DNA from: Phycisphaeraceae bacterium
Lineage (GTDB): Bacteria > Planctomycetota > Phycisphaerae > Phycisphaerales > Phycisphaeraceae
Assembly (NCBI GenBank): GCA_002686995.1
Contig: NYZC01000403.1
Coordinates: forward strand, 20,109 to 84,108
Length of the DNA stretch: 64,000 nt
Direction: 5' to 3'
The notes under the pieces were generated by a model. It made no database searches and was not told the origin of the DNA. It was given only the letters and a program-made list of their open reading frames with translations. Positions within the stretch are counted from its first letter, which is position 1. Every line of letters begins with the position of its first letter. Below, piece after piece: positions 1 through 64,000 of the stretch. A program made the translations under genes and the position numbers.

Positions 1-132
1 ACGCGTGGTCCGTTGCCGCGACCGGAAAGAGGGGCACGAGATCGGGATCCAGTTCCAACAGAAGAACGCAGCCTGAAATAGAAGAAAGATGCCGTGCTGG
101 GGCCTTCAGGGGCCATGGGAAAAGAGCAGGTC

Positions 133-170
133 AGCGATACCGTGATTCAGGCCCCGGTATCGCTTTTTCT
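133..170 (+). terminator. Rho-independent terminator-like hairpin
   Basis: Perfect 10-bp stem AGCGATACCG (133-142) / CGGTATCGCT (155-164) with a 12-nt loop, followed by TTTTCTT. It lies downstream of a short open frame that runs from the window edge to TAG at 79-81. Confidence 0.5.
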
Positions 171-226
171 TGCGCCGTCCACGTACGCGGCGAACCGCGC
201 TCTCGCAGTCCCGCTGCCCCACTGTT

Positions 227-751
227 CTATTCCCCCATGTCCTTCAGCGTCGCCTCCAGCCGCGCGAAGCTCTGCTCCAGCGCTTCGGGCACGACGCGAA
301 CCTGGCCCACCGTCTCGATGAAGTTCGTGTCGCCGCTCCACCTGGGAATGACGTGCACGTGCAGATGACCCGGCAGCCCGGCGCCGGCGCAACGTCCGAT
401 GTTGATGCCGACGTTGAAACCCTGCGGGTTGACGGCGCGGCGAAGGACCTGCTCGCCGAGCATCGCAAGCTCCATCAGATCGCGCCGGCCGTCGGCGTCC
501 AGGTCCGGTAGATCGGCCCGGTGCGCGACCGGCGCGGCGAGCAGATGCCCGTTCGTGTAGGGGTAGCGGTTGAGCATCAGCAGGCCCCGAGCATCGTTGA
601 CCAGCACAAGACGGCTGCGTGCCGCGTCCGTCCCGGTTTTACAGGACGCAGCCTCGCACAAGAAGCACGGCGCCGGGCGATCGGCGTGCTCCTGCCGGCC
701 CAACTGCTCCATGTACGCCATCCGCCACGGCGCCCAGAGGTTATCACGCAT
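227..751 (-). CDS. HIT (histidine triad) family nucleotide hydrolase/transferase
   Basis: Histidine-triad motif GHLHVHVIPRW, plus NRYPYTNGHLL and N-terminal WAPWRMAY typical of the Ap4A-phosphorylase/GalT-like HIT branch. The start is placed at the internal ATG (MRDNLWAPW). The track ORF extends to 853. Confidence 0.8.
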   Translation of the reverse strand: MRDNLWAPWRMAYMEQLGRQEHADRPAPCFLCEAASCKTGTDAARSRLVLVNDARGLLMLNRYPYTNGHLLAAPVAHRADLPDLDADGRRDLMELAMLGEQVLRRAVNPQGFNVGINIGRCAGAGLPGHLHVHVIPRWSGDTNFIETVGQVRVVPEALEQSFARLEATLKDMGE

Positions 752-1279
752 CACTTCTGACCCGCTTGCTGAGGCCCTCCCAGCGGGTCTCAGCCTATCC
801 GAACCCCCCTGTGAAGCAACCATGCGCGCCCACCGGCGCGCCCACGGCGCCACGTTCGCAAGGCGTGAACGACGTTCAATCTGTCCTCGAGGAACGCGCC
901 CGCCAGGGAGCTGGCTGGCACTCGTCGGTCTTGATCTGGCAGGCGCGGACGCCCGGAGATGGATGGTCGAGCGGGCCCGCGATGAACTCTACGCCTTACA
1001 GCTGCGCCAGCCGCCATGTTGAGCAGACCAGATGATGCCCTTGTCCTTACGTCCGGCGCGACATGGCCGCGGCCTGGCGCGAGATGCACGAGGAGCCTTC
1101 CCCGTGACGCTGGGACCGTATCTGCTCTTCGCGGCATGGCTTCTGCTACCCGAGGCGGGGATGCAACCTCCGGCCTGGTCAATCATTGATTTTCCCTTCG
1201 GCCTGCGTCTGGGTGGACAACTGAACGGAGTCATCGATGGGATTTCAGGTTGCAGGCAATGGCCACGTCCGCGGCGTTA

Positions 1280-3061
1280 TCAGCTCGCGGAACGCACTTG
1301 GAATTGATCGACGACATTCTGCAATTCCTCCGACTTCCGTGACAACTGTGTAGCCGCTTGGGATGCTTGTTCGCTGCCCTCCGCGCTCTCTTCGGTCAAA
1401 TTGCGGATCGCCTCCACGCTTTTTGTGATCTGCTGGGCGGCCACTGCCTGTTCTTGTGTCGCCGCCGCAATCGACTGGATGATGCTGGAGACCTGCTCTG
1501 CGCCACCTACGATCGTTTTCAACGACTCGCCCGCTTCGGTCGCCAGTCTGACGCCGTCGCCAACGTGCTCTGTGCCACTACCAACCTGCTCCACGACCTT
1601 CTTGGTCTCCTCCTGGATGGACTTGATCGACTCGGTCACTTCACTGGTCGACTGCGTTGTCCGCTCGGCTAGATTCCTGACCTCGTCGGCTACGACTGCG
1701 AATCCCCTCCCATGTTCACCCGCCCGAGCGGCCTCTATTGCCGCATTCAGAGCCAATAGATTCGTCTGCTCCGCGATGTCATTGATGACCTCGATAATGT
1801 TTCCAATCTGCTCGCCCCGCTCACCCAACGTCGTGATCGCCGCCGCCGCCTGATTCACCACCTGTTCGATGCTCCGCATTGAGTCGACTGTTCTTGTGAC
1901 GGCCTGACCCCCATCGCTCGCCTGCTTCCCCGCGTCGTCGGCGTTCGTCGACGCGTTCGTACTCATCTGTGATACTTCCGCTACTGATGCGGCGGTCTGT
2001 TCAATTGCGGCCGCCACCTGCGCCGTCTGGCCATGCTGCTGTCGCATGCCTTCGGCCGTCTGTTCGCTTGTCGCTGCAATTTCCGCAGCTGCCGACGCAA
2101 CGTCCTGCGTCGAAGTACTCACCTCGGTGATCACGCCCTGAAGCGTCTGAATGAAGTCGTTGAAGCACCCACCGATCTGACCGATCTCGTCGTGACTGTG
2201 GACATCGACTCGTTGGGTGAGATCTTTGGTGCTTTGGATCACACGGATCCTGTCTATCATACTTCTGATCGGCTTCGAGATGATTGCGCGGAAGAACCAC
2301 ACGAAGAGACCAAGCACTACTACCAGCACAGGCACCGTCCACGAGATTCCGGCCCAGACAAACGCTGCAACCTGTTCATCCAACGGATCCAAAGGCGTTG
2401 TGACATGGAACGCGCCGTGCATTTCACCGATCTGCCAGCCCTCCATGCTGAAACCGATTGGATCCTTCCCGTCGCCATCCGTGTCGTACTCATTTCCGGG
2501 TTGTCCGTGACACATCATGCAATTAGCACTCAACGTGATCGCGCGCATGTAGTGCAACGAGTTGGCCTGTTCGTCGACACTATACGCAACATCTTCGCCG
2601 CCGCTCTCAACCTGAGTTCTCAACTTTCTCAACAGATTTTCTTCAAAGGATCCGCTCTTCGGCAGGTTCCTCTTGTTTCGAGCGTCAAACGCTTTGACGT
2701 CGAACTGAATTTGCTCCCGGTTGGCTGCCTTCTCTGCCGCCTTCCATCCAGCAACGACTGGGATCGTGTTAAAAATCTTCGCCTCGTCATAGGGCCTGCC
2801 ACTCGAAAGCGTCCTTTTCAAATCTTCCAGCAATCCTTCTTGATCGAATGCACCGTCCCTATGCATCGCTACCGCGTGGTCCTTTGCCTCGTCCGCAACC
2901 GCAGTGAACGCTGCGGCTTTATCGATCAGATACCCAGTGGCACTGGCCCGATAACGCCGGGTGAACACGGCATAGCTCAAGGCTGTGATGACAACCACCA
3001 GAGTTACCACAACCACGATGGCACGCGTTCCGATAGGTATGGACCTGATACGACTCAACAC
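1280..3061 (-). CDS. Methyl-accepting chemotaxis protein with a periplasmic c-type-haem (CxxCH) sensor domain
   Basis: N-terminal TM helix, then a sensor region containing CMMCH (a CxxCH haem-c attachment motif, DUF3365/Tll0287-like). This is followed by a second TM helix, a HAMP domain, and the highly conserved MCP signalling core EQTNLLALNAAIEAARAGEHGRGFAVVADEVRNLAERT. Confidence 0.9.
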   Translation of the reverse strand: MLSRIRSIPIGTRAIVVVVTLVVVITALSYAVFTRRYRASATGYLIDKAAAFTAVADEAKDHAVAMHRDGAFDQEGLLEDLKRTLSSGRPYDEAKIFNTIPVVAGWKAAEKAANREQIQFDVKAFDARNKRNLPKSGSFEENLLRKLRTQVESGGEDVAYSVDEQANSLHYMRAITLSANCMMCHGQPGNEYDTDGDGKDPIGFSMEGWQIGEMHGAFHVTTPLDPLDEQVAAFVWAGISWTVPVLVVVLGLFVWFFRAIISKPIRSMIDRIRVIQSTKDLTQRVDVHSHDEIGQIGGCFNDFIQTLQGVITEVSTSTQDVASAAAEIAATSEQTAEGMRQQHGQTAQVAAAIEQTAASVAEVSQMSTNASTNADDAGKQASDGGQAVTRTVDSMRSIEQVVNQAAAAITTLGERGEQIGNIIEVINDIAEQTNLLALNAAIEAARAGEHGRGFAVVADEVRNLAERTTQSTSEVTESIKSIQEETKKVVEQVGSGTEHVGDGVRLATEAGESLKTIVGGAEQVSSIIQSIAAATQEQAVAAQQITKSVEAIRNLTEESAEGSEQASQAATQLSRKSEELQNVVDQFQVRSAS

Positions 3062-3310
3062 AGGTATCCTCCATTCGCAGTAGTCATTGATTGATTCGTT
3101 TATCGGTGAGCATCATGACCCGATCCATCCTGGGCCATCGGATTGCTACAGATTTCAATTGCTCCGATGAGGTCACGATTCCGGGAGCGACGGAGCCAGC
3201 TAGGGGCCTTCAGCATCCCGCCTTACATACGTTTCGATTGATGCGATAGAATCCAGCGTGGTCGGTTCACGCCGACGCTCCCTGCCCATCGGCCGGGCAA
3301 GGAGCGCGCC

Positions 3311-3490
3311 GTGCACCGCCGGATCCTGACTGCTTTGCTCACCGTGGCTGTCCTGGCCGCGGGCTGCACCACCATCCATATAAGGAAAGACGCCCAGGGT
3401 TGGGAGGCCACCGTCGATCTCCCGATCCTCGAGGACCGGGAGATCGGCCGCCTCGAGGTCACGATCCCGGGCGAGAAGGATGGGGAATAG
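3311..3490 (+). CDS. Possible small lipoprotein (59 aa, GTG start)
   Basis: My own translation gives VHRRILTALLTVAVLAAGCTTIHIRKD..., a basic n-region, hydrophobic core and LAAGC lipobox. It is below the length cut-off of the ORF track. It overlaps the 5' extension of the pentapeptide ORF in another frame. Confidence 0.35.
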   Translation: MHRRILTALLTVAVLAAGCTTIHIRKDAQGWEATVDLPILEDREIGRLEVTIPGEKDGE

Positions 3491-3822
3491 AAAGGGCAGA
3501 CCTCGCGGGAGCGCACTTGGAAGCGGCGCACCTCTTCTTTTCTCATTTGGAAGGGGCGAACCTTGAGGGAGCTTTTTTAGAAAGGGCGAATCTCAGGGGA
3601 ACGCACTTGGAAATGGCGCACCTCCACGATGCTCGCCTGGCAGGGGCGAAGCTCCTGCAAGCCAATCTGGACAATGCGATCCTCGACCAAGCTGACCTCG
3701 GAAGTGTGACTTATTGGAAGATGATCGCTGGAATACGAAGAGCGAGCATCAGCGACCTTGAGAACCCACCGGACGGATTTGTCGAGTGGGCGAAGGAACA
3801 CGGAGCGGTCGCCGACACCTGA
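3400..3822 (+). CDS. Pentapeptide-repeat protein
   Basis: Consecutive A(D/N)LxG-type pentapeptides: ADLAGAHLEAAHLFFSHLEGANLEGAFLERANLRGTHLEMAHLHDARLAGAKLLQANLDNAILDQADL. The true start is uncertain. The first 90 nt overlap the putative lipoprotein frame, and a later TTG is possible. Confidence 0.7.
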   Translation: MGGHRRSPDPRGPGDRPPRGHDPGREGWGIERADLAGAHLEAAHLFFSHLEGANLEGAFLERANLRGTHLEMAHLHDARLAGAKLLQANLDNAILDQADLGSVTYWKMIAGIRRASISDLENPPDGFVEWAKEHGAVADT

Positions 3823-4078
3823 ACCCCGTTCACGAACGCGGCGCGCCCACCGGCGCGCCCTTCGATTCTGAGAACCCCTGAAAAGTCCGGATAAAACGGT
3901 CCATGCCGAGTCTATCACGCACGGACTATAGAATACCGTCCTGTCCCGGCGGATAACTGCATGATGCGACGGGACTTGAGTCCCCGTGTCCCGCCGACCG
4001 ATTGATTGTAGATGCCAGCACGGCGCCGTCGCACGCACTGGAAGGACCGTTTGGTTGCTTGAACCGACCGTACAGCTG

Positions 4079-6796
4079 ATGCTCGCCATCTTCGCCCCGC
4101 TGATCTGCGGGGCGCTCAGCCTGCTGCTGCCGCGCGCGGCCATCGGAGCCCGGGTCAGCCTCGCGCTCGCCGGCCCCGTGCTCGCTCTCACCCTGCTCGG
4201 ACAGTTTGCCGCGGGCGCCGGGATCGGCGCGGAGCTGTCCACGATCGCCTGGATGCCCACGCTGCAGCTGAACATCCAGCTCAATGCCGACCACCTGGGC
4301 ATGTTCTTCGCATTCCTCGTCGCGGGGATCGGCCTTCTGATCGTGCTCTACGCCCGCGCCTACTTCGGGCCCGACGCCGACAGCCTCTATCGCTTCTACC
4401 CCAGCCTGCTGCTGTTCATGACCGCGATGCTCGGCGTGGCCCTGGCCGACGGATTCATGCTGCTGCTGCTGTTCTGGGAGATGACCTCCATCAGCTCGTT
4501 CCTGCTGATCGGCTGGGAGCGCGACAAGAAGGACGCGGTGCGCAAGGCCATGCAGGCGTTCATCGTCACGGGCGCCGGCGGCCTGGTCATGATGGGCGGG
4601 CTGATTCTGCTCGGCGTCCACACGTCCTGCTGGTCGTTCAGCGCCCTGCTCGCCCAGCGCGACACGCTGGCGTTCGACACCCTGACCGTCGCCTCCTTCA
4701 TCATGATCTTCGCGGGCGCCGCGGCGAAGAGCGCCCAGGTACCGCTGCACTTCTGGCTGCCCGGCGCGATGGCCGCCCCGACGCCCGTCTCGGCCTACCT
4801 GCACTCCGCGACGATGGTCAAGGCCGGCGTCTACCTGACCGGGCGCATGTGGCCGATCTTCGCCGTGTCGGTCGGCGCGTGGCCCGTGCTGATCGTGCCG
4901 CTCGGCGCCGTCACGATGGTGTACGGCGCCTTCATCGCGCTGCAGAAGACCGACCTCAAGCAGATCTTCGCCTACACGACGGTGAGCCAGCTGGGCTTGC
5001 TGATGACGATGTACGGTCTCGCAGGTTTCGAGTACCACCACGAGCCCAACCTGCTTTGGGACGTCACGCAGATCCTCAACCACGCCTTCTACAAAGCGCC
5101 CCTGTTCATTCTCGCCGGCGCGATCGGTCACGTCGCGTCGCGCGAGCTTCCGGAGCTGAAGGGGCTGTTCCATCGCGGCCGCACCGAGCGCATCATGACG
5201 ATCGTCCTGCTGCTCGCCGCCTACGGCCTGGCCGCCGGTCCGCTGACCGTCAGCTTCACCGCGAAGGAGCTCTTCTTCTACCAGATCGTCCACGCGAAGG
5301 AGGCGATGGGCGCCTGGACCTGGCCGCTCGTCGCCGCCGGCATCGCGACCGGCATGTTCAACGTCGCGATTCTCGTGCGCCTGGCGACGACGCTGCTCTC
5401 ACGATCGGCGACCGAGGCGCACGCCGAAGCCCATGGCCACGGCCACGGTCACGACGACCATCACGAATCCGGTCCGTGGCCGGCCTTCCTGTGGATCCCC
5501 GGCCTGGTCATCGTGTCGTTCCAGTTCGTGGGCGGCATCGTGCCCGGCGCCTGGGAGACGCTGTTCGGCTGGCTCGACCCGAGCCGCGGCCACTACGACT
5601 TCCACGCGTCGGTCGGCCACTTCCCGATGACCTGGGACGCGCTGCTGCGCCCGGGCCTGCCGCTGTACATGAGCTTCGCGGCGATCGCGCTCGGTCTCGG
5701 GCTCGGTTTCGCACCGCTGCTGAGGAAGACCTGGCACGATCCGTTCGACCACGCCTACCCCGGCTTCTACACGCTGTCGACCAGGGGCGGCGGCTGGCTG
5801 TTCAGCCGCTTCCAGACCGGCCACATGGGGCAGTACATCGCGATCGTCTTCGCGTCCATCGTGCTCCTGTTCGCATGGTCGATCGGGTTCGACTTCGCCG
5901 GCCTCCTGGATCGATGGCCGGCGACGTCGTCCCTGGACTCGAGTCACCCGATGGAGCTTCGCGCCGGCTATTTGATCACGGTGCTGGTGTGCATCGCCGC
6001 GGTGCTGCTTCCCGTCGTGCGCGACCGGGCGAGCCGCGTGCTCGTGCTCGGCACCGTCGGCTTCACGGTCACGGCCGTTTACTACCTGTACAAGGCACCG
6101 GACCTGGCCCTTACGCAGATCAGCATCGAGATCGTCTCGCTCATCCTGTTCCTGCTGGTGCTCTCACTGTTGCCCTCCGAGGCGCCCGGTCCGAACATCT
6201 GGATCGCGCCGCGCCTCGTTCTGTCGATCCTCGTCGGCGGCGTGATGTTCTGGATGACGCTGACCAGCTCGATCGGCGACCGGCCGCCGATGCCCTACTT
6301 CACGAAGACCGGCGAGCCGATCGCCCATCTCGGCCACTACTTCCTGCGCAACAGCCACCACGCGCAGGACACCATGGAAATGAACGCGCACGAGGTCTAC
6401 GGCGGCGTGGTCGACCGCGGCGCGGCGCACCAGCACAGCTTCGGCACGCACGGTGCCGGCGCCGCGCATGTCGGGCACGGCACCGCGAACGAGCTGGCCT
6501 CCGGACCGCCGCTCACCGCGCACAAGGGCGGCGGCGGGCGCAACGTCGTCAACGTGATTCTCGTCGACTTTCGAGGCTTCGACACGATGGGCGAGATCAC
6601 CGTCCTCGGCCTCGCCGCGCTCGGCGTCTGGTCGCTGCTGCGCCGTTCACGCAACGCCGCGGCGGCGGTCGGCCCTGCGGCCGAGACGACGGAGCGCGGC
6701 GGCGACCTCCGCGTCGACATCCCCGAGCCCGATGGCGGCCCCGATCCGGAAGACGAGGTCGTCGCGCGCCTGGCCGATCGGAGCAGCCCGGCATGA
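4079..6796 (+). CDS. mrpA: Na+/H+ antiporter subunit A (MrpA/MnhA, NuoL-like, with C-terminal MrpB-like domain)
   Basis: Multi-TM NuoL/MrpA-type sequence (WMPTLQLNIQLNADHLG, SATMVKAGVYL, FAYTTVSQLG) and a C-terminal NVVNVILVDFRGFDTMGEITVL module. It is the first gene of a seven-gene mrp operon. The start is set at MLAIFAPL; the track ORF begins at the 3986 GTG. Confidence 0.9.
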   Translation: MLAIFAPLICGALSLLLPRAAIGARVSLALAGPVLALTLLGQFAAGAGIGAELSTIAWMPTLQLNIQLNADHLGMFFAFLVAGIGLLIVLYARAYFGPDADSLYRFYPSLLLFMTAMLGVALADGFMLLLLFWEMTSISSFLLIGWERDKKDAVRKAMQAFIVTGAGGLVMMGGLILLGVHTSCWSFSALLAQRDTLAFDTLTVASFIMIFAGAAAKSAQVPLHFWLPGAMAAPTPVSAYLHSATMVKAGVYLTGRMWPIFAVSVGAWPVLIVPLGAVTMVYGAFIALQKTDLKQIFAYTTVSQLGLLMTMYGLAGFEYHHEPNLLWDVTQILNHAFYKAPLFILAGAIGHVASRELPELKGLFHRGRTERIMTIVLLLAAYGLAAGPLTVSFTAKELFFYQIVHAKEAMGAWTWPLVAAGIATGMFNVAILVRLATTLLSRSATEAHAEAHGHGHGHDDHHESGPWPAFLWIPGLVIVSFQFVGGIVPGAWETLFGWLDPSRGHYDFHASVGHFPMTWDALLRPGLPLYMSFAAIALGLGLGFAPLLRKTWHDPFDHAYPGFYTLSTRGGGWLFSRFQTGHMGQYIAIVFASIVLLFAWSIGFDFAGLLDRWPATSSLDSSHPMELRAGYLITVLVCIAAVLLPVVRDRASRVLVLGTVGFTVTAVYYLYKAPDLALTQISIEIVSLILFLLVLSLLPSEAPGPNIWIAPRLVLSILVGGVMFWMTLTSSIGDRPPMPYFTKTGEPIAHLGHYFLRNSHHAQDTMEMNAHEVYGGVVDRGAAHQHSFGTHGAGAAHVGHGTANELASGPPLTAHKGGGGRNVVNVILVDFRGFDTMGEITVLGLAALGVWSLLRRSRNAAAAVGPAAETTERGGDLRVDIPEPDGGPDPEDEVVARLADRSSPA

Positions 6797-7206
6797 GCAG
6801 CATCATCCTCAAGACGGCAGCGCGAATCATCGTGCCCCTGAGCCTGGTGTTCGCGATGTTCATCTATTTCAAGGGTCACCAGAGCCCGGGCGGCGGGTTC
6901 GTCGCGGGCCTCGTCGCGTCGGTCGCCCTGATCGTGCACCGCATGAGCTTCGGCGGCGACAGCCTGCAGGCGATGCTGCCGTTCACGGAGCGCACGTTCA
7001 TCGCCCTCGGCCTGCTGATGGCCGGCGGCACCGGCGCCGCGGCGCTGATGCTCGGGCTGCCGTTTCTGACGTCCAACCACGGTCACGATCCGCTGCCCGG
7101 CGGTTACGAATGGGCCACGGTGATGGTGTTCGACCTCGGCGTCTTCTTCGTGGTCACCGGCGTCGTGGTCGGCATGATCGACGCGCTGTCGAGGGAGATG
7201 GAATGA
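6793..7206 (+). CDS. mrpB: Na+/H+ antiporter subunit B (MrpB/MnhB)
   Basis: The C-terminal part of track ORF 4849..7206 from the ATG at 6793 reads MSSIILKTAARIIVPLSLVFAMFIYFKGHQSPGGGFVAGL, a typical MnhB sequence. Its start overlaps the mrpA stop by 4 nt (ATGA). Confidence 0.85.
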   Translation: MSSIILKTAARIIVPLSLVFAMFIYFKGHQSPGGGFVAGLVASVALIVHRMSFGGDSLQAMLPFTERTFIALGLLMAGGTGAAALMLGLPFLTSNHGHDPLPGGYEWATVMVFDLGVFFVVTGVVVGMIDALSREME

Positions 7207-7261
7207 AGCCGGAGCACCACGAGCCGAGGGCCGCGGGATTCGGTGTCAGGGAGCATCGTGC

Positions 7262-7597
7262 ATGACGTTTCTGACTGCCATCATGGTCGGCGTGATCTTC
7301 GCCTCGGCCACGTTCCTGATGCTCGGCCGTGAGCTGAAGGGCGTGTGCATGGGCGTGTTCCTGCTCGGGCACGGCGCCAACCTGGCGATCATCTCGTCGA
7401 GCACGTCGCCGCTGGGCAGGATCGCGCCCGTGCTCGGAGACGGCATCGACCTCGGCCAGTACGCCGATCCGCTGCCCCAGGCGCTGATCCTCACCGCGAT
7501 CGTCATCGGCTTCGCCGTGCAGGCATTCCTGCTGACCCTGCTGGTGCTGACCTGGCGCCGGGCCCAGACCCTCGAGCTGTCCGAACTGTCCTCATGA
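7262..7597 (+). CDS. mrpC: Na+/H+ antiporter subunit C (MrpC/MnhC, NuoK-like)
   Basis: 111-aa protein with three TM helices, of NuoK/MnhC type, at the expected operon position. Confidence 0.9.
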   Translation: MTFLTAIMVGVIFASATFLMLGRELKGVCMGVFLLGHGANLAIISSSTSPLGRIAPVLGDGIDLGQYADPLPQALILTAIVIGFAVQAFLLTLLVLTWRRAQTLELSELSS

Positions 7598-9243
7598 ACC
7601 CACACCTGATCATCCTGTTCGTGCTTGTTCCGATGACGGCCGGCGTCGTGACGCTGCTGCTGCACCGCCACAAGCCGGCGCAGCGGGTCATCGGACTGTT
7701 CTTCCTGCTGTTCAACGTGATCACGTCGCTGTCGGCGCTGTACCACGTCTACGCCGGCGCCGACCGCGCCGGGCGGATCCTCGTCTCGCAGATGGGCAAC
7801 TGGCCCGCGCCGTTCGGCATCACGATCGCCGTCGATCCGCTCGCGGCGATCATGCTGGCGGTGTGCTCGATCGTGTGCCTGGCCGTGTTCATCTACTGCG
7901 TGAGTCAACTCAAGGACAACATCGCCGGTGGATACTTCCACCCGCTGTATCACCTTCTGATCTTCGGCGTCCAGTGGAGCTTCATCACCGGCGACCTATT
8001 CAACCTGTTCGTCGCGTTCGAGATCATGCTCATGGCGTCGTACGCGATGTTCTGCCTGGGCACGACGCGCGACCAGATGCGCCAGGCGTACAAGTACGTG
8101 CTGCTCAACCTGGTGGGTTCCACCCTGTTCGTGACCTGCGCCGGCATGCTGTACGGCCAGCTCGGCACGCTGAACATGGCCGACATGGCCCGCATCGCCC
8201 TGCAGGGACAGCTGCCCACGGCGGCCGTGCCGGTGGTCGCGATGCTGCTGGTCGTGTTCGGCTTGAAGACCGCGATCTTCCCGATCTGGTTCTGGCTGCC
8301 CGACTCCTACTACACGATGCCGGCGGCCATCGGCGGCCTGTTCGCGGGCCTGCTGACCAAGGTCGGCGCCTACGTGATGATCCGGGTCTTCGTGATGATG
8401 TTCGGCACGGCCGAGGCCGTCACGCAGGTCGTGGCGCCCGTGATCCTGGTCTCGGCGGCGGTGACGATGTTCTTCGGCGTGCTCGGCGCGGTCTCGATGC
8501 ACACGGTGCGCCGCATCCTGTCGATCCACATCATCAGCCAGGTGGGGTACATGATCTTCGGCGTCGGCCTGGCGATCGGCGCCGGGCTGAGCGAAGAGGT
8601 CCGGATGATGGCGGCGGCCGGAGCCATCTTCTTCATCATCCACAACATGGCCGTCAAGTGCTGCCTGTTCCTCTGCGGCGGCCTGATGGTGGAGCACGCG
8701 GGCAGCGACGACCTCGAGAAGATCGGCGGCCTGCTGCCGCGGGCCCCGTGGCTCGCAGCACTGTTCCTGGTCGCGGCGCTTTCGCTCGCGGGCCTTCCGC
8801 CGCTCTCGGGCTTCTTCGGCAAGTGGGTGCTCATCAAGGAAGGCTGGACGGCGGGTCACTACGTGATCACGGGATTCGCGATCGCCACGAGCCTGCTCAC
8901 GCTGCTGTCGATGCTCAAGATCTGGAGCTACGGATTCTGGAACCCGCCGCGCGGCCACCACGTCGATCGGCCGCACGACACGCCGCGGACCTCCGGCGGC
9001 ATCGTCGCCATCGCGATGCTCGTCTTCGTCGCCCTGTCGATGGGGTTCGGGGCCCAGGCGTGGTTCGACGTCTGCCGGGGCGCCGCCCGCTCGCTCATCG
9101 ACCCGAAACCCTACATCACCGCCGTCCTCGGACCGCGCGTCCTCGATGACTACGGTCTGCACCAGCGGATCGCGGCCCGCGATCTGCATGAGGCGCATCG
9201 CGAGGTGCATCACGCGGCGCATCACGAGGAGGTGACGCGATGA
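7594..9243 (+). CDS. mrpD: Na+/H+ antiporter subunit D (MrpD/MnhD, NuoN/M-like)
   Basis: ATG at 7594 overlaps the mrpC stop (ATGA). Proton-pumping NuoM/N-type polytopic sequence (FNLFVAFEIMLMASY, WLPDSYYTMPAAIGGLFAGLLTKVG). Confidence 0.9.
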   Translation: MNPHLIILFVLVPMTAGVVTLLLHRHKPAQRVIGLFFLLFNVITSLSALYHVYAGADRAGRILVSQMGNWPAPFGITIAVDPLAAIMLAVCSIVCLAVFIYCVSQLKDNIAGGYFHPLYHLLIFGVQWSFITGDLFNLFVAFEIMLMASYAMFCLGTTRDQMRQAYKYVLLNLVGSTLFVTCAGMLYGQLGTLNMADMARIALQGQLPTAAVPVVAMLLVVFGLKTAIFPIWFWLPDSYYTMPAAIGGLFAGLLTKVGAYVMIRVFVMMFGTAEAVTQVVAPVILVSAAVTMFFGVLGAVSMHTVRRILSIHIISQVGYMIFGVGLAIGAGLSEEVRMMAAAGAIFFIIHNMAVKCCLFLCGGLMVEHAGSDDLEKIGGLLPRAPWLAALFLVAALSLAGLPPLSGFFGKWVLIKEGWTAGHYVITGFAIATSLLTLLSMLKIWSYGFWNPPRGHHVDRPHDTPRTSGGIVAIAMLVFVALSMGFGAQAWFDVCRGAARSLIDPKPYITAVLGPRVLDDYGLHQRIAARDLHEAHREVHHAAHHEEVTR

Positions 9244-9725
9244 GAGTGCGGCTTCTGCTGCTGAACATCCTGCTCGCGGTGCTGTGGATGTTCATGTGGA
9301 ACGCGATCGACATCTTCACGCTCCTGTTCGGGTTCGCGCTCGGATACCTCCTGCTCGGCGTCATCAGCCGGGTCACGGTGCAGGACAAGGACGGATACGG
9401 CGTCAAGGGCTGGCGGCTGTTCTCGTTCGCGTTCTACTTCATGAGGATCCTGGTGATCGCCAACCTCCAGGTCGCCCGCGAGATCGTGACGCCGGGCTTC
9501 GGCATGTCGCCGGGCATCCTCCGCTACGATGTCTCGGGCATGACCGAGCTGCAGATCACCAGCCTTGCGAACGCGATCACGCTGACGCCGGGCACCCTGT
9601 CGGTCGACGTTTCCGACGAGGGCGATGCGCTCTTCGTGCACTGCATGTACGCCAGTGACCGCGACGCCACGATTCGCGAGCTGGACGAGCTGCGCGACCG
9701 GCTCATGAAGGAGGTCTTCGGATGA
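9240..9725 (+). CDS. mrpE: Na+/H+ antiporter subunit E (MrpE/MnhE)
   Basis: 161 aa with MnhE-like features (LLLNILLAVLWMFMW..., ANAITLTPGTLSVDV). Its start overlaps the mrpD stop by 4 nt. Confidence 0.85.
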   Translation: MRVRLLLLNILLAVLWMFMWNAIDIFTLLFGFALGYLLLGVISRVTVQDKDGYGVKGWRLFSFAFYFMRILVIANLQVAREIVTPGFGMSPGILRYDVSGMTELQITSLANAITLTPGTLSVDVSDEGDALFVHCMYASDRDATIRELDELRDRLMKEVFG

Positions 9726-10102
9726 CCGTTTCCCTCGCGCTCGGCGCGGCGTCCGCCGCCGCCGGGACGGCTCCGACGTGGAGCGGACAGCTCGTCGCCT
9801 GGACCGTGCACATCGGAATCATCGTGATCGCCATCGCGATGTTCCTCTGCATCCTGCGCCTGATCATCGGGCCTCATCTCGCCGACCGCGCGTTGGCAGT
9901 CGACACGCTGGGCGTCATGCTGATCGGGCTCGTCGTCCTGCTGACGATGCAGCTCAAGACCCTGATGTTCTTCGACGGCATCCTGGTGCTGTCGCTGCTC
10001 GGTTTCGCCGGCACCGTGGCCATGGCCCAGTACATCGGGCGGCCGCACCGAAAGCCGCAGACGCGCGGCGAGGTCAGCGGAACCACGGACGGACACGGAT
10101 GA
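9722..10102 (+). CDS. mrpF: Na+/H+ antiporter subunit F (MrpF/MnhF)
   Basis: Small three-TM protein with IIGPHLADRALAVDTLGVMLIGLVVLL, an MnhF hallmark. Overlaps the mrpE stop. Confidence 0.8.
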   Translation: MTVSLALGAASAAAGTAPTWSGQLVAWTVHIGIIVIAIAMFLCILRLIIGPHLADRALAVDTLGVMLIGLVVLLTMQLKTLMFFDGILVLSLLGFAGTVAMAQYIGRPHRKPQTRGEVSGTTDGHG

Positions 10103-10151
10103 ACGCGGATGGCCCGGCTCGCCGCCGGTCCACCGGATCCGGAAACACGAC

Positions 10152-10514
10152 ATGACCATCAATCTCACGACGATCAACGACCTCGCCACCGTGCTCTTCC
10201 TCGTGTCCGGACTCTTCTTCATGCTCGTGGCGACGGTCGGCCTCTGGCGCCTGCCGGACTTCTACCACCGGATGCACGCCGCGACGAAGGGGGTCACTCT
10301 CGGCATCGTCGGCATGCTCGTCGCCGCCCTGCTCTACGTCCCGCATCACATGGAGGCGACCTTCATCGCCGTCTTCACGAAGGTCGTCCTCGCGATCATG
10401 TTCCAGTTCATCGCCAACCCGGTCGGCGCCCACCTGCTTTCCAAGGCCGCGCACCTTGACGGCTGCCCGAAGTGGGATCAGACCGTGTTCGATGATCTCG
10501 AGAAGTCGCGATAG
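10152..10514 (+). CDS. mrpG: Na+/H+ antiporter subunit G (MrpG/MnhG)
   Basis: VATVGLWRLPDFYHRMHAATKGVTLG is the conserved MnhG N-terminal signature. Last gene of the operon. Confidence 0.85.
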   Translation: MTINLTTINDLATVLFLVSGLFFMLVATVGLWRLPDFYHRMHAATKGVTLGIVGMLVAALLYVPHHMEATFIAVFTKVVLAIMFQFIANPVGAHLLSKAAHLDGCPKWDQTVFDDLEKSR

Positions 10515-10544
10515 TCAGATCAGGTCAAGCTCAATCTTCCCGTC

Positions 10545-11126
10545 TCACCTGCGCGATGATCTGTATCGCGCACAATACCGGTCGGAGCGCGCCACCGGAC
10601 GACGGTCCTCCAGGTCCACGTCGTTGAAGCTCTTGCGATCGCCCCACGAGAAGATGCGCTCGAAGAGGGGGAACCATCGGGCGTCGCGGACGAGATCGAG
10701 AAAGTGCACCTCGTGCTCCTTCTCACGGATGCCCATCTCGTAGAGCATCTCGTCGTGCTCGGTGATGTCCAGCTCGTGAAAGTACCGGATCATCACGAAG
10801 TACTCGCAGACGTTGCCGCTCTCGAGCCGGCCCGCGAAGAAGTAAGGCATGAATCGCCCGATGAGGTGGCAACTGAGACCGAGCAGCTTTCCGATGACGT
10901 GGTACTTGATCTCGTACCAGCGCGAAACCTCGATGTCGTGGCGGCGCATGATCTCCAGAACGTTGCGGCGGTGGTCCCACTCGTCCTGCTCGATGCGCTG
11001 CACCGCCGCCTTCTCCCGGGGATCCTTCAATGATGCCGCGTGCCCGATGTAAGCGAAGGACGCCGCCTTTTCGGCGGAATACGCCTTGCGAAGCGAATCG
11101 ACCAGTCTGGGGTGATCCAGGCTCAT
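10545..11126 (-). CDS. Ferritin-like di-iron carboxylate protein (COQ7/rubrerythrin-like four-helix bundle)
   Basis: Two ExxH-containing helices (EQDEWDH, REKEHEVH) plus upstream Glu-containing helices (AEKAASFAY, ESGNVCEY). Transcribed divergently from queD and the NRPS. Confidence 0.6.
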   Translation of the reverse strand: MSLDHPRLVDSLRKAYSAEKAASFAYIGHAASLKDPREKAAVQRIEQDEWDHRRNVLEIMRRHDIEVSRWYEIKYHVIGKLLGLSCHLIGRFMPYFFAGRLESGNVCEYFVMIRYFHELDITEHDEMLYEMGIREKEHEVHFLDLVRDARWFPLFERIFSWGDRKSFNDVDLEDRRPVARSDRYCARYRSSRR

Positions 11127-11445
11127 GAGATCTCTGGTCCGACCTGATCCTGCTCGGCACGGATTTCGCGGAGCCTTTTAGATCGGGTACGCGCTGCCGA
11201 GCCGGGCCGTTCGCGGCCGGGTTCGAATCAAGTTCGCGGCTCACGCACTCGATAGGGTCAGGGGGACGCGCTCCCGATCGACGATCAAGCCGGTGCCGTT
11301 CCACCTGACCTGTTAAATCGGCACGACCCTCGTCATCGTTCGGATCGCCATCAAGGTCCCTTGGTCCTGCCAGGAGACGACGCGGAGGCAATCGAGGCGC
11401 CTCACGTGACGCTTGAGACGAGATTCCCGGAACGTGGAACAGGAC

Positions 11446-11808
11446 ATGGAAATCTACAAGGAGTTCACCTTCGAGGCCGCTCACCGCCTGCCGAACGTCC
11501 CGCCAGGTCACAAGTGCGGGCGTCTGCACGGGCATTCGTTCAAGGCGATCGTCCATGTCAGCGGCCCGATCGGCGACGATTCCGGCTGGGTCATGGATTT
11601 CGCCGACATCAAGCGGCTCTTCGAACCGATCCGGGATCAGCTGGACCATCACTATCTGAACGAGATCGAGGGATTGGAGAACCCCACCAGCGAGATCATC
11701 GCCCGCTGGATCTGGCAGCGCCTGCGCGCCGATCTGGCCAACCTCTCCAGCGTCGTCGTCAACGAGACATGCACGTCCGGCTGCATCTACCGGGGCGAGG
11801 ACGACTGA
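11446..11808 (+). CDS. queD: 6-carboxy-5,6,7,8-tetrahydropterin synthase / 6-pyruvoyl-tetrahydropterin synthase family (QueD-like)
   Basis: MEIYKEFTFEAAHRLPNVPPGHKCGRLHGHSF...VMDFADIK...LDHHYLN matches the PTPS/QueD zinc and catalytic signature (AAH, C-x3-HGH). The stop lies 4 nt before the NRPS start. Confidence 0.85.
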   Translation: MEIYKEFTFEAAHRLPNVPPGHKCGRLHGHSFKAIVHVSGPIGDDSGWVMDFADIKRLFEPIRDQLDHHYLNEIEGLENPTSEIIARWIWQRLRADLANLSSVVVNETCTSGCIYRGEDD

Positions 11809-11812
11809 GCCG

Positions 11813-14800
11813 ATGGTGCACGGCGAACGATACACACCGCCTCCCGATATCGCGTGCGTTCATCAGTGTTTCGAGCAACGGGCGGCGGAAGCGCCGGACG
11901 CGATCGCGATCGTCTTCAACGACACGTCGTTGAGCTACCGCGAACTGAACGAGCGAGCCAACCGGCTGGCTCACCATCTTCAGCATCTTGGCGTAGGACC
12001 CGACGTGCTTGTCGGATCGTGCCTGCCCCGTTCGTGCGAGCTGATCGTCTGCATCCTGGGCATTCTGAAGGCTGGAGGTACGTACGTGCCCCTGGATCCT
12101 GCATATCCCCACGCGCGTCTTGCGTCGATGCTGGAGGACGCGCGGCCTCCCGTTCTGGTCACGACAAGCGATCTGCGTGACCAGCTTCCCGGGACGGGCG
12201 CGACGGTGGTGTCCCTCGATACTGACTGGTCCGCGATCAGCGGTCAGCCTCCTGACACGCCGGACTGCCGCGCGACGGGTGACGACCTGATGTACGTGAT
12301 CTTCACCTCGGGATCCACGGGGCCGCCGAAGGGCGTGATGGTCACGCATCGGAACGTGGTTCACCTCTATCGGGGCCTGCCCCCGTCCCTCTGCTTCGAC
12401 GCCACCGACATCTGGACCATGTTCCATTCCTGCGCCTTCGGGTTCTCGGTGTGGGAGATCTGGGGGGCGCTGATTCACGGGGGCCGCCTCATCGTTCTGC
12501 CGACGGAAAGCTGCCTGTCGCCGTCAGCCCTGCTTGACGAGCTCTGCCGCCGGCGCGTGACGGTCCTCAGCCAGACGCCGTCCGCGTTCCGCCAGCTTCT
12601 GCTGCCGGAAGTGCCGACGGAAACCGCCGACAGGCTGTGCCTCCGCATGATCGTGTTCAGCGGCGAGCCGGTCGTATCGGGGGATCTCAGGCGATGGTTC
12701 GACCGCGCGCGGGGACGCGCGGTGCAACTGATCGATACCTACGCGATCACCGAGGCGGGCGGGCAGATTGCGTGCCGGCTCATCGAACCTTCCGATATCG
12801 ACGATTCAGGTACCCTCGACATCGGAGACATCCTGTCCGGCACGACCGTGCACATTCTGGATGAGCAGCTGAGGCCCGTTCCGACGGGCTCGACCGGCGA
12901 GCTGCACGTGGCCGGCCCCGGACTGGCTCGTGGCTACCTCAATCGACCGGCGCTCACGCGCGACCGGTTCCCCGACGACCCGTTCAGCAGGACAGATGGA
13001 GGTCGCCTGTACCGAACCGGCGATCGCGCACGAATCCTGCCCGACGGAAGAATTGCCCTGATCGGGCGCGTCGATGACCAGGTCAAGATTCGCGGTTATC
13101 GGGTGGAGCCCGGCGAGATCGAAGCCGCGTTGAGCGATCACGACGCCGTGCACGAATCCGCGGTCGTATGCCGCCGCGATGCCTCCGGTGACAATCGGCT
13201 GTTCGGCTACGTCGTGCCGATTCCCGAATACGCAGACGCACCGAAGAAGCAATCGACCGCGAACGCGGACGATCACGACCGCATCGAACTCTGGCCGTCG
13301 CTGGGCGAGCACCAGCTCTACGACGAGGTTCTTTACGACCTGATGGCCGCGGATCCGGTTCGTCTCGACCAGTACCGGAAGGCCATCGATCAACATGTAC
13401 GAGACAGGGTCGTGGTCGACATCGGCACCGGGCAGGACGCGCTGCTCGCACGATTCTGCGTCGAGGCCGGGGCGAGAAAGGTCTACGCGATCGAGATCAT
13501 CGACGAGGCCTTTCGAAGAGCCAGGTCGCTCGTCGAGTCGCTCGGCCTGGCAGACCGGATCGATGTCATCCACGGCGACGCCACGCGCCTGCAGTTGCCC
13601 GAACCTGCCGAAGTCTGCGTCCACGGACTGTTCGGCAACATCGGCAGCGCCGACGGCATCGTGCCGATCATGAACGACGCACGGCGGTTTCTGAAGCCGG
13701 AAGCCGTGACCATTCCGCCTCGCTGCATCACCAGGATCGCTCCCGTCCAGATCCCTCCAGACCTGAAAACGCAGCCGTCGTTCCGCGGGCTCGCCCGTAC
13801 CTACGTCAAACGGGTCTTTCAGCATGTCGGCCGGAGATCCGATCTCCGCCTCTGCGTCAGGAACTTCCCACGGGATCACCTGATCGCGAACGCAGGCACG
13901 TTCGAAGAGCTGGACTTCTCGGATTTCATCGCTCCGGAGCGGACCGGTCGGAGCGAGTTCGCGGTGACCGACGATGCGCGACTTGACGCGTTCCTGCTCT
14001 GGGTGCAGGTGCACATCACGGATGACGCGCCCATCGACTACCTCGAGCACTCGCACGGCTGGTTGCCCGTCATCTTTCCGATCTCCGACACCGGCATCAG
14101 TGTCTCGCGAGGCGACCGGATCAGCGCGACGTGGACGTGCACCGTCTCCGCGAACGGACGCAACCCCGATTACGCCATCTGCGGCCAGGTCGTTCGATCA
14201 CGCGCCCGTGACGTCGCCTTCGCATACGCGTCACCGCACCGTGTGCGTGCATACCGAAGCACCGCGATTCATCGACTGCTGTTCGACGACCTGGATCGGG
14301 CGGACCTGTCGGTCACGAGCCTTCAGTCGCACCTGCGGCGCACACTGCCGGATTACATGATCCCGTCCGACATCATGGTCGTCGACGAAATGCCGCGCAC
14401 GCCGAGTGGCAAGCTCGATCGATCCGCTCTTCCGTCGCCCGACAGCGCGACCCGGGTTCCCTCCACGCCCTTCGTCGATCCCGCGACACCGCTTCAGCGA
14501 AGGATCGCCGCCATCTGGGAGAGCGTCCTGGACCGCGACGCGGTGGGCATCGATCAGGAATTCCTGGAAGCGGGCGGCCACTCACTCGCCGCGGCTCAGA
14601 TACTCGCGCGACTGCGCGTCAAGGAAGGTGTCGAACTACCGCCGTCGGCGGTCTTCGATCACCCCACGGTTCGGCAGCTGTCCGCCCTGATATCAGGTTG
14701 CCGGCGGATTCCGAAGTCGCAGCACGTCGCCGATCCGCACGTCGAGACAACGCCCGGATCGGCGGACGACAGGAAGTTCATGCTGCTCGCGATCGAGCAG

Positions 14801-17800
14801 GCGTCCCGGGCACTCGACAAGGACGGCGTACCCTTCGGCGCCTGCATCACGCGAGCAGGATCGGTCGTGACGACGGTCCACAACAGCGTGCTGTTCGACG
14901 GTGATCCCACCGCTCACGCCGAAGTCTGTGCGATACGCCGCGCCTGCCGTGCGCTCGGCTCCCTGGACCTCGCCGATTGCGTGATGTACACGACGTGCGA
15001 GCCCTGTCCGATGTGCTATGCCGCATGCCACGAAGCGCACATCTCGCGGATCGTGTACGGCATTGGCCACGACGATGCAAACGCATTCGGCACCCCCAGC
15101 CTCGCCATCGGTGCCGCAAAGATGGGCGAGTTGGGACACGCCTCGATCGAGCTGACTCCGGACGTGCTGCGCGAGCAGGTCCTGGCGCTGTTCGAGCGAT
15201 GGTCGCTGCGCCGCGCCGAGACCGTCGCCGCCCGATCGCCGAAATCATCGCCGCATGCGACGCACACGGCGCCCCGGCAATCATTCGAGCGCATCGATCG
15301 TGCGAACGTCGATCACGTGCCGCTTTCGTATTCCCAGCAGCGCCTGTGGTTTCTCGATCGGATCGAAGACGATCTGACCGCCTACAACCATGCCGAAGCC
15401 TTCAGGATCGTGGGTGACCTGAAGGTGGAGGCCCTGCGCCGGTCGTTCGAGGCGGTCATTCATCGCCATGAGTCCCTGCGAACGAACTTTCGCGTGCACG
15501 AAGGGGAGGCGTTCCAGGTCATCCGGACGCCGGCGCCGTTCGACCTGCCCGTCGTCGACCTCCGGGAAGGCGCCACCCATCCGCAAGACGAGGAAATCTC
15601 CAGGCGCCGCGACCAGGAAGCGATGCGGACCTTCGATCTCACGCGCGATCTCATGCTGCGCGCGTCATTGCTTCGTCTGCGCCGTCATGAGCACATCCTG
15701 CTGCTGACCAATCACCATGCTGCAGCCGATGGCTGGTCGGAGCACGTGCTGTGGCGGGACGTTTCCGCCTTCTACGCAGCGCACGCGCGGAACGGGACCG
15801 CGAACCTGCCGGAGCTGACGATTCAGTACGCGGACTTTGCGGTCTGCCAGCGGAACGCACTCGAAGAAAGTCGACGCGACGATCTGCTGCGCTACTGGCG
15901 CAAGCAGCTCGAGGGGATCCCGGCGCTCGAGCTGCCCACCGATTCGCCTCGTCCTTCCGTCCTCACGCATTGCGGCGCACGGCACGACTTCGAATTGAAC
16001 GAAACACTCAGGGAGCGGCTGCAGTCGCTGGGTCAGTCGGAGGGGCTCACGCTTCACATGATGCTGCTTGCCGGGTTCAAGATCCTGCTGTCGCGCTACA
16101 GCCACCAGCTCGACGTGGCCGTAGGCACGCCGGTGGCAGCCCGGAGCGACCAGGTGCTGGAAGACCTCGTCGGGGTCTTCATCAACGTGGTCGTGCTCCG
16201 CACGGATCTCTCGGGGGACCCGACCGTCCGAGAGATCCTGCGACGCATCCGGGACGTGTCGCTGGCAGCGTACGACCATCAGGACCTGCCCTTCGAGAAG
16301 CTGGTCGAAGAGCTTCAACCGGAAAGACAGCTCAATCGCGACCCACTGATCCAGACGCTGTTCCAGCTGACGAACTTCCCGGAGCTCGACCCCGCGCTGG
16401 ACGGCGTCGATGTCTCGCGACTGACACCGCGCCACCACCCGGTACGGTTCGATCTGGATATGCACATCCGCCAGGGGCCTGGGGGATTCCGGGGCGCCGT
16501 AAGCTACAGCACGGACCTGTTCAATCCGGCGACGATCGAGCGCATGGTCGGACATTTCCTGACGCTGCTGGAATCCATCGTCACGAACCCGAACCAGAGA
16601 CTCGGCGCGTTGAGACTGCTCCCGGATGCGGAACGCCACCAGCAACTGGTGACGTGGAACCACATGACGACGGAGACGACGACGGACACCCCTCGCAACA
16701 AGTGCGTCCACGAGCTTTTCGAGGAGCAGGTTGAGCGGTCACCGGACGCGATCGCGCTGGTCTTCGGCGATCGGCAGCTGACGTATCGCGCATTGAACGA
16801 TCGGGCCGATCTGCTCGCGTCCCGCCTGCGAAACCAGGGCGTCGGGCCGGAGACGCTGGTGGGCCTCCATCTCGAGCGCTCACCGGAGCTGATCATCGGC
16901 GTCCTCGGAATCCTGAAGGCGGGCGGTGCGTACGTCCCACTCGACGTGGACGATCCGCCGTCACGAATCGAGGCCCTGCTTGGTGATGCGAAGATCGACA
17001 TCCTCGTCACGCAGGATCCTTCGCCGGGCGCCATGCCCGCCGGCTGCCGGGTCGTCCGCGCTGATGAGGACGACTCGCTCCTTCAGAACCTGCCTGGATC
17101 GAATTCGCCCGTCGATGTCGGAGAGGACAACCTTGCGTACGTCATGTTCACTTCAGGAACCACCGGGCGGCCGAAGGGTGTTGAAATCCGACATCGCTCG
17201 ATTGCCCGTCTCGTATTCGGTACCGATTACGCGAAATTCGGCCCGGATCGCGTTTTCGTGCACCTTGCTCCGATCTCGTTCGACGCTTCCACGTTCGAGC
17301 TGTGGGGCGCGCTGCTCCATGGCGCGAAGCTGGTCATCACGCCGCCCGGCGTTCCGGATCTCCGGCAACTGGAAAAGCTGCTCAAGCGCCATCGCGTGAC
17401 GACGCTCTGGCTCACCGCGACGCTGCTGAACCAGATCGTGGAGCATCGACCGCAGGTGCTGGGAGGCATCGACGAGGTGCTTACGGGCGGCGAGCCGCTT
17501 TCCGTGACGCACGTTCGGGCGGCGCAGTCCGCACTGGGGCCGCGACCGCGTTTCACGAACGCCTACGGGCCGACGGAATGCACGACGTTCGCGACCTGCT
17601 ACCGGTTGCCGCGGCGCCTGGCTCCGGATGTCGAATCAGTGCCGATCGGTCGTCCAATCGCGAATACGCAGGTCTTCGTTCTGGACGATCAGCGGCAGCC
17701 GGTTCCGATCGGCGTCAGGGGCGAGCTGTACATCGGCGGGTCGGGCCTGGCCCGAGGTTACCTGGACCAACCGGCGCTGACCGCCGCCAGGTTCGTGCCG

Positions 17801-19441
17801 AATCCGTTCGGCGGGGATCCCGATGCCAGGATGTATCGGACCGGCGACCTGGTTCGCTGGCGGGCGGACGGTGAGATCGAGTTCCTGGGCCGCGTGGACG
17901 ACCAAGTCAAGCTTCGCGGGTTTCGCATCGAACCCGGCGAGATCGAGTACGTCCTCACCGGGCATCCGGATGTCGCCCGGAGTGTCGTCACCGCAAGGGA
18001 AGATCGACCCGGCGAGAAGCGACTCGTGGCATACTTCGTGCCCGCGCGCGATGTGCAACCGAATGACGCGGATCTGGCCCGCCACGTGCGGAGACGGCTC
18101 CCGCGCTACATGGTGCCCACGGCGTTCGTGCGTCTCGACGCGCTGCCGCAACTTCCAGGCGGCAAGGTCGATCGACGCGCATTGCCGCCGCCGATTGCAC
18201 GTCGCTCGGAATGCGATCCCGAATCCGTCGCTCCACGCACGCCCACCGAGAAGCAGCTGGCGGCCATCTGGTGCGATCTGCTCGGCCTCGATCGCGTGGG
18301 CGCCGACGACCGCTTCTTCGAGCTCGGAGGCCATTCACTCATGGCCGTGCCGCTGTTCGATCGGATCGAGAAGATATTCGGCCGGAGCCTGCCGCTGGCC
18401 ACGTTGTACGAGCGTGACACGATCGGTCACCTCGCGACACTCCTTGACGAGCAGCCGGGTTCGGCCTCGACCGTCGCGTCGGCCATACCCCTGCGGGAAG
18501 GCGGCCAGGGTCGTCGCCTGTTTCTGTTTCCGTCGATCGGCGGTGAGCTGATGTACTTTCGCCACGTGCTCGAGAAGCTGGACCGACGTTTTCCGGTCAC
18601 GGGCATTCAACCCGACCCGACGCCCGAGAACGTGGAAGCGTTCCGGGACATTCCCACAACCGCGCATGCCTTCGTCGAGGCGGTGCAAGCGTGTCAGTCA
18701 TCCGGCCCCTACGCCCTGGCCGGCTTCTCTTATGGCGGGCTGATGGCCTACGAGGTGGCCTGCATGCTCGAGGGAACGGGGGAAGAGGTCGATCTGCTGG
18801 CCGTCATCGACACGGGGCCCGGTCCGGCGAATTCCGAATCGCGATCCACCCGGCCGGCGGTGCGCCTCGCATGGATCGCGATGAACCTTCCCTTCTGGCT
18901 GCGTGACGAGATTCGGCACGTCTCGGCACCACGATGGATCGAGCGCGTCCGTCGGACGATTCCTCGATGGTACCGCCACGTGGCATCGCACGGGCGAGCG
19001 CCGATCGAGTTTGATCACTTCATGGACATCAACCGCATCCCCTCGCGCCATCGGGAGCTGACGCGCACGGCCTTCGCCGCGTTTCGTGATTTCGCCCCCC
19101 GCCCCTATGCGGGCCGGCTGGTGCTCCTCCGCGCGAAGACCCAACCGCTTCTGAGCGACTGGCCGCGCGACCTTGGCTGGGGCCGTGTTGCCGGCGACGT
19201 GGAAATACGTCAGATCGACGGGAACCACGAGAGCATCGTGCATGGATCGCACGCCGGCGCATTGGCCGGCGAACTCGGCGCGCTGCTCGATGATCTTGAC
19301 CCGGCGGCGCCGCAGCCGTCGCTGACGCCGAATCCACCCCCAAGCGAAACCGTAAATGCCCCGAACGCGCGCAGCGCCTCGGCCGTTGGGCCCATGGGTG
19401 CAGCGCCGAAAATCGACCGCTACTTAAAGAAGAGAACGTAG
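11813..19441 (+). CDS. Two-module non-ribosomal peptide synthetase: A(interrupted by MT)-PCP-[CDA-fold deaminase]-C-A-PCP-TE
   Basis: 2,542 aa. A-domain core motifs occur twice (FTSGSTGPPKG / FTSGTTGRPKG, YRTGD, GRVDDQVKIRG). There are two GGHSL carrier motifs, the C-domain HHAAADGWS motif, and the TE motif GFSYGG. Confidence 0.95.
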   Translation: MVHGERYTPPPDIACVHQCFEQRAAEAPDAIAIVFNDTSLSYRELNERANRLAHHLQHLGVGPDVLVGSCLPRSCELIVCILGILKAGGTYVPLDPAYPHARLASMLEDARPPVLVTTSDLRDQLPGTGATVVSLDTDWSAISGQPPDTPDCRATGDDLMYVIFTSGSTGPPKGVMVTHRNVVHLYRGLPPSLCFDATDIWTMFHSCAFGFSVWEIWGALIHGGRLIVLPTESCLSPSALLDELCRRRVTVLSQTPSAFRQLLLPEVPTETADRLCLRMIVFSGEPVVSGDLRRWFDRARGRAVQLIDTYAITEAGGQIACRLIEPSDIDDSGTLDIGDILSGTTVHILDEQLRPVPTGSTGELHVAGPGLARGYLNRPALTRDRFPDDPFSRTDGGRLYRTGDRARILPDGRIALIGRVDDQVKIRGYRVEPGEIEAALSDHDAVHESAVVCRRDASGDNRLFGYVVPIPEYADAPKKQSTANADDHDRIELWPSLGEHQLYDEVLYDLMAADPVRLDQYRKAIDQHVRDRVVVDIGTGQDALLARFCVEAGARKVYAIEIIDEAFRRARSLVESLGLADRIDVIHGDATRLQLPEPAEVCVHGLFGNIGSADGIVPIMNDARRFLKPEAVTIPPRCITRIAPVQIPPDLKTQPSFRGLARTYVKRVFQHVGRRSDLRLCVRNFPRDHLIANAGTFEELDFSDFIAPERTGRSEFAVTDDARLDAFLLWVQVHITDDAPIDYLEHSHGWLPVIFPISDTGISVSRGDRISATWTCTVSANGRNPDYAICGQVVRSRARDVAFAYASPHRVRAYRSTAIHRLLFDDLDRADLSVTSLQSHLRRTLPDYMIPSDIMVVDEMPRTPSGKLDRSALPSPDSATRVPSTPFVDPATPLQRRIAAIWESVLDRDAVGIDQEFLEAGGHSLAAAQILARLRVKEGVELPPSAVFDHPTVRQLSALISGCRRIPKSQHVADPHVETTPGSADDRKFMLLAIEQASRALDKDGVPFGACITRAGSVVTTVHNSVLFDGDPTAHAEVCAIRRACRALGSLDLADCVMYTTCEPCPMCYAACHEAHISRIVYGIGHDDANAFGTPSLAIGAAKMGELGHASIELTPDVLREQVLALFERWSLRRAETVAARSPKSSPHATHTAPRQSFERIDRANVDHVPLSYSQQRLWFLDRIEDDLTAYNHAEAFRIVGDLKVEALRRSFEAVIHRHESLRTNFRVHEGEAFQVIRTPAPFDLPVVDLREGATHPQDEEISRRRDQEAMRTFDLTRDLMLRASLLRLRRHEHILLLTNHHAAADGWSEHVLWRDVSAFYAAHARNGTANLPELTIQYADFAVCQRNALEESRRDDLLRYWRKQLEGIPALELPTDSPRPSVLTHCGARHDFELNETLRERLQSLGQSEGLTLHMMLLAGFKILLSRYSHQLDVAVGTPVAARSDQVLEDLVGVFINVVVLRTDLSGDPTVREILRRIRDVSLAAYDHQDLPFEKLVEELQPERQLNRDPLIQTLFQLTNFPELDPALDGVDVSRLTPRHHPVRFDLDMHIRQGPGGFRGAVSYSTDLFNPATIERMVGHFLTLLESIVTNPNQRLGALRLLPDAERHQQLVTWNHMTTETTTDTPRNKCVHELFEEQVERSPDAIALVFGDRQLTYRALNDRADLLASRLRNQGVGPETLVGLHLERSPELIIGVLGILKAGGAYVPLDVDDPPSRIEALLGDAKIDILVTQDPSPGAMPAGCRVVRADEDDSLLQNLPGSNSPVDVGEDNLAYVMFTSGTTGRPKGVEIRHRSIARLVFGTDYAKFGPDRVFVHLAPISFDASTFELWGALLHGAKLVITPPGVPDLRQLEKLLKRHRVTTLWLTATLLNQIVEHRPQVLGGIDEVLTGGEPLSVTHVRAAQSALGPRPRFTNAYGPTECTTFATCYRLPRRLAPDVESVPIGRPIANTQVFVLDDQRQPVPIGVRGELYIGGSGLARGYLDQPALTAARFVPNPFGGDPDARMYRTGDLVRWRADGEIEFLGRVDDQVKLRGFRIEPGEIEYVLTGHPDVARSVVTAREDRPGEKRLVAYFVPARDVQPNDADLARHVRRRLPRYMVPTAFVRLDALPQLPGGKVDRRALPPPIARRSECDPESVAPRTPTEKQLAAIWCDLLGLDRVGADDRFFELGGHSLMAVPLFDRIEKIFGRSLPLATLYERDTIGHLATLLDEQPGSASTVASAIPLREGGQGRRLFLFPSIGGELMYFRHVLEKLDRRFPVTGIQPDPTPENVEAFRDIPTTAHAFVEAVQACQSSGPYALAGFSYGGLMAYEVACMLEGTGEEVDLLAVIDTGPGPANSESRSTRPAVRLAWIAMNLPFWLRDEIRHVSAPRWIERVRRTIPRWYRHVASHGRAPIEFDHFMDINRIPSRHRELTRTAFAAFRDFAPRPYAGRLVLLRAKTQPLLSDWPRDLGWGRVAGDVEIRQIDGNHESIVHGSHAGALAGELGALLDDLDPAAPQPSLTPNPPPSETVNAPNARSASAVGPMGAAPKIDRYLKKRT
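11860..13220 (+). other. NRPS domain: adenylation domain 1, N-terminal part (motifs A1-A8)
   Basis: LSYRELNERANRLA, FTSGSTGPPKG, YRTGD, GRVDDQVKIRGYRVEPGEIE. The A4 region reads AFGFSVWEIW, so Gly replaces the usual Asp235. Confidence 0.8.
13220..14310 (+). other. NRPS domain: SAM-dependent methyltransferase inserted between A8 and A9 of A1
   Basis: About 360 aa lie between RLFGYVVP and LPDYMIP (A9). It contains the Rossmann motif I VVVDIGTGQDALLARF followed by KVYAIE...VIHGD. The layout resembles protein-arginine-methyltransferase-type class I MTs; this comparison is from memory. Confidence 0.6.
14483..14698 (+). other. NRPS domain: peptidyl carrier protein 1
   Basis: LQRRIAAIWESVL...FLEAGGHSLAAAQI, which includes the phosphopantetheinyl Ser motif. 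Confidence 0.8.
14767..15215 (+). other. NRPS-embedded cytidine/guanine-deaminase-fold (CDA) zinc deaminase domain
   Basis: FMLLAIEQA...PFGACI...DPTAHAEVCAIRRAC...CVMYTTCEPCPMCYAAC carries the H-A-E ... P-C-x-x-C zinc signature. It is closest in look to guanine deaminase (GuaD) or TadA-type enzymes. Confidence 0.8.
15318..16640 (+). other. NRPS domain: condensation domain
   Basis: PLSYSQQRLWFL (C1) and HHAAADGWS (C3, HHxxxDG). Confidence 0.8.
16713..18190 (+). other. NRPS domain: adenylation domain 2 (alpha-amino-acid type, Asp235 present)
   Basis: LTYRALNDRADLLA, FTSGTTGRPKG, SFDASTFELWGAL, NAYGPTE, YRTGD, GRVDDQVKLRGFRIEPGEIE, PGGKVDRRAL. Confidence 0.85.
18240..18455 (+). other. NRPS domain: peptidyl carrier protein 2
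   Basis: EKQLAAIWCDLLG...FFELGGHSLMAV. Confidence 0.8.
18508..19295 (+). other. NRPS domain: type I thioesterase
   Basis: LFLFPSIGGE ... ALAGFSYGGLMAYE (GxSxG), an alpha/beta-hydrolase layout at the C-terminus. Confidence 0.75.
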
Positions 19442-19865
19442 GTACCGAAAATGATAAAACCGACATAGAGGCCGTTGAGGATCGTGCCCGTGACGGCGTA
19501 AGGCAGCACGCCGTCATGCCCCCGCCTTTTCACGATCGCGATCAGACCCAGGCCGAAGCCCCCGGCCGCGAGGACGATCGGGAGCAGTGCATAGACGATC
19601 CTGCTGATTTGAACTAACGGATCCACGGCTTCCGGAATCGAATCGGGAAACGTGCAGCAGCTCAAGATCACGGAGGCTGCGAAACACACGCAGCTCGCCT
19701 TGGCGGCGCGCAATGGATACGCCGCGCCGATGGCATCCTCGTTCGCTGCTGGTGACGTGATCGTCGACCGGTCAGGCGCTTCAGTGACGTTCCTTCCGCA
19801 ATGCGGACAGGTACCGTCGGCATCGGCGAACACCCGGGTGCCGCAATGCGGACACGGCTGGCTCA

Positions 19866-19869
<4 letters not shown>
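19420..19869 (-). CDS. Small zinc-ribbon membrane protein (149 aa)
   Basis: MMSQPCPHCGTRVFADADGTCPHCG (a CxxC...CxxC ribbon) followed by three predicted TM helices. Its ATGATG start overlaps the TGA stop of the upstream ribB-type gene (ATGATGA). The rest of track ORF 19420..20508 is an artefactual extension. Confidence 0.6.
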
Positions 19870-21212
<1,343 letters not shown>

Positions 21213-21240
21213 GATCGTTCATGGGTGCAGGCACCATCCA

Positions 21241-22458
21241 TCACGGGCCGAGGCGCGCGACCGTGCGGGGCTGGAAGGGGTAGGCCGTCATCAGGTCGCG
21301 CACGTCGTCGACGGTGACCGCCATGAGCTGCTCGATCTCCTCGGCCAGCGATACGTATCGGCCCAGGTAGGTCCATTGCAGACCGATCGCGCGCATGCGC
21401 CCGCCGGGGCTTTCGCCCGCGAGCGTGTCGTCGGTCGCGATCTTGTTCTTGGCGCGCTCGATCTCGCCCGCATCGATGCGCTGCGCGTAGCCGTCAAGCG
21501 TCTCGAGAAGGATCTGCTCCACCTGCTGTGCGCGTCCGGGATCGCACGAGGCATACGCGAGGTAGCATCCGGTTCGATCCTGCGTGTTGATCGAAATGTC
21601 CGCCTCGTCCGCGAGGCCCGGATCGATCAGCGCCCAGTACAGGCGGGAGCCGTCCGCGGCGCCGAGCACGTCGGTGAGCACCGCGGCCGCGTAGCGTCGC
21701 GGATCCTGCGCCGTGGGGCCGGGGCAGATCATCGCGACGTAGTGGCGACTCAGCTTGGGATCCTGCAGTGCATGGTCGCGCGATTCGAGCGACGGCGGAT
21801 CGTAGCGGCGCTCGGTGCCGGTGGGCGCCCATGCCGCGCAGCGCTGTTTCACGTCCTCGACGAGACGGCCGAAGTCGAGTTTGCCCGCTGCCGCGACGGT
21901 AACGTTGTCCGGACTATAGCGCTCGGAGAAATAGTCGCGCATCTGGTCGACGCAGAGCGCCTTGATCGAGTCGGTCGTGCCGAGGATGCGGTACGACATC
22001 GGGTGGTCGCCGAAGTGCACTTCGCAAAGGCTGTCGTGAAGCCGCCACTGGGGGCGATCCTCGTACATGCCGATCTCTTCGAGAATGACGTTCTTCTCGA
22101 TGTCGAAGTCCTCGTCGCGCAGGGCCGGCCGCAGCATGTCGCCGATCAGATCGACGGCGAGCGGCAGCTTTTCCGGCAGCACCCGGGCCCAGTAGACCGT
22201 GTTCTCCTCGCTCGTATAGGCGTTGTTGCTGGCGCCCATCGCGTCGAACTCGCGATTGACCTCGTCGGCGGTGCGCTGCGCCGTCCCCTTGAACATCATG
22301 TGCTCGAGAAAGTGGCTGACGCCCATGACGGGACGCTCCTCATCCCGCGCCCCCGTGCGCACGAAGAAGCCGACCGCCGCCGTATGGGCGCCGGTGTTCT
22401 CCTCGGCCACCACGGTCAGGCCGTTGGGGAGCGTCTCCTTGTGGAACCGGAGGGCCAT
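21241..22458 (-). CDS. M16 (pitrilysin/insulinase) family zinc peptidase
   Basis: N-terminal LPNGLTVV...GVSHFLEHMMFKGT with the inverted zinc motif HxxEH (HFLEH). Confidence 0.85.
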   Translation of the reverse strand: MALRFHKETLPNGLTVVAEENTGAHTAAVGFFVRTGARDEERPVMGVSHFLEHMMFKGTAQRTADEVNREFDAMGASNNAYTSEENTVYWARVLPEKLPLAVDLIGDMLRPALRDEDFDIEKNVILEEIGMYEDRPQWRLHDSLCEVHFGDHPMSYRILGTTDSIKALCVDQMRDYFSERYSPDNVTVAAAGKLDFGRLVEDVKQRCAAWAPTGTERRYDPPSLESRDHALQDPKLSRHYVAMICPGPTAQDPRRYAAAVLTDVLGAADGSRLYWALIDPGLADEADISINTQDRTGCYLAYASCDPGRAQQVEQILLETLDGYAQRIDAGEIERAKNKIATDDTLAGESPGGRMRAIGLQWTYLGRYVSLAEEIEQLMAVTVDDVRDLMTAYPFQPRTVARLGP

Positions 22459-22550
22459 CAGTGAAGATCAGTCTGGATCAGTCCGGAGCAGTCCGGAGCA
22501 GCAACGTGGCCGAGCGGCAACGCCAGGAACCACCGATGAACACGGAACAG

Positions 22551-22880
22551 CTAGACCGCCTTCTCGAGCTCGTCGGCGAACGTCTGCTTCGGGGTGACGC
22601 CTACGAACTTGCGCACGACCTGCCCGCCCTTGAACAGGATGATGGTCGGAATGGAGCTGATTTCGAAGCGCGAGGCGACTTCGCGATTGGAGTCGGTGTC
22701 GACCTTGCCGACCTTCACGCGGCCGCTGAAGTCGCTGGCCAGCTCGTCGATCGTCGGCGCAAGCATGCGGCAGGGCATGCACCATTCGGCCCAGAAGTCG
22801 ACCAGAACGGGCACGTCACTGTCCATCACCTCGGCGTCGAAGTTGTCGTCGGTCAGTTCAAGGACCTGTTCGCTGGCCAT
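22551..22880 (-). CDS. trxA: Thioredoxin
   Basis: 109 aa, VLVDFWAEWCMPCRMLAP...PTIILFKGG. The active site is WCMPC rather than the canonical WCGPC. Confidence 0.9.
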   Translation of the reverse strand: MASEQVLELTDDNFDAEVMDSDVPVLVDFWAEWCMPCRMLAPTIDELASDFSGRVKVGKVDTDSNREVASRFEISSIPTIILFKGGQVVRKFVGVTPKQTFADELEKAV

Positions 22881-23036
22881 CGTCGGGCTCCTGGTCTGTC
22901 GCTTCGCGGCTTCTACACATCGCAGTTCCGCATTTTAGAGGGTGCCGGGAGGCCGGGCAAACGCCAGCGTGGCGTCGCAGGTCGACAGGGTGCATGACGG
23001 CTGACGCGGGCATGATTCAGATTGCCCCAGAGGATT

Positions 23037-23064
23037 GGGTGGCTGGGGTCGAGCGCAGCCACCC
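23037..23064. repeat. REP-like family 1, third copy (self-complementary hairpin)
   Basis: GGGTGGCTGGGGTCGAGCGCAGC is identical to 21097-21119. GGGTGGCTG/CAGCCACCC forms a 9-bp stem. Located just downstream of the GT4 gene. Confidence 0.7.
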
Positions 23065-23120
23065 ACTCTGCGACCGATTCCAAAGGGACCCGCGGCAGCT
23101 GTCATGCACCCAGGTCGACA

Positions 23121-24392
23121 TCAGCCGACCTCCGGCGCCGAGGGACGTTTGAGGAAATCCTCGGGGATCGGGCGGGCCTTCCGCCCGGCGCTGACCGTCC
23201 GGTCGTACAGATCGAGCATGCGGGGAAGCACCGCGTCGAGGCTGTAGTCGCGCTGAATGAAGTCCATCGCGTTCTCGCGGATCGACCGGTACGCGGGCGG
23301 ATCCTCCAGGATCTCGACGACCCGCGCGGCGATCTGCTCGGGGTCGAAGAAGCTGACGAGAAAGCCGTTGCGGCCGTCGGTGATCATCTCGCGCACGGGC
23401 GCCGTGTCGGAGCCGACGACCGCCGCGCCGCAGGCGAGGGCATCCATCATCGACCAGCTCAGGACGAACGGGACCGTGAGGTAGATGTGGGCGTCGCCCA
23501 CCGAGAGGATCGCCGCCAGCTCGGCCGGCGTCTTCCACCCCACGAACATGAACTTCGACAGGTCGTACTGGTCCCGGCTCAGGACGTAGTGCCGCAGCGA
23601 CTTCGCGTCGCCGATCTGCTCCTCGTCGCCGCCGTAGCAGATGCGATCCGTGCCGACGACGAGGAACACCACGTCGGGGTAGCGCTCGTAGATGATCCGG
23701 GCCGCCTGCATGAACATGTCGAAGCCGCGCATGCGCTCGAACCCGCGGGCGCAATAGGTGACGATGCGCGTCTGCGGGCCGATCGTCCGGTCGAGGTAAC
23801 GCCGCGGCGGATCCGCCACCCGGTGGTAGACGCCCGTGTCGACGCCGTCGAAGACGACCTCGAGCTTGGGCTGAAAGATCCCGGGAAACACGCTCTTCTG
23901 GAACCCGGTCGGCACGTAGCCGGCGTCGCAGTTCACCAGGTCGAGCTGGATCATCGCGTTGCGGATGCTCGAGCGGAGGATCTTCTGCTCGTTGATCGGG
24001 GCGTCGTGGCGGTAATCCATGTCCGAGTGTCGCGAGTGGTAGTAGTACTCGAACATGTTGATGATCGGGCAGTCGTGCAGTTCCGGAAGGAAGATCGTCG
24101 AGCCGAATCCTGAATGGCCGACGATGAGGTCGGGCTTGACGTCGCTCCGTGCCTTCAGCGCCCGGTAGACGCCTTCGGCGTGCGCCACCGCCGTCTCGAA
24201 CGTCCGGGTGTAGTAGGAGTTGTGCTTCGTCGCCCCGCCGCGAGTGATGTACTGAATGCGCTCGATGCCGTCGAACAGCCCGGGATCGCGCTCCGACACA
24301 AACGTGCAGCGCCACCCCTTCTCGCGGACGAGGTGCGCCGCGATATGGCCGAACTGGGCCGGGAAGTTCTGATGGACGTAAAGAACGTGCAT
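23121..24392 (-). CDS. Glycosyltransferase family 4 (GT-B, group 1)
   Basis: MHVLYVHQNFPAQFGH... N-domain. The C-domain has FVGW...PFVLSWSMMDALACGAAVVGSDTAPVREMITDGRNGFLV, typical of GT4. Confidence 0.85.
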   Translation of the reverse strand: MHVLYVHQNFPAQFGHIAAHLVREKGWRCTFVSERDPGLFDGIERIQYITRGGATKHNSYYTRTFETAVAHAEGVYRALKARSDVKPDLIVGHSGFGSTIFLPELHDCPIINMFEYYYHSRHSDMDYRHDAPINEQKILRSSIRNAMIQLDLVNCDAGYVPTGFQKSVFPGIFQPKLEVVFDGVDTGVYHRVADPPRRYLDRTIGPQTRIVTYCARGFERMRGFDMFMQAARIIYERYPDVVFLVVGTDRICYGGDEEQIGDAKSLRHYVLSRDQYDLSKFMFVGWKTPAELAAILSVGDAHIYLTVPFVLSWSMMDALACGAAVVGSDTAPVREMITDGRNGFLVSFFDPEQIAARVVEILEDPPAYRSIRENAMDFIQRDYSLDAVLPRMLDLYDRTVSAGRKARPIPEDFLKRPSAPEVG

Positions 24393-24432
24393 AAGGGAAG
24401 GGAGCGAGGAGCAGGGCGCGGCGAGGGGAGCG

Positions 24433-25848
24433 CTAGACGCGGCTCGTCACCTTCGGAACCGGTTCGAGCCGGGGCGGAGGGTGGGGGTTCCAGGTCGACG
24501 GCCGGGGCGGGTATCGATGCCCCTGCGCCTGGAACAGTCGACGGCCGAGCGTCACCGCGCCCGGCACGATCGGGTCGGACTTATGGCCGCGACCGGCCAG
24601 CATCTGCCGAAGGGCCCCGTCGAAGATGTCGAGCAGCTTCTTCGTGAGGTTCGGGTTCTCCGCCGCGATGTTCCGGGTCTCCCCGGGATCGTCCAGCAGG
24701 TCGAAGAGCACGACGGGCGGGCTCGAGCGGTAGTCGCACTCGCGCGACACGATGAGCTTGTACTCGCTCGTGCGCAGGGCCCAGGCCGCCTGCCAGGTCG
24801 ACTCGCAGGCGATCAGCTTGTGGTTCCAGTGCGACATCGTCGTCTCGCCGCGAGCCAGGGGCAGCATCGACCGCCCCTCGATCAGGTCCTCGCGCAACGA
24901 TTCCCCGACGGCTTCGACCACGGTCGCGGCGAGATCCTGGTGCTGCGTCAGGGCCTGGACGCGCCGCCCCCCCTTCAGCCCGGAAGGCCAGTGCAGAATC
25001 AGGGGCACGTGCAGGCTCGCGTCATGCAGGCCATGGGCGTCGAAATAGACGCCGTGCTCGCCCAGTTGCTCCCCGTGGTTGCCGTAGACGATCAGAAGCG
25101 TGTCGTCGAGCCGGCCCACCCGCTCGAGGGCGTCGCACAGGACGCCCACGGCGTCGTCCACGGCACGGACCTGGGCGTCGTACTGGGCGGCGATGAAGTC
25201 GATGTCCTCGATACGCTGCCCGGATGTGCTCGGCCAGCGCTGCAGGAGGTCGCCAAACCACTGCTTCGGCCAGTTCTCGCCCGTCGGACGGCGGTAGAAC
25301 TCGTCGAGGCTGCCGACGTTCGTCGTCGTCGGATCGGCGTCGTAGAACAGCCCCATGCGATCGTCAGCCGGCATGTACGGCGCGTGCGCGTCCGGATAAT
25401 GCATGTGCATGAAGAAAGGCGCGTCGCGCCCGGTCTCGATCCATTCGATCGCCAGATCGTTCACGTTCGCCGCCGTGGTCCGCTCACCGCGGCGGCGGGG
25501 ATTCAGGTAGTAGCGATAGCCGCGCGCGAACCAGGTCCGATGGTCGACGAGATCGTCGACCGCGACGGCGTCGATGCCGTGGTGACGCATCAGCAGGGAC
25601 AACCAGGTGATCTTCGGGTTGAGCCCGGACGACGCGTCCTGGTTCAGGATCAGGTGCGTCAGCGGGTGGGTCCCGCTGAACACCGTCGTCATCGCCGGCA
25701 TCGTCCCCGTGATCGGCGTGAAGTGGCGCTCGAACAGGACGCCGCCGGCCGCCAGGGCGTCGAGTCGCGGTGACGTGGAACGCGGGTAGCCGTAGCAGGA
25801 AAGGTGATCGGCGCGGACCGCGTCGAGCGCGATCATCACGACGTTCAT
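24433..25848 (-). CDS. Sulfatase-like alkaline-phosphatase-superfamily hydrolase/transferase (Thr in the nucleophile position)
   Basis: NVVMIALDAVRADHLSCYGYP...TSPRLDALAAGGVLF is a sulfatase-fold N-terminus. The C/S-x-P-x-R motif is replaced by T-M-P-A-M. No signal peptide or TM helix is visible. Confidence 0.8.
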   Translation of the reverse strand: MNVVMIALDAVRADHLSCYGYPRSTSPRLDALAAGGVLFERHFTPITGTMPAMTTVFSGTHPLTHLILNQDASSGLNPKITWLSLLMRHHGIDAVAVDDLVDHRTWFARGYRYYLNPRRRGERTTAANVNDLAIEWIETGRDAPFFMHMHYPDAHAPYMPADDRMGLFYDADPTTTNVGSLDEFYRRPTGENWPKQWFGDLLQRWPSTSGQRIEDIDFIAAQYDAQVRAVDDAVGVLCDALERVGRLDDTLLIVYGNHGEQLGEHGVYFDAHGLHDASLHVPLILHWPSGLKGGRRVQALTQHQDLAATVVEAVGESLREDLIEGRSMLPLARGETTMSHWNHKLIACESTWQAAWALRTSEYKLIVSRECDYRSSPPVVLFDLLDDPGETRNIAAENPNLTKKLLDIFDGALRQMLAGRGHKSDPIVPGAVTLGRRLFQAQGHRYPPRPSTWNPHPPPRLEPVPKVTSRV

Positions 25849-25885
25849 GCAGCGTCTCCTGGCGGGAAGGCCGCGGATTATAGCA

Positions 25886-25920
25886 CAGTCCGCGCGGTTC
25901 CTGTGGAGCCGCGCGGACTG
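25886..25920 (-). terminator. Strong hairpin downstream of the RTX gene (possible U-tract-less terminator or stabiliser)
   Basis: Perfect 12-bp stem CAGTCCGCGCGG / CCGCGCGGACTG with an 11-nt loop, 46 nt after the RTX stop. No U-tract follows on the minus strand. Confidence 0.35.
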
Positions 25921-25965
25921 GTGGGTGCACAGGTTGTCGGCCGCAGGTCGGCCGTTCGATCCGGA

Positions 25966-28900
25966 TCAGGCGATGAGACCGAGGTTCGCGATGAAGCCCT
26001 CGATCGAGCTCACGCCACCCGGGTCGGCGATGACGTCGTCCTCGCTGAAGACCATCATGTCGCCCGTAGGCGAGTTCGTGCCGCCGTCGATGAAGTCGGA
26101 GCGCCGGCCGCCGTCGATCAGGTCGTCGCCGCCGAGACCGAAGATCGAGTCGGAAGCGTTTCCGCCGCGAAGCGCGTCGTTCAGGTTCGTGCCGACGATG
26201 GCCTCGAAGTTCCGGACGCTTTCGATCAGGAAGATGCCGGAAGGCGTGCTTCTCGCCATCTTCGCCGCGAGGTCGACGTAGACGCCGGTCGACGTCAGCA
26301 GGCTGAAGTCGATCGAGTCGCCCCTGCCGCCGCCGCCGGAGATCTTCGTGTTGGTCGTCGTCGGCCCGATGTCGACGATCTGGATGATGTCGTCGCCACC
26401 GCCACCGTCGATCTGGTTGCCGTCCGAGCCTTCGAAGTCGACCATGATCAGGTCGTTGCCCGAGCCGCCCTTGACGCGGTTCTTGTCGCCGTCGATCTCG
26501 ACGTCGATGTCGTCGTTGCCGGAACCGCCGTCGACGATGTTGTTGTCGCCTTCGATGTCGGCGTCGATGTCGTCATCGCCGGAGCCGCCGGCGATGCGAG
26601 ACCTGTCGATGTCGGTGTTGACGTTGATGTCGTCGTCACCACGGCCGCCGTCGACCCGGATGCGCTCGCCGTCACCGACGTTGATCACGTCATCGCCCCG
26701 GTCGCCCTTGGCGATGCTGCGATCGCCCTCAATCGTGAGGACGTCGTTGCCGTCCTTTCCGTTGAGGTTGTCGCGACCGCCGTTACCGTCGACGACGTTG
26801 TCCTGGCTGTCGCCCGTGAACCGGTCGTCACGCGGCGTCAGGATGAAGTCCGTGACACCGCTCACCTCCACCCTCGTACCGTCGGAGAGCGTGAGGCGTC
26901 CGGGTCGGTTCGGGTTCTTGCTCAGCGAGATGACCACGCCCCGGCTGGGACGTCTCGGATCCGCAGGATCGCCCGAGAGGTCCATCGTGCCGCCCGGAAT
27001 GTCGAGCGTGTCTCTGCCGGGACTCGAGTTCACCGTGAGGCCGGTGCCGGCGAGGATGTCGTCGAAAGGCGATCCCGTGACGCCGCCGACAGGACCGTTG
27101 AAGTCGAGCGTGCTGCCGCCCGACACCGGGCCGGGGCCAACGGTGTCGCCATCGAAGGTCACGCCGGACACGGAGTTCGAGAAGTCGACGAGGTTGTTGC
27201 CGCCGCTGTCGTTGATGACGTTGGCGTCCGTCCCGCCCGGCTCGATGATGTGCGTGTCGTCACCGAGGCCGGTGTTGATCGTGTCGCTGCCCGCCGAAGA
27301 CCGGATCGTGTTGTTGCCTTCGCCGGCGCCGATCAGGTTGTTGCCGGACGTGCCGGTGATGTTGTCGTCACCGCTGCCGGTGAAGAGGTTCTCAATCGAA
27401 TTCGGCGCCAGCGTGTTGTTGCCGATCTCGGCACTGTCGAACAGCGTGCCTGCCGCCAGGTCCGCCGTAATGGGCAGGGTGGTGAAGGCGGCGTCGATGT
27501 CGTCCGTGCCGGTGCCCCCGTCGATGTTGTCATCGCCGAGACCGGCCAGGAAGGTGTCGTTGCCGCCACCGCCGTCGAGGTCATCGTTGCCGTCGCCGCC
27601 GATGATGTCGTCGTTGCCGTCGCCGCCGTCGATCACGTCGTCTCCGCCGGCACCGTCGATGTTGTCATTACCGGGGCTGCCGGTCAGCGTGTCATTGCCG
27701 GGCCCGCCGGTGAGCGTGAGCCCGCCGCCTGCACCGGAACCGTCGATGTTGTCATCGCCGGAGCCGCCGATGATGTTCTGAATGTTGGAATGGGTGTAGT
27801 TGAAGGTGGTGCCCGTGGCGGTCGTCGCCGTCACGGTGACCGGATCCGTCTGGTTCGACATGTCGAGCGTGTTGCTGCCGCCGTCGCCGTCGAGCGTGTC
27901 GTTGCCGGTATTGCTGACGAAGAACGTGTTGTCGTTGGCATCGCCGGCAAGATTGTCGTCGCCGCTGCCGCCGGTCAGGTCCTCGAAGTTCGCCAGCTGG
28001 TCGACGCCGGGGCCGGCGCCGAGGCCGCTGCCGATGCCGGGCGCGATGCCGTCGAGATCGACGGTCACGCCGGTGGCATTGGACTCGTAGCTGGCAAGGT
28101 CGGTGCCGCTGCGACCGTCCATCGTGTCGCCGGCGACGTCATGGCCGCCGCCGTCGATCTTGTTGTCGCCGCCGTCACCGCTGAGGATGTCGTCCTGCGG
28201 GCTGCCGAGGATGTCCTCGATGTCCACGATCGCGATCGTCATGCCCGGCACCACCGTGCCCGGCCGGTTCGTGTTGGCCGTGCCCTCCCCCGCGTCCAGG
28301 TCGACCTGGACGCCGGTCGTGAAGCCGCTGTAGTCCACCTGGTCGGCGTCGCTGTCGCCGCCGACGATGCGCTCGATGTTAGTCAGGCCGTTGGCGTCAT
28401 CGGCATGGGTCACGCTGTTGCCGAGGCCGTCCGTCGCCGTGACGCTGTTGATACCGAAGTTGATCGCGGACGTCGCCGCGAAGTTCGTGAAGTCGTCGGC
28501 CGTCAGGCCCAGCAGGTCGAGATCGGCCTGCACGAGGTCCGTCGGAGCGAACAGGCCGAAGCTCATCGTGTCCTCGTCTCCAGCCTGGAACGACTCGGAG
28601 GCCTCGTCGACCACGATGTCGTTGCCGAAGCCGTCGGAGAAGAAGAAGTCGTCTTCGTCGGTGCCGCCCGTCAGGCTGTCGTCGCCGCCTCCGCCGATCA
28701 GCGTGTCCCGGCCGCCGTCGCCATTGAGCGTGTCGTTGCCGTCGGCGCCGAGCAGCAGGTCGGACCCGCCGCCGCCGAGCAGGGTGTCGTTCATGGGACC
28801 GCCGACGAGCGTGTCGGCGCCGAGACCGCCGGTCAGGGTGTAGGGGCCGCCCGTGCCGCCGTACAGAATGTCGGGGAACGCACTGCCGACCACGCCCTCC

Positions 28901-31900
28901 ACGTTCGCGTAGGTGTCGGTGCCGCCGGTGCCGTCCTCGGACGAACCGGCGTCCACGCGGACGCGGACGCCCGTGGGCGCTCCGGCGAAGCTGACCTGGT
29001 CGATGCCGTCACCACCGTCGATCTCGTCGTCACCGTCGTTGCCGCCGCCGCCGCCGAAGCCGCCGCCGGCAACCGTGTCGTTGGCGGCCTCGCCGAGCAG
29101 CGTGTCGTCGCCGAGCCCGCCGTTGATCGACTGGGCCTGGCCGTCGCCGCGAAGCGAGTCGCTGCCGTCACCGCCGATGATGTCACGAATGTTGTCGATG
29201 CCGCCGGATCGCACCAGGTCCACCGTCGTCACACCGATGCCAAGATCGCTGTCGAAGCTGGCGTCGCCGGTGGTCAGGTCGACCTGAACGTCGAACGCAG
29301 TCGTCGAGGGGAAGATGCCGGACGTGATCACGTCGGAGAAGTCGATCGTGTTGATGCCGCCGGCACCGTCGATCGATCCCGTGCCGCGTGCCAGCGGGTT
29401 GAGGATGCCCGACCCGTTGGGATTGTTCCGATGGAGCCACTCGAACACGTCGTTGGCCGTGCCGCCGGTGATGTTCTCGAGGTCGTCGCCGCCATGCGTG
29501 ATGGAGTCGCCGGCCGAGGTCGCGGTGACGCTCGCCATGGTGACCGTGATGGCGCTGTTGATCGCGCTCGGGTTGAACGCTCCGCCGAAATCGGGCGGAA
29601 GCGTCGGCCCGGCGAAGCCGTTGAAGGTCAGGGCGTCCTCGCCTTCGTCCTCGGCCTCTACGATCGTGTTGGCCGCGCCGAAGCCGCCATCGCTGGTCGA
29701 GTCGGTCACGACGTACAGGTCGTCGTCGCCGCCGCCGTTCAGCGTGTCGTTGCCGGCACCGGCCACGAGCGTGTCGTCGCCCTGGCCGCCTTCGAGCGTG
29801 TCACCGTTGGCGCCGACGCCGCGGGCGATCAGCAGATCGTTGCCCTGGTCACCGAAGAGGTTGTCCAGACCGCTGCCGCCGGTGTCGCCGGCGTCGAGCA
29901 CGTCGTCGTCATCGCCGCCGCGAAGGGTGTCGTCGTCATCGTCCGAGCCGCCGTGCAGGCTGTCATCGCCCTGCAGACCCTGGATCGAGTCGTCGCCGAC
30001 GAGACCGCGCAGGATGTTGGCGAACTCGTCACCGGTGATCACGTCGTTGTTCGGCGTGCCGGTTACGTTCTCGATGTTGTGCGGCACGTTGGCCGTCACG
30101 GTCGTGCGGTTGACAGGTGCAATGGTTCCGTCGTGCTGCGTCTGCAGCGTCGGGGTGGTGCTGAGGTCAGCGACCAGCGTGTCGAAGCCGGGACCCCCGC
30201 CCTGGAGGACGCGCGAACTGTCCAGCGTGTCGTCACCGCCGCCGGGCTGCTCGTCGACCGTGTCGATTTCGCCACCCGTCGTGATCGAGTCTGACTGGTA
30301 GGTGTCGTCGCCCGCGCCGCCGACCAGCAGGTCGTCGTCGGTGGCCAGCACGGCGATGCCGTTGCCGTTGAGCGTGTCGTTGCCGTCGAGACCCGTGAGG
30401 GTGTCGTCGCCGGCATTGCCGAGGAGGCTGTCGTCCGCCGTCGAGCCGGTGATGTCATCCGGACCGGGCGTGCCCACGACACCTTCGATGTTCGCGATGC
30501 TGTCGACGCCCTGATGCACGCCGGTGCCGAGGTTGATCACCTGGCCGGTGCTGCCATCGGGATCGACGTTGCGATAGTCGATGCTGTCGACCGTTCCGGC
30601 GGGGCTGCTGCCGCCGTCGAACGAGCCGAGACCGGCGGGCGCCTCGGTGCCGAACGGGATGGGCATGTCGGCGCCGTTGTCCGTGAAGCGGAAGAAGTCC
30701 GTGCCGCTGCCGGTCAGGATCGACTCGATGAAGTCGCCGGCCGCATTAAGGAATTCCGAGCCGTCGGTGACGTTGATGGACGAGAGCGTCACGACCAGGT
30801 CTTCGCTCAGTGCCGACATGTCGAGCACGTCAGCGGTGCCTTCGCCCGTCAACTCGGTGATGACGTCGCCGCCGCCAGCCGAGAAGTTGTTCTGCACGTA
30901 CTCGTACGTGTCGTTACCGGTGTTGCCGATCAGTGTGTCGTCGCCGTCGCGACCGGTGATCGTGTCATCGCCGGCGTTGCCGGTCAGCACGTTGGCGCCG
31001 TTGTCGCCGATGAGGATGTCGGCATCCGCACCGCCGATGGCGTTCTCCATGGTTCTGGTGGTCACGGCGCCCGTGATGGTGCCACCCGTGTCGGCCTGGC
31101 CGGAGCCGGTGAATGCAGCCGCAAAATCTTCGCCGGTGAAATCGACGGTCACGACCGTGCCGACGGCCTGGCCTGCGTAGTTCAGCGTGTCGCCGGCGCC
31201 GGTGTCGGCGCCGCCGGTGATGTCGAGCGGCGAGCTCTGGGTCGGCGTGAACGTATCGTCGCCGGCATTGCCGTCGACCGTGATGCCCGCGTTCGCCGCG
31301 ACGATCTCGATCGGAACCAGGCCGCCGACCGCGACGCGCGTCGTGCCCGGCGCGCCGTCGCTGATGCCGATGGCGTCGTCGCCACCCGTCGCCTCGACGA
31401 CCACGGCGTCGGTGCCGTCACCGGTGTCGAGCGTCAGGGTGGTGACGTTGAACTGCGTGATCTCGAAGTCGACTTCCTCCTCGAAGCCGTTGCCGGGAAC
31501 GCTGTCGGCATCGGTGTCGACATCCAGCGTGGAGGTGCCGGCGCTCGGGTCGGCCGGGGTAAAGACCGCGCTGTCGTCCGAGGACGTCAGGTTCACGACG
31601 ATGTCATCGGCATCGTTGTTGTCGGTATCGCCGCCGTCCAGGAAGAACTCCGTGACATCCGAGGTCGCGTCACCCACGCCGTTGACGGTGACCGTCTCGT
31701 CCGAATCTTCCTGGCCGTTGATCTCGACCTCTTCGATGCCCGTGAGGGCGATCGGACCGCCCACGACGCCCGTGATCTGGTCGGTCGTGAGATCCACGGT
31801 CACGCTGTCGTCCGGATCGAGATTGACCGTGATTCGATCGCTGGCGGTGGGCGGACCGCCGTCGAAGGTGATGCCACCGGTGAAGATCGCGAGATTGGTC

Positions 31901-34900
31901 CCGTCGATGGTGAGCGTGTCGTCCTCGCCGCCTGTCGCGCCGCCACCGAAGTCAAGGTTGTTGATCCCAACGAGCGTCACCTCGTCGCCGTCGAGCGTCA
32001 CGGTCGGGTCAGGTGCGGCGTTCGCGTCGATCGTCCAGTCGTCGTTGTCCGTGTCGTCGCCGACGAACTGCACCTGGTCGGTGCCGCCGTTGCCGTTGAT
32101 GGTCACGTCGTCGTCGAGCTGCGTGCTGTCGACGAGGACCACGTCGTCGCCGGCCGAGCCGTTGAGGGTGTCCTCACCGCCGCCGCCGTTGACGACGATG
32201 CCGGGCGCCAGCGCGAGCGTGTCGTCGCCGGTCGAGCCGATGACCGTTTCCATCACGCCGGTGACGGCGAGCGTGTCGCCGCCGTTGATGTTCTGAACCT
32301 GCCCGGCGGTCTGGCCGACGTCGAAGGTCACGCCCCCGCCGAAGAACTCGAAGCTCAGCGAGTCGTCGCCGCTCGAGTCGTTGATCACGTCGGCCGATCC
32401 CGGCTCCTCGAAGTACTGGTCGTTGCCGTCGCCGCCGTCCATCGAGTCGTCGCCGGCCAGACCCTGAAGCTGGTCGTTGCCGTCGCCGCCGATGAGGTCG
32501 TTGTCCGCGGCACTCCCCAACAGCACGTCGTCCAGCGTGGTGCCCGTGACGTTCTCGACGAGACCGTCGCCGGAAATGCTGTTGGTGACGTCGTTGCCGT
32601 CCGTGACGGTGCCGGCGTCGAGATCGACGGTCACGCCGGCCGTCGGCGTCCCGATACCGGTGTTGGTGGCCAGCGAGAAGTCGAGTGCGTCGTCCGTACC
32701 GCCGCCGCCGTTGACCGTGTTGACACCCCAGGCATCGCCGATGAACCGGAAGGTGTCGTCACCGGCGCTGCCGTTCAGCACGTTCGATTCGTTGTTTGCC
32801 GTGAAGTCGTCGTCGCCGTCGCCGCCGAACAGCTGCTGAATATTGGCGATGCCGCCCGCGGCGCCGCCGTTGACGTTGGTGGCCGAACCGTCGTTCAGGT
32901 TGACCGTCACGTCTGTCGTGAAGTTCGACGTCAGACCGTAGTCGCCGCCGTCGTAGCGCAGCTGGTTCGTGCCGGTGCCGCCGTCAATCGTGCCGTTGAG
33001 GAAGTCGCCGTCTTCGTCGAAGGCGATGATGTCGTTGAAGCTGAAGCCGACCTGCGTGTCGAGAATGATGTTCTCGACGTTGTCGTCGATGTGCTGCACG
33101 ATCGTCGTGGCGTTGGCGCCCGGCGTGCCGGGATCGCTGTCGACGGTGATCGAGCCGAGGATGACCTCGACCGCCTGGCCGATCGTGGACAAGTCGATCG
33201 TGTCGTTGCCCTCGCCCGTGCCTTCGTTGACGTCGTCGGTCGTCGCGGCGTCGGTGATAACGAAGGTGTCGTCGCCCGTGCCGCCGGTCAGGGCGTCGGC
33301 GCCCGCGAGGCCGCTCAGGGTGTCGTTGCCGCCCTGGCCGATGAGCGCGTTGACGCCACCGTCGCCGGTGAGCGTGTCGGCAAAGGCGCTGCCGGTCGCA
33401 TTTTCGAAGAGAATGATGCCGCCCGTGCCGGTGGCCGTCGGCGTCGGGACGACCGAGAGATCCACGGCGACCGCGGAGGCATAGTTGGTGTAGTTGATGG
33501 TATCGCTGCCGGCGTTGCCGGTGATGATTCCAGCGCCGCCGCCGAACACCGCCGCGCCGCTCAGGCTGACCAGGTCGTCGCCGCTGCCCAATCGCATCAC
33601 GAGGAACCCGTCGCCGGTGTGCGTGATCGTGTGAGTGGCGTCAGCGATCGTGAAGCTTGCCGTGATGTCGACCGTCAGGTTGTTGGTCGTCGCGGATAGA
33701 TCCACGACGTCGCCACCGGATCCGGAGATCACGTCGTTGCCGAGCGCCACGCCGGCCGGGTAGAGCAGTGTGTCGGTGCCGGCGCCACCGTTCAGCACGT
33801 CGTCGCCCTCGTTGCCCTGGATCGTGTCGTTGCCCACGCCGCCGGTCAGCGTGTCGGCCTGCGTGCCGCCCTCGAGCACCTCGAAGTTGAGGATCGACGA
33901 GACGATCGCCGTCAGGTCGGCCTTGGCCGCCGCGCCGCCGAGCGTCGCCGAGACGCCCTGCGTCGTGTAGTTGAAGGTCAGCGTATCGGACGTGACATGC
34001 CCGCCGCCGTCGATGACCGTGCCGGCGCCGCCGATCACCACGTTGTCCGCGACGTTGAACTGATCGTCGTCCGCGGTGCCGATGATGACCTCGACGTCGT
34101 TCGCCGCATGGGTGACCGTGTTGCCGCCCTGGGTCACCGTCACGGACGCGAAGTTGGCGGTGATGCCGCCGGCCGTCACGTTCGAGAAGTCCATCGTGTC
34201 GACGTCCGCGCCGACGGCCTCGGACACCGTGTCGGTGCCCCAGGCGTCGAGGAACACGAAGTTGTCGCTGCCGGCGCCGCCGTCCAGCGAGTCGTTGCCG
34301 GTTCCGCCGTCGATCGTGTCGTTGCCGCCCCCGCCAGCGAGCGTCTCGTCGGCCGCGCTGCCGGTCAGGCTGTCTGCACCGTCGCCGCCCGTCACGTTGA
34401 CGAACTCACCGCCGCCGAACGTCGAAAGCGTGATTCCCGCGGCGCTGATCGTGCCGGCGCCCAGGTCCACCGTGGCCGCGGCCGCGACACCGGCGAACGT
34501 CATGATGTTCGCCTGGCCGTTCGCCGCGTCGAGGATGCCGACGCTGTTGACGCCCTGGATGACGCCGCCGCCGCCTTCAGTGATTTCACCGCCGTTCGTA
34601 CCGGCGGCGTAGGTGATCACCACGCCGATGTCGTCCACTTCGAGCGTGTCGGCGCCGCCGCTGCCGATGATGCTGTCGGTGCCTTCGGCCGCGGCAATGT
34701 CATAGATGTCGGCACCGCCGCCGCCGGTGATCGTGTCGTTGCCCCCACCGGGAATGAACGTCTCGGCCGCGGAGGTGCCGACGAAGGTGTCGGCGGCGGC
34801 CGTGCCGATCGCGATGGTGAAGCCGCTGACCGACGTCGGGAAGTTCGGCGTCACGACGCCGGTCGCGAAGTTGACCGTCTCGGGGCCGGCCTCGCCGGAG

Positions 34901-36501
34901 AGGTCGACGGTGTTGGCCTGCGCCGGATTCACGTCCAGATCCGTCGCGCCGTTGATGCCCGTCACGGTGAATACACCGTCGTCCACGGTGTCGGCCGCGG
35001 AGTCGTAGGTCAGGTCGCGCGTGACGCCGGTCATGTTGACGATGTCGCCGGCGCCGGTCGTCAGCACGTCGTCGCCGGGGTTGGCGCCCTGAAAGATCAA
35101 TTCGTCCGCGTCGGCCTCACCGTCGATCGTGTCGGCGCCGTCGCCGCCCTCGATCGTGTCGGCCCCGGCGCCGCCGGCGATCGTGTCGTCGCCGTCACCG
35201 CCGCGGATGTCGTTCGCCGCGGTGCTGCCGGTCAGGTCGTCCGCGTTGGCCGAACCAATGATGTTCTGGAAGTTGTCGGCGTTCTCGGTGTTGCCGTCGC
35301 CGTCGTCGGTAATCTCGTTCGCGGCGGAAAGATCGACCGTGACCGCGGCGGAGCCGTTGGCCAGGCTCAGGGTGTTGGTGCCGGTGCCACCGTCGAGCGT
35401 GTCCGTGCCGTCGCCACCCTCGATCGTGTCGTCGCCACCGCCGCCGACGAGCGACTCGCCCGTGCCGTCGTCGTCGCCGCGGATGTCGTCATCGCCCGAG
35501 CCGCCGGTGATCGTGTCGAAGTTGTCGAGCGTGTCGGCGATCGAGTTGTCTAGGTTGTCGGTCAGGTCCAGGTTGAGGCCGGTGGTGTACGCAGTCGCGT
35601 CCAAGGTGTTGGCGCCGGCACCGCCGTCGAGCGTGCCCGTGCCATTGCCCAGCTCGAGCCCGTTGCCGATCGTCACCGTGTCGTTCGCGCTACCCAGCAG
35701 GACCGACTCGATGGTGTTCGCGGTGTTGGTGATGGTCTGCGCCGTCACGGTGTCCGTGATCACCAGGCCGCCGCCGGTCAGGCCGACGGTCGTCACGTTG
35801 GGCACGGCGGTCCCGGTGTACAGACCGGTGGCGCCGATCGTCGCGCCCTGCAGGTCGACCGTATCGGTCCCGCCGTCGTCGATGATCGTGTCGTTGCCGT
35901 CGCCCGCCTCGTAGAGGAACACGTCGTCGTTCAATCCCGGATCGAACGGCTCCGCGTCGCCGCGCAGCGTGTCGGTGCCGATGTGGCCGCCGAGCACGTC
36001 GTCACCGTCGCCGCCGATGATCGAGTCGTCGCCGACGCCGCCGATGATCGTGTCGTTGCCGTTGCCGCCTTCGATCGTGATGCCGTAGGCCACGCCGTCG
36101 CCGGGCGCAGCGGTGCCGACGTTCACGATGTTCGCGGCGGTGGTGAAGCTGTCGTCGTCGTCACCGAGCTGAACGAGGATCTCGTTGACGTTGTCGAACG
36201 TCGGGCCGGCGCCATTGAGAATGTCGCCCGCTCCGTCCGCGACCGTCACGCGACCGTCCGTGCCGTCACTCGAAAGCGCGACCGCGTTGGCCTCGTTCGC
36301 CTGGTCGATCAGCTCGAGCCGGAACCCGCCGCCGGGCAGCGGCACCAGCGTCGCGTCGAGCAGCACGCGCGGCTCGAGCGCTTCGACGGCGAAATCGCGC
36401 TGCGAAGGCACGAACTCGCTGCGCGTCCTGGCGCGACGGCGCGAACGCTGACGACGGTTGACTTCATGCTTCTGATGCCTCTTTTGGCGCCGCTTGGACA
36501 T
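25966..36501 (-). CDS. Giant RTX-type (haemolysin-type Ca2+-binding GGxGxD repeat) secreted protein/adhesin, 3,511 aa
   Basis: More than 100 GGxGxDx(L/I/F) nonapeptide units, e.g. GGNGNDTIIGGVGDDSIIGGDGDDVLGG. The protein is extremely Gly/Asp/Thr/Asn-rich and I saw no Cys. The N-terminus is highly basic, followed by ALEPRVLLDA. The C-terminus is an RTX block followed by an acidic tail. Confidence 0.9.
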   Translation of the reverse strand: MSKRRQKRHQKHEVNRRQRSRRRARTRSEFVPSQRDFAVEALEPRVLLDATLVPLPGGGFRLELIDQANEANAVALSSDGTDGRVTVADGAGDILNGAGPTFDNVNEILVQLGDDDDSFTTAANIVNVGTAAPGDGVAYGITIEGGNGNDTIIGGVGDDSIIGGDGDDVLGGHIGTDTLRGDAEPFDPGLNDDVFLYEAGDGNDTIIDDGGTDTVDLQGATIGATGLYTGTAVPNVTTVGLTGGGLVITDTVTAQTITNTANTIESVLLGSANDTVTIGNGLELGNGTGTLDGGAGANTLDATAYTTGLNLDLTDNLDNSIADTLDNFDTITGGSGDDDIRGDDDGTGESLVGGGGDDTIEGGDGTDTLDGGTGTNTLSLANGSAAVTVDLSAANEITDDGDGNTENADNFQNIIGSANADDLTGSTAANDIRGGDGDDTIAGGAGADTIEGGDGADTIDGEADADELIFQGANPGDDVLTTGAGDIVNMTGVTRDLTYDSAADTVDDGVFTVTGINGATDLDVNPAQANTVDLSGEAGPETVNFATGVVTPNFPTSVSGFTIAIGTAAADTFVGTSAAETFIPGGGNDTITGGGGADIYDIAAAEGTDSIIGSGGADTLEVDDIGVVITYAAGTNGGEITEGGGGVIQGVNSVGILDAANGQANIMTFAGVAAAATVDLGAGTISAAGITLSTFGGGEFVNVTGGDGADSLTGSAADETLAGGGGNDTIDGGTGNDSLDGGAGSDNFVFLDAWGTDTVSEAVGADVDTMDFSNVTAGGITANFASVTVTQGGNTVTHAANDVEVIIGTADDDQFNVADNVVIGGAGTVIDGGGHVTSDTLTFNYTTQGVSATLGGAAAKADLTAIVSSILNFEVLEGGTQADTLTGGVGNDTIQGNEGDDVLNGGAGTDTLLYPAGVALGNDVISGSGGDVVDLSATTNNLTVDITASFTIADATHTITHTGDGFLVMRLGSGDDLVSLSGAAVFGGGAGIITGNAGSDTINYTNYASAVAVDLSVVPTPTATGTGGIILFENATGSAFADTLTGDGGVNALIGQGGNDTLSGLAGADALTGGTGDDTFVITDAATTDDVNEGTGEGNDTIDLSTIGQAVEVILGSITVDSDPGTPGANATTIVQHIDDNVENIILDTQVGFSFNDIIAFDEDGDFLNGTIDGGTGTNQLRYDGGDYGLTSNFTTDVTVNLNDGSATNVNGGAAGGIANIQQLFGGDGDDDFTANNESNVLNGSAGDDTFRFIGDAWGVNTVNGGGGTDDALDFSLATNTGIGTPTAGVTVDLDAGTVTDGNDVTNSISGDGLVENVTGTTLDDVLLGSAADNDLIGGDGNDQLQGLAGDDSMDGGDGNDQYFEEPGSADVINDSSGDDSLSFEFFGGGVTFDVGQTAGQVQNINGGDTLAVTGVMETVIGSTGDDTLALAPGIVVNGGGGEDTLNGSAGDDVVLVDSTQLDDDVTINGNGGTDQVQFVGDDTDNDDWTIDANAAPDPTVTLDGDEVTLVGINNLDFGGGATGGEDDTLTIDGTNLAIFTGGITFDGGPPTASDRITVNLDPDDSVTVDLTTDQITGVVGGPIALTGIEEVEINGQEDSDETVTVNGVGDATSDVTEFFLDGGDTDNNDADDIVVNLTSSDDSAVFTPADPSAGTSTLDVDTDADSVPGNGFEEEVDFEITQFNVTTLTLDTGDGTDAVVVEATGGDDAIGISDGAPGTTRVAVGGLVPIEIVAANAGITVDGNAGDDTFTPTQSSPLDITGGADTGAGDTLNYAGQAVGTVVTVDFTGEDFAAAFTGSGQADTGGTITGAVTTRTMENAIGGADADILIGDNGANVLTGNAGDDTITGRDGDDTLIGNTGNDTYEYVQNNFSAGGGDVITELTGEGTADVLDMSALSEDLVVTLSSINVTDGSEFLNAAGDFIESILTGSGTDFFRFTDNGADMPIPFGTEAPAGLGSFDGGSSPAGTVDSIDYRNVDPDGSTGQVINLGTGVHQGVDSIANIEGVVGTPGPDDITGSTADDSLLGNAGDDTLTGLDGNDTLNGNGIAVLATDDDLLVGGAGDDTYQSDSITTGGEIDTVDEQPGGGDDTLDSSRVLQGGGPGFDTLVADLSTTPTLQTQHDGTIAPVNRTTVTANVPHNIENVTGTPNNDVITGDEFANILRGLVGDDSIQGLQGDDSLHGGSDDDDDTLRGGDDDDVLDAGDTGGSGLDNLFGDQGNDLLIARGVGANGDTLEGGQGDDTLVAGAGNDTLNGGGDDDLYVVTDSTSDGGFGAANTIVEAEDEGEDALTFNGFAGPTLPPDFGGAFNPSAINSAITVTMASVTATSAGDSITHGGDDLENITGGTANDVFEWLHRNNPNGSGILNPLARGTGSIDGAGGINTIDFSDVITSGIFPSTTAFDVQVDLTTGDASFDSDLGIGVTTVDLVRSGGIDNIRDIIGGDGSDSLRGDGQAQSINGGLGDDTLLGEAANDTVAGGGFGGGGGNDGDDEIDGGDGIDQVSFAGAPTGVRVRVDAGSSEDGTGGTDTYANVEGVVGSAFPDILYGGTGGPYTLTGGLGADTLVGGPMNDTLLGGGGSDLLLGADGNDTLNGDGGRDTLIGGGGDDSLTGGTDEDDFFFSDGFGNDIVVDEASESFQAGDEDTMSFGLFAPTDLVQADLDLLGLTADDFTNFAATSAINFGINSVTATDGLGNSVTHADDANGLTNIERIVGGDSDADQVDYSGFTTGVQVDLDAGEGTANTNRPGTVVPGMTIAIVDIEDILGSPQDDILSGDGGDNKIDGGGHDVAGDTMDGRSGTDLASYESNATGVTVDLDGIAPGIGSGLGAGPGVDQLANFEDLTGGSGDDNLAGDANDNTFFVSNTGNDTLDGDGGSNTLDMSNQTDPVTVTATTATGTTFNYTHSNIQNIIGGSGDDNIDGSGAGGGLTLTGGPGNDTLTGSPGNDNIDGAGGDDVIDGGDGNDDIIGGDGNDDLDGGGGNDTFLAGLGDDNIDGGTGTDDIDAAFTTLPITADLAAGTLFDSAEIGNNTLAPNSIENLFTGSGDDNITGTSGNNLIGAGEGNNTIRSSAGSDTINTGLGDDTHIIEPGGTDANVINDSGGNNLVDFSNSVSGVTFDGDTVGPGPVSGGSTLDFNGPVGGVTGSPFDDILAGTGLTVNSSPGRDTLDIPGGTMDLSGDPADPRRPSRGVVISLSKNPNRPGRLTLSDGTRVEVSGVTDFILTPRDDRFTGDSQDNVVDGNGGRDNLNGKDGNDVLTIEGDRSIAKGDRGDDVINVGDGERIRVDGGRGDDDINVNTDIDRSRIAGGSGDDDIDADIEGDNNIVDGGSGNDDIDVEIDGDKNRVKGGSGNDLIMVDFEGSDGNQIDGGGGDDIIQIVDIGPTTTNTKISGGGGRGDSIDFSLLTSTGVYVDLAAKMARSTPSGIFLIESVRNFEAIVGTNLNDALRGGNASDSIFGLGGDDLIDGGRRSDFIDGGTNSPTGDMMVFSEDDVIADPGGVSSIEGFIANLGLIA

Positions 36502-36946
36502 GGTGGAGTACCCCTAGGAGCACTTGGACTGGGGTCGCGTCGACCCGAGACCTGCATTGCTCTGCGCTGCTCTGCGACTTGGTGTGCGCGAATACAGAAT
36601 ACGAAAGTTCCAAAATGGCCGGATATTCCGTCGCAGGACGGCTTATCGGGACCACACAAGTTCAGACTTTAGATTACTGAGCCAATTTCTCAACTTCAAA
36701 GCGCGGCGCTTCGACGCATCGTCAACGACCGATATTGCGTCGCCGCGTGGTGCTGGCGGTCTCATCGTGCCGCATCGCACCGACAGGATTTCCAGTAACG
36801 ACTCCGATAGCGTCGTTGTTGTCGGTGATGTTCAGGGGGAGCGTCCTTGCGAAGATCTCTGGTTCTATTGTCCCGAAACCGGGACGAGTCCTGATACGTC
36901 CCGATCTGCCCTGGCTCGCGCCAGCTCCGTCGAACCGGCCGGGAGT

Positions 36947-39094
36947 CTAACCGAGCGGCATCGTCCGGTCCAGCCAGTCGTCTCGCCGAACCAGCGAGCG
37001 CCGGATGTCGCCGGCCCGCGTCCGAATCCGCCGACGCGCCCATCCGATCAGAGCCCGCGAGACGATTCGCGGCGATGAAACACGGCCGGACTCGGCCTTG
37101 GCGCCGGCAGCATACATGCGGCGCAAACACTTTACAACCCAGGATGCCTCCCATGTGTAAAAAAGGTCCTCCAAACTTATAAAAAGCTGACAGGAATTCG
37201 ACGGCCCGTTCCTGGCGGCACGACCGATAAGTCGCTCGGCGTCACGCACCGCCGAGGGTTCGTGCCCGACGACGATGACCTGCACCGATGCGTCGATCGC
37301 GTCTCGCTCATCGGCCGCCGCGCCGAGGCGCCCGCCCTGCCCGCCGACCACCGTGATCGCGCCGGGCACTGCGAGCCGATCCAGCGCCGACGCTTCGCGG
37401 TCGGGCTGCACGCCGGTCACCTGCCCGGCGTCCATCCCGCGCTCTGTCAGCAGGTCGCCGATGCTACGCACGCCGGCAGCCGAGCCCGTCACGACCAGGA
37501 CCGGCATCCCTTCCCGATAACACCTCTCGGCCTCGTCCGCGACAAGGCCGTGCATGCGCGCCGTGGCGGCGACGAGGCGCGGGGTCGCCGCGAACGTGCG
37601 GTCCCGTCTTGCCGTAAACCCCCGAAGAATAAGACCATACATCTGCGATAACTCCCGCCGACGGAGGCGGCACGACGTGGAGGACACGCCGCAAAGTACG
37701 CGGTAGAGGCGGAAGAACCGCTGGAGGCTCAGGCTTGCCAGCGTCCTGCGCTCCGCCGTGATCTCGAGCCCCTCCTTCGCCTCGATCGCCTGCTCGACGC
37801 CGAACTGACGTCGACGGTCGGGCAGATAGGTCTGGCCCGTGGACGGGTCGATCATGATCACGCGATCCTCGATGACGTCGTAGTCGCGTCCCCGCTCGTA
37901 GCAGATGGAGGCGGCGAGAGCCCGCTCGACCACCTCGCGGCGCCGGCGGTCGCCGTGCCAGAACGCCGTGTCGATGCCGGCCTCGTCGGGCTCGTCGATC
38001 TCGGCCAGGCGAATCCACCCCTCGTCCGTCAGCCGGACGATCCGGCGATCGGAGTGCACTATATAGTCCACGTCCGCCACCAGGTCCCCGGCCAGTCGGA
38101 CCGCCCGGCGCAGGACGTCCGGCGCGGTATGGGGCCCGGGGACGGTGGAAATGACCAGCGGGGAGATCGCATCGTCCAGCAGCGTGCCGTCGATGTCGTC
38201 CACGATCGCGGCGTGCAGGCCCGGCACGGTGATGCGCTCCGTGGCGGCCGCGGATGCCGCGACCGGGGTCATGTGCTCGATGACCGCCTCCCGCGCCGGG
38301 CCGAGACGAATCTGGTCGCGCAGCCAGTCGCCGATCAGTTGGCGCGCCGCCACGTACACCACCGGGTGGCGGTAGGCCGCAAGCTTCCGGTCCCGGGGCT
38401 GGCCCGCCTCGACGTGGGCCGCCGCAAGCCCGGCCCGGCGCAACAGCGGCGCCATCGCGCCGCCGTCCCGCGCCGCCTGGAAATCATTCGCCACCACCAC
38501 GTGCACCGATGGATGCGACCACCCGGCAAGCACGGCGGCGAGCGCGACGACCGGAGCCCGTGGCGTCGCGCCCGCCAGCGCCGCGGCCTGCCCGTGAAAA
38601 AGAGCCAGCGCCGCCGCCACCTGCGTGTCGTGAGGTCTCTGACCGATCTCTCTCGCGGCCATCTCCCGCACGCACGCCATCGCCTCGGTCAGCGACGACG
38701 GCGACACGGGTCGGCGGGCGAATGCTTCGCGCAGCCGCGCGGCGCGCTCGTCGAGCTCGGGCTCGGACAGGTCCTGATATTGCGGGCCGAGCCGGTCGAC
38801 CTGCGCGGCGAGCTGCCGGCAGCGCCGAACGCGGCCCGGAACCTGTCGCATTCGCGTCACCCATCTTCCCACCAGACCGTCGAGACCCCATGCCACCGGC
38901 GCGCGGCGACGCCGGGTCGTAAAAGACCACCACATGGCGTCGTAGCGTCCGATTGCCTGCGTCATCAGCCTGCTCCCGCCTTGCCGGTGCGTCGCCCGGG
39001 CGGCGGCCCCGGAATTGTTAATTAATGCACAGGATACAGGAACCGGGCCGCGATGCAAGTCCGGCGCGGGAAGGAGACGGAGGATTCGGGGCAT
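36947..39094 (-). CDS. SecA-like protein with degenerate ATPase motifs
   Basis: Collinear with SecA across the DEAD motor and preprotein-binding regions (LSEPELDERAARLREAF; VHVVVANDFQAARD; IVDDIDGTLLDDAISPLVIS; QFGVEQAIEAKEGLEITAERRTLASLSLQRFFRLY; PVLVVTGS). Walker A, Walker B and motif III are not conserved. An alternative start is the ATG at 38965. Confidence 0.8.
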   Translation of the reverse strand: MPRILRLLPAPDLHRGPVPVSCALINNSGAAARATHRQGGSRLMTQAIGRYDAMWWSFTTRRRRAPVAWGLDGLVGRWVTRMRQVPGRVRRCRQLAAQVDRLGPQYQDLSEPELDERAARLREAFARRPVSPSSLTEAMACVREMAAREIGQRPHDTQVAAALALFHGQAAALAGATPRAPVVALAAVLAGWSHPSVHVVVANDFQAARDGGAMAPLLRRAGLAAAHVEAGQPRDRKLAAYRHPVVYVAARQLIGDWLRDQIRLGPAREAVIEHMTPVAASAAATERITVPGLHAAIVDDIDGTLLDDAISPLVISTVPGPHTAPDVLRRAVRLAGDLVADVDYIVHSDRRIVRLTDEGWIRLAEIDEPDEAGIDTAFWHGDRRRREVVERALAASICYERGRDYDVIEDRVIMIDPSTGQTYLPDRRRQFGVEQAIEAKEGLEITAERRTLASLSLQRFFRLYRVLCGVSSTSCRLRRRELSQMYGLILRGFTARRDRTFAATPRLVAATARMHGLVADEAERCYREGMPVLVVTGSAAGVRSIGDLLTERGMDAGQVTGVQPDREASALDRLAVPGAITVVGGQGGRLGAAADERDAIDASVQVIVVGHEPSAVRDAERLIGRAARNGPSNSCQLFISLEDLFYTWEASWVVKCLRRMYAAGAKAESGRVSSPRIVSRALIGWARRRIRTRAGDIRRSLVRRDDWLDRTMPLG

Positions 39095-39153
39095 CGCAGG
39101 GCGCCCGTAGCTGAAGTCGCCGGATTTCAGCTACGGGGCCGGGGCCTCGGCCC

Positions 39154-41289
39154 TCACGCCGTATCGACCGCCTGCAGGAACCGGCGCCACCAGCGTGCGG
39201 CGAGGCTCGTCCGCCCGAACGTGAAGCGGACCTTCGCCCGCTGCCCGGGCTGAACCGCGACGTCGTCCGGCAGGCTGATGCGGACCTCGAACACGGATTC
39301 CGCCGCCTCGAAGCCCCGCGCGTCGGTGCGGAGCGAGCCGCCGCCGTAGTAGCCAAACATCCGGTGACGAAGCTGCTGCGTGCCGGAGGGGCTCACGCGC
39401 TCGACCTTTCCGTCCAGAACCTGGTCGATCCGCCCGATCGGTCGCAGCTGCACCGCCGGGGCGGCGCTCTCGCCGAACAGCAGCGAATTGTGCTTCTGGT
39501 CGATGATCGCGATCGCCACGAGCCGCTCGTTCCCGGCGTGGACGCGCCCAAGCACCTCGCCCCGCTCGAGGTACTGGCCCTGGAGCACGCTGAGCGCCGG
39601 GGCGACGAGCTGACCGGCGCCCGGGCTCGTCAGCGTCAGATCCTGAATCCTGCGGTCCACCTCCGCGAGCTGGCCTTCCAGCGACGCAAGACGGGCGAGC
39701 GCCTTGTCCTTTTCGTCATGAAAGCCCTCGCCGCCGGCGGCGTCCGCGAGCAGCTTCTCGTGGACCATCTTCGCGACGAGCCGCTCCCGCTCCAGCGCAA
39801 GGTCGCGGTTGGTCGCCTCGAGAATGACCTGGTCCGCGTCGACCGGCTGCCCGTCGTCCAGCGCCACGCGCTCGACGAAGCCGTCGACGGACATGACGAG
39901 CTCCATCCAGTCCTCCGGCTCGATCACGGCGTCGACGTACGCGTGACGCCCGACCGGAAGAAGCCCCACGACCGCGACGACGCCCGCCACGGCGCCGCAC
40001 GTCGACGCCCAGGCACGACCGCGCCGACCATGCAGCATCGGGCTCACCGCGAGGAACCGCGTCAGCTTCGCGAGTGGCACGATCACCCAGGTCAGCAGCA
40101 GGATCGTCACGAGCAGGACGCCGAGCCCGAAGAACAGGCGCGACACGAACCACGCGATCGCGACCATGATGAACGCGCGATAGGTCCAGGCCGAGACCGC
40201 ATAGGTCAGCAGCCAGGACCGCTCGGTGCGGCTGTGGGCCACGGGGCGCAGGTCGCGCAGACCGTAGAAACATCGCTGGAGGACCTGCTGGAGCTGCGCG
40301 TTGGCGTTCTTCAGCAGGTTGGGAATGTCCAGCAGGTCGGTCAGCACGTAGTAGCCGTCGAAGCGGAGCAGCGGGTTGGCGTTGAACAGCAGCGTCGCGA
40401 CGCCCGACACGAAGATGGTCCGATGGGCCAGCTCGTTCACGACGCCGGGCGCCGTGCCCGCCCAGACGAACACCGCCAGCGCGGCGACCGCGGTCTCGAC
40501 GATGATCCCCGCCAGGCCGACGAGCGCCCGCTGCAACCGGCTCTCGAGCCCCCAGCTGCTCGTCGCATCGCAATACGGCACCGGCGCGAACACCAGCAGC
40601 ATCACGCCCATCTCGTGCACCTGCCCGCCGAACCGCCGGCACATCAGGCCGTGCCCGAACTCGTGGACCACCTTGATGAGAACGAACAGCACGCCGAGCC
40701 AAAGCACGTTGCCCGGCCGGATCATCAGCGTGGTTTGCTCCCAGAGCGTCGACCAGCGCGGCGCCAGCCGGACCAGGGCCGCCAGCAGCAACGCGATCCA
40801 GGCCAGCAGCCCCCACCGGCTCAGCAGCGGACGGACCACCGGCAGCAGCGCATCGATCGCCGCCGCGGGGTCGAACAGCGGCACCTTGACGAACAGGAAG
40901 CTCGACCACTGCTTCCGGCGCATCACCGACCGCCGGCGCTGCATGCGCTTGAACAGCTGCGCGGCGTCGGTCGTCCCGTCGACGGTCACGAGGCTGGTCT
41001 GGTAGAGCTGGCTGATCAGGGCGAACACCTCGCCCTGCGTCGGCGCGCGGTCGCCGAACTGCTCCATGCAGAGCGTCCACGCCTGCTCGACCGTGCGCCG
41101 CCCGTCGAACAGGGCGACGAGGTGGTAGGTCACCGGATCGAGGCGATAGAACTGGTTGGCGGCCGGGTCGGAGAGGACGTAGCCGCGGCGGCGGCGGAAG
41201 TGCCGGCGCCGCACGACGACGGAGCTGCGCAGCCGCACGCGCAACGACGCGATCCGGTCCCATTCATGGCTGTGGGTCGCACGTTCCAT
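39154..41289 (-). CDS. M50 (site-2-protease family) zinc metalloprotease fused to a C-terminal HlyD-like periplasmic adaptor, with a PqqD/RRE-like N-terminal domain
   Basis: HEFGH (HExxH, nt 40651-40665) sits in a polytopic membrane core, with a later NPLLRFDGYY motif. The C-terminal about 250 aa are HlyD-like (coiled coil plus beta-barrel). N-terminal residues about 35-100 read YVLSDPAANQFYRLDPVTYHLVALFDGRRTVEQAW...EVFALISQL. Confidence 0.85.
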   Translation of the reverse strand: MERATHSHEWDRIASLRVRLRSSVVVRRRHFRRRRGYVLSDPAANQFYRLDPVTYHLVALFDGRRTVEQAWTLCMEQFGDRAPTQGEVFALISQLYQTSLVTVDGTTDAAQLFKRMQRRRSVMRRKQWSSFLFVKVPLFDPAAAIDALLPVVRPLLSRWGLLAWIALLLAALVRLAPRWSTLWEQTTLMIRPGNVLWLGVLFVLIKVVHEFGHGLMCRRFGGQVHEMGVMLLVFAPVPYCDATSSWGLESRLQRALVGLAGIIVETAVAALAVFVWAGTAPGVVNELAHRTIFVSGVATLLFNANPLLRFDGYYVLTDLLDIPNLLKNANAQLQQVLQRCFYGLRDLRPVAHSRTERSWLLTYAVSAWTYRAFIMVAIAWFVSRLFFGLGVLLVTILLLTWVIVPLAKLTRFLAVSPMLHGRRGRAWASTCGAVAGVVAVVGLLPVGRHAYVDAVIEPEDWMELVMSVDGFVERVALDDGQPVDADQVILEATNRDLALERERLVAKMVHEKLLADAAGGEGFHDEKDKALARLASLEGQLAEVDRRIQDLTLTSPGAGQLVAPALSVLQGQYLERGEVLGRVHAGNERLVAIAIIDQKHNSLLFGESAAPAVQLRPIGRIDQVLDGKVERVSPSGTQQLRHRMFGYYGGGSLRTDARGFEAAESVFEVRISLPDDVAVQPGQRAKVRFTFGRTSLAARWWRRFLQAVDTA

Positions 41290-41295
41290 CCGCAG

Positions 41296-43182
41296 CTACC
41301 ACCAGAGGGCCAGGCGCAGGAAGTCGACGAGCTTGTGGGTCATGATCCAGATGACGCGGCGCGACGCGACGTCGATCTTCGCCACGCCCTCGAAGCCCGG
41401 GCGCATCCAGTCCTCCTCGCGCTCCAGCTCGCAGTAGACCGGGAAGAAGGTTCCGCCCTCGTGAGCGACGCCCACGGGCACCACGCGCGTCACCGTGAAG
41501 TTCACGGTGACCGACGGGTTGCCTCGGGCGGCGAGTGCGCCCGTGCCGCCGAGACGCACCTGGTCGATATCGCGCTCGTCGACCCGGATCATCGCCCGCA
41601 GCAGCGGACGGCCGTCCTCGCTGCCGTGCAGCGGCGCGACCTCGAACAGCGTCTGGCCCAGCTCGACCCGCACGCCCTTGCGCTCCTGCCAGTCGCCCGT
41701 CACGACCACGCCGTCCTCGACGGCCACGATGTGCGCGTCGGCGATCTGCCGGGCGTAGAGATCGCGCTCGACCTCGTACACGCGCATCATCGCCTTGTAA
41801 CGCTCGGCGTCGTCGGGCGATCCGCCCAGGGAGCGCCGGTGATCGATGATCGCCACGGCCAGCTGGCTCTCGGCGCCGTCCCGCATCAGCTCCAGCGGCC
41901 GCGCATCCATGCGCACCAGCGGATCGCCGGCCTTCACCGGGTCGCCGTTGCGGGCGAACACCTCCTCGATGTGCCCGGTGTAAGGCGACGCGTAGACCCG
42001 CTTCTCGCGCGCCTCGAAGACGAACGGCGCCTCGACTCGGTAGTTCCATTTCACGAAGCACGACGCGATCAGCAGCACGCTCACGGTGAGCGCGACCAGC
42101 TTCAAGCCGACGTGCTCGGGACCGATGACGCGCCCCGCGAGCGTGCGCAGGTCCTGCCAGAGCTGGACCGCGGCGGGGCGGTCTCCGCGATGCCGGTCCG
42201 CCAGCGCGGGCGCGACCAGGTCGGCGATCACCTGGAACTGCGTGACGTCCGAGCCTTCGAACGGCCGGCTGCGGGGGCGCTCCGCGGTCAGCACCCCCCC
42301 GATCTCGTCGCCGTGACGAAGCGGCACGGACACGACGCCCTCCTGCTCGGTCGCCAGCTCGTGATGACAACGGCTGACCACCTGCTGCAGCCACTGGTCT
42401 TCGCCCTGGAAGTGATCGGCCGGCGCCGCCACGGCCCGGCCCTGGTCCATGCACTCCTCCATCGCCGACGCGATGGCCTCGCTCAGCTCCTGGCGCCGAT
42501 CGACGTTGTCCGTGTCGCTCATCGCCACGAGCCGGATCGAGCTGCCGCGCGCCCACCCGATCGCGACGCGCGACGCGTTCAGCTCGACGGACAGGGCATT
42601 GCACACCGCCATGCACGACTCGTGAAACCGGCCCGCCTGCTGCGCGGCGGTGAGCACGCTGAGCGCGCGGCGGGCGCCGGCGTTCTCGCGCAGCTGGCGC
42701 CGAAGACCCCGGGAGGAAAGGTGCAGCTTGTAGAGGCGGGCCGCCCACTGCAGGTGCGCGAGGAAGGGCTGAATCCGCTCCTGGTCCTGGTCAGGGGCCA
42801 GGACGACCGCGATGCCGTCGGTCGCGGTTTCGGACTCGAGCGGCGTGCAGATCGCGTGATAGACGCTGTTGCCCATCGCGATGCGGTAGACGCTGAGCTG
42901 CCCGGCCTTCTCGCACCGCTGCACGCAGTCGCGCAGGATCTCCACGCGGTCGGGCTCGACCTGCACGTGCCGACCGGGCGCCATGGGATAGACGGTGACG
43001 AGGCGCGACGGCTGGTCCTCGCGAAGCACGAACACGGCGCCGGAGACGCCGCCGACCAGCTTCGCCATCAGTTCGATGAGCAGCGTGAGAAACGGCAGGT
43101 CCTGGCCGGCCGCCGCCTCGACCTGGGCCGCAAGCTGCTGAAGCTGATCGTTGGTCACCTTGGTTGCCGTCGCCGGAGGCAT
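41296..43182 (-). CDS. Tandem-GAF-domain protein fused to an HlyD-family membrane-fusion (periplasmic adaptor) domain
   Basis: Two GAF-like cytoplasmic modules, a single TM helix (LKLVALTVSVLLIASCFV), then HlyD-type lipoyl and beta-barrel segments (YASPYTGHIEEVFARNGDPVKAGDPLVRMD). The stop lies 6 nt before the next gene's start. The start is set at the ATG at 43182; the track ORF extends to 43272, into a repeat. Confidence 0.8.
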   Translation of the reverse strand: MPPATATKVTNDQLQQLAAQVEAAAGQDLPFLTLLIELMAKLVGGVSGAVFVLREDQPSRLVTVYPMAPGRHVQVEPDRVEILRDCVQRCEKAGQLSVYRIAMGNSVYHAICTPLESETATDGIAVVLAPDQDQERIQPFLAHLQWAARLYKLHLSSRGLRRQLRENAGARRALSVLTAAQQAGRFHESCMAVCNALSVELNASRVAIGWARGSSIRLVAMSDTDNVDRRQELSEAIASAMEECMDQGRAVAAPADHFQGEDQWLQQVVSRCHHELATEQEGVVSVPLRHGDEIGGVLTAERPRSRPFEGSDVTQFQVIADLVAPALADRHRGDRPAAVQLWQDLRTLAGRVIGPEHVGLKLVALTVSVLLIASCFVKWNYRVEAPFVFEAREKRVYASPYTGHIEEVFARNGDPVKAGDPLVRMDARPLELMRDGAESQLAVAIIDHRRSLGGSPDDAERYKAMMRVYEVERDLYARQIADAHIVAVEDGVVVTGDWQERKGVRVELGQTLFEVAPLHGSEDGRPLLRAMIRVDERDIDQVRLGGTGALAARGNPSVTVNFTVTRVVPVGVAHEGGTFFPVYCELEREEDWMRPGFEGVAKIDVASRRVIWIMTHKLVDFLRLALWW

Positions 43183-43262
43183 GAATCGACAAGAATAACA
43201 TGCGGGGCCGGGGGCCGGGTATCGGGTTCCGGGGCGCGGCGTTGCGATGCCGCCGTCATAGC

Positions 43263-43316
43263 GCAGCCGCACGTTCGACCCGTGGGCTGACGCTGGCTGA
43301 CGCCCACGGTACGCAG
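43263..43316. repeat. REP-like family 2 copy (GGCTGACGCC / CCCRCGGGT units)
   Basis: GCAGCCGCACGTTCGACCCGTGGGCTGACGCTGGCTGACGCCCACGGTACGCAGCG is nearly identical to the reverse complement of 51665-51716. Confidence 0.75.
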
Positions 43317-43431
43317 CGTCTCGGGGTCCGAGGTCCCGCCCGGAGCCGGGGGATTGGTGGTTCCCGATCCGTTATCCGATATTGGTTGTTTGCGCCGTCC
43401 TTCCGGAACCCGAACCCCGGAACCCGAACCC

Positions 43432-44754
43432 ATGGCCGACGCCAACGAGTCCCCGGCACGCGGGCGGGCGGTCCGGATCGTCCGCACGCTCCAGGAGCAG
43501 GGCCACGTCGCCTATCTCGCCGGCGGGTGCGTGCGCGATCGCCTCCTGGGCCTCGATCCGAAGGACTACGACGTGGCGACCGACGCCACGCCCGAGCGGG
43601 TTCGGCAGCTGTTTCCGCGCACGCGGTTCGTCGGCGAGGCCTTCGGCGTCGTGCTCGTCTTCGAGCAGGGTCACCCGTTCGAGGTCGCGACGTTCCGCAG
43701 CGAGTGGGGCTACGAGGACGGCCGCCGGCCCGACCACGTCCGGTTCTCGGACGCCGACCAGGATGCGCAGCGCCGCGACTTCACGGTCAACGGCCTGTTC
43801 GAGGATCCGATCGCCGAGCGGATCATCGATCACGTCGGCGGGCGGGACGACCTCGCAGCGCGGGTGATCCGGGCGATCGGCGAGCCCGGTCAGCGCTTCG
43901 GCGAGGACTATCTGCGGCTGCTCCGGGCCGTGCGTTTCGCCGCCCAGCTCGACTTCGAGATCGAGCCGGACACCGCCGGCGCAATCGCGCGGCACGCGCC
44001 GCAGCTCGAGCGCATCAGTCGCGAGCGGATCGGCATGGAGATGCAGGCGATGCTGAGCGGCCCGCGCCCGGCCCGGGCGGCGACGCTGCTCCAGTCGCTC
44101 GGACTCGACGCGCCCGCCCTGAAGGAGCCGGCGCTGACGGCCGACCTGCCGACCCTGAGCCGACTGGGTCCGTCGCCGGATCTCGTTGCGGCGCTGGGCG
44201 CCTGGGCGCTGGATCGCCACCTGCTTCCCGGACTTCCGCCGGGCGCCGCGGCCGGAGACCTTGCGGGCCCGCTCGATCGGTTCGCGGACGCCGCCGGGAC
44301 GCTGGTCCGCCGGTGGCGCCGGGCCCTGTGCCTGACCAACCAGCAGCGCGATGCCCTGCGCCACTGCCTCGCCACGCTTCCCACGCTGCTCGCCTGGCCC
44401 GCGCTGCGCGTCGCGCATCGCAAGCGGCTGATGGCGCGCCCCCAGTGGCCGGACTGCATCCGCGTGTTCGCCTGCCTCGAGATCGAGGGTCTGGATGCCT
44501 TGCGCCGCGCGATCGACGACGAAGGGACACGCCTCGAGGCGGAAGGCATCGCTCCCGCCCCCCTCCTCACCGGCGACGACCTGATTGTTACGGGACGCAA
44601 GCCCGGCCCCCGGTTCAGCCGATTACTTGATCTGGTTTACGACGCACAACTCGAGGGAACGGTCCGCACGCGGGACGAGGCCCTCGAATGGCTGGATCGT
44701 GAGGCGAAACCGGGAGAAGGTCCCGCCCCGCCGTGGCCGCGCGGGCTCAGGTAA
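43432..44754 (+). CDS. cca: CCA-adding tRNA nucleotidyltransferase / poly(A) polymerase family
   Basis: YLAGGCVRDRLLGLDPKDYDVATDATPERV...FGVVLV...EVATFR...RRDFTVNGLF, a class II nucleotidyltransferase head. The start is placed at MADANE. Confidence 0.85.
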   Translation: MADANESPARGRAVRIVRTLQEQGHVAYLAGGCVRDRLLGLDPKDYDVATDATPERVRQLFPRTRFVGEAFGVVLVFEQGHPFEVATFRSEWGYEDGRRPDHVRFSDADQDAQRRDFTVNGLFEDPIAERIIDHVGGRDDLAARVIRAIGEPGQRFGEDYLRLLRAVRFAAQLDFEIEPDTAGAIARHAPQLERISRERIGMEMQAMLSGPRPARAATLLQSLGLDAPALKEPALTADLPTLSRLGPSPDLVAALGAWALDRHLLPGLPPGAAAGDLAGPLDRFADAAGTLVRRWRRALCLTNQQRDALRHCLATLPTLLAWPALRVAHRKRLMARPQWPDCIRVFACLEIEGLDALRRAIDDEGTRLEAEGIAPAPLLTGDDLIVTGRKPGPRFSRLLDLVYDAQLEGTVRTRDEALEWLDREAKPGEGPAPPWPRGLR

Positions 44755-44774
44755 GCAATAATGAGAAGCCAGGG

Positions 44775-45473
44775 ATGAATGAACTGCTCGACAGCCTGCT
44801 GCAGAGCGACGCCGACGTCGGCGCCGTGGTCGCCTACGCGATCATCTGCGGCATGCTGCTCGTGAGCGGACTCGGCGTGCCCATCCCCGAGGACATCCCC
44901 CTGCTGACCGGCGGCCTCCTGTGCCAGCAGGGCATCACGGACCTTGGGCCGATGATCGTCCTGACCTTCGTGTCGGTGACGGGCGCCGACCTGGTGCTCT
45001 TCGGCCTGGGTCGCCGTTACGGGCACCACGTCCCGCGGCTTCCCATGCTGCGATACTTCCTCAACGAGCAGCGAATCGCCAGGGCCGAGCGCTATTTCGA
45101 GGATCACGGCGGCAAGACGCTGTTCATTGCCCGGTTTCTTCCCGGCCTTCGGGCCCCGGTCTACTTCAGCGCCGGCGCATGCCGCATTCCAGCCTGGAAG
45201 ATGATCGCCTACGACGGATCCGCGGCGCTGATCAGCGCGCCGACGCTCGTCGTGCTCGGCTATATTGGCGCGCACCAGTTCGATCGAGTGAAGGAACTGG
45301 CGCTGATCGGCCAGATCCTCATCGCCGCGGCGATCGTCATCGCGATCGCCGGCCTGATCACCTACAAGGTGATGCGCCAAAAAAAAATCGAGCCCTTGAA
45401 TCATCAGGGCGTTAAGCCGGCGAACCGGTCGGCGATCAAACCGTCGGGACCGTCGCGCGCGCCGATGGCCTGA
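44775..45473 (+). CDS. dedA: DedA family (SNARE-associated) membrane protein
   Basis: GLGVPIPEDIPLLTGG ... LFIARFLPGLRAPVYFSAG, the DedA signature. Confidence 0.8.
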   Translation: MNELLDSLLQSDADVGAVVAYAIICGMLLVSGLGVPIPEDIPLLTGGLLCQQGITDLGPMIVLTFVSVTGADLVLFGLGRRYGHHVPRLPMLRYFLNEQRIARAERYFEDHGGKTLFIARFLPGLRAPVYFSAGACRIPAWKMIAYDGSAALISAPTLVVLGYIGAHQFDRVKELALIGQILIAAAIVIAIAGLITYKVMRQKKIEPLNHQGVKPANRSAIKPSGPSRAPMA

Positions 45474-45516
45474 TTTCCTGCTGGCTTCACGGTCCGGCCT
45501 GCACTATGATGCAGAC

Positions 45517-46284
45517 ATGGGAGCCGTAGCCGCATCACATCAGTTGCGTGACGCTTACCGTCGCGTCATGGATCGCGTCGGGGAAGCATGCGCGCGCAGC
45601 GCCATTCATCGCGGCGACCAGCCGATGGTCGTCGCGGTGACCAAGACCGCCAGTCCGGACCAGATCCGAACGCTCGTCGAGATGGGGCACGTCGATCTCG
45701 CCGAGAATCGCGTCCAGCACCTGATTCAGCGCGAAGCGCAGCTTGCGGAGTTTCTCAACCGCAAGCGCACGCTCGGCCGCGCGGCACAGGAGGATCCGCA
45801 GCGCCAATACGAGGTGCGCTGGCACATGGTCGGCCACCTGCAGCGCAACAAGGTCAAGCCGGTCATTCCCCTCGTGAAGCTCATCCACAGCGTGGACAGC
45901 CTGCGCCTCGCCGAGGAGATCCAGGCCGTCGCCATGAAGTCCGACCAGGTCGTCGACGTCCTGCTCCAGGTCAACATGAGCGGCGAAGCCGGCAAGCACG
46001 GCGTCGCCGCTCCGGCCGCGCAACACCTCGCCGAGCAGATCGACACCATGATGCACCTGCGCATGCGCGGGCTCATGACCATGGCGCCGATCTGCGACGA
46101 TCCGGAGACGTCGCGGCCGGTGTTCTCCCGCACCGCCGAGATCTTCGAGGACGTGCGCAAGGACCGGATCGGCGGCGACCACTTCAATATCCTGTCGATG
46201 GGCATGAGCGCCGACTTCGAAGTCGCCATCGAGGAAGGCGCCAACCTGGTCCGCATCGGAAGGGCGCTCTTCGGGGAGACTTGA
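45517..46284 (+). CDS. yggS: YggS-family pyridoxal-5'-phosphate homeostasis protein
   Basis: VVAVTKTASPDQI...LAENRVQ...WHMVGHLQRNKV...LSMGMSADFEVAIEEGANLVRIGRALFG. Confidence 0.9.
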   Translation: MGAVAASHQLRDAYRRVMDRVGEACARSAIHRGDQPMVVAVTKTASPDQIRTLVEMGHVDLAENRVQHLIQREAQLAEFLNRKRTLGRAAQEDPQRQYEVRWHMVGHLQRNKVKPVIPLVKLIHSVDSLRLAEEIQAVAMKSDQVVDVLLQVNMSGEAGKHGVAAPAAQHLAEQIDTMMHLRMRGLMTMAPICDDPETSRPVFSRTAEIFEDVRKDRIGGDHFNILSMGMSADFEVAIEEGANLVRIGRALFGET

Positions 46285-48645
46285 TTGTCCGGCCTGTTCC
46301 CGTCTGAGGGGCCGTCTCCCGTCGCGTTCGCCCGCGTGGCCCTCGAACAAGGCATCGACGTCTCGCCGGAAGGGCTCACCTACGGCGTGCCCGCGTCGCT
46401 GCGGGACCTGCGGGTGGGCGAGCGCGTCGTCGTGCCGCTCGGTCGCGGCGACAAGCCGGCGACCGGTTTCGTCACCGCCATCTCGGGGCACTGCGAGCTC
46501 GACGAGGTCAAGCTCGTCCGTGGCCGCGACCCCGGGTCGGTCTCGCTGACGCCCGACCTGATCGAGCTGGCGCGCTGGCTCGCCTCCTACTACTGCTGCC
46601 CGCTCGGCATGGTGTTCGCGACGATGCTCCCCGCCGCGGTGAAGCGCGGCACGGGATCGGTGACGCTGAAGGAGGTGCGCGCCGCGCCGCCGCCACCGGC
46701 CGAAGGCGACGCGGCGGCGCCGGCGGGTCCGAAGCTCACGAAGCTCCAGCAGTCCGTGCTCGACGCCGCCCGTGCGCAGACCGAGCGCGGCAAACCATGG
46801 ACGGAGGTGAAGCGACTCGCCGACCTCGGATCGGCGCGCACGGTGCGCCCGGTCCAGCAGCTGATCGCGAAGGGGATGCTGGAAACGCGCGAGCAGACCG
46901 CGGTGCGCGCCGACCCGTTCATCGATCCGCCCGGCACGCCCGCGTCGCCCGTCACGATGAGCGCCGCGCAGCAGACTGCCGTGGACCGACTGAGCCGCAG
47001 CCTCGACGCCGGCTTCGGCATCTTCCTGCTGCACGGCGTGACCGGAAGCGGCAAGACCGAGGTTTACCTGCAGCTCATCGAGCGGCTTGTTCGGATGCCG
47101 GGCGAGCGCGGCGCGATCGTCCTGGTGCCCGAGATCGCGCTGACGCCGCAAACGACGGCGCGGTTTCTTCAGCGCTTCGAGCGCGTCGCGGTGCTTCACT
47201 CGGGCCTGCGCGCCAGCCAGCGGCACGAGCAGTGGCGTCGCATCCGCACCGGCGATGCGCGCATCGTCGTCGGGGCCCGCTCCGCGATCTTCGCGCCGCT
47301 GAGCTCGATCGGCGCGATCATCGTCGACGAGGAGCACGAGCAGAGCTACAAGCAGGATCAGCTGCCGCGCTACCATGCGCGCGACGTCGCCATCCGACGG
47401 GCGCAGATTCTCGGCGTGCCCGTCGTACTTGGCTCGGCAACGCCCAGCCTCGAAAGCTATTACAACGCGACGGAGCCCATCGTCGCTCCGAAGGCGGGCA
47501 CGCCGGCCGCGCGGGGCCGATCGGCGCCCCGCTACGAACTGATCGAGCTTCCGGACCGCGTCACCGGCCTGACGCTCCCGCGCGTGCAGGTCATCGACAT
47601 GATCGCCGAGCGACGGCGCCGCCGCGGCATCCATCTGCTCAGCGGACGCCTCGAGGACCTGCTCCGGCACGTGCTGCGACACCGGGGCCAGGCGATGCTC
47701 CTGCTCAATCGGCGGGGCTATGCGAACTACGTCGCCTGCCCCGATCACCACTGCGGGTGGCAGAAGATCTGCACCTACTGCGACGCAGCCGCCGTCTACC
47801 ATCGCGACCAGGCGCTGCCGACCGGCGGCGTCATGCGCTGTCATCACTGCGACGCGGAGCAGATGCTCGAGCGCCTCTGCCCGACGTGCGGCCGGAAGGT
47901 GACGCTGTTCGGCCTGGGCACGCAGCGCGTCGAGGAGGAGCTGTCGCGCAAGCTGCCCCAGATGCGGTACCAGCGCATGGACTCCGACACGATGCGCACC
48001 GGGCGCGACTACCTGCAGACGCTCGACCGCTTCGGCGCCGGCGAGATCGACGTGCTCATCGGCACGCAGATGATCGCCAAGGGGCTGGACTACCCGAACG
48101 TGCGCCTCGTCGGCGTGATCAGCGCCGACACCGCGCTGCACCTCCCCGACTTCCGCGCCGCCGAGCGCACGTTCTCGCTCATCGCGCAGGTCGCCGGCCG
48201 GGCCGGACGCGGCGACGAGCCGGGCATCGTCGTCGTGCAGACGTACAGCCCGGAGGACGTCACGATCGACTTGGCCAGCCGCCACGACTACGCGGGCTTC
48301 GCGCAGCGCGAGCTGGCGATCCGCCGCGAGGTGGGCCTGCCGCCGGTCACGCGCATGGCCCGCATCGTCGTGCGCCACCTCGACCTCGATAAGGCGAGAC
48401 AGACGGCGCAGGCGCTCGCCGACACGCTCGCCCTGCACAACCGCCACCTCGACGAGCGCGTCGAGCTGGGCGGCCCCTCGCCCTGCCCGATCGCGCGCAT
48501 TGCCGAGCACCACCGCCTGCAGATCGAGATGACCGCGCCGGACGCGGCGACGCTGCAGCGCCTGCTCACCTCGGTCCGCAACGAAAAGCTCCTCCGCGCC
48601 GACCAGCACACGGCGATCGACATCGATCCGCTGGCCATGATGTGA
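46285..48645 (+). CDS. priA: Primosomal protein N' (replication restart helicase PriA)
   Basis: Walker A in LLHGVTGSGKTEVY, DEEH box (IIVDEEHEQSY), and a Cys-rich zinc-binding insertion (CPDHHCGWQKICTYCD...CHHCD...CPTCG). The TTG start directly abuts the yggS stop. Confidence 0.9.
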   Translation: MSGLFPSEGPSPVAFARVALEQGIDVSPEGLTYGVPASLRDLRVGERVVVPLGRGDKPATGFVTAISGHCELDEVKLVRGRDPGSVSLTPDLIELARWLASYYCCPLGMVFATMLPAAVKRGTGSVTLKEVRAAPPPPAEGDAAAPAGPKLTKLQQSVLDAARAQTERGKPWTEVKRLADLGSARTVRPVQQLIAKGMLETREQTAVRADPFIDPPGTPASPVTMSAAQQTAVDRLSRSLDAGFGIFLLHGVTGSGKTEVYLQLIERLVRMPGERGAIVLVPEIALTPQTTARFLQRFERVAVLHSGLRASQRHEQWRRIRTGDARIVVGARSAIFAPLSSIGAIIVDEEHEQSYKQDQLPRYHARDVAIRRAQILGVPVVLGSATPSLESYYNATEPIVAPKAGTPAARGRSAPRYELIELPDRVTGLTLPRVQVIDMIAERRRRRGIHLLSGRLEDLLRHVLRHRGQAMLLLNRRGYANYVACPDHHCGWQKICTYCDAAAVYHRDQALPTGGVMRCHHCDAEQMLERLCPTCGRKVTLFGLGTQRVEEELSRKLPQMRYQRMDSDTMRTGRDYLQTLDRFGAGEIDVLIGTQMIAKGLDYPNVRLVGVISADTALHLPDFRAAERTFSLIAQVAGRAGRGDEPGIVVVQTYSPEDVTIDLASRHDYAGFAQRELAIRREVGLPPVTRMARIVVRHLDLDKARQTAQALADTLALHNRHLDERVELGGPSPCPIARIAEHHRLQIEMTAPDAATLQRLLTSVRNEKLLRADQHTAIDIDPLAMM

Positions 48646-48705
48646 CCAGGGCACACGGGCTTCATGACGGCGGCGCGCGGCGCGAAGGCGACCGACGGAC
48701 CGTGG

Positions 48706-48734
48706 CGAACCGCGCGGCGTAAGCCCGCGGGTCG
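48706..48734. repeat. REP-like family 2, partial copy
   Basis: CGAACCGCGCGGCGTAAGCCCGCGGGTCG matches the reverse complement of 51624-51652 with one mismatch. Confidence 0.6.
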
Positions 48735-48798
48735 ATTGGGCCACGGCGCAGGGGTACCTCGGGCTCGACGGAACCGGGTGTGCAGTCCACCCGCCGCC

Positions 48799-48888
48799 CG
48801 ACCTTCGACCTTCGACCTTCCGACCTTCCGACCTTCGACCTTCCGACCTTCGACCTTCCGACCTTCGACCTTCCGACCTTCGACCTTC
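48799..48888. repeat. Tandem repeat, 12 copies of CGACCTT(C) (7/8 bp; 15-bp higher-order unit)
   Basis: Unit lengths read directly are 7,7,8,8,7,8,7,8,7,8,7,8, totalling 90 bp. It is intergenic, ending 24 nt upstream of the mutS ATG. Confidence 0.95.
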
Positions 48889-48912
48889 AACGCCCGACGT
48901 TAGAATCCCCCC

Positions 48913-51564
48913 ATGTCCCCCGCCCGCGCTACCAGTGACACGCCCGCGATGCGGCAGTACCGGCGCTTCAAGGAGGCGCATCCGCACTGCATCCTGTTCT
49001 TCCGGATGGGGGACTTCTACGAACTGTTCTTCGAAGACGCGAAGATCGCCCACAAGGTGCTCGGCGTCACGCTGACGCAGCGCACCAAGGGCGTGCCGAT
49101 GGCCGGGGTGCCGTATCACGCCGTCGAGAACTACCTGCGCCGCATCATCGTCGCGGGATACCGCGTCGCGGTCTGCGACCAGGTCGAGGATCCGCGCACC
49201 GCCAAGGGCATCGTCCGGCGCGACGTCACGCGCGTCATCACGCCGGGGACGCTGACCGACGATGCGATGCTCGAGGAGTCCGAGGAGAACCCGCTCGCCG
49301 CGGTGACCCTCGACGACGACTCGGCGGAGCTGGCCTGGGCCGACCTGAGCACCGGCTCGTTCCACGTCGCACGGCTCGCGCTGCGCGACCTGCCGGACGA
49401 GGTCGCCCGCGTGGCGCCGCGCGAGCTGCTTTTCGCCGAGACCGCGGACGGCGGCGTGCCGAAGTCCATCCAGGCGCTGATCGACGCGCGCGGATGCGCC
49501 TCGATGGCGCGGCCCGCGTGGCAGTTCGGCGCCCGCGAAGCGCAGGAGATCCTGCAGCGCCAGTTCGAGGTGAAGACGCTCGAGGGATTCGGGTTCGAGG
49601 AACGCGACCCGGTGCTGCGCCCGGCCGCGGCGATCGTGCACTACCTGCTCGAGACGCAGGTGCGCGGCGAGGCCGGCGAGGGCCGCATCCCGCACCTGCG
49701 ACCGCCCCGCCAATTCACGCGCAGTGACCATCTCGTCGTCGACCAGGTTTCGCTGCGCAGCCTCGAGGTCGAACGGACGATCCGTTCCGAGCAGGTCAGC
49801 GGCAGCCTGCTCGGCGTGCTCCAGGACTGCCGCACGCCGATGGGCAAACGGCTGCTGCGCCACTGGCTCTGCTACCCGCTCGCGCGCCGCGACGCGATCG
49901 AGCAGAGGCAGAGCGTCGTCGCGGCCCTCGTCGAGGACGCGACATTCCTGGACGGCCTGGTCGCCGTGCTCAATGACATCCAGGACGTGCAGCGCATGAT
50001 CGGACGCATCGCGGTCGGCCGCGCGTCGCCGCGCGACCTCGTCGCACTGTGCACCAGCGCGGGCACCGCCGCGCAGCTGGCCGACCTCGTCGCCGATCGC
50101 CCCACCGTTGCCGCATACCACCGACGTCTCGACCCGATCGTGGGGCCGCTGGGCGAGTTGGCCTCGACGGTGGCGGCCGCGTGCGTCGAAGCTCCGCCCG
50201 GCCACCTGCGCGAAGGGGGCCTGTTCCGCGACGGACACGACGCGGAGCTCGACGAGTACCGCATGCTCCAGCGCGACAGCGACACGTGGCTGGCGAACTA
50301 CCAGAAGCAGCTGACGGAGCAGACCGGCATCGCCAGCCTCAAGGTGGGCTACAACAAGGTGTTCGGCTTCTACATCGAGCTGACCGCCGCCAACCGCGAC
50401 CGCGCCCCCGCCGACTGGACGCGCAAGCAGACGCTCAAGAACGCCGAGCGCTTCATCACGCCGCAGCTGAAGGAGTACGAAGGCAAGGTGCTCTCCGCCC
50501 GTGAACGGGCCGTGCAGCGCGAGCTCGACCTGTTCGCCGAGCTTTGCGCCCTGACCCAGGACCACCTGCACCATCTTCACGAGTTCGGGCAGGTGACCGC
50601 GGAGCTCGACGTGCTCGCCTGCTTCGCCCGCCGGGCCGTGCGCCACCGCTACGTGCGACCGCGCATCGTCGACGAGCCGGTGCTCCACGTCGACGGCGGA
50701 CGACACCCGGTGCTCGACGAGGTGCTCGGCGACCGGTTCGTGCCCAACGACGTGCGGCTCGGGCGCGACGAGGCGTCCGAAGACGCCGAGGCGCCGTCGC
50801 TCGCGCTGATCACCGGCCCCAACATGGCCGGCAAGTCGACCTACATCCGCCAGACCGCACTGATCGTGCTGCTCGCCCACACCGGCAGCTTCGTGCCCGC
50901 GGACCGCGCGGTCGTCGGTCGCTGCGACCGAATCTTCACGCGCATCGGCGCCAGTGACGAACTGCACACCGGGCAGTCGACGTTCATGGTCGAGATGATC
51001 GAGACGGCGAACCTCTGCCATCACGCCAGTGCGCACAGCCTCGTGATCCTGGACGAGATCGGCCGCGGCACGAGCACGCTCGACGGCCTGGCCCTGGCGT
51101 GGGCGATCACCGAAGCGCTCGCGGCGCGCGGATGCCGCACGCTGTTCGCGACGCACTACCACGAGCTGACGTCGCTCGCGGAGCAGTTCGAGCAGGTCGT
51201 GAACCTCAACGTCACGGTGCGCGAGTGGGAGGACCAGATCGTCTTCCTGCACCGGATCGTGCCGGGAGCGACGGACCGCAGCTACGGCATTCACGTGGCG
51301 AAGATCGCGGGACTGCCGTCGTCGATCGTGGATCGCGCCAATGAAGTGCTCGCGAGGCTGCAGGTGAGTCACGAGGCGCCGGTGACGCCGGGCGAAGCGT
51401 CGGCCGCCGCGTCGCCACCGCGCGACGGGCAGATGTCACTGTTTACCGAGTATCTCGATCATCCGGTGGTGGTCGAGCTGCGCGAGATGGATCTGAACCG
51501 CATCAACCCGATGGACGCGTTCGATGCGCTGCGACGCCTGCGCCAAGCGCTGGAGCGGGAGTAG
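48913..51564 (+). CDS. mutS: DNA mismatch repair protein MutS
   Basis: TPAMRQYRRFKEAHPHCILFFRMGDFYELF (mismatch-binding N-terminus), GPNMAGKSTYIRQ (Walker A), and DEIGRGTST. Confidence 0.95.
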   Translation: MSPARATSDTPAMRQYRRFKEAHPHCILFFRMGDFYELFFEDAKIAHKVLGVTLTQRTKGVPMAGVPYHAVENYLRRIIVAGYRVAVCDQVEDPRTAKGIVRRDVTRVITPGTLTDDAMLEESEENPLAAVTLDDDSAELAWADLSTGSFHVARLALRDLPDEVARVAPRELLFAETADGGVPKSIQALIDARGCASMARPAWQFGAREAQEILQRQFEVKTLEGFGFEERDPVLRPAAAIVHYLLETQVRGEAGEGRIPHLRPPRQFTRSDHLVVDQVSLRSLEVERTIRSEQVSGSLLGVLQDCRTPMGKRLLRHWLCYPLARRDAIEQRQSVVAALVEDATFLDGLVAVLNDIQDVQRMIGRIAVGRASPRDLVALCTSAGTAAQLADLVADRPTVAAYHRRLDPIVGPLGELASTVAAACVEAPPGHLREGGLFRDGHDAELDEYRMLQRDSDTWLANYQKQLTEQTGIASLKVGYNKVFGFYIELTAANRDRAPADWTRKQTLKNAERFITPQLKEYEGKVLSARERAVQRELDLFAELCALTQDHLHHLHEFGQVTAELDVLACFARRAVRHRYVRPRIVDEPVLHVDGGRHPVLDEVLGDRFVPNDVRLGRDEASEDAEAPSLALITGPNMAGKSTYIRQTALIVLLAHTGSFVPADRAVVGRCDRIFTRIGASDELHTGQSTFMVEMIETANLCHHASAHSLVILDEIGRGTSTLDGLALAWAITEALAARGCRTLFATHYHELTSLAEQFEQVVNLNVTVREWEDQIVFLHRIVPGATDRSYGIHVAKIAGLPSSIVDRANEVLARLQVSHEAPVTPGEASAAASPPRDGQMSLFTEYLDHPVVVELREMDLNRINPMDAFDALRRLRQALERE

Positions 51565-51620
51565 GGGTGGGGTATGGGGGGCGCGCATGCGCGGCGCTCA
51601 CTGTAGATTATCGTGACCGC

Positions 51621-51716
51621 GTGCCACCCGCGGGCTGACGCCGCGCGGTTCGCAGGGCCGGCTGGCGTACCGTGGGCGTCAGCCGGCGTCAGCCCACGGG
51701 TCGGACGTGCAGCGGC
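51621..51716. repeat. REP-like family 2, composite copy with internal inverted repeats
   Basis: ACCCGCGGGCTGACGCC ... GGCGTCAGCC GGCGTCAGCCCACGGGT. It is in inverted orientation relative to the copy at 43263-43316. Confidence 0.75.
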
Positions 51717-51747
51717 GCGAGGACGGCGGCGCGCTCGATACGAGCAA

Positions 51748-51787
51748 CAAAAAAACCGGCCCGCCGACAGTACTATCCGGCGGACCG
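51748..51787 (-). terminator. Terminator-like hairpin oriented for the minus strand
   Basis: On the minus strand, CCGGTCCGCCG / CGGCGGGCCGG (11 bp, one mismatch) with a 10-nt loop is followed by seven U. No annotated minus-strand gene lies upstream of it. Confidence 0.3.
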
Positions 51788-51971
51788 GGAGGGGGAGGCT
51801 TGGGTGGAGGTCCACCTGAACAATGTTGTCAGGGGCGTCAGGTATTCCATCGAGGCCGAAATGTTTGCAGGATGTTCGCACGGTCCGGCGGCGGAGGTTC
51901 CAACGTGTTGCCGTGCCATTACTTGCGGGGATCGCGGCCGACACGCCAATGCAATAGGATCTGTCCCAGTG

Positions 51972-52466
51972 ATGCCCGCACCCCATACCCCCCCGCAGGC
52001 GGCCGCCGGCAGTTCGGCCCGCATCGAGACCGGTCTCCAGGCGGGTCCGGTCGCCCAGGGTGATCTGCCCTGGCCCGACGACTGCGGCGGCGAGGCATGC
52101 TTCGTCGGGCGCACGCGCGGCGAGGATCATCCCGAGTACGGACCACTCGTCCGCCTGGAATACGAAGCCTACGCGCCGATGGCAGAGCGCGTGCTGCGCG
52201 ACATGGCCGAAACCGCGGCGCGCCGATTCGGGCTCGGAGCCGTCCGCATGATCCATTCGATCGGCGCCGTCGATCCGGGTGAAGGCAGTGTCATCATCCA
52301 GGTCGCCGCGCCGCACCGCGCCGAAGCGTTCGACGGTTGCCGATATCTCATCGACACGCTCAAGCGTGCGCTGCCCGTGTGGAAACGCGAGATCTGGCAG
52401 CGCGGCGAAACGTTCGTCGAGGGCTGCCCCGCACATCCGGAAGACCGGGGGGAGCGCGATGCGTAG
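51972..52466 (+). CDS. moaE: Molybdopterin synthase catalytic subunit MoaE
   Basis: CFVGRTRGE...LEYEAYAPMAE...HSIGAVDPGEGSVIIQVAAPHRAEAFDGCRYLIDTLKRALPVWKRE. The start is set at the ATG at 51972, and the upstream part of the track ORF is ignored. Confidence 0.85.
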   Translation: MPAPHTPPQAAAGSSARIETGLQAGPVAQGDLPWPDDCGGEACFVGRTRGEDHPEYGPLVRLEYEAYAPMAERVLRDMAETAARRFGLGAVRMIHSIGAVDPGEGSVIIQVAAPHRAEAFDGCRYLIDTLKRALPVWKREIWQRGETFVEGCPAHPEDRGERDA

Positions 52467-53148
52467 TCTTACCTCCTGGCGACTCGTCCAGGGCTTCTAC
52501 TGGCTGGCCGCCGGGACCTGGTTCGGAGCGCTCGTCATGCTCTGCATCGTGGCGCCGACCACGTTCCGCACGATCTACGAGCAGAAGCCCGTGATGCCCG
52601 CGTTCTCGAAGCTCGACCCCGCCGCCATCGCGGCCGGTGGCGCCGGCGAGGGTTTCCAGTCGATGATGCAGACGACGTCGGTCGAGTCCATGAACCGTCT
52701 CGCCGGCTCGATCGTCGGGCGGTCCATCGACGGCCTTCGCCGCCTTCAGTGGATCTGCGCGGTCGTGATCGTCCTGGCCGTCCTCCTGCATCACACCGTC
52801 TTCGCCCGCAGAATGCCGTCGCGCGGTCTCGTCCAGTGGCTGAACAACCTCCGCGTGACCCTGATCCTCGTGCCGGTCCTGGTGCTCGCCGCCGACTCGT
52901 TCTGGATAAGCCCGCAGATGAAGGCGGCCCGCGCGGTGAAGAACGACCCGGCCCAGGCCGAGGAGGCGGTGGCGCGTGCCGAGAGGTCGTTCGACCGATA
53001 CCATGGGCTCAGCGAAAGGTTGATCAGCGTACAGATCGCGATGCTTGGCGCGGCGATTCTCGCCTCGGGCTTCGCGCTGCACGGAACGGCCGGCGATCCG
53101 GCCGAACAGGGCATGGAGCATGCAGGAACCGCAGAGCATCGAGCTTGA
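52459..53148 (+). CDS. Hypothetical polytopic membrane protein (DUF4149/TMEM205-like look)
   Basis: MRSLTSWRLVQGFYWLAAGTWFGALVMLCIVAP... with four predicted TM helices. The ATG overlaps the moaE stop. Confidence 0.55.
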   Translation: MRSLTSWRLVQGFYWLAAGTWFGALVMLCIVAPTTFRTIYEQKPVMPAFSKLDPAAIAAGGAGEGFQSMMQTTSVESMNRLAGSIVGRSIDGLRRLQWICAVVIVLAVLLHHTVFARRMPSRGLVQWLNNLRVTLILVPVLVLAADSFWISPQMKAARAVKNDPAQAEEAVARAERSFDRYHGLSERLISVQIAMLGAAILASGFALHGTAGDPAEQGMEHAGTAEHRA

Positions 53149-53671
53149 AATCTGTGTCGCGGCCCGGGAACTGTGGCTGCGCGGCCTCATCGCCGGATGC
53201 GACGGGCTGATCAGCGTCGAGCACCATCGCCGGCGCTACGTCGCCACGCCGCCCGCGCGCCGCCTGAGCTCGCTCGAACCGACCGAGCTGCTGACGGTCG
53301 ACGTGGGCGGCCTGTCGGTCGAGTCGAACGTCGGCATCGACCAGGCGGACTGGCTGCCGCATCGCCTCGCCTACCAGAAGCGCGTCGACAACGGCGCCGA
53401 CGCCGTGCGCTCGACGGTGATGGCCTGCCCGCCGATGACGCTCGCCCTGATTCGAAAGCGCGGGCGCGGCCAGCCGCTGAGCCTTCCTCACCAGCCCGAC
53501 GTCGCGATGGCCGAAGGCGACGAGGCGTCGATCCGCCAGGCGATCGCCGATCACCGCGTCACCGTGGTCGCCGACCGCGGCGTGCTCGTCACCGGTCGCG
53601 ATCTCGCCGAGGCGTTGAACACGCTCGAGCAGATCGAGCACGCGGCCACGGTGGAGCTTGCGTGCCTGTAG
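53120..53671 (+). CDS. Class II aldolase/adducin N-terminal-domain-like protein
   Basis: ARELWLRGLIAGCDGLISVE ... LLTVDVGG ... VVADRGVLVTGRDLAEALNTLEQIEHAA follows the class II aldolase fold pattern. The canonical His metal ligands are not obvious. Confidence 0.55.
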   Translation: MQEPQSIELEICVAARELWLRGLIAGCDGLISVEHHRRRYVATPPARRLSSLEPTELLTVDVGGLSVESNVGIDQADWLPHRLAYQKRVDNGADAVRSTVMACPPMTLALIRKRGRGQPLSLPHQPDVAMAEGDEASIRQAIADHRVTVVADRGVLVTGRDLAEALNTLEQIEHAATVELACL

Positions 53672-54399
53672 CCGGTGCTCCGATAGCGCCGAAGCTCAGA
53701 AGCCAGAATTCAGAAGTGCCCGACTCGACTCCGAAGAGCTCACGGAAGAAGCTGCCGCGCACGACGGCGGCGGCGCGCGAGAAGGCCGACCGGATCTACA
53801 GGGAGCTGGAAGCGCTCTACCCGGACGCGACCTGCGCCCTGAAGCACCGGGGCCCGTTTCAGCTGCTGATCGCGACGATCCTTTCGGCGCAGTGCACCGA
53901 CGTCCGCGTCAACATGGTGACGCCGGCGCTTTTCCGGCGCTTTCCGACACCGCGGCGCATGGCCGACGCCGGCCGGGACGAGCTCGAGGAGCTGGTGCGC
54001 ACGACCGGCTTCTTTCGCAACAAGGCGAAGTCGATCAAGGGCGCCAGCACGCGCATCACCGACCTTCACGGCGGGCGCGTGCCGAAGGCGATGGACGAGC
54101 TCCTGCAGCTTCCGGGCGTGGCGCGCAAGACCGCGAACGTCGTGCTGGGCAACGCCTTCGGGATCAACGAGGGCGTCGTGGTGGACACCCACGTCGGCCG
54201 GCTCAGCCGTCGCCTCGGCCTCACCCGCCAGAAGGATCCGGTCCGGATCGAGCGCGACCTCATGGTCCGGTTCGATGCGTCGCGCTGGACCATGCTCGCG
54301 CACCTGCTCATCTACCACGGCCGCCAGGTCTGCGCCGCGCGCAAGCCTAAATGTGAAGACTGCGCGCTGGCGGAGCTGTGCCCGAAGGTCGGGGTGTGA
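53662..54399 (+). CDS. nth: Endonuclease III (DNA glycosylase/AP lyase)
   Basis: FQLLIATILSAQCTDVRVN, LPGVARKTANVVL (HhH), VDTHVGR, and the 4Fe-4S cluster CAARKPKCEDCALAELC. A GTG start at 53662 is assumed. Confidence 0.85.
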   Translation: MPVAGAPIAPKLRSQNSEVPDSTPKSSRKKLPRTTAAAREKADRIYRELEALYPDATCALKHRGPFQLLIATILSAQCTDVRVNMVTPALFRRFPTPRRMADAGRDELEELVRTTGFFRNKAKSIKGASTRITDLHGGRVPKAMDELLQLPGVARKTANVVLGNAFGINEGVVVDTHVGRLSRRLGLTRQKDPVRIERDLMVRFDASRWTMLAHLLIYHGRQVCAARKPKCEDCALAELCPKVGV

Positions 54400-54494
54400 A
54401 GCGCGCCATGGCAGGACGAGCTCCCGCGAGGCCGCGACACCGGATGTCGTGCTGAACACTTGACACTCCCCCGCCCCCTCCCCACACTCGCCGC

Positions 54495-55826
54495 ATGGCC
54501 CTCCACCTCAAGGCGTCGCGAGCGCGCATCAATCGCCACTGGCATGTCCTCTGCAGCGAGATCGGAGAGCGCTACGCCGGCACGCGCGGCGAGCAGGACG
54601 CCGCCGACTACATCGAAGGCCAGATGCGGCGCCTGGGCCTGGCCGGCACGCATCAGCAGCCGTTCGAGTTTCCCAACTGGAGCTACTCCCAGTGCGCGCT
54701 GCGCGTCGGCAAGCGCAGGCCGACGCGCCGCATCGAAGCCCGGCCGAACGCGTACTCCTCCGCGACGCCCGATCGCGGCGTGTCGGGCCCCTTGATCAAC
54801 CTTCAGGGCGGGCACAAGTGGGACCTGGCGCAGCCGATGAAGGGGAAGATCGGCGTGCTCGTCGGATCGCTGCTGCTCGGTGATCCCGACGTAAGAAACC
54901 AGCTGGTCCGCTCCGGCATCAAGGCGCTGCTCGCCGTCGACGCGCGCATCCCGTTCGAGTGGATCACCAGCAACGGCAACTGCCCGGCCTGGATGAACGG
55001 TTACCACGTCCCGACCGTCGGGATCGCGTACATGGACGCGATACGGCTGCTCAAGCAGATGCCGGCGCGGGCGCACCTGAAGGTCAAGGCGCGCAGCTTT
55101 CCCGCCATGAGCCAGAACGTCATCGGCGAGATTCCCGGGTCGCGTCATCCCGACCAGGTGATCGTCGTCTCGGCGCATCACGATGCCGTCTGGGGCAACG
55201 TCGGCGCCGACGACAACGCATCCGGCGTCGTATTCCTGCTCGAGATGGCGCGCCTGTTCGCACGCCGCCGCCCGAAACGCACGATCCGCTTCATCAGCTA
55301 CGGTGTCGAGGAACGACTCAGCGTCGGAGCCTATCTCTACGCGCAGTCCCTCACGCCAGCGGAGCGCCGACGCATCGTCTTCGGCATCAACGCCGACTCG
55401 ATCGCAACCACGATCGGCAGCGACATGGTCGGCGTGACCGGCACGCCGCAGCTGGCCCGGTTCGTCGAGCGCATCTGGAACGCGCGCCGGCACGCCGTCC
55501 ACATCGAACGCATGGTGACCCCCTACTCCGATCATTTTCCGCTCAACGCGATCGGCGTTCCGACGGTCTGGATGACCCGTCCCAGCATCGGCACCGGCAG
55601 CTACTGGCAGCTTCACAGCGTTCACGACAACCTCGAGAACGTGTCCGCCGCGCCGCTGTCGCGCACGATCGAGACGAACGCGATACTCCTGGACCAGGTC
55701 GCCAACGCGACGCGCCTGCCGTTTCCGCGGCGGCTGTCTCCGGAAGTCGCCCGCGAAGCACGCCGGCTTCACAAGAGCGAATACGGCCATCCCTGGTCGC
55801 CGGACAGCTTTGACTACGATCGGTGA
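54495..55826 (+). CDS. M28 family metallopeptidase (aminopeptidase)
   Basis: GTRGEQDAADYI..., VVSAHHDAVWGNVGADDNASGVVFLLEMARLF, and YGVEE, which are M28 zinc-ligand motifs. Confidence 0.8.
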   Translation: MALHLKASRARINRHWHVLCSEIGERYAGTRGEQDAADYIEGQMRRLGLAGTHQQPFEFPNWSYSQCALRVGKRRPTRRIEARPNAYSSATPDRGVSGPLINLQGGHKWDLAQPMKGKIGVLVGSLLLGDPDVRNQLVRSGIKALLAVDARIPFEWITSNGNCPAWMNGYHVPTVGIAYMDAIRLLKQMPARAHLKVKARSFPAMSQNVIGEIPGSRHPDQVIVVSAHHDAVWGNVGADDNASGVVFLLEMARLFARRRPKRTIRFISYGVEERLSVGAYLYAQSLTPAERRRIVFGINADSIATTIGSDMVGVTGTPQLARFVERIWNARRHAVHIERMVTPYSDHFPLNAIGVPTVWMTRPSIGTGSYWQLHSVHDNLENVSAAPLSRTIETNAILLDQVANATRLPFPRRLSPEVAREARRLHKSEYGHPWSPDSFDYDR

Positions 55827-55865
55827 CCTGACCTCCGCATCGCCGGCACGTACGGGAATCAAGCC

Positions 55866-56927
55866 ATGCCGCACCACACGAAGATCGTCCTCTGCGCGGT
55901 CCTGCTGATCGGGTCGGCGCTGACCGCCACCACGTCGGCGCAGAAAGCCCGAGCGCAGAAATGGAAGATGGCCACGTCCTGGCCGGGCGGCCCGCTGATG
56001 GATCACGGCGCCAAGGCGTTCGCGGAGCGCGTCGAGCTGCTCACCGACGGGCGGATCAGGATCCAGGTGTTCGCGGCGGGCGTCCTCGGCAAGCCGCTGA
56101 AGGTCAGCGACACCGTGCGTGCGGGCGTGGCGCAATGCGGTCATACGTGGATTGGATACGACTGGGGCAAGGACAGGACGGCGGTGCTCTTCGGCGGCTA
56201 CGCCGGCAGCTTCAACACCGAGGTCATGCTGCACTGGCTCTACGAGGGCGGCGGCGCCGAGTTGTGGGCGCAGTGGCGACAGGAGAATTTCAAGCTCGTC
56301 TCGCGGCCGCTGTACACGCGTACGGCCGAGGTGTTCCTTCACTCGCACAAGCGCGTCGAGACGCTCGAGGACCTGCAGGGCCTGAAGATCAGAACGGTCG
56401 GCGCCTGGCTCGAGATCGCCAAGCAGCTCGGCGCCTCGCCGCTGGCCTCGGCAGGCGGAGAGGTGTACCCGATGCTCGACCGCAAGGTCATCGACGCGAC
56501 CGAGTGGGGCACGCTCTGGGAGAACGTCTCGCCCGGGTTCCATCGCATCACGCGTTACGTGATCGTCCCGGGCGTCCATCAGCCCACCGCCCCGTTCGAG
56601 CTGGTCATCAACGGTCGGGCGTGGAAGAAGCTGACGCCGCGCGACCGGAAGCTCGTCGACCTCGCCGCGAAGATGGTGACGCTGGAGAGCTGGCTCAAGG
56701 TCGGGCACGAGGACATCGGCGCCTACCACTTCTTCAGGGACCAGGGCAACGAAATCGTCGTCCTGTCGCCGGAGGCGCAGCTGAAGGTCAAGCAGCTCGG
56801 CATCGAGTGGGCACAGCGCCAGGCGGAAGGCAACGACTGGTTCCGGAAGGTGTTCGACCATCAGCGCGCCTACGAAGAGAGGTGGAAGGACGCGCCGGCG
56901 TTTCGCAACCCGGTGACGGAGCCGTGA
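55866..56927 (+). CDS. dctP: TRAP transporter substrate-binding protein (DctP family)
   Basis: Signal peptide, then KWKMATSWPGGPLMDHGAKAFAERVELLTDGRIRIQVF, typical of the COG4663 DctP branch. The Q and M subunits follow. Confidence 0.85.
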   Translation: MPHHTKIVLCAVLLIGSALTATTSAQKARAQKWKMATSWPGGPLMDHGAKAFAERVELLTDGRIRIQVFAAGVLGKPLKVSDTVRAGVAQCGHTWIGYDWGKDRTAVLFGGYAGSFNTEVMLHWLYEGGGAELWAQWRQENFKLVSRPLYTRTAEVFLHSHKRVETLEDLQGLKIRTVGAWLEIAKQLGASPLASAGGEVYPMLDRKVIDATEWGTLWENVSPGFHRITRYVIVPGVHQPTAPFELVINGRAWKKLTPRDRKLVDLAAKMVTLESWLKVGHEDIGAYHFFRDQGNEIVVLSPEAQLKVKQLGIEWAQRQAEGNDWFRKVFDHQRAYEERWKDAPAFRNPVTEP

Positions 56928-57589
56928 GCGATACGACCATCGAGGTGGATGGCGTCCTGAACGCCCGGATTGCGGTGGATCAGCTTCATTCGTTCGGCAT
57001 CGACGCCTGGATCGAGTCGGATCGCCTGCCCGACGCACTCACCGAAGCCGTCGCGATCCCGATTCGAATCCGCGACGCGGCTCAGTGCCCGATGGCCAGG
57101 CGGCTTCTGGACCATGCATTCCAGGCCACGCGCCTCGATCGGGATGACGGCGAAGATCCGCTTTGCAAGGAGTGCCGTTACAACCTGCGCGGGCACACGG
57201 GCGATGGCGACTGCCCCGAATGCGGCTATCCCTATCGCACGTCGATCGCCGCGTCGGAGTCGCCGACACGATGCCCGGACTGCGGTGAGCAGGTCCCCGC
57301 GGGATTCGATCAGTGCTGGCAATGCGGCACGTCGTTGAGCGAGGCAGTCGACGCGATCATGGTGCCCGACGTCGAGACGGTCCGGTGTGCGCACTGTGGT
57401 TTTCTCTTCGGCCCTCGGCGCCTCGAGCAATGCCCTGCATGCGGGCAGGCGCAGGAGCCCGGGCAGACAACAGGGGGCCCCCAGGCAAATTCGCTTCCCA
57501 ACGGTTGCTGGGCGGTCATTCACCTGCTGCTGGTCCTGTCACTACTGTTCCTGATCATGATGATCATCGGGACGCTTGACGAAACCTGA
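56924..57589 (+). CDS. Hypothetical protein with multiple zinc-ribbon CxxC pairs and a C-terminal TM anchor
   Basis: GTG at 56924 overlaps the dctP stop (GTGA). Contains CKECRYN...CPECG, CPDCG...CWQCG, CAHCG...CPACG, then a hydrophobic tail WAVIHLLLVLSLLFLIMMIIG. Confidence 0.55.
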   Translation: MSDTTIEVDGVLNARIAVDQLHSFGIDAWIESDRLPDALTEAVAIPIRIRDAAQCPMARRLLDHAFQATRLDRDDGEDPLCKECRYNLRGHTGDGDCPECGYPYRTSIAASESPTRCPDCGEQVPAGFDQCWQCGTSLSEAVDAIMVPDVETVRCAHCGFLFGPRRLEQCPACGQAQEPGQTTGGPQANSLPNGCWAVIHLLLVLSLLFLIMMIIGTLDET

Positions 57590-57637
57590 TGATCACCCGC
57601 GCGGCACCGGCCCATCCGCACTCGAGACGCTACGCTG

Positions 57638-58168
57638 GTGCGCACCTTGAGGCTGCTGGCGTTCATTCAGAAACTGCTTGATCGACTCACCGGCGTCACC
57701 GGCGCCCTTGTCGGATGGCTCGTCCTGCCGCTCGTCGGCGTCACCGTCTACGAGGTGATCGCGAGGCACGTGTTCAACGCCCCCACGATCTGGACATACG
57801 AGCTTGGGTACATGCTCACCGGCAGCTACTTCATGCTGGGGTTCGCGTACGCCTTGCGCGAGAATGCGCACATCCGCATCGACGTGCTCTACAACCGCTT
57901 CTCGAAGAGCGGCAAGGCCGTCGCCGACCTGGTCGCGTTCGCGCTGATCGCGCTGCCCACCGTGGCGCTGATCGCGTGGCCGCTGTTCGGCTACGCCCAC
58001 GAGGCGTACGAAAGCGGTGAGCAGTCCGGTCAGACCGCGTGGAATCCCGTCCTCTGGCCGTTCCGCGCCATGTTCTTCCTCGGCTTCGCGCTCCTGGTGA
58101 TTCAATGCACCGCACAGGTCATTCGATCGCTGCTCGCGCTGTTCGGCCATCCGCGGACGGAGCGCTGA
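57638..58168 (+). CDS. dctQ: TRAP transporter small permease (DctQ)
   Basis: 176 aa with four TM helices, positioned between dctP and dctM, with the usual WxxE-type N-terminal region (VYEVIARHVFNAPTIWTYE). Confidence 0.8.
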   Translation: MRTLRLLAFIQKLLDRLTGVTGALVGWLVLPLVGVTVYEVIARHVFNAPTIWTYELGYMLTGSYFMLGFAYALRENAHIRIDVLYNRFSKSGKAVADLVAFALIALPTVALIAWPLFGYAHEAYESGEQSGQTAWNPVLWPFRAMFFLGFALLVIQCTAQVIRSLLALFGHPRTER

Positions 58169-58193
58169 GCTGGAAGCCTACCTGCCGCTGCTG

Positions 58194-59504
58194 ATGTTCC
58201 CGGTGCTGATCGGCCTGCTGCTGATGGGCGTCCCGGTCGGATTCGCCCTGATGGCGACGGCGCTCGCGTTCGGCTGGTACGCGTTCGGCGAGTTCGGCAC
58301 GGTCATGTACCTGTTCAGCTCGCAGATCGACGGGGTCGCGTCCAACTTCGTGCTCGCATCCGTGCCGCTTTTCGTCTTCATGGGATCGATGCTCGAGCGC
58401 TCCGGCATCGCCCGGAATCTCATCGAGGCGATGCACCTGTGGACCCACCGCGTTCCCGGCGGTCTCGCCCTTTCCACGATCGTGATGTGCGTGATCTTCG
58501 CGGCGTCCACGGGCGTCATCGGCGCGACCGAGATCGTGATCGGGCTGCTCGCCGTGCCCGCGATGATGAAGTACGGCTACAACCGATCGCTGATCAGCGG
58601 CACCATCTGCGCCGGCGGATCACTCGGGACGATCATTCCGCCGAGCGTCGTCGTGGTCATCCTCGGCCCGACCGCCGACCAGTCGGTCGCGGACCTGTTC
58701 GTCGCCATCATCCTGCCGGGCCTGCTGCTCGCCGGGCTCTACCTGCTCTACGTGCTTGCCCGCTGCACGATCTTTCCGAAGGACGGTCCGACGCTGCCGC
58801 GCGGCACCTTCGACGTGACCCTGGCGAAGAAGCTGAAGCTCACCGCGGTCGCGATGGTGCCGCCGATCGTCATGATCACCGCCGTCCTCGGTTCGATCGT
58901 GTTCGGCCTGGCCGCACCGACCGAAGCGGCAGGCCTGGGCGCCCTCGGCGCGATGCTGCTCGCGGCGTTTCAGCGGAGCCTGAGTCGACGCGTGTTCATC
59001 GAGGCGCTGCGCAACACGCTGAAGCTCACCTGCATGATCATGCTCATTCTCCTCGGCGGGAACATGTTCACGACCGTGTTCATCTCGGCGGGCGGCTCCG
59101 ACGTGACGACCGAATTGATCGAGGGGCTGAACTTCGGTCGATGGGGCACGCTCGTGCTGCTGCTGGCGATCTCGTTCGTCGCGGGCATGTTCCTCGACTG
59201 GGTCTCCATCATTCTGCTGTTCATTCCCCTGTTCATGCCGATCGTGATCGTGTCGGGATTCGATCCGATCTGGTTCTGCGTGCTGTTTCTCCTGATCATC
59301 CAGACGAGCTACCTGACGCCGCCGATGGCGCCGGCGATCTTCTACCTGCGCGGCATTGCGCCGCCGGAGATCACGCTTCGGGACATGTTTCGCGGCGTGG
59401 TGCCCTTCATCGTGATTCAGCTTATCGCGCTGGTGATCGTGGCGATGTTTCCCGCGCTGACGCTTTGGCTGCCGGATGTACTGCTGCGCGGCGCCCGGAT
59501 GTAG
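58194..59504 (+). CDS. dctM: TRAP transporter large permease (DctM)
   Basis: 436-aa polytopic protein (LLLMGVPVGFALM..., FVFMGSMLERSGIA, PPSVVVVILG). The start may lie slightly upstream at a non-ATG codon. Confidence 0.9.
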   Translation: MFPVLIGLLLMGVPVGFALMATALAFGWYAFGEFGTVMYLFSSQIDGVASNFVLASVPLFVFMGSMLERSGIARNLIEAMHLWTHRVPGGLALSTIVMCVIFAASTGVIGATEIVIGLLAVPAMMKYGYNRSLISGTICAGGSLGTIIPPSVVVVILGPTADQSVADLFVAIILPGLLLAGLYLLYVLARCTIFPKDGPTLPRGTFDVTLAKKLKLTAVAMVPPIVMITAVLGSIVFGLAAPTEAAGLGALGAMLLAAFQRSLSRRVFIEALRNTLKLTCMIMLILLGGNMFTTVFISAGGSDVTTELIEGLNFGRWGTLVLLLAISFVAGMFLDWVSIILLFIPLFMPIVIVSGFDPIWFCVLFLLIIQTSYLTPPMAPAIFYLRGIAPPEITLRDMFRGVVPFIVIQLIALVIVAMFPALTLWLPDVLLRGARM

Positions 59505-59527
59505 CTGCTAATGACTCCCCTTGGCCC

Positions 59528-60379
59528 TCAGCCGCGTCTCAACTGCAACACCCGAAGGGTGTCGCGCTCGATCATGGCGCGCATCGCCTTCTCGTCGAGG
59601 CGCGGCAGCGCCGTGCCTTCGAGCATCGCGTTGAGCCCGAGCAAACCTTCGATCGTGTCGTTCACCCTCGTGAACGGATAGTCGGTGCCGAACAGGAGCT
59701 TGTGCCACACGCCGTACTCCTGCACGAGCATCAGGCTCTGGTAAAGCTGAAACGGCCGGTAGTAGAGCGCGCTGACGTCCGCGTACACGTTCGGATGCTT
59801 GCGGATCATCGCGACGCATTCACCTTCATACGGGTGACCGAGATGCGCAAGGATGATGCGCACCTCGGGAAAGCGCGTCGCCACCGCATCGAGTCGGCGC
59901 GGCAGCGTCATCTCGAGCGGCCCCTGCGGCACGATCGTCGTGCCGGTATGCAGCAGCACCGGCAGACGATGACGTCCGGCGTAATGCCACATCGGATCGA
60001 GGCGCGAATCATCCGGCATGAAGCCGGCGTACATCGGCATCAGCTTGATCCCGCGCAGTCCGAGCGCATCGCGGCCGTGCCGCATCTCGTCGAGCCAGCC
60101 GTCCTGCGTGGGATCGAGTGCCATGAACGGCACGAGTCGCTTCGGATCCTGCGCCGCATAGCGCGCCACGTCCTGGTCATCGACCCAGATCCCCGCAAGC
60201 CGCGCCTTGCCGCCGAAAACGATCGAGATCGTCTGGTTCGGCGCGTGCGCACGGTAGTCCGCGTAGTCCGACACCAGCGCGTCGTTGCGAATGCCGGCCG
60301 CGCTCCTCAGAAGGGACGTGAACTGCCGCGAGAAATCGGTCTTCGCGTTCCAGGCGTGGGTGTGGACGTCGATGATCAT
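59528..60379 (-). CDS. Amidohydrolase-2 family metal-dependent hydrolase (TIM barrel)
   Basis: MIIDVHTHAW (HxH metal motif) ... ILAHLGHP ... LLFGTDYPF. Confidence 0.8.
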   Translation of the reverse strand: MIIDVHTHAWNAKTDFSRQFTSLLRSAAGIRNDALVSDYADYRAHAPNQTISIVFGGKARLAGIWVDDQDVARYAAQDPKRLVPFMALDPTQDGWLDEMRHGRDALGLRGIKLMPMYAGFMPDDSRLDPMWHYAGRHRLPVLLHTGTTIVPQGPLEMTLPRRLDAVATRFPEVRIILAHLGHPYEGECVAMIRKHPNVYADVSALYYRPFQLYQSLMLVQEYGVWHKLLFGTDYPFTRVNDTIEGLLGLNAMLEGTALPRLDEKAMRAMIERDTLRVLQLRRG

Positions 60380-60477
60380 GCGGCGTCAGCGCGCGGCCCG
60401 CGCAAATCCCCTGACAAAAACCTTACACGATAATAGTGTGAATTTTTTTCAAGAATCAGACGAATTAGGTGTTGCAT

Positions 60478-60505
60478 GATCCCATGAGGTGGGATACGAT
60501 CCCAT
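60478..60505. promoter_or_regulatory. Possible MraZ operator (TGGGA-type motifs)
   Basis: GATCCCAT (60478-60485), GTGGGAT (60489-60495) and GATCCCAT (60498-60505) give three TGGGA/TCCCA motifs within 28 bp, 25 nt upstream of the mraZ start. E. coli MraZ is known to bind TGGGN repeats. Confidence 0.3.
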
Positions 60506-60529
60506 TCATGGCGGCTTCGGGACACGACC

Positions 60530-61060
60530 TTGGTATTCACCGGAACCTACGAACACACGGTCGACAAGAAGAACCGTCTGTCGATTCCGGCGGACCTTCG
60601 TGTCCAGGTGCAGTCCGAGCAGGCGCGTCACCGCGCCCGCAAGTTCGCGGACCTCGCCGTGCCGCCCGACCCCGAAGCACTGTCGGCGCCACCGGTGTTC
60701 TTCATTCTTCCAGGCGAGAGCAAGGCGCTCTACCTGTACACCGAGAAAGACGTCGAGCAACGGGCGGAGGATCTGATCGACAGCGAAGTCGAGACGGAAG
60801 AGCTGCTGCTCTACGAGCGCATGTGGTTCAGCGCGGCGCGCCGCGTGGAGTTGGACGGCGCCGGGCGCATCACGATTCCCGGCGACCTTCGTAAGGACGT
60901 GAACCTGGAGAGCGAAGTGGTTCTGCTCGGCGTGCATGATCATCTGGAAGTTCGCAACCGACAGGACTGGTACGATTATAAGAAGCAGATCTTGACCGAA
61001 CAGCCGCAACTGATGATGGATCCGCGTCGCATGAAGCGCCATTCGGGCCGAGGCGCATGA
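60530..61060 (+). CDS. mraZ: Transcriptional regulator MraZ
   Basis: Two SpoVT/AbrB-like halves with the DxxxR signature: YEHTVDKKNRLSIPADLR and RVELDGAGRITIPGDLR. TTG start. Longer than usual (176 aa) because of an insertion between the halves. Confidence 0.85.
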   Translation: MVFTGTYEHTVDKKNRLSIPADLRVQVQSEQARHRARKFADLAVPPDPEALSAPPVFFILPGESKALYLYTEKDVEQRAEDLIDSEVETEELLLYERMWFSAARRVELDGAGRITIPGDLRKDVNLESEVVLLGVHDHLEVRNRQDWYDYKKQILTEQPQLMMDPRRMKRHSGRGA

Positions 61061-61084
61061 TCAGGAGACCGTAACGAACGGGCG

Positions 61085-61410
61085 TTCAGGGTTGACCATT
61101 CCGGGTCAACAAGTAACAACACATAACACCTACCACAGTAGCACCCAGTAGGAAAACCTGCGAAGGATGAACGGACTCGTCTTCTGCAATACGTACGACT
61201 CTCGCTGGATCTCAAACCGGTCACGGATGACTGGTGCAGGATCCGGTCGCCACGGTGAATCAGTGATCGGATGCTCGCGTGAGCGCGATAAATCCACCGC
61301 TGGCAAGGGTCGTTCGTGTTTGTGGAGCCTTCGCGGGTTTTTCCGCCGCGCGGCGCCGATGTAATCGCCGTCGGACCGCGCGGTTCCCGTGATGTTCTCT
61401 TTCTCCTCCG
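61085..61410 (+). ncRNA. Candidate structured non-coding RNA or leader (unclassified)
   Basis: About 330 nt with no credible ORF on either strand and lower GC than the flanks. It has several local hairpins (GTTGACC/GGTCAAC, TCGCG/CGCGA, CGGCG/CGCCG) and ends at a strong intrinsic terminator. I could not match it to RNase P, tmRNA, SRP or common riboswitch consensus sequences from memory. Confidence 0.25.
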
Positions 61411-61448
61411 CCATGCCCCCGGATTCCTCCCCGGGGGCATGGTTTTTT
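61411..61448 (+). terminator. Rho-independent terminator
   Basis: Perfect 12-bp stem CCATGCCCCCGG / CCGGGGGCATGG with an 8-nt loop, followed by TTTTTT. Confidence 0.75.
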
Positions 61449-61540
61449 GGGTCCGGGGTCCGGGATCCCGCTCGTCTGAATTCTGACTCCCTCACCCGTG
61501 CCTTGTCCCGATTCGCCGCTTCACCGACAATCCGGCCAAG

Positions 61541-62473
61541 ATGAAGCATGACGGCACGGCCGACGCGCGACCGAGGCTGCCCGTGGGCACGGGAGGGCTC
61601 GGCGCCGTCGTGCTGCTGCTCATCGCGGCGCCATGCTTCGTCACCCTGCCCTGGTCGGTGTCGCGCTACGAGGGGGAGGCCGGCGACGAGGCGTACGCTC
61701 GCTCCGCCCCGAGCATGCGCTTTCCGCTCGGCACGGACGGCCTCGGCCGCTCGCTGCTCTGGCGATGCCTGCTCGGCGGCGCGATCAGCCTCGGCATCGG
61801 CATCAGCGCCGCGCTGATCGCGCTGGTGATCGGAGTCTCCTGGGGCGCGGTCGCGGGCCTCGCGGGCGGGCGCGTCGACGCGACGATGATGCGCGTCGTG
61901 GACGTGCTGTACGGCCTTCCTTACATCCTTCTGGTCGTGCTCATCGACCTTGCGTTCTCGCCGGTCGTCGAAGACGCGCTGTCCTGGCTCGTGCCCGCCG
62001 GCTCCACGAAGACCGTCGCCAACGTCGTCACGCTGCTCGTCGCCATCGGCGGTCTGAGCTGGCTCACCATGGCCCGGGTGATACGCGGGCAGGTGCTGAG
62101 CCTGCGGCGGCAGCCGTTCGTCGAAGCGGCGCGCGCCTGCGGCGTCGGGGGCTTCGGCATCCTGCGCCGTCACCTCGTGCCCAACCTCATGGGTCCGATG
62201 ATCGTGTACGCGACGCTCACGGTGCCGTCGGCGATCCTCGCGGAGTCGACGCTGAGCTTTCTTGGTCTCGGCGTCCAGGCCCCGTTGCCGAGCTGGGGCA
62301 GCCTGGCCAGCGACGGCGTGCAGGAGCTTCACAACCTCGGGCTCGCCGGATCGGAAATGCGATGGTGGCTCATCCTCTGGCCCTGCGTCCTGCTCGGCGC
62401 GACCCTGCTCGCATTGAATCTCTACGGCGACGGCCTGCGCGAGCGCTTCGATCCGAAGAGCGTGAGGGTGTAG
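61541..62473 (+). CDS. ABC transporter permease, oligopeptide/dipeptide type (OppC/DppC-like)
   Basis: LGTDGLGRSLLWRCLLGGAISL (OppC N-terminal motif) and a BPD-type core (MRVVDVLYGLPYILLVVLI; EAARACG...ILRRHLVPN). No partner OppB, OppD, OppF or OppA genes are adjacent. Confidence 0.85.
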   Translation: MKHDGTADARPRLPVGTGGLGAVVLLLIAAPCFVTLPWSVSRYEGEAGDEAYARSAPSMRFPLGTDGLGRSLLWRCLLGGAISLGIGISAALIALVIGVSWGAVAGLAGGRVDATMMRVVDVLYGLPYILLVVLIDLAFSPVVEDALSWLVPAGSTKTVANVVTLLVAIGGLSWLTMARVIRGQVLSLRRQPFVEAARACGVGGFGILRRHLVPNLMGPMIVYATLTVPSAILAESTLSFLGLGVQAPLPSWGSLASDGVQELHNLGLAGSEMRWWLILWPCVLLGATLLALNLYGDGLRERFDPKSVRV

Positions 62474-62739
62474 CACGCTCGATTTCCGGCGTTCGTCAGA
62501 TCTCTCAGAACCAGTTCAAGCCCGGACACTCGCGCCATTCGATCGAAGCCGCCGGCGCACGGGACCTTTCAAAAGACACGAATGTCTCTATACTCAATGT
62601 GGTCCATTCACCGAGAGGGATGACCACGAAGACGAGACCCCGTGACGGCAGGCGATGGAGCGGAAGGATTCATGGCGAGCGCCTCGGAATCTGAACGTCA
62701 CCTCGAACGCATCACGCGCACCTTCACAGGAGACATCCC

Positions 62740-63165
62740 ATGCCGCTGCCAGCACAAAAAGTCGACGTATGGCACGCGACGATCGAGGACCGGCCGGGCG
62801 GACTCGCCGAGAAGCTCGCTCCGCTCGTCCAGGCGGGCGCCAACCTCGGCTTCGCGATCGCGCGCCGGTCCTCGGATCATCCTGAAACCGGCTTCGTGTG
62901 GATCGCGGGCCTGAAGGGAGCGAAGCAACTGGCCGCCGCCAGGGGGGCCGGATTCGCGAAGACGAGGGACCTGCACTCGGTCCGAGTCGAGGGCACCGAC
63001 AGGCCCGGCTTGATGTACAGGATCATGCAGACCCTGGCGGATGCGAATGTCAACGTTCGGGGTGTCTCGGCGGCCACGGTGGGCCGTCGATGTGTCAGCT
63101 ATCTGGCGCTGGACACGACGGCGGATGCGACGATGGCGGCGCGCCTCATCAGGAAGCTGAAGTAG
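62740..63165 (+). CDS. ACT-domain-containing protein (tandem ACT-like)
   Basis: Two beta-alpha-beta-beta-alpha-beta-like halves, each beginning V..I.DRPG (VWHATIEDRPGGLAEKL; VRVEGTDRPGLMYRIMQTLADANVNV). Confidence 0.6.
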   Translation: MPLPAQKVDVWHATIEDRPGGLAEKLAPLVQAGANLGFAIARRSSDHPETGFVWIAGLKGAKQLAAARGAGFAKTRDLHSVRVEGTDRPGLMYRIMQTLADANVNVRGVSAATVGRRCVSYLALDTTADATMAARLIRKLK

Positions 63166-63188
63166 AGGAGCGAACACGCGTGACCGCG

Positions 63189-64000
63189 ATGAACAGCCGA
63201 GAACGTCTCCTGACGGCACTGACCTGCGAAACGCCGGATCGCGTACCGGTCAATACCTATGAGCTGGACGGCCTGAATACACAGAGCTGGTACAACCAGC
63301 AGCCCAGCTACCAGGCGCTGATGAACTTCATCCGCGCTCACAGCGACTGCATCGCCAACTGGGACGCCGCGACCGGAGACCAGGTGCTCAGCGGCGACAA
63401 CACGTACATCCTCGGCTCATCGCATCCTGTGCCGATCGACTGCACCGTCGAGCGCGACGGGACGCGGGAACGTTCGACGTGGATGATGCACACGCCCAGG
63501 GGCGACCTTCGCCGCGTGCTCGAGCGCGACGACCGCGTGCAGACCACGTGGGTCATCGAGCACTGGTGCAAGTCCGTCGAGGATGTGGACAAGGCGCTGA
63601 GCGTGCGGTTCGAGCCGATCGAGTATGACGCCGGCGATTATCCGCGCATCAGGGAGGAGGTCGGGGACCGCGGGCTGATCATGTCGTCTCTGTCCGACCC
63701 GGCGTACCTGGCCGCAGACCTGATGTCGTTCCAGGATTACACGACGTGGGCGTACGAGCATCCCGACCATTTCGCGAGGGCGGTGGACGTGACGGCGCCA
63801 CGGGTGATGGAGAACCTTCGGCGAATGCTCGAGGCGTGCGTGGTGGATCTCTATCGCATCTGCGGGCCGGAGTACATGACGCCTCCCTATTTGCCGCCGG
63901 CCTACTTCGAAAGATTCATGTCCCCGCACATCACGGCCATGACGGAGATGATCCACCAGTTCGGGGGCTACGTGCGCCTGCATTGCCACGGGAGGATCAG
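63189..64000 (+). CDS. Uroporphyrinogen-decarboxylase (URO-D) family protein, 3'-truncated by the window end
   Basis: My own translation gives an open frame from the ATG at 63189 to the window end: MNSRERLLTALTCETPDRVPVNTYEL ... FERFMSPHITAMTEMIHQFGGYVRLHCHGRI. The N-terminal RERLL..L..E..DRVPV and the late HCHG are typical of URO-D/MtaA-like TIM barrels. It is not in the ORF track because no stop occurs within the window. Confidence 0.6.
   Translation, partial: MNSRERLLTALTCETPDRVPVNTYELDGLNTQSWYNQQPSYQALMNFIRAHSDCIANWDAATGDQVLSGDNTYILGSSHPVPIDCTVERDGTRERSTWMMHTPRGDLRRVLERDDRVQTTWVIEHWCKSVEDVDKALSVRFEPIEYDAGDYPRIREEVGDRGLIMSSLSDPAYLAADLMSFQDYTTWAYEHPDHFARAVDVTAPRVMENLRRMLEACVVDLYRICGPEYMTPPYLPPAYFERFMSPHITAMTEMIHQFGGYVRLHCHGRI

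What the first reader, a model, noticed from the sequence alone, without database searches (positions are those of the whole stretch)
12434..12463. Starter adenylation domain lacks Asp235 (A4 motif reads AFGFSVWEIW) and has an atypical A5 motif
In amino-acid-activating A domains the FDxS Asp salt-bridges the substrate alpha-amino group, and A2 of this same protein keeps it (SFDASTFELW). A1 has Gly-Phe at these positions. Its A5 motif reads DTYAITEAGG instead of NxYGPTE. Loss of Asp235 is an established indicator of aryl, keto, hydroxy or other non-alpha-amino acid substrates.
Basis: partly seen in the sequence, partly recalled or inferred. Interest (0 to 1): 0.6.

Follow-up and report, generated by a model that had tools for sequence, protein, structure and literature searches.

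The report
Pterin-loading starter domain of a peptide synthetase
The first loading domain of this bacterial peptide synthetase really lacks the residue that grips amino acids, and it belongs to a small family always found beside pterin-making and pterin-editing enzymes, so it most likely starts the peptide with a vitamin-like pteridine acid, chemistry so far shown only in fungi.

Summary
Observation confirmed. Window 12434-12463 (+) encodes AFGFSVWEIW in a 2542-aa NRPS (11813-19441). Its Gly210 aligns with Asp235 of solved A domains. The A5 motif reads DTYAITEAGG.

The change is not a one-off. Twenty-two foreign loci carry the same Gly235 / xYA[ILV]TE signature. On a tree, 21 of these A domains (window included) form one clade (SH-aLRT 100) inside the Thr-type FDFSVWE/NMYGITETTVH clade.

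Nineteen of the 22 clade loci carry a guanine-deaminase-type CDA and/or a QueD/PTPS gene, fused or adjacent. None of 136 other fetched NRPS loci does.

In the window, a true QueD (E 4e-51 to E. coli QueD) ends 4 nt before the NRPS. The NRPS reads A(PRMT-like MT insert)-T-CDA-C-A-T-TE.

Best reading (about 0.7): A1 loads a QueD-derived pteridine-6-carboxylic acid. The CDA and MT convert it to a methyl-lumazine cap, which is joined to one hydrophobic amino acid.

This parallels fungal penilumamide, but with an unrelated A-domain lineage, a QueD supply route and an in-line deaminase domain. I found no paper describing either.

The scan had noted the same cassette on other DNA (e1-3961359, e1-4060255) and on this window (e1-3878572).

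No substrate has been tested biochemically.

The parts
11413..11808 (+). queD: 6-carboxy-5,6,7,8-tetrahydropterin synthase, ends 4 nt before the NRPS start
   Evidence: Pfam PTPS E 1e-38. NCBIfam QueD equivalog 109.6 bits against a cut-off of 89.25. E 4e-51 to E. coli QueD 4NTM, with HKCGRLHGHS, DHHYLN and ETCT kept.
11813..19441 (+). NRPS gene, 2542 aa: A1(MT insert)-T-CDA-C-A2-T-TE
   Evidence: ORF listing and translation; Pfam domain table.
11864..13222 (+). A1 core, motifs A1-A8 (aa 18-470). A3 SGSTGPPKG at 12308-12334; A7 YRTGD at 13010-13024.
   Evidence: Pfam AMP-binding; 14-471 aligned to the LgrA A domains; motif positions.
12434..12463 (+). A4 motif AFGFSVWEIW; Gly210 (12440-12442) sits in place of Asp235
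12734..12763 (+). A5 motif DTYAITEAGG (Ala for the Gly324 position, Gly-Gln at positions 330-331)
13286..14317 (+). PRMT-like SAM methyltransferase inserted between A8 and A9 (aa about 492-835)
   Evidence: Pfam Methyltransf_25 534-629. Best PDB matches are PRMT6 and CARM1, E about 1e-14. 54% identical to the insert in L004.
14345..14422 (+). A9-A10 of A1 (LPDYMIPS ... SGKLDR; Lys867 corresponds to Lys517)
14501..14692 (+). Carrier domain T1 (GGHS, Ser924 at 14582-14584)
   Evidence: Pfam PP-binding 897-960.
14765..15202 (+). In-line CDA-fold deaminase domain (HAE at 14915, CEPCPMC at 14996)
   Evidence: Pfam dCMP_cyt_deam_1 E 1e-24. Closest solved structures are Arabidopsis guanosine deaminase (E 1e-30) and B. 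subtilis guanine deaminase (E 1.5e-25).
15311..16645 (+). Condensation domain (HHAAADGWS at 15713-15739)
   Evidence: Pfam Condensation E 4e-102.
16718..18175 (+). A2, a canonical amino-acid A domain (SFDASTFELW, NAYGPTE). Hand-read code is DAFWLGATFK, Val-like.
   Evidence: The code-to-substrate reading comes from memory of published codes.
18239..18433 (+). Carrier domain T2 (GGHS at 18326)
   Evidence: Pfam reports two PP-binding stretches.
18512..19276 (+). Thioesterase domain (GFSYGG at 18722-18739)
   Evidence: Pfam Thioesterase 2234-2488.
10545..11126 (-). Weak COQ7/ferritin-like di-iron protein, divergent from queD; membership in the pathway is uncertain
   Evidence: Pfam COQ7 E 1e-5; PDB COQ7 E 0.002; not found in the other clade loci.

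Best explanation
A1 is a working starter adenylation domain of a distinct Gly235 clade that evolved from Thr-type A domains. It activates a pteridine-6-carboxylic acid, not an alpha-amino acid. The adjacent QueD makes 6-carboxy-tetrahydropterin from dihydroneopterin triphosphate. A1 loads this acid, or its oxidised or deaminated form, onto T1. The guanine-deaminase-type CDA domain turns the 2-amino-4-oxo pterin ring into a 2,4-dioxo lumazine ring. The PRMT-like methyltransferase inside A1 N-methylates it. The C domain joins the cap to one branched hydrophobic residue loaded by A2, and the TE releases an N-(methyl-lumazine-6-carbonyl) amino acid. Shown here: the missing Asp, the clade, the gene linkage and the identity of the partner enzymes. 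Inferred: the substrate, the order of the steps and the product.
For: (1) Gly aligns with Asp235 in two solved A domains. The catalytic motifs A3, A7, A8 and A10-Lys, and the T1 serine, are intact.

(2) Twenty-two foreign loci share F-G-[FY]-S and xYA[ILV]TE..G[QER]. On the tree, 21 such A domains (window included) form one clade with SH-aLRT 100, nested in the FDFSVWE/NMYGITETTVH clade.

(3) The hand-mapped pocket code is GFWSVSTGQK against DFWNIGMVHK in the nearest Asp-bearing relatives. The residues are smaller and more polar.

(4) CDA and/or PTPS lie in 19 of 22 clade loci and in 0 of 136 other fetched loci, Fisher p about 1e-21; related loci are not independent.

(5) The same parts occur fused or separate: PTPS-CDA-MT-A(MT)-T operons, A-T-CDA, A-T-CDA-MT and A(MT)-T-CDA. 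Parts that are fused in some genomes and separate in others usually work together.

(6) The window's PTPS is a true QueD. In L210, GTP cyclohydrolase I sits between the PTPS and the A gene.

(7) The CDA domain is closest to guanosine and guanine deaminases, which act on the same 2-amino-4-oxopyrimidine ring that pterins carry.

(8) Fungal precedent: the PlmA A domain activates pterin-6-carboxylic acid, and a deaminase plus two methyltransferases give 1,3-dimethyllumazine. Terrelumamides carry 1-methyllumazine-6-carboxylate.
Against: - There is no biochemical test of any clade member.
- The fungal pterin A domain keeps Asp at the first code position (DVMVLLMITK), so loss of Asp is not required for pterin loading.
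- Neither type of GTP cyclohydrolase I was found in the window's own assembly, which is 87.6% complete.
- The window's QueD is the best QueD match in that genome, so it may also serve queuosine synthesis.
- Three clade loci show no CDA or PTPS: L085, L199, and L101, which is only 1.9 kb.
- The PRMT-like insert also occurs in Asp-bearing A domains, so it is not pterin-specific.
- McyG shows that a non-Asp residue at 235 can coexist with amino-acid activation.
Confidence: 0.7

Rival explanations
1. A1 loads 7-carboxy-7-deazaguanine (CDG), the next queuosine intermediate made from the QueD product by QueE. The guanine-deaminase-like domain then gives a 7-deazaxanthine cap.
For: CDG is a carboxylic acid with a guanine-like ring that would suit a guanine-deaminase-type CDA. 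QueD is the dedicated neighbour. QueC is present in the genome, so the queuosine path probably runs.
Against: No QueE appears in the flanks. In 120 upstream ORFs of 19 clade loci, 4 of the 5 radical-SAM hits carry the CofH_C domain of FO synthase. A dedicated QueD without a dedicated QueE is less economical. L210 carries GCH I, PTPS and an acyl-CoA-dehydrogenase-like gene, but no QueE was seen among the upstream ORFs scanned.
Confidence: 0.08
2. A1 loads an alpha-keto or alpha-hydroxy acid, as in depsipeptide synthetases. The QueD and CDA linkage serves another purpose.
For: Gly or an aliphatic residue at position 235 is typical of alpha-hydroxy and alpha-keto acid A domains (EnSynA1 Gly, StsA Ile).
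Against: There is no ketoreductase domain, and the following domain is a normal HHxxxDG condensation domain. This reading does not explain why CDA or PTPS lies beside 19 of 22 clade loci and none of 136 others. The pocket is polar (S, S, T, Q), not aliphatic.
Confidence: 0.06
3. A1 still activates an amino acid (Thr/Ser-like or a cyclic one) despite Gly235. The pterin enzymes modify something else or supply a cofactor.
For: The clade is nested in a Thr-type clade. McyG activates Phe with Val at this position.
Against: Seven of the nine variable code positions differ from the Thr code, including the position of Gly324. From memory of the PheA structure, the backbone of Gly324 contacts the alpha-amino group. 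CDA is fused directly behind T1 in at least eight loci, which places the deaminase at the loaded starter.
Confidence: 0.06
4. A1 is a decayed, inactive domain, and the protein works as a single-module enzyme.
For: The A4 and A5 core motifs deviate from consensus.
Against: A3, A7, A8, the A10 Lys and the T1 serine are intact. The deviant motifs are themselves conserved across 22 loci down to 38% identity and across at least four phyla. That pattern is the mark of selection.
Confidence: 0.03

Closest known systems
Penilumamide (plm) pathway of Aspergillus flavipes: PlmA pterin-specific A domain, deaminase PlmD, methyltransferases PlmH and PlmI (PMC10549243 / bioRxiv 10.1101/2022.08.30.505926)
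   Same: An NRPS is primed with a pteridine-6-carboxylic acid derived from GTP. One deaminase and N-methyltransferases give a (di)methyl-lumazine cap. The cap is joined to amino acids.
   Different: - PlmA's code is DVMVLLMITK and keeps Asp; here it is GFWSVSTGQK, from a bacterial Thr-type lineage.
- The fungal carboxylate is proposed to arise through GCH I, an aldolase and oxidoreductases; here QueD gives it in one step.
- The fungal tailoring enzymes are separate proteins. Here the deaminase is an in-line domain after T1 and one MT is inserted in the A domain.
Pepteridine hybrid NRPS-like/pteridine cluster of Photorhabdus luminescens (PMC5384830)
   Same: A bacterial cluster that joins pteridine enzymes (GCH I, PTPS homologue) with NRPS-type T and C domains.
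   Different: It has no A domain. The tetrahydropterin is the acyl acceptor at N5, and the acyl group comes from a pyruvate-dehydrogenase-like E2-T-C. There is no deaminase and no carboxy-pterin starter.
Non-Asp235 A domains for alpha-hydroxy, alpha-keto and aryl acids (EnSynA1, StsA, DhbE/EntE; review PMC11253843)
   Same: The alpha-amino-binding Asp is replaced and the A5 motif is altered.
   Different: A1 is not related to the DhbE/EntE type: its best solved matches are LgrA, ObiF1 and McyB-type amino-acid A domains. It has no ketoreductase partner. Its pocket is polar and aromatic, and its conserved partners are pterin enzymes.
A domains interrupted by methyltransferases between A8 and A9 (for example the thiocoraline TioS/TioN type; named from memory)
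   Same: An MT of about 350 aa is inserted between A8 and A9, and the A10 Lys is kept.
   Different: The insert is PRMT-like: its best PDB hits are PRMT6 and CARM1, not the usual NRPS N-MT. The PRMT double-Glu loop is not kept; the window has His and Ala-Asp at those places.

Membership tests
NRPS adenylation domain (ANL superfamily) | Core motifs A3 (SGSTGxPKG), A7 (YRTGD), A8 (GRxDxQVKIRGxRIExGEIE) and A10 Lys517 | tested here: met
   All are present in A1. Pfam AMP-binding hit. E 2e-154 to the dimodular LgrA chain; about 276 bits for A1 against its first A domain.
Alpha-amino-acid-activating A domain | Asp235 in the FDxS (A4) motif and NxYGPTE (A5) | tested here: not met
   Gly210 aligns with the Asp. 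A5 reads DTYAITE.
Aryl-acid A domains (DhbE/EntE type) | Sequence kinship with DhbE/EntE and their A5 variant | tested here: not met
   The 60 best PDB matches listed are amino-acid-type A domains and related ANL ligases (DltA, beta-aminoacyl-ACP synthetases); no DhbE or EntE is among them. On the tree A1 sits inside the FDFSVWE clade.
Pterin-specific A domain as defined by fungal PlmA | Activates pterin-6-carboxylic acid in vitro | not testable with these tools
   Needs an ATP-PPi exchange or loading assay.
Pterin-specific A domain as defined by fungal PlmA | Specificity code DVMVLLMITK | tested here: not met
   The hand-mapped code is GFWSVSTGQK. The resemblance is functional and independently evolved; there is no sign of common descent.
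Lumazine-peptide gene set (pterin supply, deaminase, N-MT, NRPS) | Pteridine-forming enzyme, ring deaminase and methyltransferase linked to the NRPS | tested here: met
   The window has QueD, an in-line CDA and an MT insert. The same set is conserved in 19 of 22 related loci.
QueD (6-carboxytetrahydropterin synthase) | Score above the equivalog cut-off, and the Cys / His-x-His, Asp-His and Glu catalytic residues | tested here: met
   109.6 bits against a cut-off of 89.25. Aligned to E. coli QueD 4NTM at E 4e-51 with those motifs kept.
Guanine/guanosine-deaminase branch of the CDA fold | H-A-E and P-C-x-x-C zinc site; closest relatives are guanine or guanosine deaminases | tested here: met
   HAE is at aa 1035 and CEPCPMC at aa 1062. 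PDB matches: guanosine deaminase 7DQN at 1e-30 and guanine deaminase 1WKQ at 1.5e-25, ahead of TadA at 5e-21. Activity on pterin is untested.
Protein arginine methyltransferase (PRMT) | Double-Glu loop that binds the guanidinium group | tested here: not met
   In the alignment to PRMT6 the two Glu positions are His and Ala, followed by Asp. It has a PRMT-like fold but is not a PRMT.

The most novel reading that the evidence does not exclude
The starter module edits the pteridine while it hangs on the carrier. A1 loads the reduced QueD product 6-carboxy-tetrahydropterin, a cyclic N5-C6 'amino acid' whose nitrogen is not basic, which would explain the loss of Asp235. The ring is then oxidised while tethered to T1. 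The oxidant would differ between subclades: an acyl-CoA-dehydrogenase-like enzyme, a P450, an F420 system, or a di-iron protein. The in-line CDA domain then deaminates the ring and the PRMT-like insert methylates it. This would be the first CDA-fold deaminase acting as an NRPS tailoring domain, and the first recruitment of a queuosine enzyme into peptide assembly.
Probability: 0.35. Interest if true: 0.85.

Novelty: new variant of a known kind. Interest (0 to 1): 0.7.

Why it matters
Specificity predictors read A domains through the Asp235-anchored code and would return nothing useful for this domain. Defining a Gly235 clade with its own signature (F-G-[FY]-S, xYA[ILV]TE..G[QER], code GFWS[VA]S[TM]G[QER]K) and a fixed set of partner enzymes gives genome miners a rule for finding pteridine-capped peptides in bacteria. 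The clade occurs in Gammaproteobacteria, Chloroflexota, Sumerlaeota and a likely Planctomycetota host.

Lumazine peptides are so far fungal only, and penilumamides are reported as insulin sensitisers. An in-line deaminase domain and a PRMT-like insert would add two new tailoring domains to the NRPS toolbox.

The clade also shows how a Thr-type pocket was rebuilt for a polar bicyclic acid. One member sits in a cultured strain, Oceanospirillum sediminis D5 (L171), so the prediction can be tested directly.

Tried and rejected
- **Whole-module homologue search.** It was swamped by multi-module NRPSs and showed no second deaminase-bearing protein.
- **Representative search with the T-CDA piece.** It was also dominated by multi-carrier proteins and gave only one true relative, P0124. 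Rarity therefore cannot be claimed from it.
- **RibBA-like neighbour as pteridine supplier.** Rejected. It is convergent, is not conserved beside other clade loci, and tracks the host lineage (Phycisphaerae).
- **F420 genes as an obligatory part.** They flank about nine gammaproteobacterial loci but are absent from the window's locus, and no CofE was found in its assembly.
- **ACAD-like gene as a prolyl-carrier-type dehydrogenase.** It is closest to ordinary medium-chain acyl-CoA dehydrogenases at 1e-101, against 5e-62 for prolyl-ACP dehydrogenase 4IRN. Only synteny supports a role.
- **COQ7-like neighbour.** The similarity is weak and it is not conserved elsewhere.
- **Residue-level alignment to GrsA-PheA (1AMU).** It could not be printed because only the five best alignments are shown. 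LgrA, another solved A domain, was used instead.
- **Literature.** Searches for bacterial lumazine- or pterin-primed NRPSs and for deaminase domains in NRPSs found nothing. Subscription journals are not covered.
- **Technical failures.** Searches failed on a stop codon in L210 coordinates. One search timed out and was rerun.
Full report
**1. The observation.**
The window is GC-rich (0.60-0.70). ORF 11813-19441 (+) encodes a 2542-aa protein. Translating 12374-12523 places AFGFSVWEIW exactly on 12434-12463, and the Gly is residue 210.

Pfam gives the architecture:
- A1, aa 18 to about 470, resuming at A9/A10 near aa 845-870
- a methyltransferase hit at aa 534-629, inside A1
- PP-binding, aa 897-960
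- dCMP_cyt_deam_1, aa 985-1083
- Condensation, aa 1167-1611
- A2, aa 1636-2118
- a second PP-binding stretch
- Thioesterase, aa 2234-2488

HMMER alignments to both solved A domains of LgrA put the query's F-G-F-S opposite their F-D-G-S and F-D-I-S without gaps. No Asp lies within nine residues of the motif.

A5 reads DTYAITEAGG (12734-12763). A2 keeps SFDASTFELW and NAYGPTE. A3, A7, A8, the A10 Lys, both carrier serines, HHxxxDG and the GxSxG of the TE are all intact.

**2. It is a clade, not an accident.**
A search with the T-CDA piece found one full-length relative, P0124 (locus L004). Its order is A(MT)-T-CDA-MT-Cy-A..., with A4 GFGYSAWEIW and A5 DTYAITETGGQ, and it is 51% identical over the whole starter module.

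Two scans of genome contigs and one of metagenome contigs brought 158 distinct foreign loci. Twenty-two of them carry an A domain with F-G-[FY]-S.WE and [NDS]xYA[ILV][TS]E..G[QER].

In an IQ-TREE of 94 A cores, 21 such domains (the window's included) form one clade with SH-aLRT 100. That clade is nested in the FDFSVWE/NMYGITETTVH clade, also at 100, and the window's A1 is sister to L004's. Three other Gly235 domains lie elsewhere on the tree: Variovorax L075, L162 and L136. They have NLYGPTE at A5 and none of the partner genes.

I mapped the ten code positions by hand onto alignment A2:

| Source | Code |
|---|---|
| window, L005, L006 | GFWSVSTGQK |
| L004 | GYWSASTGQK |
| L017 | GFWSASMGEK |
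| nearest Asp-bearing relatives | DFWNIGMVHK |

Seven of the nine variable positions changed towards smaller or more polar residues. The A5 Gly is Ala throughout the clade. From memory of the PheA structure, the backbone of that Gly contacts the alpha-amino group.

**3. The partners.**
The gene that ends 4 nt before the NRPS is a true QueD. It scores above the NCBIfam equivalog cut-off and matches E. coli QueD 4NTM at E 4e-51 with the catalytic motifs kept.

The in-line CDA domain has HAE and PCxxC. It is closest to Arabidopsis guanosine deaminase (1e-30) and B. subtilis guanine deaminase (1.5e-25), ahead of TadA. These enzymes hydrolyse the 2-amino group of a 2-amino-4-oxopyrimidine ring, the same ring that pterins carry.

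The insert in A1 is PRMT-like (PRMT6 and CARM1, about 1e-14) but lacks the PRMT double-Glu loop.

**4. The linkage is conserved and reshuffled.**
tblastn with the window's PTPS, CDA and MT pieces found a CDA and/or PTPS in 19 of 22 clade loci and in none of 136 other loci. Fisher p is about 1e-21; related loci are not independent, so this is an upper bound on significance. The three exceptions are L101 (only 1.9 kb), L085 and L199.

The architectures differ:

| Layout | Loci |
|---|---|
| Operon: PTPS, stand-alone CDA, stand-alone MT, A(MT)-T, then C-A-T modules | L005, L006, L090, L108, L109, L145, L182, L189, L200 |
| The same operon without a PTPS hit | L114, L122, L209 |
| PTPS, then A-T-CDA | L017, L117; L123 is an A-CDA fragment |
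| A-T-CDA-MT-C-A | L171, L210 |
| A(MT)-T-CDA | window, L004, L179 |

Such fusion and fission of the same four parts argues that they act on one substrate.

In L210, GTP cyclohydrolase I lies between the PTPS and an acyl-CoA-dehydrogenase-like gene that directly precedes the A gene. That places the start of the path at GTP.

No QueE was found. In 120 upstream ORFs of 19 clade loci, four of the five radical-SAM hits carry the CofH_C domain of FO synthase.

**5. Mechanism proposed.**
1. GTP is converted to dihydroneopterin triphosphate by GCH I. This enzyme comes from primary metabolism in the window's host and was not found in its 87.6%-complete assembly.
2. QueD makes 6-carboxy-tetrahydropterin.
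3. A1 adenylates this acid, or its oxidised or deaminated form, and loads T1.
4. The CDA domain produces the lumazine ring.
5. The MT insert methylates a ring nitrogen.
6. The C domain condenses the cap with the A2 substrate. The code DAFWLGATFK is Val-like by memory of published codes.
7. The TE hydrolyses the product.

The redox state that A1 accepts, and whether CDA and MT act before or after loading, are open. Stand-alone CDA and MT genes in the operon type allow pre-loading tailoring. T-CDA fusions in at least eight loci favour on-carrier tailoring.

One pattern may bear on this but is confounded by phylogeny. All twelve loci with a stand-alone CDA have Gln or Arg at code position 331. 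Six of the nine fused loci have Glu there.

**6. Comparison with what is known.**
The closest system is fungal penilumamide. Its PlmA A domain activates pterin-6-carboxylic acid. A deaminase and two methyltransferases give 1,3-dimethyllumazine, and the timing of those steps is unresolved. Terrelumamides carry 1-methyllumazine-6-carboxylate.

The window's system works like this one but is not a member. The code differs and lacks Asp, the A lineage is a bacterial Thr-type one, the carboxylate comes from QueD, and the tailoring is built into the synthetase.

Bacterial pepteridines use pterin as an acyl acceptor without any A domain.

The review PMC11253843 supports the rule that Asp235 is replaced in hydroxy-, keto- and aryl-acid A domains. 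It also gives McyG as a caveat.

I found no paper on a bacterial pteridine-primed NRPS or on a CDA domain in an NRPS. Subscription journals are outside the library.

**7. Host and history.**
The RibBA-like neighbour is 60-70% identical to proteins of Phycisphaeraceae and Phycisphaerae MAGs, so the host is probably a planctomycete. None of 40 relatives has the T-CDA fusion. The NRPS has a lower GC3 (0.79) than its flanks, most of which are 0.84-0.93. The window's QueD is 64-73% identical to those of the gammaproteobacterial loci. Acquisition by horizontal transfer is likely.

**8. Earlier notes of this scan.**
I formed the pterin reading, before looking at earlier notes. Notes e1-3878572 (same window), e1-3961359 and e1-4060255 (other genomes) reach the same reading. 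This report adds:
- the definition of the clade, its signature and its tree
- the count of partner genes across 158 loci
- the set of fused and unfused forms
- the GCH I / ACAD locus (L210)
- a cultured carrier, Oceanospirillum sediminis D5

**9. Verdict.**
The substrate assignment is a strong inference (about 0.7) that awaits an adenylation assay.

Noticed in passing
L005:7001-9408; L090:4204-5813; L145:2215-3981; L109:1985-2944: A set of coenzyme F420 biosynthesis genes (CofD, CofE, CofC, FO-synthase radical-SAM genes, Fno-like reductase) lies divergently upstream of queD in many operon-type clade loci. Among 120 upstream ORFs, CofD appears in 9. The set is absent from the window's locus, and no CofE was found in its assembly. 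It could be a redox partner or inherited synteny.
   Followed up: partly
L210:5259-7326; L171:6346-7488; L199:892-2034: In one subclade an acyl-CoA-dehydrogenase-like gene directly precedes the Gly235 A gene. In L210 it follows PTPS and GTP cyclohydrolase I. It might aromatise a carrier-bound tetrahydropterin, as prolyl-carrier dehydrogenases do. By sequence, however, it is closest to ordinary medium-chain acyl-CoA dehydrogenases.
   Followed up: partly
L017:8320-9321; L117:835-2040: A cytochrome P450 gene lies just upstream of the PTPS in the two A-T-CDA loci. Downstream in L017 lie a hexapeptide acyltransferase and a PylC-like ATP-grasp gene where NRPS modules would be expected, which suggests a different way of attaching the cap.
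   Followed up: no
L075:13763-14242; L162:8001-8447; L136:1656-1964: A second, unrelated group of A domains also has Gly at position 235 (PFGFSVWE) but a normal NLYGPTE A5 and no PTPS or CDA neighbours. One is in Variovorax sp. OV700. Their substrate is unknown.
   Followed up: no
L171 (Oceanospirillum sediminis strain D5, NZ_JACJFM010000031.1), 7560-13679: A cultured isolate carries the clade as A(Gly235)-T-CDA-MT-C-A. It is a practical organism for testing the prediction.
   Followed up: partly
window 19866-21140 (-): This RibB/GTP-cyclohydrolase-II-like gene is the only GCH II homologue found in the assembly and scores below all NCBIfam RibBA cut-offs. Its nearest relatives are Phycisphaerae.
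   Followed up: partly
whole assembly G000: The assembly is 7.8 Mb in 446 contigs with 5.5% contamination, while same-family relatives are 2.4-5.2 Mb. The bin may be mixed, or the genome unusually large. Neither type of GTP cyclohydrolase I was detected.
   Followed up: no
L004:10261-12600: The same PRMT-like insert (43% identical) sits in a second A domain of the L004 assembly line, one outside the Gly235 clade. Inserts of this type also occur in Nostoc and other NRPSs (Pfam PRMT5 hits). What they methylate there is unknown.
   Followed up: no
window 10545-11126 (-): A weak COQ7/ferritin-like di-iron protein is transcribed divergently from queD. It is not conserved beside other clade loci.
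   Followed up: partly
L003:331-2205 (own genome, contig C23): A 271-aa protein with a C-terminal PTPS-family domain lies next to a pteridine-reductase-like SDR. It is a separate pterin-metabolism locus in the same genome.
   Followed up: no

Follow-up and report, generated by a model that had tools for sequence, protein, structure and literature searches.

A conserved SecA-like, M50-adaptor and GAF-adaptor module and its adjoining LEPR-XLL giant protein in a Phycisphaeraceae contig

The present study analyzes a 64,000-nt stretch of Phycisphaeraceae DNA (the window), in which genes for a GAF-adaptor, an M50-adaptor and a SecA-like protein precede the gene for a giant RTX protein. We consider it reasonably probable that the trio is a reduced, lineage-specific, ATPase-dead version of a widespread envelope-spanning machine for export or processing, with the adjoining LEPR-tagged giant as cargo, a machine whose binding, cleavage, route and energy source we only infer. 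The module itself was known; new are the link to LEPR-XLL cargo, the conservation of the RRE domain and the ATPase-dead subclade variant. If this reading is true, the module would be an apparatus dedicated to the export or processing of LEPR-tagged giants. A first-pass annotation of the window had proposed an export or maturation apparatus for the giant or for an unseen peptide, and overall that interpretation is partly supported.

The four tightly spaced minus-strand open reading frames (ORFs) of that annotation were verified at exactly the coordinates given to them, with the claimed domains matched by Pfam and NCBIfam profile search (Table 1). GC3 was 0.83–0.93 in all four, typical of real genes in a genome of 66–70% GC. 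By the longest ORFs, gaps were 6 nt between the GAF-adaptor and M50-adaptor genes, 59 nt between the M50-adaptor and SecA-like genes, and 445 nt before the giant; the second gap becomes 188 nt because homologues and the public gene call start the SecA-like protein at M44 (window position 38965), probably the true start, giving 672 aa. The 445-nt spacer is, judging from its sequence, probably where the giant gene has a promoter of its own. The single sigma-70-like match that it contains is no more than chance would give over the whole region. A check of all credible ORFs in the window agreed with the reported absence of an ABC exporter and TolC, and no OEP was found there either; the remaining ORFs were housekeeping, Mrp antiporter, NRPS and TRAP genes and one ABC-importer permease.

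Table 1. Features of the four-gene locus, in window coordinates.
Feature	Position	Strand	Basis
Acidic RTX protein, 3,511 aa, presumed cargo	25966..36501	-	HemolysinCabind E 1.7e-76
LEPR-XLL motif FAVEALEPRVLLDA, aa 37-50 of giant	36352..36393	-	NCBIfam NF012209
Strongly basic N-terminal 30 residues of giant (MSKRRQKRHQKHEVNRRQRSRRRARTRSEF), ahead of LEPR motif	36412..36501	-	sequence
Spacer before giant gene, AT-richer, 445 nt	36502..36946	-	only sigma-70-like match of region at 36693-36666
Wingless SecA-like protein, 715 aa by longest ORF	36947..39094	-	Pfam SecA_DEAD + SecA_PP_bind
Degenerate motif VI / arginine-finger region, GGRLGAA vs AGRGTDI	37316..37336	-	comparison with intact copies
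Degenerate Walker B / DEAD box, VDDID vs VDEAD	38189..38203	-	comparison with intact copies
Degenerate Walker A, AGATPRAP vs TGEGKTL	38552..38575	-	comparison with intact copies
RRE (PqqD-like) + M50 intramembrane metalloprotease + periplasmic adaptor fusion, 711 aa	39154..41289	-	Pfam, NCBIfam
Periplasmic adaptor part of M50-adaptor, aa ~448-711	39157..39948	-	AlphaFold2, Foldseek to MacA/MexA/AcrA
Second M50 motif NxxPxxxxDG (NANPLLRFDG), aa 303-312	40354..40383	-	alignment of 76 homologues
HEFGH zinc-binding motif of M50 domain, aa 209-213	40651..40665	-	alignment of 76 homologues
PqqD/RRE-like domain, cytoplasmic, about aa 16-105	40975..41244	-	Pfam PqqD, AlphaFold2 model
GAF + periplasmic adaptor (MFP/HlyD-type), 658 aa by longest ORF	41296..43272	-	Pfam
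Hydrophobic segment of GAF-adaptor, aa 388-406	42055..42111	-	Kyte-Doolittle score 2.24

The expectation that the trio would be conserved as a unit was borne out. Species-representative genomes contain more than 590 relatives of the M50-adaptor, and almost all fetched loci with enough flank have the order GAF-adaptor, M50-adaptor, SecA-like, these loci coming from Planctomycetota, Verrucomicrobiota, Nitrospira, Desulfobacterota and Proteobacteria. The three closest relatives (L211, L212 and L214) keep this order followed by a LEPR giant, with the motif retained in the presumed cargo, and in the two with flanks available (L211 and L212) the flanking contexts differ from that of the window. The combination had been thought undescribed, which was mistaken: Kamneva, Poudel and Ward (2015, PLoS One, PMC4452313) described in silico a "secondary SecA_DEAD" conserved locus, reported the module to be without an ABC transporter and suggested a secretion-related role. 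Theirs has the same GAF + HlyD, Peptidase_M50 + HlyD and wing/scaffold-less SecA_DEAD proteins, in the same phyla. It adds a free-standing HlyD/biotin-lipoyl adaptor and, in some cases, an OEP, whereas the window has neither (the small adaptor is also absent from the L211 and L212 loci); SecA_DEAD was proposed there as an ATPase, in contrast to the catalytically dead window copy; and the PqqD/RRE domain, the cargo and the LEPR-XLL link are absent from the 2015 report.

LEPR-XLL giants are the usual neighbors of the module and therefore its likely cargo. Of 86 non-redundant module loci, 16 had a LEPR-motif giant ORF next to the module, at 97–3,208 nt (no more than 520 nt in ten of them), with about 0.05 matches of the motif regex expected by chance on a rough estimate, and NF012209 matched 12 of 15 N-termini. 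For the reverse direction, metagenomes were searched with a DNA pattern encoding ExLEPRxLLSAD, and the matches listed, at least 120 stretches that are not a random sample, gave at least 116 genuine N-terminal LEPR ORFs with at least 107 distinct N-termini. Among the matches listed, a SecA-like, M50-adaptor or GAF-adaptor gene lay directly upstream in 15 (31%) of the 48 distinct LEPR genes whose upstream sequence reached 3 kb or more, and the four commonest upstream families were the four module components. In all four alphaproteobacterial plasmids examined, a giant of 8,800–12,900 aa directly precedes the module; RefSeq names two of these giants "LEPR-XLL domain-containing protein", and the remaining two have the motif at the N-terminus. 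The adjacency is far beyond chance in both directions, and we newly propose giants with an N-terminal LEPR-XLL tag as the likely cargo. It occurs in only about 20–35% of loci; for the others, the cargo gene would have to lie elsewhere. Nor was the module always without giants and beside an ABC/TolC pair, the contrary outcome that the first-pass annotation had named, ABC-like ORFs being very rare, with 2 across 1.66 Mb of module loci and a single one across 0.82 Mb of LEPR loci. A hint of independent support comes from Chlorochromatium aggregatum, where a secA acquired by horizontal transfer (Cag_1676) shows co-expression with two LEPRxLL giants, both of which "lack known signals for transport" (bioRxiv 10.64898/2026.03.19.712371).

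The first-pass annotation had asked whether a giant RTX or LEPRxLL protein is the usual neighbor; a LEPR-XLL giant recurs, but the RTX repeats are incidental, the conserved link being, by its sequence, the N-terminal LEPR-XLL tag. Many LEPR giants fall outside the RTX class, RefSeq names including LamG-like and Ig-like. The window giant scored 25.1 bits against NF012209 as a whole protein and 31.3 bits as its N-terminus (cutoff 17), with the match spanning aa 37–57, and it has the start MSKRRQK in common with the L211 homologue. HemolysinCabind matched in 19 stretches (Pfam), 61 GxGxD motifs run along the whole protein, D+E make up 17.5% and K+R 2.3% of residues, and no Sec-type signal was found in it. 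The RTX repeats reach its C-terminus, which also fits classical C-terminal T1SS export with an ABC system elsewhere.

Alternatively, though this is rather unlikely, the giant could be exported C-terminus-first by a canonical ABC/HlyD/TolC system encoded elsewhere, with the module a regulated device for N-terminal processing or for retention and release, in which the GAF sensor would govern an M50 cut of the N-terminal LEPR region by a logic like that of LapG/LapD on LapA-type RTX adhesins. This is consistent with the RTX motifs at the C-terminal end, with the N-terminal position of the conserved cargo feature, with a module that combines a sensor domain and a protease whose catalytic motifs are intact, and with the dead SecA-like motor and absent OEP of the window. 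The module also resembles T1SS (HlyB-HlyD-TolC; LapBCE for giant adhesins) in its alpha-hairpin periplasmic adaptors, an adaptor with a cytoplasmic N-terminal extension, a TolC-type partner at many loci, and cargo that is very large, acidic, Ca2+-binding, repetitive and without a Sec signal. However, predicted topology puts the RRE, the GAF region and the SecA-like protein in the cytoplasm, where they would therefore encounter the N-terminus ahead of export rather than following it, and many LEPR giants are not of the RTX type. The module brings its own adaptors, two or three different ones as opposed to one, and in other loci often its own OEP, adds an RRE-M50 protease and a SecA-derived protein, and has an N-terminal cargo tag in place of a C-terminal signal, while ABC transporters are almost absent in or near roughly 200 module or LEPR loci examined.

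The SecA-like protein consists of NBD1-PPXD-NBD2 and one long C-terminal helix, scored 186 bits against Pfam SecA_DEAD and could be aligned to B. subtilis SecA residues 19–607 only. In Foldseek its AlphaFold2 model (pTM 0.76) best matched substrate-engaged SecA (6itc_A, TMq 0.78), and on this model the SecA fold, which it has in common with SecA and accessory SecA2, is retained without the wing and two-helix finger. Unlike these it scores 247 bits against an NCBIfam cutoff of 862, lacks the ATPase motifs and terminates inside the scaffold helix, so that there is no wing domain, two-helix finger or C-terminal tail; unlike SecA2 it is unlinked to SecY2 or Asp genes. The SecA-like HMM used here also gives canonical SecA 500–640 bits, and its specificity therefore depends on co-occurrence with the M50-adaptor. 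The label "dead ATPase" holds for the window copy, which by its motifs is catalytically degenerate (GEGKT to ATPRA in Walker A, DDID in the DEAD box, GRGTD to GRLGA in motif VI), but not for the system: the loss is limited to a small Phycisphaeraceae subclade (window, L211 and L214), and GEGKT, DEAD and GRGTD are kept in all complete copies examined outside it.

Degeneration of all three motifs, the small adaptor and OEP missing from 64 kb, and faster evolution of the SecA-like protein than of its partners in the subclade (42–44% versus 52–56% identity) would suit a non-functional relic in the window lineage, with gene order kept by inertia and the giant handled otherwise or unsecreted; with a dead motor and neither small adaptor nor OEP, the window copy might therefore export nothing. 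We regard this as improbable. Despite 42–44% identity, SecA-like ORFs are full-length and intact (663–681 aa) in the window, L211 and L214, and 700 neutral codons would stay open at ~70% GC with a probability of about 2e-6 (a rough estimate from base composition); the gene, judged by its reading frames, is not the decaying pseudogene allowed for earlier. The predicted SecA fold is retained, the M50 catalytic residues and RRE are intact, and the four-gene unit persists in L211 amid different flanks.

The M50-adaptor has PqqD, Peptidase_M50 and HlyD domains (Pfam, NCBIfam). Its AlphaFold2 model (pLDDT 91.5) has an alpha-hairpin at aa 495–549 and top Foldseek matches to MacA, MexA, AcrA and EmrA, and on this model a genuine MFP with alpha-hairpin forms the C-terminus. 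The RRE domain, modeled as strands at aa 17–50 and then helices at aa 52–97, scored 25.7 bits against Pfam PqqD when isolated (cutoff 23.4); that profile matched 10 of 14 family members (best E 1e-9), PDB profile matches were only PqqD 3g2b and 5sxy, both weak (E 0.1), and the fold search was unable to isolate the domain. H209, E210 and H213, and N303, P306, L307 and D311, were invariant among the 76 homologues; at sequence level, conservation across the family extends to both the RRE domain and the catalytic motifs of M50. The GAF-adaptor scored 862 bits against its family HMM, the public gene call starting it at M31 (window 43182, 628 aa), with Pfam matches to GAF at aa 217–357 and HlyD_3/HlyD_D23 at aa 422–626. 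Its one strongly hydrophobic segment in a Kyte-Doolittle scan would be a transmembrane helix, with the GAF region (~385 aa) on its cytoplasmic side and the adaptor part on its periplasmic side; aa 59–77 was set aside as a helix for its weaker score (1.63).

In having a PqqD-like domain at its N-terminus and an HExxH intramembrane protease after it, the M50-adaptor resembles RiPP leader peptidases (daptide NF041824, aligned over positions 18–367 of 379, and YydH/LiaK NF058609), and differs from them in its C-terminal periplasmic adaptor. A role of the module in maturing and exporting a small RiPP-like peptide, with the giant beside it by coincidence, is very improbable, although the RRE and the NCBIfam matches (daptide_HExxH 174 bits, YydH/LiaK 30 bits) point that way: both scores are far under the equivalog cutoffs (300 and 225), precursor peptide and modification or tailoring enzymes are absent from the locus, no credible small ORF lies in the 445-nt spacer and nothing was found in favor of the unseen peptide of the first-pass annotation, LEPR adjacency is far beyond chance both ways, and the likely "leader" is on a protein of thousands of residues.

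In the export and processing machine that we favor, the cytoplasmic PqqD-like RRE of the M50-adaptor would capture the LEPR-XLL leader of the unfolded giant, whose mark as cargo would be this motif together with the basic stretch ahead of it, and the SecA-like protein would clamp and feed the chain via its PPXD; having neither two-helix finger nor wing, it would not work on SecY canonically. The M50 membrane domain may then cut off the leader, add to inner-membrane passage, or both, and the adaptors would form a periplasmic duct up to an outer-membrane channel, for the window necessarily one encoded elsewhere. In the window subclade the SecA-like protein, without ATP hydrolysis, would be limited to a clamp or scaffold. 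With a dead motor, no small adaptor and no OEP, energy would therefore come from elsewhere, candidates being extracellular Ca2+-driven folding of RTX repeats, proton-motive force or an unlinked ATPase. Wing/scaffold-less SecA is likewise tied to giants, and proposed for their export, in Omnitrophota and Actinobacteria (SecA_DEAD + PPXD). Omnitrophota giants embed wingless SecA domains (West-Roberts et al. 2023 preprint, bioRxiv 10.1101/2023.11.21.568195), so that SecA there is inside the giant polypeptide, whereas here it is a separate protein within an adaptor/protease operon.

The present analysis identifies the locus in the window as a member of a published gene module of unassigned function, of which it is a reduced, ATPase-dead variant. 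Four consecutive minus-strand genes were found at exactly the coordinates assigned to them in the first-pass annotation, and third-position GC is high in all four, as in genuine genes of a sequence with 66–70% GC. On a longest-ORF basis the intergenic gaps are 6, 59 and 445 nt; homologues and the public gene call place the start of the SecA-like protein at M44, making the second gap 188 nt. The combination had been taken as undescribed, which was wrong because it was published by Kamneva, Poudel & Ward 2015 (PMC4452313). That paper describes "secondary SecA_DEAD domain proteins" without a wing/scaffold domain, co-encoded with Peptidase_M50-HlyD and GAF-HlyD proteins, a stand-alone HlyD/biotin-lipoyl protein and sometimes a TolC-type outer-membrane protein (OEP). 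It also remarks on the absence of an ABC transporter, suggests the SecA_DEAD protein as the source of ATPase activity, calls function and substrate "completely unknown", and lists SapC in its S2 table. Like that module, the window has a protein with SecA_DEAD and PP_bind domains and no SecA_SW match in Pfam, an adjacent Peptidase_M50 and HlyD fusion (the M50-adaptor, 1,075 bits with the family HMM) and an adjacent GAF and HlyD protein (the GAF-adaptor), and the nearest homologues of its SecA-like protein are module proteins of 650–700 aa. It differs in having no stand-alone small adaptor, a lack shared with two of its closest relatives (L211 and L212), whereas most other loci have one; no adaptor beyond the first two genes was found in the window, and the small-adaptor HMM had no match in its 64 kb.

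Coordinates of features at the window locus and in related loci (aa, residues of the protein named; other positions in nt)
Feature	Sequence	Positions	Strand	Basis
Gene 1, GAF domain then HlyD_3/HlyD_D23	window	41296-43272	-	Pfam
Gene 2, PqqD, Peptidase_M50 and HlyD signatures	window	39154-41289	-	Pfam, NCBIfam
Gene 3, SecA_DEAD and SecA preprotein cross-linking domain	window	36947-39094	-	Pfam
Gene 4, 3,511-aa RTX protein; residues 37-57 match LEPR-XLL NF012209	window	25966-36501	-	Pfam, NCBIfam
N-terminal strands-then-helices domain	M50-adaptor	aa 17-104 (strands 17-50, helices 52-97)		AlphaFold2
Helical membrane core	M50-adaptor	aa ~142-443		AlphaFold2
Alpha-hairpin of C-terminal periplasmic adaptor	M50-adaptor	aa 495-549		AlphaFold2
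Single strongly hydrophobic segment	GAF-adaptor	aa 388-406		
Plasmid SecA-like gene	L216	17102-19018		SecA-like HMM, 725-815 bits over the four
Plasmid SecA-like gene	L217	17954-19978		as above
Plasmid SecA-like gene	L219	17019-19004		as above
Plasmid SecA-like gene	L220	17066-19027		as above
DUF3467 protein	L216	12624-12944		
DUF3467 protein	L219	12743-13024		
DUF3467 protein	L220	11673-11978		
Aminotransferase (DegT/class I-II, or class III)	L003	3372-4664		
Aminotransferase (same classes)	L005	2947-4185		
Aminotransferase (same classes)	L216	21348-22406		
NRPS, 2,542 aa	window	11813-19441	+	
Cytidine/deoxycytidylate-deaminase-like domain	NRPS	aa 985-1091		
Methyltransferase domain	NRPS	aa 524-629		
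Low-GC part	window	2001-4000		
Overlapping ORF	window	1280-3061	-	
Overlapping ORF	window	2033-3094	+	

The module is widespread, with M50-adaptor relatives in at least 1,301 protein clusters and at least 590 M50-adaptor loci among species-representative genomes. Across 86 non-redundant loci the gene order [OEP]-small adaptor-GAF-adaptor-M50-adaptor-SecA-like is constant with few exceptions, which bears out the trio as a conserved unit. The flanks of the four-gene set in the window are housekeeping genes, on one side for a sulfatase, glycosyltransferase, thioredoxin, M16 peptidase and RibBA, and on the other, divergent side for CCA/polyA polymerase, VTT, YggS, PriA and MutS. The sequence of the window is nearly identical to marine metagenome contigs, of which one is labelled as coming from a Tara Oceans sample, and the protein in the public database was deposited from a Phycisphaeraceae MAG. 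The closest copies (L001 and L002) differ by 1 nt over 18 kb, and the next SecA-like relatives are saturated at about 40% identity. Rfam gave no RNA family over 25000-44500, no PADLOC defence model matched any of the three module proteins, and promoter and terminator counts were not above those in shuffled sequence, with a single sigma-70-like site in the 445-nt spacer.

The SecA-like protein aligns to B. subtilis SecA over residues 19–607 only, so that, on the published domain map, the wing domain, two-helix finger and C-terminal tail are missing. The closest superposition of its model (pTM 0.76) was with substrate-engaged SecA (6itc_A, TMq 0.78). A SecA or SecA2 translocase would reach the curated cutoffs and have intact Walker A and B motifs and an arginine finger, but the window copy has neither: it scores 247, 216 and 203 bits against cutoffs of 862, 800 and 930 for PRK09200, TIGR00963 and TIGR03714, and three motifs are degenerate (Walker A GEGKT to ATPRA, DEAD box to DDID, motif VI GRGTD to GRLGA). 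The dead ATPase noticed in the first-pass annotation is thus real in the window copy but lineage-specific, confined to the window and two close relatives, L211 and L214. A dead ATPase across the whole family is ruled out by intact motifs in 81 of the 87 SecA-like ORFs of the surveyed loci and in the four plasmid copies; the other six ORFs are the window, its two duplicate contigs and three cut at a contig end. All other database homologues keep the motifs except one fragment-borne protein. The M50-adaptors of L214 and L211 are 56% and 54% identical to that of the window, and their SecA-like motifs are each degenerate in a different way (LKEAAAGTL and LPGGAGRTL), while L212 and L215, at 50% and 44%, have intact motifs. 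Among the module proteins, the SecA-like one shows the lowest conservation in the dead subclade (42–44% vs 52–56%) and the highest in the intact pair L212/L215 (57% vs 48–51%). That the gene might be a decaying pseudogene is ruled out by all three dead copies being full-length ORFs with the predicted fold retained, which points to a pseudo-ATPase under relaxed but persistent selection. A SecA-like homologue on a 3.2-kb Logan contig (P0028) also has a degenerate Walker A (DLADPGARRQS) and is unrelated to the window subclade by score; it may be a second independent loss of ATPase activity.

The AlphaFold2 model of the M50-adaptor (pLDDT 91.5) has three parts. The N-terminal domain is, by predicted fold and a score above cutoff, a PqqD/RRE domain: in isolation it scored 25.7 bits with PF05402 against a cutoff of 23.4, and PqqD was matched in 10 of 14 diverse homologues. 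A PDB profile search with this domain matched only two PqqD structures, both weakly (E 0.1 and 1.4), which is supportive, not decisive. The HExxH and NxxPxxxxDG motifs of the M50 domain do not vary among 76 homologues, and an active protease is therefore presumed. The adaptor part matched MacA, MexA, AcrA and EmrA in Foldseek at E ~1e-13 (3e-13 to MacA/MexA/AcrA), and the best 50 matches displayed for the full model were all periplasmic adaptors. The daptide intramembrane metalloprotease model of NCBIfam (NF041824) aligned over nearly its whole length, but a RiPP leader peptidase of that family requires at least 300 bits together with RiPP precursor and tailoring genes, and gene 2 scored 174 bits with no such genes nearby. 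In the GAF-adaptor the one strongly hydrophobic segment was taken as a transmembrane helix; the adaptor part would then be periplasmic, and about 385 residues, among them the GAF domain, cytoplasmic. A set of shorter plasmid matches (H15-H30, from Azospirillum, E. coli and Citrobacter), annotated as HlyD family adaptors, aligned with the query over its M50 part only (aa ~41-382 or 130-382). These would seem to be a related family of M50-adaptors that lacks the full architecture and is carried on enterobacterial plasmids.

The giant protein encoded by gene 4 begins with 30 very basic residues followed by FAVEALEPRVLLDA, and belongs to the LEPR-XLL family, which is defined by an N-terminal 24-aa LEPRxLL domain above cutoff in a very large protein. 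NF012209 (cutoff 17) gave 25.1 bits for the full protein and 31.3 for its N-terminus. The RTX family PF00353 scored 252 bits over 19 stretches, and 61 GxGxD motifs run along the whole length and reach the C-terminal region. The protein is strongly acidic (D+E 17.5%, K+R 2.3%) and has no Sec-type hydrophobic signal.

LEPR-XLL giants and the module were associated when searched from either side. In 16 of the 86 module loci there was a large ORF starting with a basic stretch and E-x-L-E-P-R-x-L-L-S-A-D, for which chance would give roughly 0.05 matches in the 1,362 long ORFs scanned. These ORFs lay 97–3,208 nt from the module, ten of them within 520 nt in flanks of 8–10 kb, and for most of them the gene just before, read in the same direction, was that of the SecA-like protein or the small adaptor; NF012209 matched 12 of 15 of their N-termini. 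In reverse, a degenerate DNA pattern for the motif retrieved at least 120 metagenome stretches, and in 116 of the 120 listed the motif truly sat at the N-terminus of a long ORF (the longest exceeding 4,600 aa), with 107 distinct N-termini among them. Among these listed matches, 48 LEPR genes had at least 3 kb of upstream sequence, and 15 of them (31%) had a SecA-like, M50-adaptor or GAF-adaptor gene directly upstream. Judging from genome sizes, a module with about one copy per genome should lie within a few kb of a randomly chosen gene in well under 1% of cases. Unsupervised clustering of the genes upstream, again among the matches listed, ranked the small adaptor first (19 loci), then SecA-like (14), M50-adaptor (13), SapC (8, tied with two antisense-ORF artefact groups) and GAF-adaptor (7), with a TolC type further down (5). 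All four alphaproteobacterial plasmids or chromids examined (Methylosinus sp. C49, Pseudosulfitobacter sp. DSM 107133, Pontibrevibacter nitratireducens and Mesorhizobium ciceri R30) carry a gene of 8,800–12,900 codons immediately upstream of the module; two of these are named "LEPR-XLL domain-containing protein" in RefSeq and the other two have the motif at the N-terminus. The close relatives L211, L212 and L214 have the same four-gene unit as the window with homologous LEPR N-termini, and the giants of L211 and L212 are also RTX-rich, in flanking genes unlike those of the window. Tandem LEPR-XLL genes, two per contig, occur on L135, L142 and L172, so that one genome can have several LEPR cargos for each module.

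Taken with the domain predictions, these patterns best fit a dedicated export or processing machine for which the N-terminal LEPR-XLL leader marks the cargo. The cytoplasmic RRE would capture the leader, and the SecA-like clamp would hold the unfolded chain and, in most lineages, push it. The M50 membrane domain would cleave the leader and/or line the passage through the inner membrane, and the heterologous adaptors would link to the OEP. Because the motor is dead in the subclade of the window, translocation there would need another energy source; this could be an unlinked ATPase, the proton-motive force, or a ratchet formed by Ca2+-driven RTX folding outside the cell, as is known from classical RTX secretion. 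The outer-membrane channel would likewise need to be encoded elsewhere.

The main alternative explanation could be that a classical type I system elsewhere exports the giant and the module only processes or regulates its N-terminus. The M50-adaptor does share the hairpin-bearing periplasmic adaptor of a canonical type I system, but such a system also has an ABC transporter of HlyB type and a TolC-family protein, and, as had been noted from the sequence, the 64-kb window has no ABC exporter among its ORFs and no TolC/OEP, the OEP being present in many related loci. This alternative would not account well for the predicted cytoplasmic position of the RRE, GAF and SecA-like parts, for the module having its own adaptors and OEP, or for the near absence of ABC genes around modules and LEPR genes (only 3 ABC-like ORFs, by a crude count, in 2.5 Mb of related loci). 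A small-peptide substrate, also proposed at first, was dropped since the 445-nt spacer holds no credible small ORF. The proposal of a dedicated export or maturation apparatus for the giant is partly supported and gives the best-fitting reading, with LEPR giants beside the module in both search directions; the window copy itself, with a dead motor and neither small adaptor nor OEP, may export nothing. In its fullest form, which we advance tentatively and a little short of even confidence, LEPR-XLL would be a leader that, from the N-terminus, targets giant proteins to a secretion system of a class not recognised before. An RRE borrowed from RiPP biology would recognise this leader, the M50-adaptor would process it and/or conduct the chain, the place of the ABC transporter would be taken by a SecA-derived motor, and heterologous adaptors would dock to a TolC-like channel, with the lineage of the window running on a dead motor.

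Predatory, symbiotic and marine bacteria are yielding a growing number of giant proteins, thousands to tens of thousands of residues long. Their export route is the question addressed here, and the module and LEPR tag, found together in at least five phyla, are a testable candidate for machine and signal. If correct, this would be the first secretion route combining a SecA-type motor, a RiPP-type recognition domain and tripartite-pump adaptors, and the ATPase-dead subclade would be a natural experiment on the power source of translocation. In RefSeq the SecA-like component goes under "prepilin peptidase" or "DEAD/DEAH box helicase", and the M50 fusion under "PqqD family protein", "PqqD family peptide modification chaperone" or "site-2 protease family protein", labels that hide the system from routine surveys. 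Three findings appear to be new: the two-way association of module and LEPR-XLL giants, the presence of the RRE domain throughout the family, and the subclade of pseudo-ATPases. They turn export of LEPR-tagged giants into a directly testable question. In the literature beyond the three papers cited here we found neither later functional work on the module nor any link between it and LEPR-XLL. A 2026 preprint on Chlorochromatium aggregatum (bioRxiv 10.64898/2026.03.19.712371) describes two giant symbiosis proteins with N-terminal LEPRxLL domains and no known transport signals, flanked by SapC and TolC homologues, with a horizontally acquired secA (Cag_1676) in their co-expression cluster; its authors draw no connection among these features. 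One Chlorobi species with a secondary SecA_DEAD protein is counted, unnamed, in the available text of Kamneva et al. (PMC4452313), and that this protein is Cag_1676 is only a lead. A parallel association of a wing-less SecA derivative with giant proteins was reported by West-Roberts et al. 2023 (bioRxiv 10.1101/2023.11.21.568195), who found SecA_DEAD and PPXD within giant proteins of Omnitrophota and actinobacteria and suggested that these domains take part in the export of the giants.

Several further genes recur near modules or LEPR-XLL genes. SapC family proteins (PF07277) lie beside one or the other in L096, L098, L139, L144, L165, L170, L190, L197, L076, L083 and L217, and a second TolC/OEP type beside one or the other in L036, L051, L091, L121, L130, L131 and L167. 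A DUF3467 protein of about 100 aa lies between the LEPR giant and the GAF-adaptor on three alphaproteobacterial plasmids and may be a further accessory component or chaperone. An aminotransferase gene adjoins the module in several loci from different phyla. The rest of the window carries an Mrp antiporter, an NRPS, a TRAP transporter and similar genes; in the NRPS a deaminase-like domain, an unusual insertion, and a methyltransferase domain are embedded amid adenylation, carrier, condensation and thioesterase domains. Near one end of the window GC falls to 0.57, against about 0.65–0.70 elsewhere, and two overlapping ORFs without annotation lie there on opposite strands.

Follow-up and report, generated by a model that had tools for sequence, protein, structure and literature searches.

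The LEPR-XLL motif was put forward in print by Studholme et al. 2004 as a suspected export signal of planctomycetes, as related in PMC8567305. Proteomics of Tuwongella immobilis detected 20 of 52 proteins carrying a related motif, which is present on 8 of the 10 longest proteins of that organism (PMC8567305). Two models, the curated NCBIfam NF012209 (LEPR-8K) and the related Pfam PF07595 (Planc_extracel), cover short N-terminal motifs (~24 residues) found on planctomycete proteins of very large size. The recurrence of LE(P/D)RxLL N termini on such proteins, noted in the initial annotation of this DNA, is documented. No export route assigned to NF012209 or PF07595 was found in the literature searched. 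Giant surface proteins of planctomycetes lack classical signal peptides, and the question of their export route dates from the 2004 description of the motif. A conserved "secondary SecA_DEAD" locus was described by Kamneva, Poudel & Ward in 2015, with no cargo or signal named (PMC4452313).

The window analyzed here is a stretch of 64,000 nucleotides, in which the gene for a giant protein, P0001, has upstream of it the same three genes as the Kamneva 2015 locus, referred to below as the cassette. The features are as follows.

25966..36501, minus strand: coding sequence of the Cys-free, acidic RTX-repeat giant protein P0001 (3,511 amino acids)
25969..26964, minus strand: last run of RTX-like repeats, in the C-terminal ~330 residues, with the end ...GFIANLGLIA; candidate C-terminal signal
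36331..36393, minus strand: match to the LEPR-XLL domain NF012209 (residues 37-57), with the LEPRVLL core at 36358-36378
36421..36501, minus strand: polybasic n-region (residues 1-27)
36502..36946, minus strand: lower-GC intergenic leader of 445 bp containing a match to a sigma-70-like promoter (36693-36666)
36947..39094, minus strand: short SecA-like protein with SecA_DEAD and preprotein-binding domains, Walker A replaced
39154..41289, minus strand: RRE (PqqD-like leader-binding fold) fused to an S2P/M50 intramembrane metalloprotease and an HlyD adaptor
41296..43272, minus strand: GAF-HlyD adaptor

The N-terminal tag of P0001 is like the short motifs of NF012209 and PF07595 and also stands on a very large planctomycete protein, but it differs from PF07595 in that residues 1-100 give no match to that model at E<=10 (gathering score 25.5 bits); one tagged paralogue reaches 16 bits. 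The neighbors of the P0001 gene fit the description of the 2015 locus in all three genes, with the differences that a LEPR-XLL cargo class is tied to the locus here by co-occurrence and adjacency and that the SecA-like copy is without Walker A. The type I systems HlyA/HlyBD-TolC and LapA/LapBCE share with this locus a giant, acidic, Cys-free RTX cargo, HlyD-type adaptors and presumably a one-step route, whereas the cassette has no ABC exporter, places a SecA-like protein and an S2P protease in the inner-membrane positions and is associated with a conserved signal that is N-terminal and not C-terminal. Bacteriocin exporters of the CvaAB-TolC type are similar in their N-terminal leader, in a protease domain that is built into the exporter and recognizes and presumably removes this leader, and in an HlyD-type adaptor, but they have small peptide cargoes, a C39 cysteine protease and an ABC motor, compared with cargoes of up to thousands of residues and an S2P/M50 protease fused to an RRE in the cassette. 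The leader-bound lasso-peptide B1 proteins (5v1v, 6jx3) have the RRE fold that is also modeled for the first ~90 residues of the protease in the cassette, and the protease part matches the daptide HExxH intramembrane protease NF041824 with E=4e-51 and 174 bits, below the 300 cut-off. Unlike in RiPP systems, there is neither a RiPP precursor nor a modifying enzyme here, and the presumed leader is on giant proteins.

The N-terminal region and repeats of P0001

The start of P0001 is an ATG, the earliest start codon past the upstream in-frame stop, and so does not lie downstream of LEPRVLL, a placement that the initial annotation had left open. Later GTG starts at codon 31, 46 or 53 are disfavored by this ATG being the first after the stop, by the recurrence of basic n-regions in lower-GC homologous leaders and by a GC3 of 0.73 for codons 1-41, above that of the leader (0.54-0.60). 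Residues 1-27 contain 16 basic residues (3 Lys, 11 Arg, and 2 His), one more than the 15 first counted, and the polybasic character itself stands. LEPRVLL is found where it was originally placed, at nt 36358-36378, which corresponds to residues 42-48 within ALEPRVLLDA. P0001 belongs to the NF012209 family with 25.1 bits over residues 37-57 (cut-off 17), at the extreme N terminus of a chain of 3,511 residues, and in a six-frame search it gives the second best match of the genome (31.1 bits). The occurrence of LEPR-XLL in P0001 is far above chance, and basic n-regions also stand before the motif in cassette-adjacent homologous leaders from other phyla.

The maximum Kyte-Doolittle 15-residue mean over the first 115 residues is 1.31, in agreement with the hydrophobic signal peptide originally noted as absent, and by this measure no Sec/Tat h-region follows the basic n-region within those residues. 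Without an h-region, the leader does not qualify as a Sec or Tat signal. An atypical signal for the general Sec (SecYEG/SecA) or Tat pathway, with the cassette linkage reflecting co-regulation only, would account for the basic n-region, as in Sec and Tat signals, and for the canonical SecA present on contig C121 of this genome. This explanation is very improbable given the missing h-region, the class-wide lack of Cys, which speaks against periplasmic folding, and the distribution described below, in which single-cargo genomes place the cargo beside the cassette and tag-positive genomes almost always have one. As part of the best explanation, the first ~57 residues probably form an N-terminal leader composed of the basic n-region and then a strand-like (F/L)-E-x-L-E-P-R-x-L-L-(S/T/D) segment.

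P0001 as a whole is very acidic, has no Cys and is rich in Gly (18.2%), Asp (14.4%) and Thr (11.4%). The Pfam model HemolysinCabind (PF00353) matches with 252 bits over 19 stretches, identifying RTX repeats, and models of RTX toxins and serralysins are also matched in part. A motif count over the whole chain gives 64 RTX nonapeptides from about residue 100 to about residue 3,400, with repeats extending to ~40 residues before the C terminus, so that the RTX assignment first made is correct but the restriction to a C-terminal block is not. The C-terminal ~330 residues have a higher Lys/Arg content than the body, and the tail ...GFIANLGLIA comes after the final repeats. P0001 is likely to be a giant, Cys-free, highly acidic calcium-binding surface or secreted protein of the RTX/β-roll type with an N-terminal leader read by the cassette exporter.

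The two targeting signals first proposed for P0001 are consequently unequal: the N-terminal tag is retained, and a second, C-terminal T1SS signal is weak in view of the chain-wide repeats, the lack of an ABC exporter at cut-off and the presence of RTX repeats in just one of nine sampled tagged paralogues. No HlyB/PrtD/LssB-type ABC exporter is found at the curated cut-off in this genome, which is 87.6% complete, and the matches to TIGR01842 and TIGR03375 likewise fall short of theirs. The best match to TIGR01846 has 419 bits compared with a cut-off of 725.55, and the same ABC protein scores higher on MsbA-type models and on a cyanophycin-associated ABC model (674.5 bits, below its 880-bit cut-off). 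The two best ABC loci, on contigs C237 and C22, were rejected as a type I exporter, being MsbA-type or cyanophycin-associated model matches that all fall below the cut-offs. A classical type I substrate, with the C-terminal RTX block or tail as signal, the ABC, HlyD and TolC components encoded elsewhere and the tag otherwise used or idle, would be in keeping with the PF00353 score and the partial toxin and serralysin matches, and candidate parts exist below cut-off, namely the MsbA-like ABC pair beside a weak HlyD-like adaptor gene on C22 and TolC-like OEP proteins. We consider it improbable, as the best ABC score in this 87.6%-complete genome is far short of the TIGR01846 cut-off, the repeats form no single C-terminal block and the tag is conserved and linked across phyla to a dedicated cassette.

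The tagged class in this genome shares the character of P0001. About 75 ORFs carry the tag no further than 150 residues into the open frame, totaling 131,324 amino acids or ~5% of the genome, and 75 of 80 genome matches to a custom HMM begin within 150 residues of the upstream stop. Enrichment at the N termini of giant proteins, on which the initial reading depended, is evident in this genome, with LEPR-XLL on 18 of the 30 assessable coding-like ORFs of at least 2,000 amino acids (~60%). Median Cys content is 0% in tagged proteins versus 1.14% in control ORFs, 32 of 61 tagged proteins are Cys-free, and net acidity per 100 residues is 9.7 versus 1.2. These values would fit unfolded export without periplasmic disulfide formation. 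Sampled tagged paralogues bear domains of extracellular type, including cadherin, Ig-like, SdrD_B, CARDB, dockerin, β-helix and β-propeller domains.

The cassette and its association with tagged proteins

The secretion-like operon first noted beside the P0001 gene is confirmed as three adjoining genes, with Pfam scores of 186 bits for SecA_DEAD, 25.9 bits for M50 in the protein that also contains HlyD, and 31.9 bits for GAF and 34.9 bits for HlyD_3 in the third. Modeled with AlphaFold2 (mean pLDDT 85.4), residues 1-420 of the protease fusion match Methanocaldococcus jannaschii S2P (3b4r) and also leader-binding proteins of lasso-peptide systems whose structures include the leader peptide (5v1v, 5v1u, and 6jx3; TM scores of 0.67-0.76 normalized to the target). 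A sequence profile matches PqqD (3g2b) with E=0.0018, and in the model the N-terminal ~90 residues of this membrane protease have a leader-binding (RRE) fold. No inner-membrane channel is evident besides the S2P domain. The window contains no TolC gene, and OEP matches elsewhere in the genome are all sub-threshold.

Walker A is kept in 93 of 94 cassette SecA-like proteins and is replaced only in the copy beside the P0001 gene, an observation that counts against the export explanation preferred here. The genome has a second cassette, on contig C446, the SecA-like copy of which has Walker A, and both cassettes have a directly adjoining tagged ORF.

The correlation of the motif with the SecA-like/M50-HlyD/GAF-HlyD trio, which the initial annotation had put forward as a check, holds in two samples, one of 301 Planctomycetota genomes and a separate one of 301 genomes from the order of Marinobacter. 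Among the Planctomycetota, 52 genomes are tag-positive and 81 cassette-positive, and 47 of the 52 have both; the five tag-positive genomes without a cassette have single or weak matches (best E 0.004-0.047), and all 32 genomes with a tag match at E<0.003 have the cassette. In the mixed families f2, f9, f10, f13, and f28, tag and cassette are positive in the same genomes. In the order of Marinobacter the cassette is found in 45 of 46 tag-positive genomes versus 84 of 301 overall, tagged giants are usually one per genome, and 26 of 30 same-contig pairs of tag and cassette are no more than 5 kb apart when ORF length is allowed for. The sole NF012209 match genome-wide is the cassette-adjoining gene in each of the genomes taken from Marinobacter, Comamonadaceae, Opitutales, and Limisphaerales (one each), and a Nitrospira genome has three tagged giants in tandem immediately upstream of the cassette.

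Strict adjacency was rejected as a rule for the Planctomycetota. Tagged genes are mostly dispersed there, with a tagged neighbor at 7 of 60 cassette loci using the strict HMM and at 13 of 60 with a looser motif, in windows of ±9 kb around the cassettes that miss the N termini of giant genes. Because of this dispersal, one to three cassettes would have to serve dozens of cargoes, which counts against the cassette as their exporter. The cassette occurs without the tag in 34 Planctomycetota genomes and 39 genomes of the Marinobacter order, in part because NF012209 misses variants such as M..MEERIVLDG. Co-occurrence across genomes and physical linkage, both seen in two distant lineages, tie LEPR-XLL proteins to the cassette as a proposed cargo class, and no paper stating this link was found in the literature searched. 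For annotation, a strong NF012209 match predicts a cassette and often its position too.

Candidate export route and regulation

The initial annotation described the role of the motif as unexplained, which agrees with the literature searched, and the comparative data now offer a concrete candidate route. On the comparative evidence, LEPR-XLL probably serves as the N-terminal leader of cargo for an exporter that is type-I-like but ABC-less and is encoded by the adjoining cassette. Binding, export direction, cleavage and energy source are given here as we infer them. The leader would be recognized in the cytoplasm by the RRE domain of the RRE-S2P-HlyD protein, and the SecA-like protein would handle the unfolded cargo chain. 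This chain would cross in one step through a conduit in which the two HlyD-type adaptors are joined by an outer channel, TolC-like and encoded at another locus. Removal of the leader would probably fall to the S2P domain, and outside the cell calcium-driven folding of the RTX repeats would favor outward movement of the chain. The SecA-like copy beside the P0001 gene is presumably ATPase-dead, and the C446 cassette may supply the motor.

Canonical SecA handles chains from the N terminus. The tag's conserved partner is SecA-like and has a preprotein-binding domain, which argues against a different arrangement in which the cargo leaves C terminus first as in type I secretion, the RRE holds LEPR-XLL as a tether and a GAF-controlled S2P protease cuts it to free the cargo, in parallel with LapA/LapG/LapD. 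Such a retention-and-release tag is unlikely also in that no HlyB/PrtD/LssB-type exporter reaches its cut-off and eight of the nine sampled paralogues have neither RTX repeats nor a recognizable C-terminal type I signal context, although the cassette does unite a peptide-binding domain, a protease and a sensor-type GAF domain, the repeats of P0001 nearly reach its C terminus and the linkage of tag and cassette is equally compatible with it.

Returning to export by the cassette, the broader proposal, toward which we lean slightly, is that LEPR-XLL may address proteins to a distinct one-step secretion pathway that works without an ABC transporter and comprises a SecA-like motor, the RRE-S2P-adaptor fusion, the GAF-adaptor and an outer-membrane factor. 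One giant adhesin-like cargo would be typical in proteobacteria and verrucomicrobia, whereas in the Planctomycetota the pathway would have become a general route, used by dozens of surface proteins that are Cys-poor and acidic. If this is true, it would represent an unnumbered secretion system whose signal was published in 2004 and whose machine was published in 2015, the two unconnected, and a leader-guided exporter without an ABC transporter would join the tripartite secretion systems. The proposed route would explain the Cys-free, acidic character of the tagged class, and the link between tag and cassette makes the export question testable by one knockout in a single-cargo bacterium.

The 445-bp leader between the P0001 and SecA-like genes is as long and of as low a GC content as first noted, with GC dipping to 0.49-0.61 compared with ~0.67 in the flanks. 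An Rfam scan of 36300-37100 gives nothing at E<=1. A common upstream regulatory motif was considered and rejected, as a sigma-54-like element, enriched before a few small tagged genes, is missing from 36502-36946. This leader contains one sigma-70-like promoter match.

N-terminal tag of the giant protein

Features of the giant gene and the cassette upstream of it
25966-36501, minus strand: giant protein, 3,511 amino acids
36502-36946: intergenic leader upstream of the giant gene, 445 bp, GC down to 0.49-0.61
36693-36666: sigma-70-like promoter match, ~165 nt before the ATG, the single match in the leader
36947-39094, minus strand: SecA-like protein, 715 amino acids, with SecA_DEAD (186 bits) and a preprotein cross-linking domain
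39154-41289, minus strand: protease fusion, 711 amino acids, with a weak PqqD match, Peptidase_M50 and HlyD (daptide HExxH protease, E = 4e-51)
41296-43272, minus strand: GAF-HlyD protein, 658 amino acids

The ATG of the giant open reading frame (ORF) is the first start codon past the upstream in-frame stop. The protein contains no cysteine and is rich in glycine (18.2%), aspartate (14.4%) and threonine (11.4%), with 614 Asp and Glu compared with only 81 Lys and Arg, the latter concentrated in the first ~30 residues and beyond about residue 3,000 (the last ~500). The initial annotation described a polybasic N terminus with 15 basic residues in the first 27; its polybasic character stands and the recount is 16 Lys, Arg or His. 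LEPRVLL is located as described, at residues 42-48 (nt 36378-36358), and the reported lack of a hydrophobic signal peptide is borne out, with no sufficiently hydrophobic h-region in residues 1-115. Residues 37-57 match NCBIfam NF012209 ("LEPR-XLL domain-containing protein," 24 positions, cut-off 17 bits) with 25.1 bits, and PF07595 gives no match on the N terminus. Apart from two small corrections, the observation on the giant protein is confirmed. Its tag is a domain already known and curated, which adds the protein to an already named class.

Such N termini on large planctomycete proteins are already in print. [quoted passage not shown] 2004, as cited in PMC8567305). Tuwongella immobilis has 52 proteins with the motif, which is present on 8 of its 10 longest proteins, and proteomics detected 20 of the 52, 8 of these 20 only in the SDS fraction (Seeger et al. 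2021, PMC8567305). "LEPRxLL" domains are reported for two giant Chlorochromatium proteins (2026 preprint). No published assignment of the tag to a machine was found in the literature searched.

The assembly containing the window (7.8 Mb, 446 contigs, 66.5% GC, 87.6% complete) holds 75 ORFs with the motif at most 150 residues from the upstream stop, as found with an HMM of its own copies. These range from 98 to 9,028 amino acids (median 1,300) and sum to 131,324 amino acids or ~5% of the DNA, both 75 and 5% being lower bounds since 24 of the 75 touch contig ends. Contigs appear to break often at the giant, repetitive LEPR-XLL genes. The NF012209 search of the genome gives 54 matches at E ≤ 1, 46 of them above cut-off, with the giant protein ranking second. 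The expected enrichment on giant ORFs is found, the tag being carried by 18 of 30 coding-like ORFs of ≥2,000 amino acids and 8 of 13 of ≥3,000 (counting only ORFs whose N terminus is on the contig). In the genome, an Arg-rich stretch leads into the consensus (L/F/I)-E-x-L-E-(P)-R-(L/V/I)-L-L-(S/T/D)-(A/G). Because translated GC-rich non-coding DNA also yields arginine, the basic n-region might have been spurious, and leaders from lower-GC genomes were therefore compared; these have Lys-rich n-regions immediately after the Met. The polybasic segment of the giant protein takes this general feature to an extreme.

Downstream of the tag, the median cysteine content is 0% compared with 1.14% in 1,321 control ORFs, with 32 of 61 tagged proteins Cys-free and 48 having two cysteines or fewer; the lack of cysteine therefore characterizes the tag class, and not just the window's RTX protein. 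Net acidic residues number 9.7 per 100 compared with 1.2 in controls. This composition is that expected of one-step-exported proteins, and the cysteine depletion is consistent with a chain exported unfolded, with no disulfide formation in the periplasm. Nine sampled tagged paralogues contain cadherin, Ig-like, SdrD_B, CARDB, DUF11, dockerin, PPC, β-helix and β-propeller domains, with RTX repeats in one of the nine.

Linkage of the tag to the cassette

The window's cassette is the "secondary SecA_DEAD" locus (Kamneva, Poudel and Ward 2015, PMC4452313). In two distant lineages, co-occurrence and adjacency link the tag to this cassette, published in 2015; this is the substantive result beyond confirming a known domain on the giant protein. 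Among 301 Planctomycetota genomes (tag, NF012209 E ≤ 0.05; cassette, protease fusion E ≤ 1e-10), the tag occurs in 52 and the cassette in 81, including 47 of the 52 tag-positives; the other five have single or weak matches (best E 0.004-0.047), and at tag E < 0.003 the cassette is present in 32 of 32. In mixed families (f2 4/5, f9 2/7, f10 1/2, f13 2/3, f28 1/2) tag and cassette occur in the same genomes. In an independent replicate with 301 genomes from the order of Marinobacter suaedae, 46 are tag-positive, most of them with exactly one tag match, and 84 are cassette-positive. The cassette is present in 45 of the 46, the sole exception being a weak match in a 72-amino acid frame. The correlation with the SecA-like/M50/HlyD trio proposed as a check in the initial annotation is thus seen in both samples.

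Same-contig pairs in the Marinobacter order, with ORF length allowed for, lie within 5 kb of the cassette in 26 of 30 cases and within 11 kb in 2 more, the remaining 2 being far apart. Across 80 cassette loci from many phyla, a tagged ORF immediately follows the SecA-like gene in 9, the gene order of the window, and in four of these genomes (Marinobacter, a Comamonadaceae, an Opitutales and a Limisphaerales) the cassette neighbor is the only NF012209 match genome-wide. A Nitrospira MAG has LEPR-XLL giants of 2,948, 4,548 and 1,574 amino acids arranged head to tail directly upstream of its cassette (G302:C1:375346-402614, beside locus L114). Most tagged genes of Planctomycetota are dispersed, with one inside 9 kb at 13 of 60 cassette loci, as expected if few machines serve many cargoes. 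Divergent Planctomycetota cassettes (L089, L090, L091, L092, L093, L096) adjoin large ORFs starting M..MEERIVLDG/LEERIVLDA with no polybasic stretch; this variant is missed by NF012209 and by the genome-derived HMM, which accounts for part of the genomes with a cassette but no tag match.

Single tagged ORFs of 13,000-14,700 amino acids adjoin the cassette at G303:C154:88400 (L168, Comamonadaceae) and, in the Marinobacter order, at G391:C1:3518859 and G382:C1:756782. The cassette-adjacent cargo of Marinobacter suaedae (L136:13593-14042) has a LEPR-XLL leader followed by a DUF4347 domain (31.4 bits).

Cassette genes and the predicted leader-binding fold

The AlphaFold2 model of protease fusion residues 1-420 (49-sequence alignment, mean pLDDT 85.4, pTM 0.74) resembles the Methanocaldococcus jannaschii site-2 protease (PDB code 3b4r). 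Its first ~90 residues match the lasso-peptide B1 proteins 5v1v, 5v1u and 6jx3 (TM 0.67-0.76 relative to the target), which were crystallized with leader peptides bound. The sequence profile identifies PqqD (3g2b, E = 0.0018), S2P and MacA/EmrA/HlyD-type adaptors, and His-209, Glu-210 and His-213 of HExxH are invariant. From these matches the cassette is predicted to contain a leader-binding fold, joined in one protein with a membrane protease and a periplasmic adaptor.

In an alignment of the cassettes' SecA-like proteins (94 sequences: the window's copy, its paralogue on contig C446 and 92 from other loci), the Walker A motif TGEGKT is kept by all but the window's copy, which has ALAGATPRAPV in its place; the pathway therefore normally has an ATPase. 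The C446 cassette is 32-38% identical to that of the window; at a distance of 246 bp from it is a tagged ORF in divergent orientation, truncated by the contig end. The window's cassette may depend on the C446 copy, or its SecA-like protein may be only a binder. For the tag-cassette route we infer binding, export direction, cleavage and energy source. With the linkage, the predicted leader-binding fold and the class composition, the 20-year-old question of how LEPR-XLL proteins leave the cell becomes directly testable.

RTX repeats and flanking DNA

The only Pfam match on the giant protein is HemolysinCabind (252 bits, 19 stretches). A C-terminal RTX block had been described; the repeats are present and are not confined to the C terminus, with 64 nonapeptide matches spanning residues ~100 to ~3,400. 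The accompanying suggestion of a second, C-terminal T1SS signal is disfavored, as RTX repeats are absent from most tagged paralogues and no HlyB-, PrtD- or LssB-family ABC exporter occurs in the genome at curated cut-offs. The best ABC candidates score higher to MsbA-type or cyanophycin-associated models, also below cut-off, and TolC-like proteins give sub-cut-off matches only. Such a signal is possible because the giant protein has RTX-like repeats at its C terminus followed by a 40-residue tail, the one feature in its favor.

The giant gene is immediately followed by same-strand genes (23121-25848, minus) for a sulfatase-family protein (132.6 bits) and for a GT4 glycosyltransferase (148.5 bits), which might modify the cargo. 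Upstream, the 445-bp leader is of lower GC as originally described, with no Rfam match and no sigma-54-like element. Elsewhere in the genome, a sigma-54-like -24/-12 element (TGGCAC-N5-TTGC, ≤1 mismatch) precedes the start of five small tagged ORFs (183-501 amino acids; contigs C203, C239, C179, C369 and C359) by 35-46 nt, and overall is found upstream of 6 of 67 tagged ORFs compared with 13 of 930 control ORFs.
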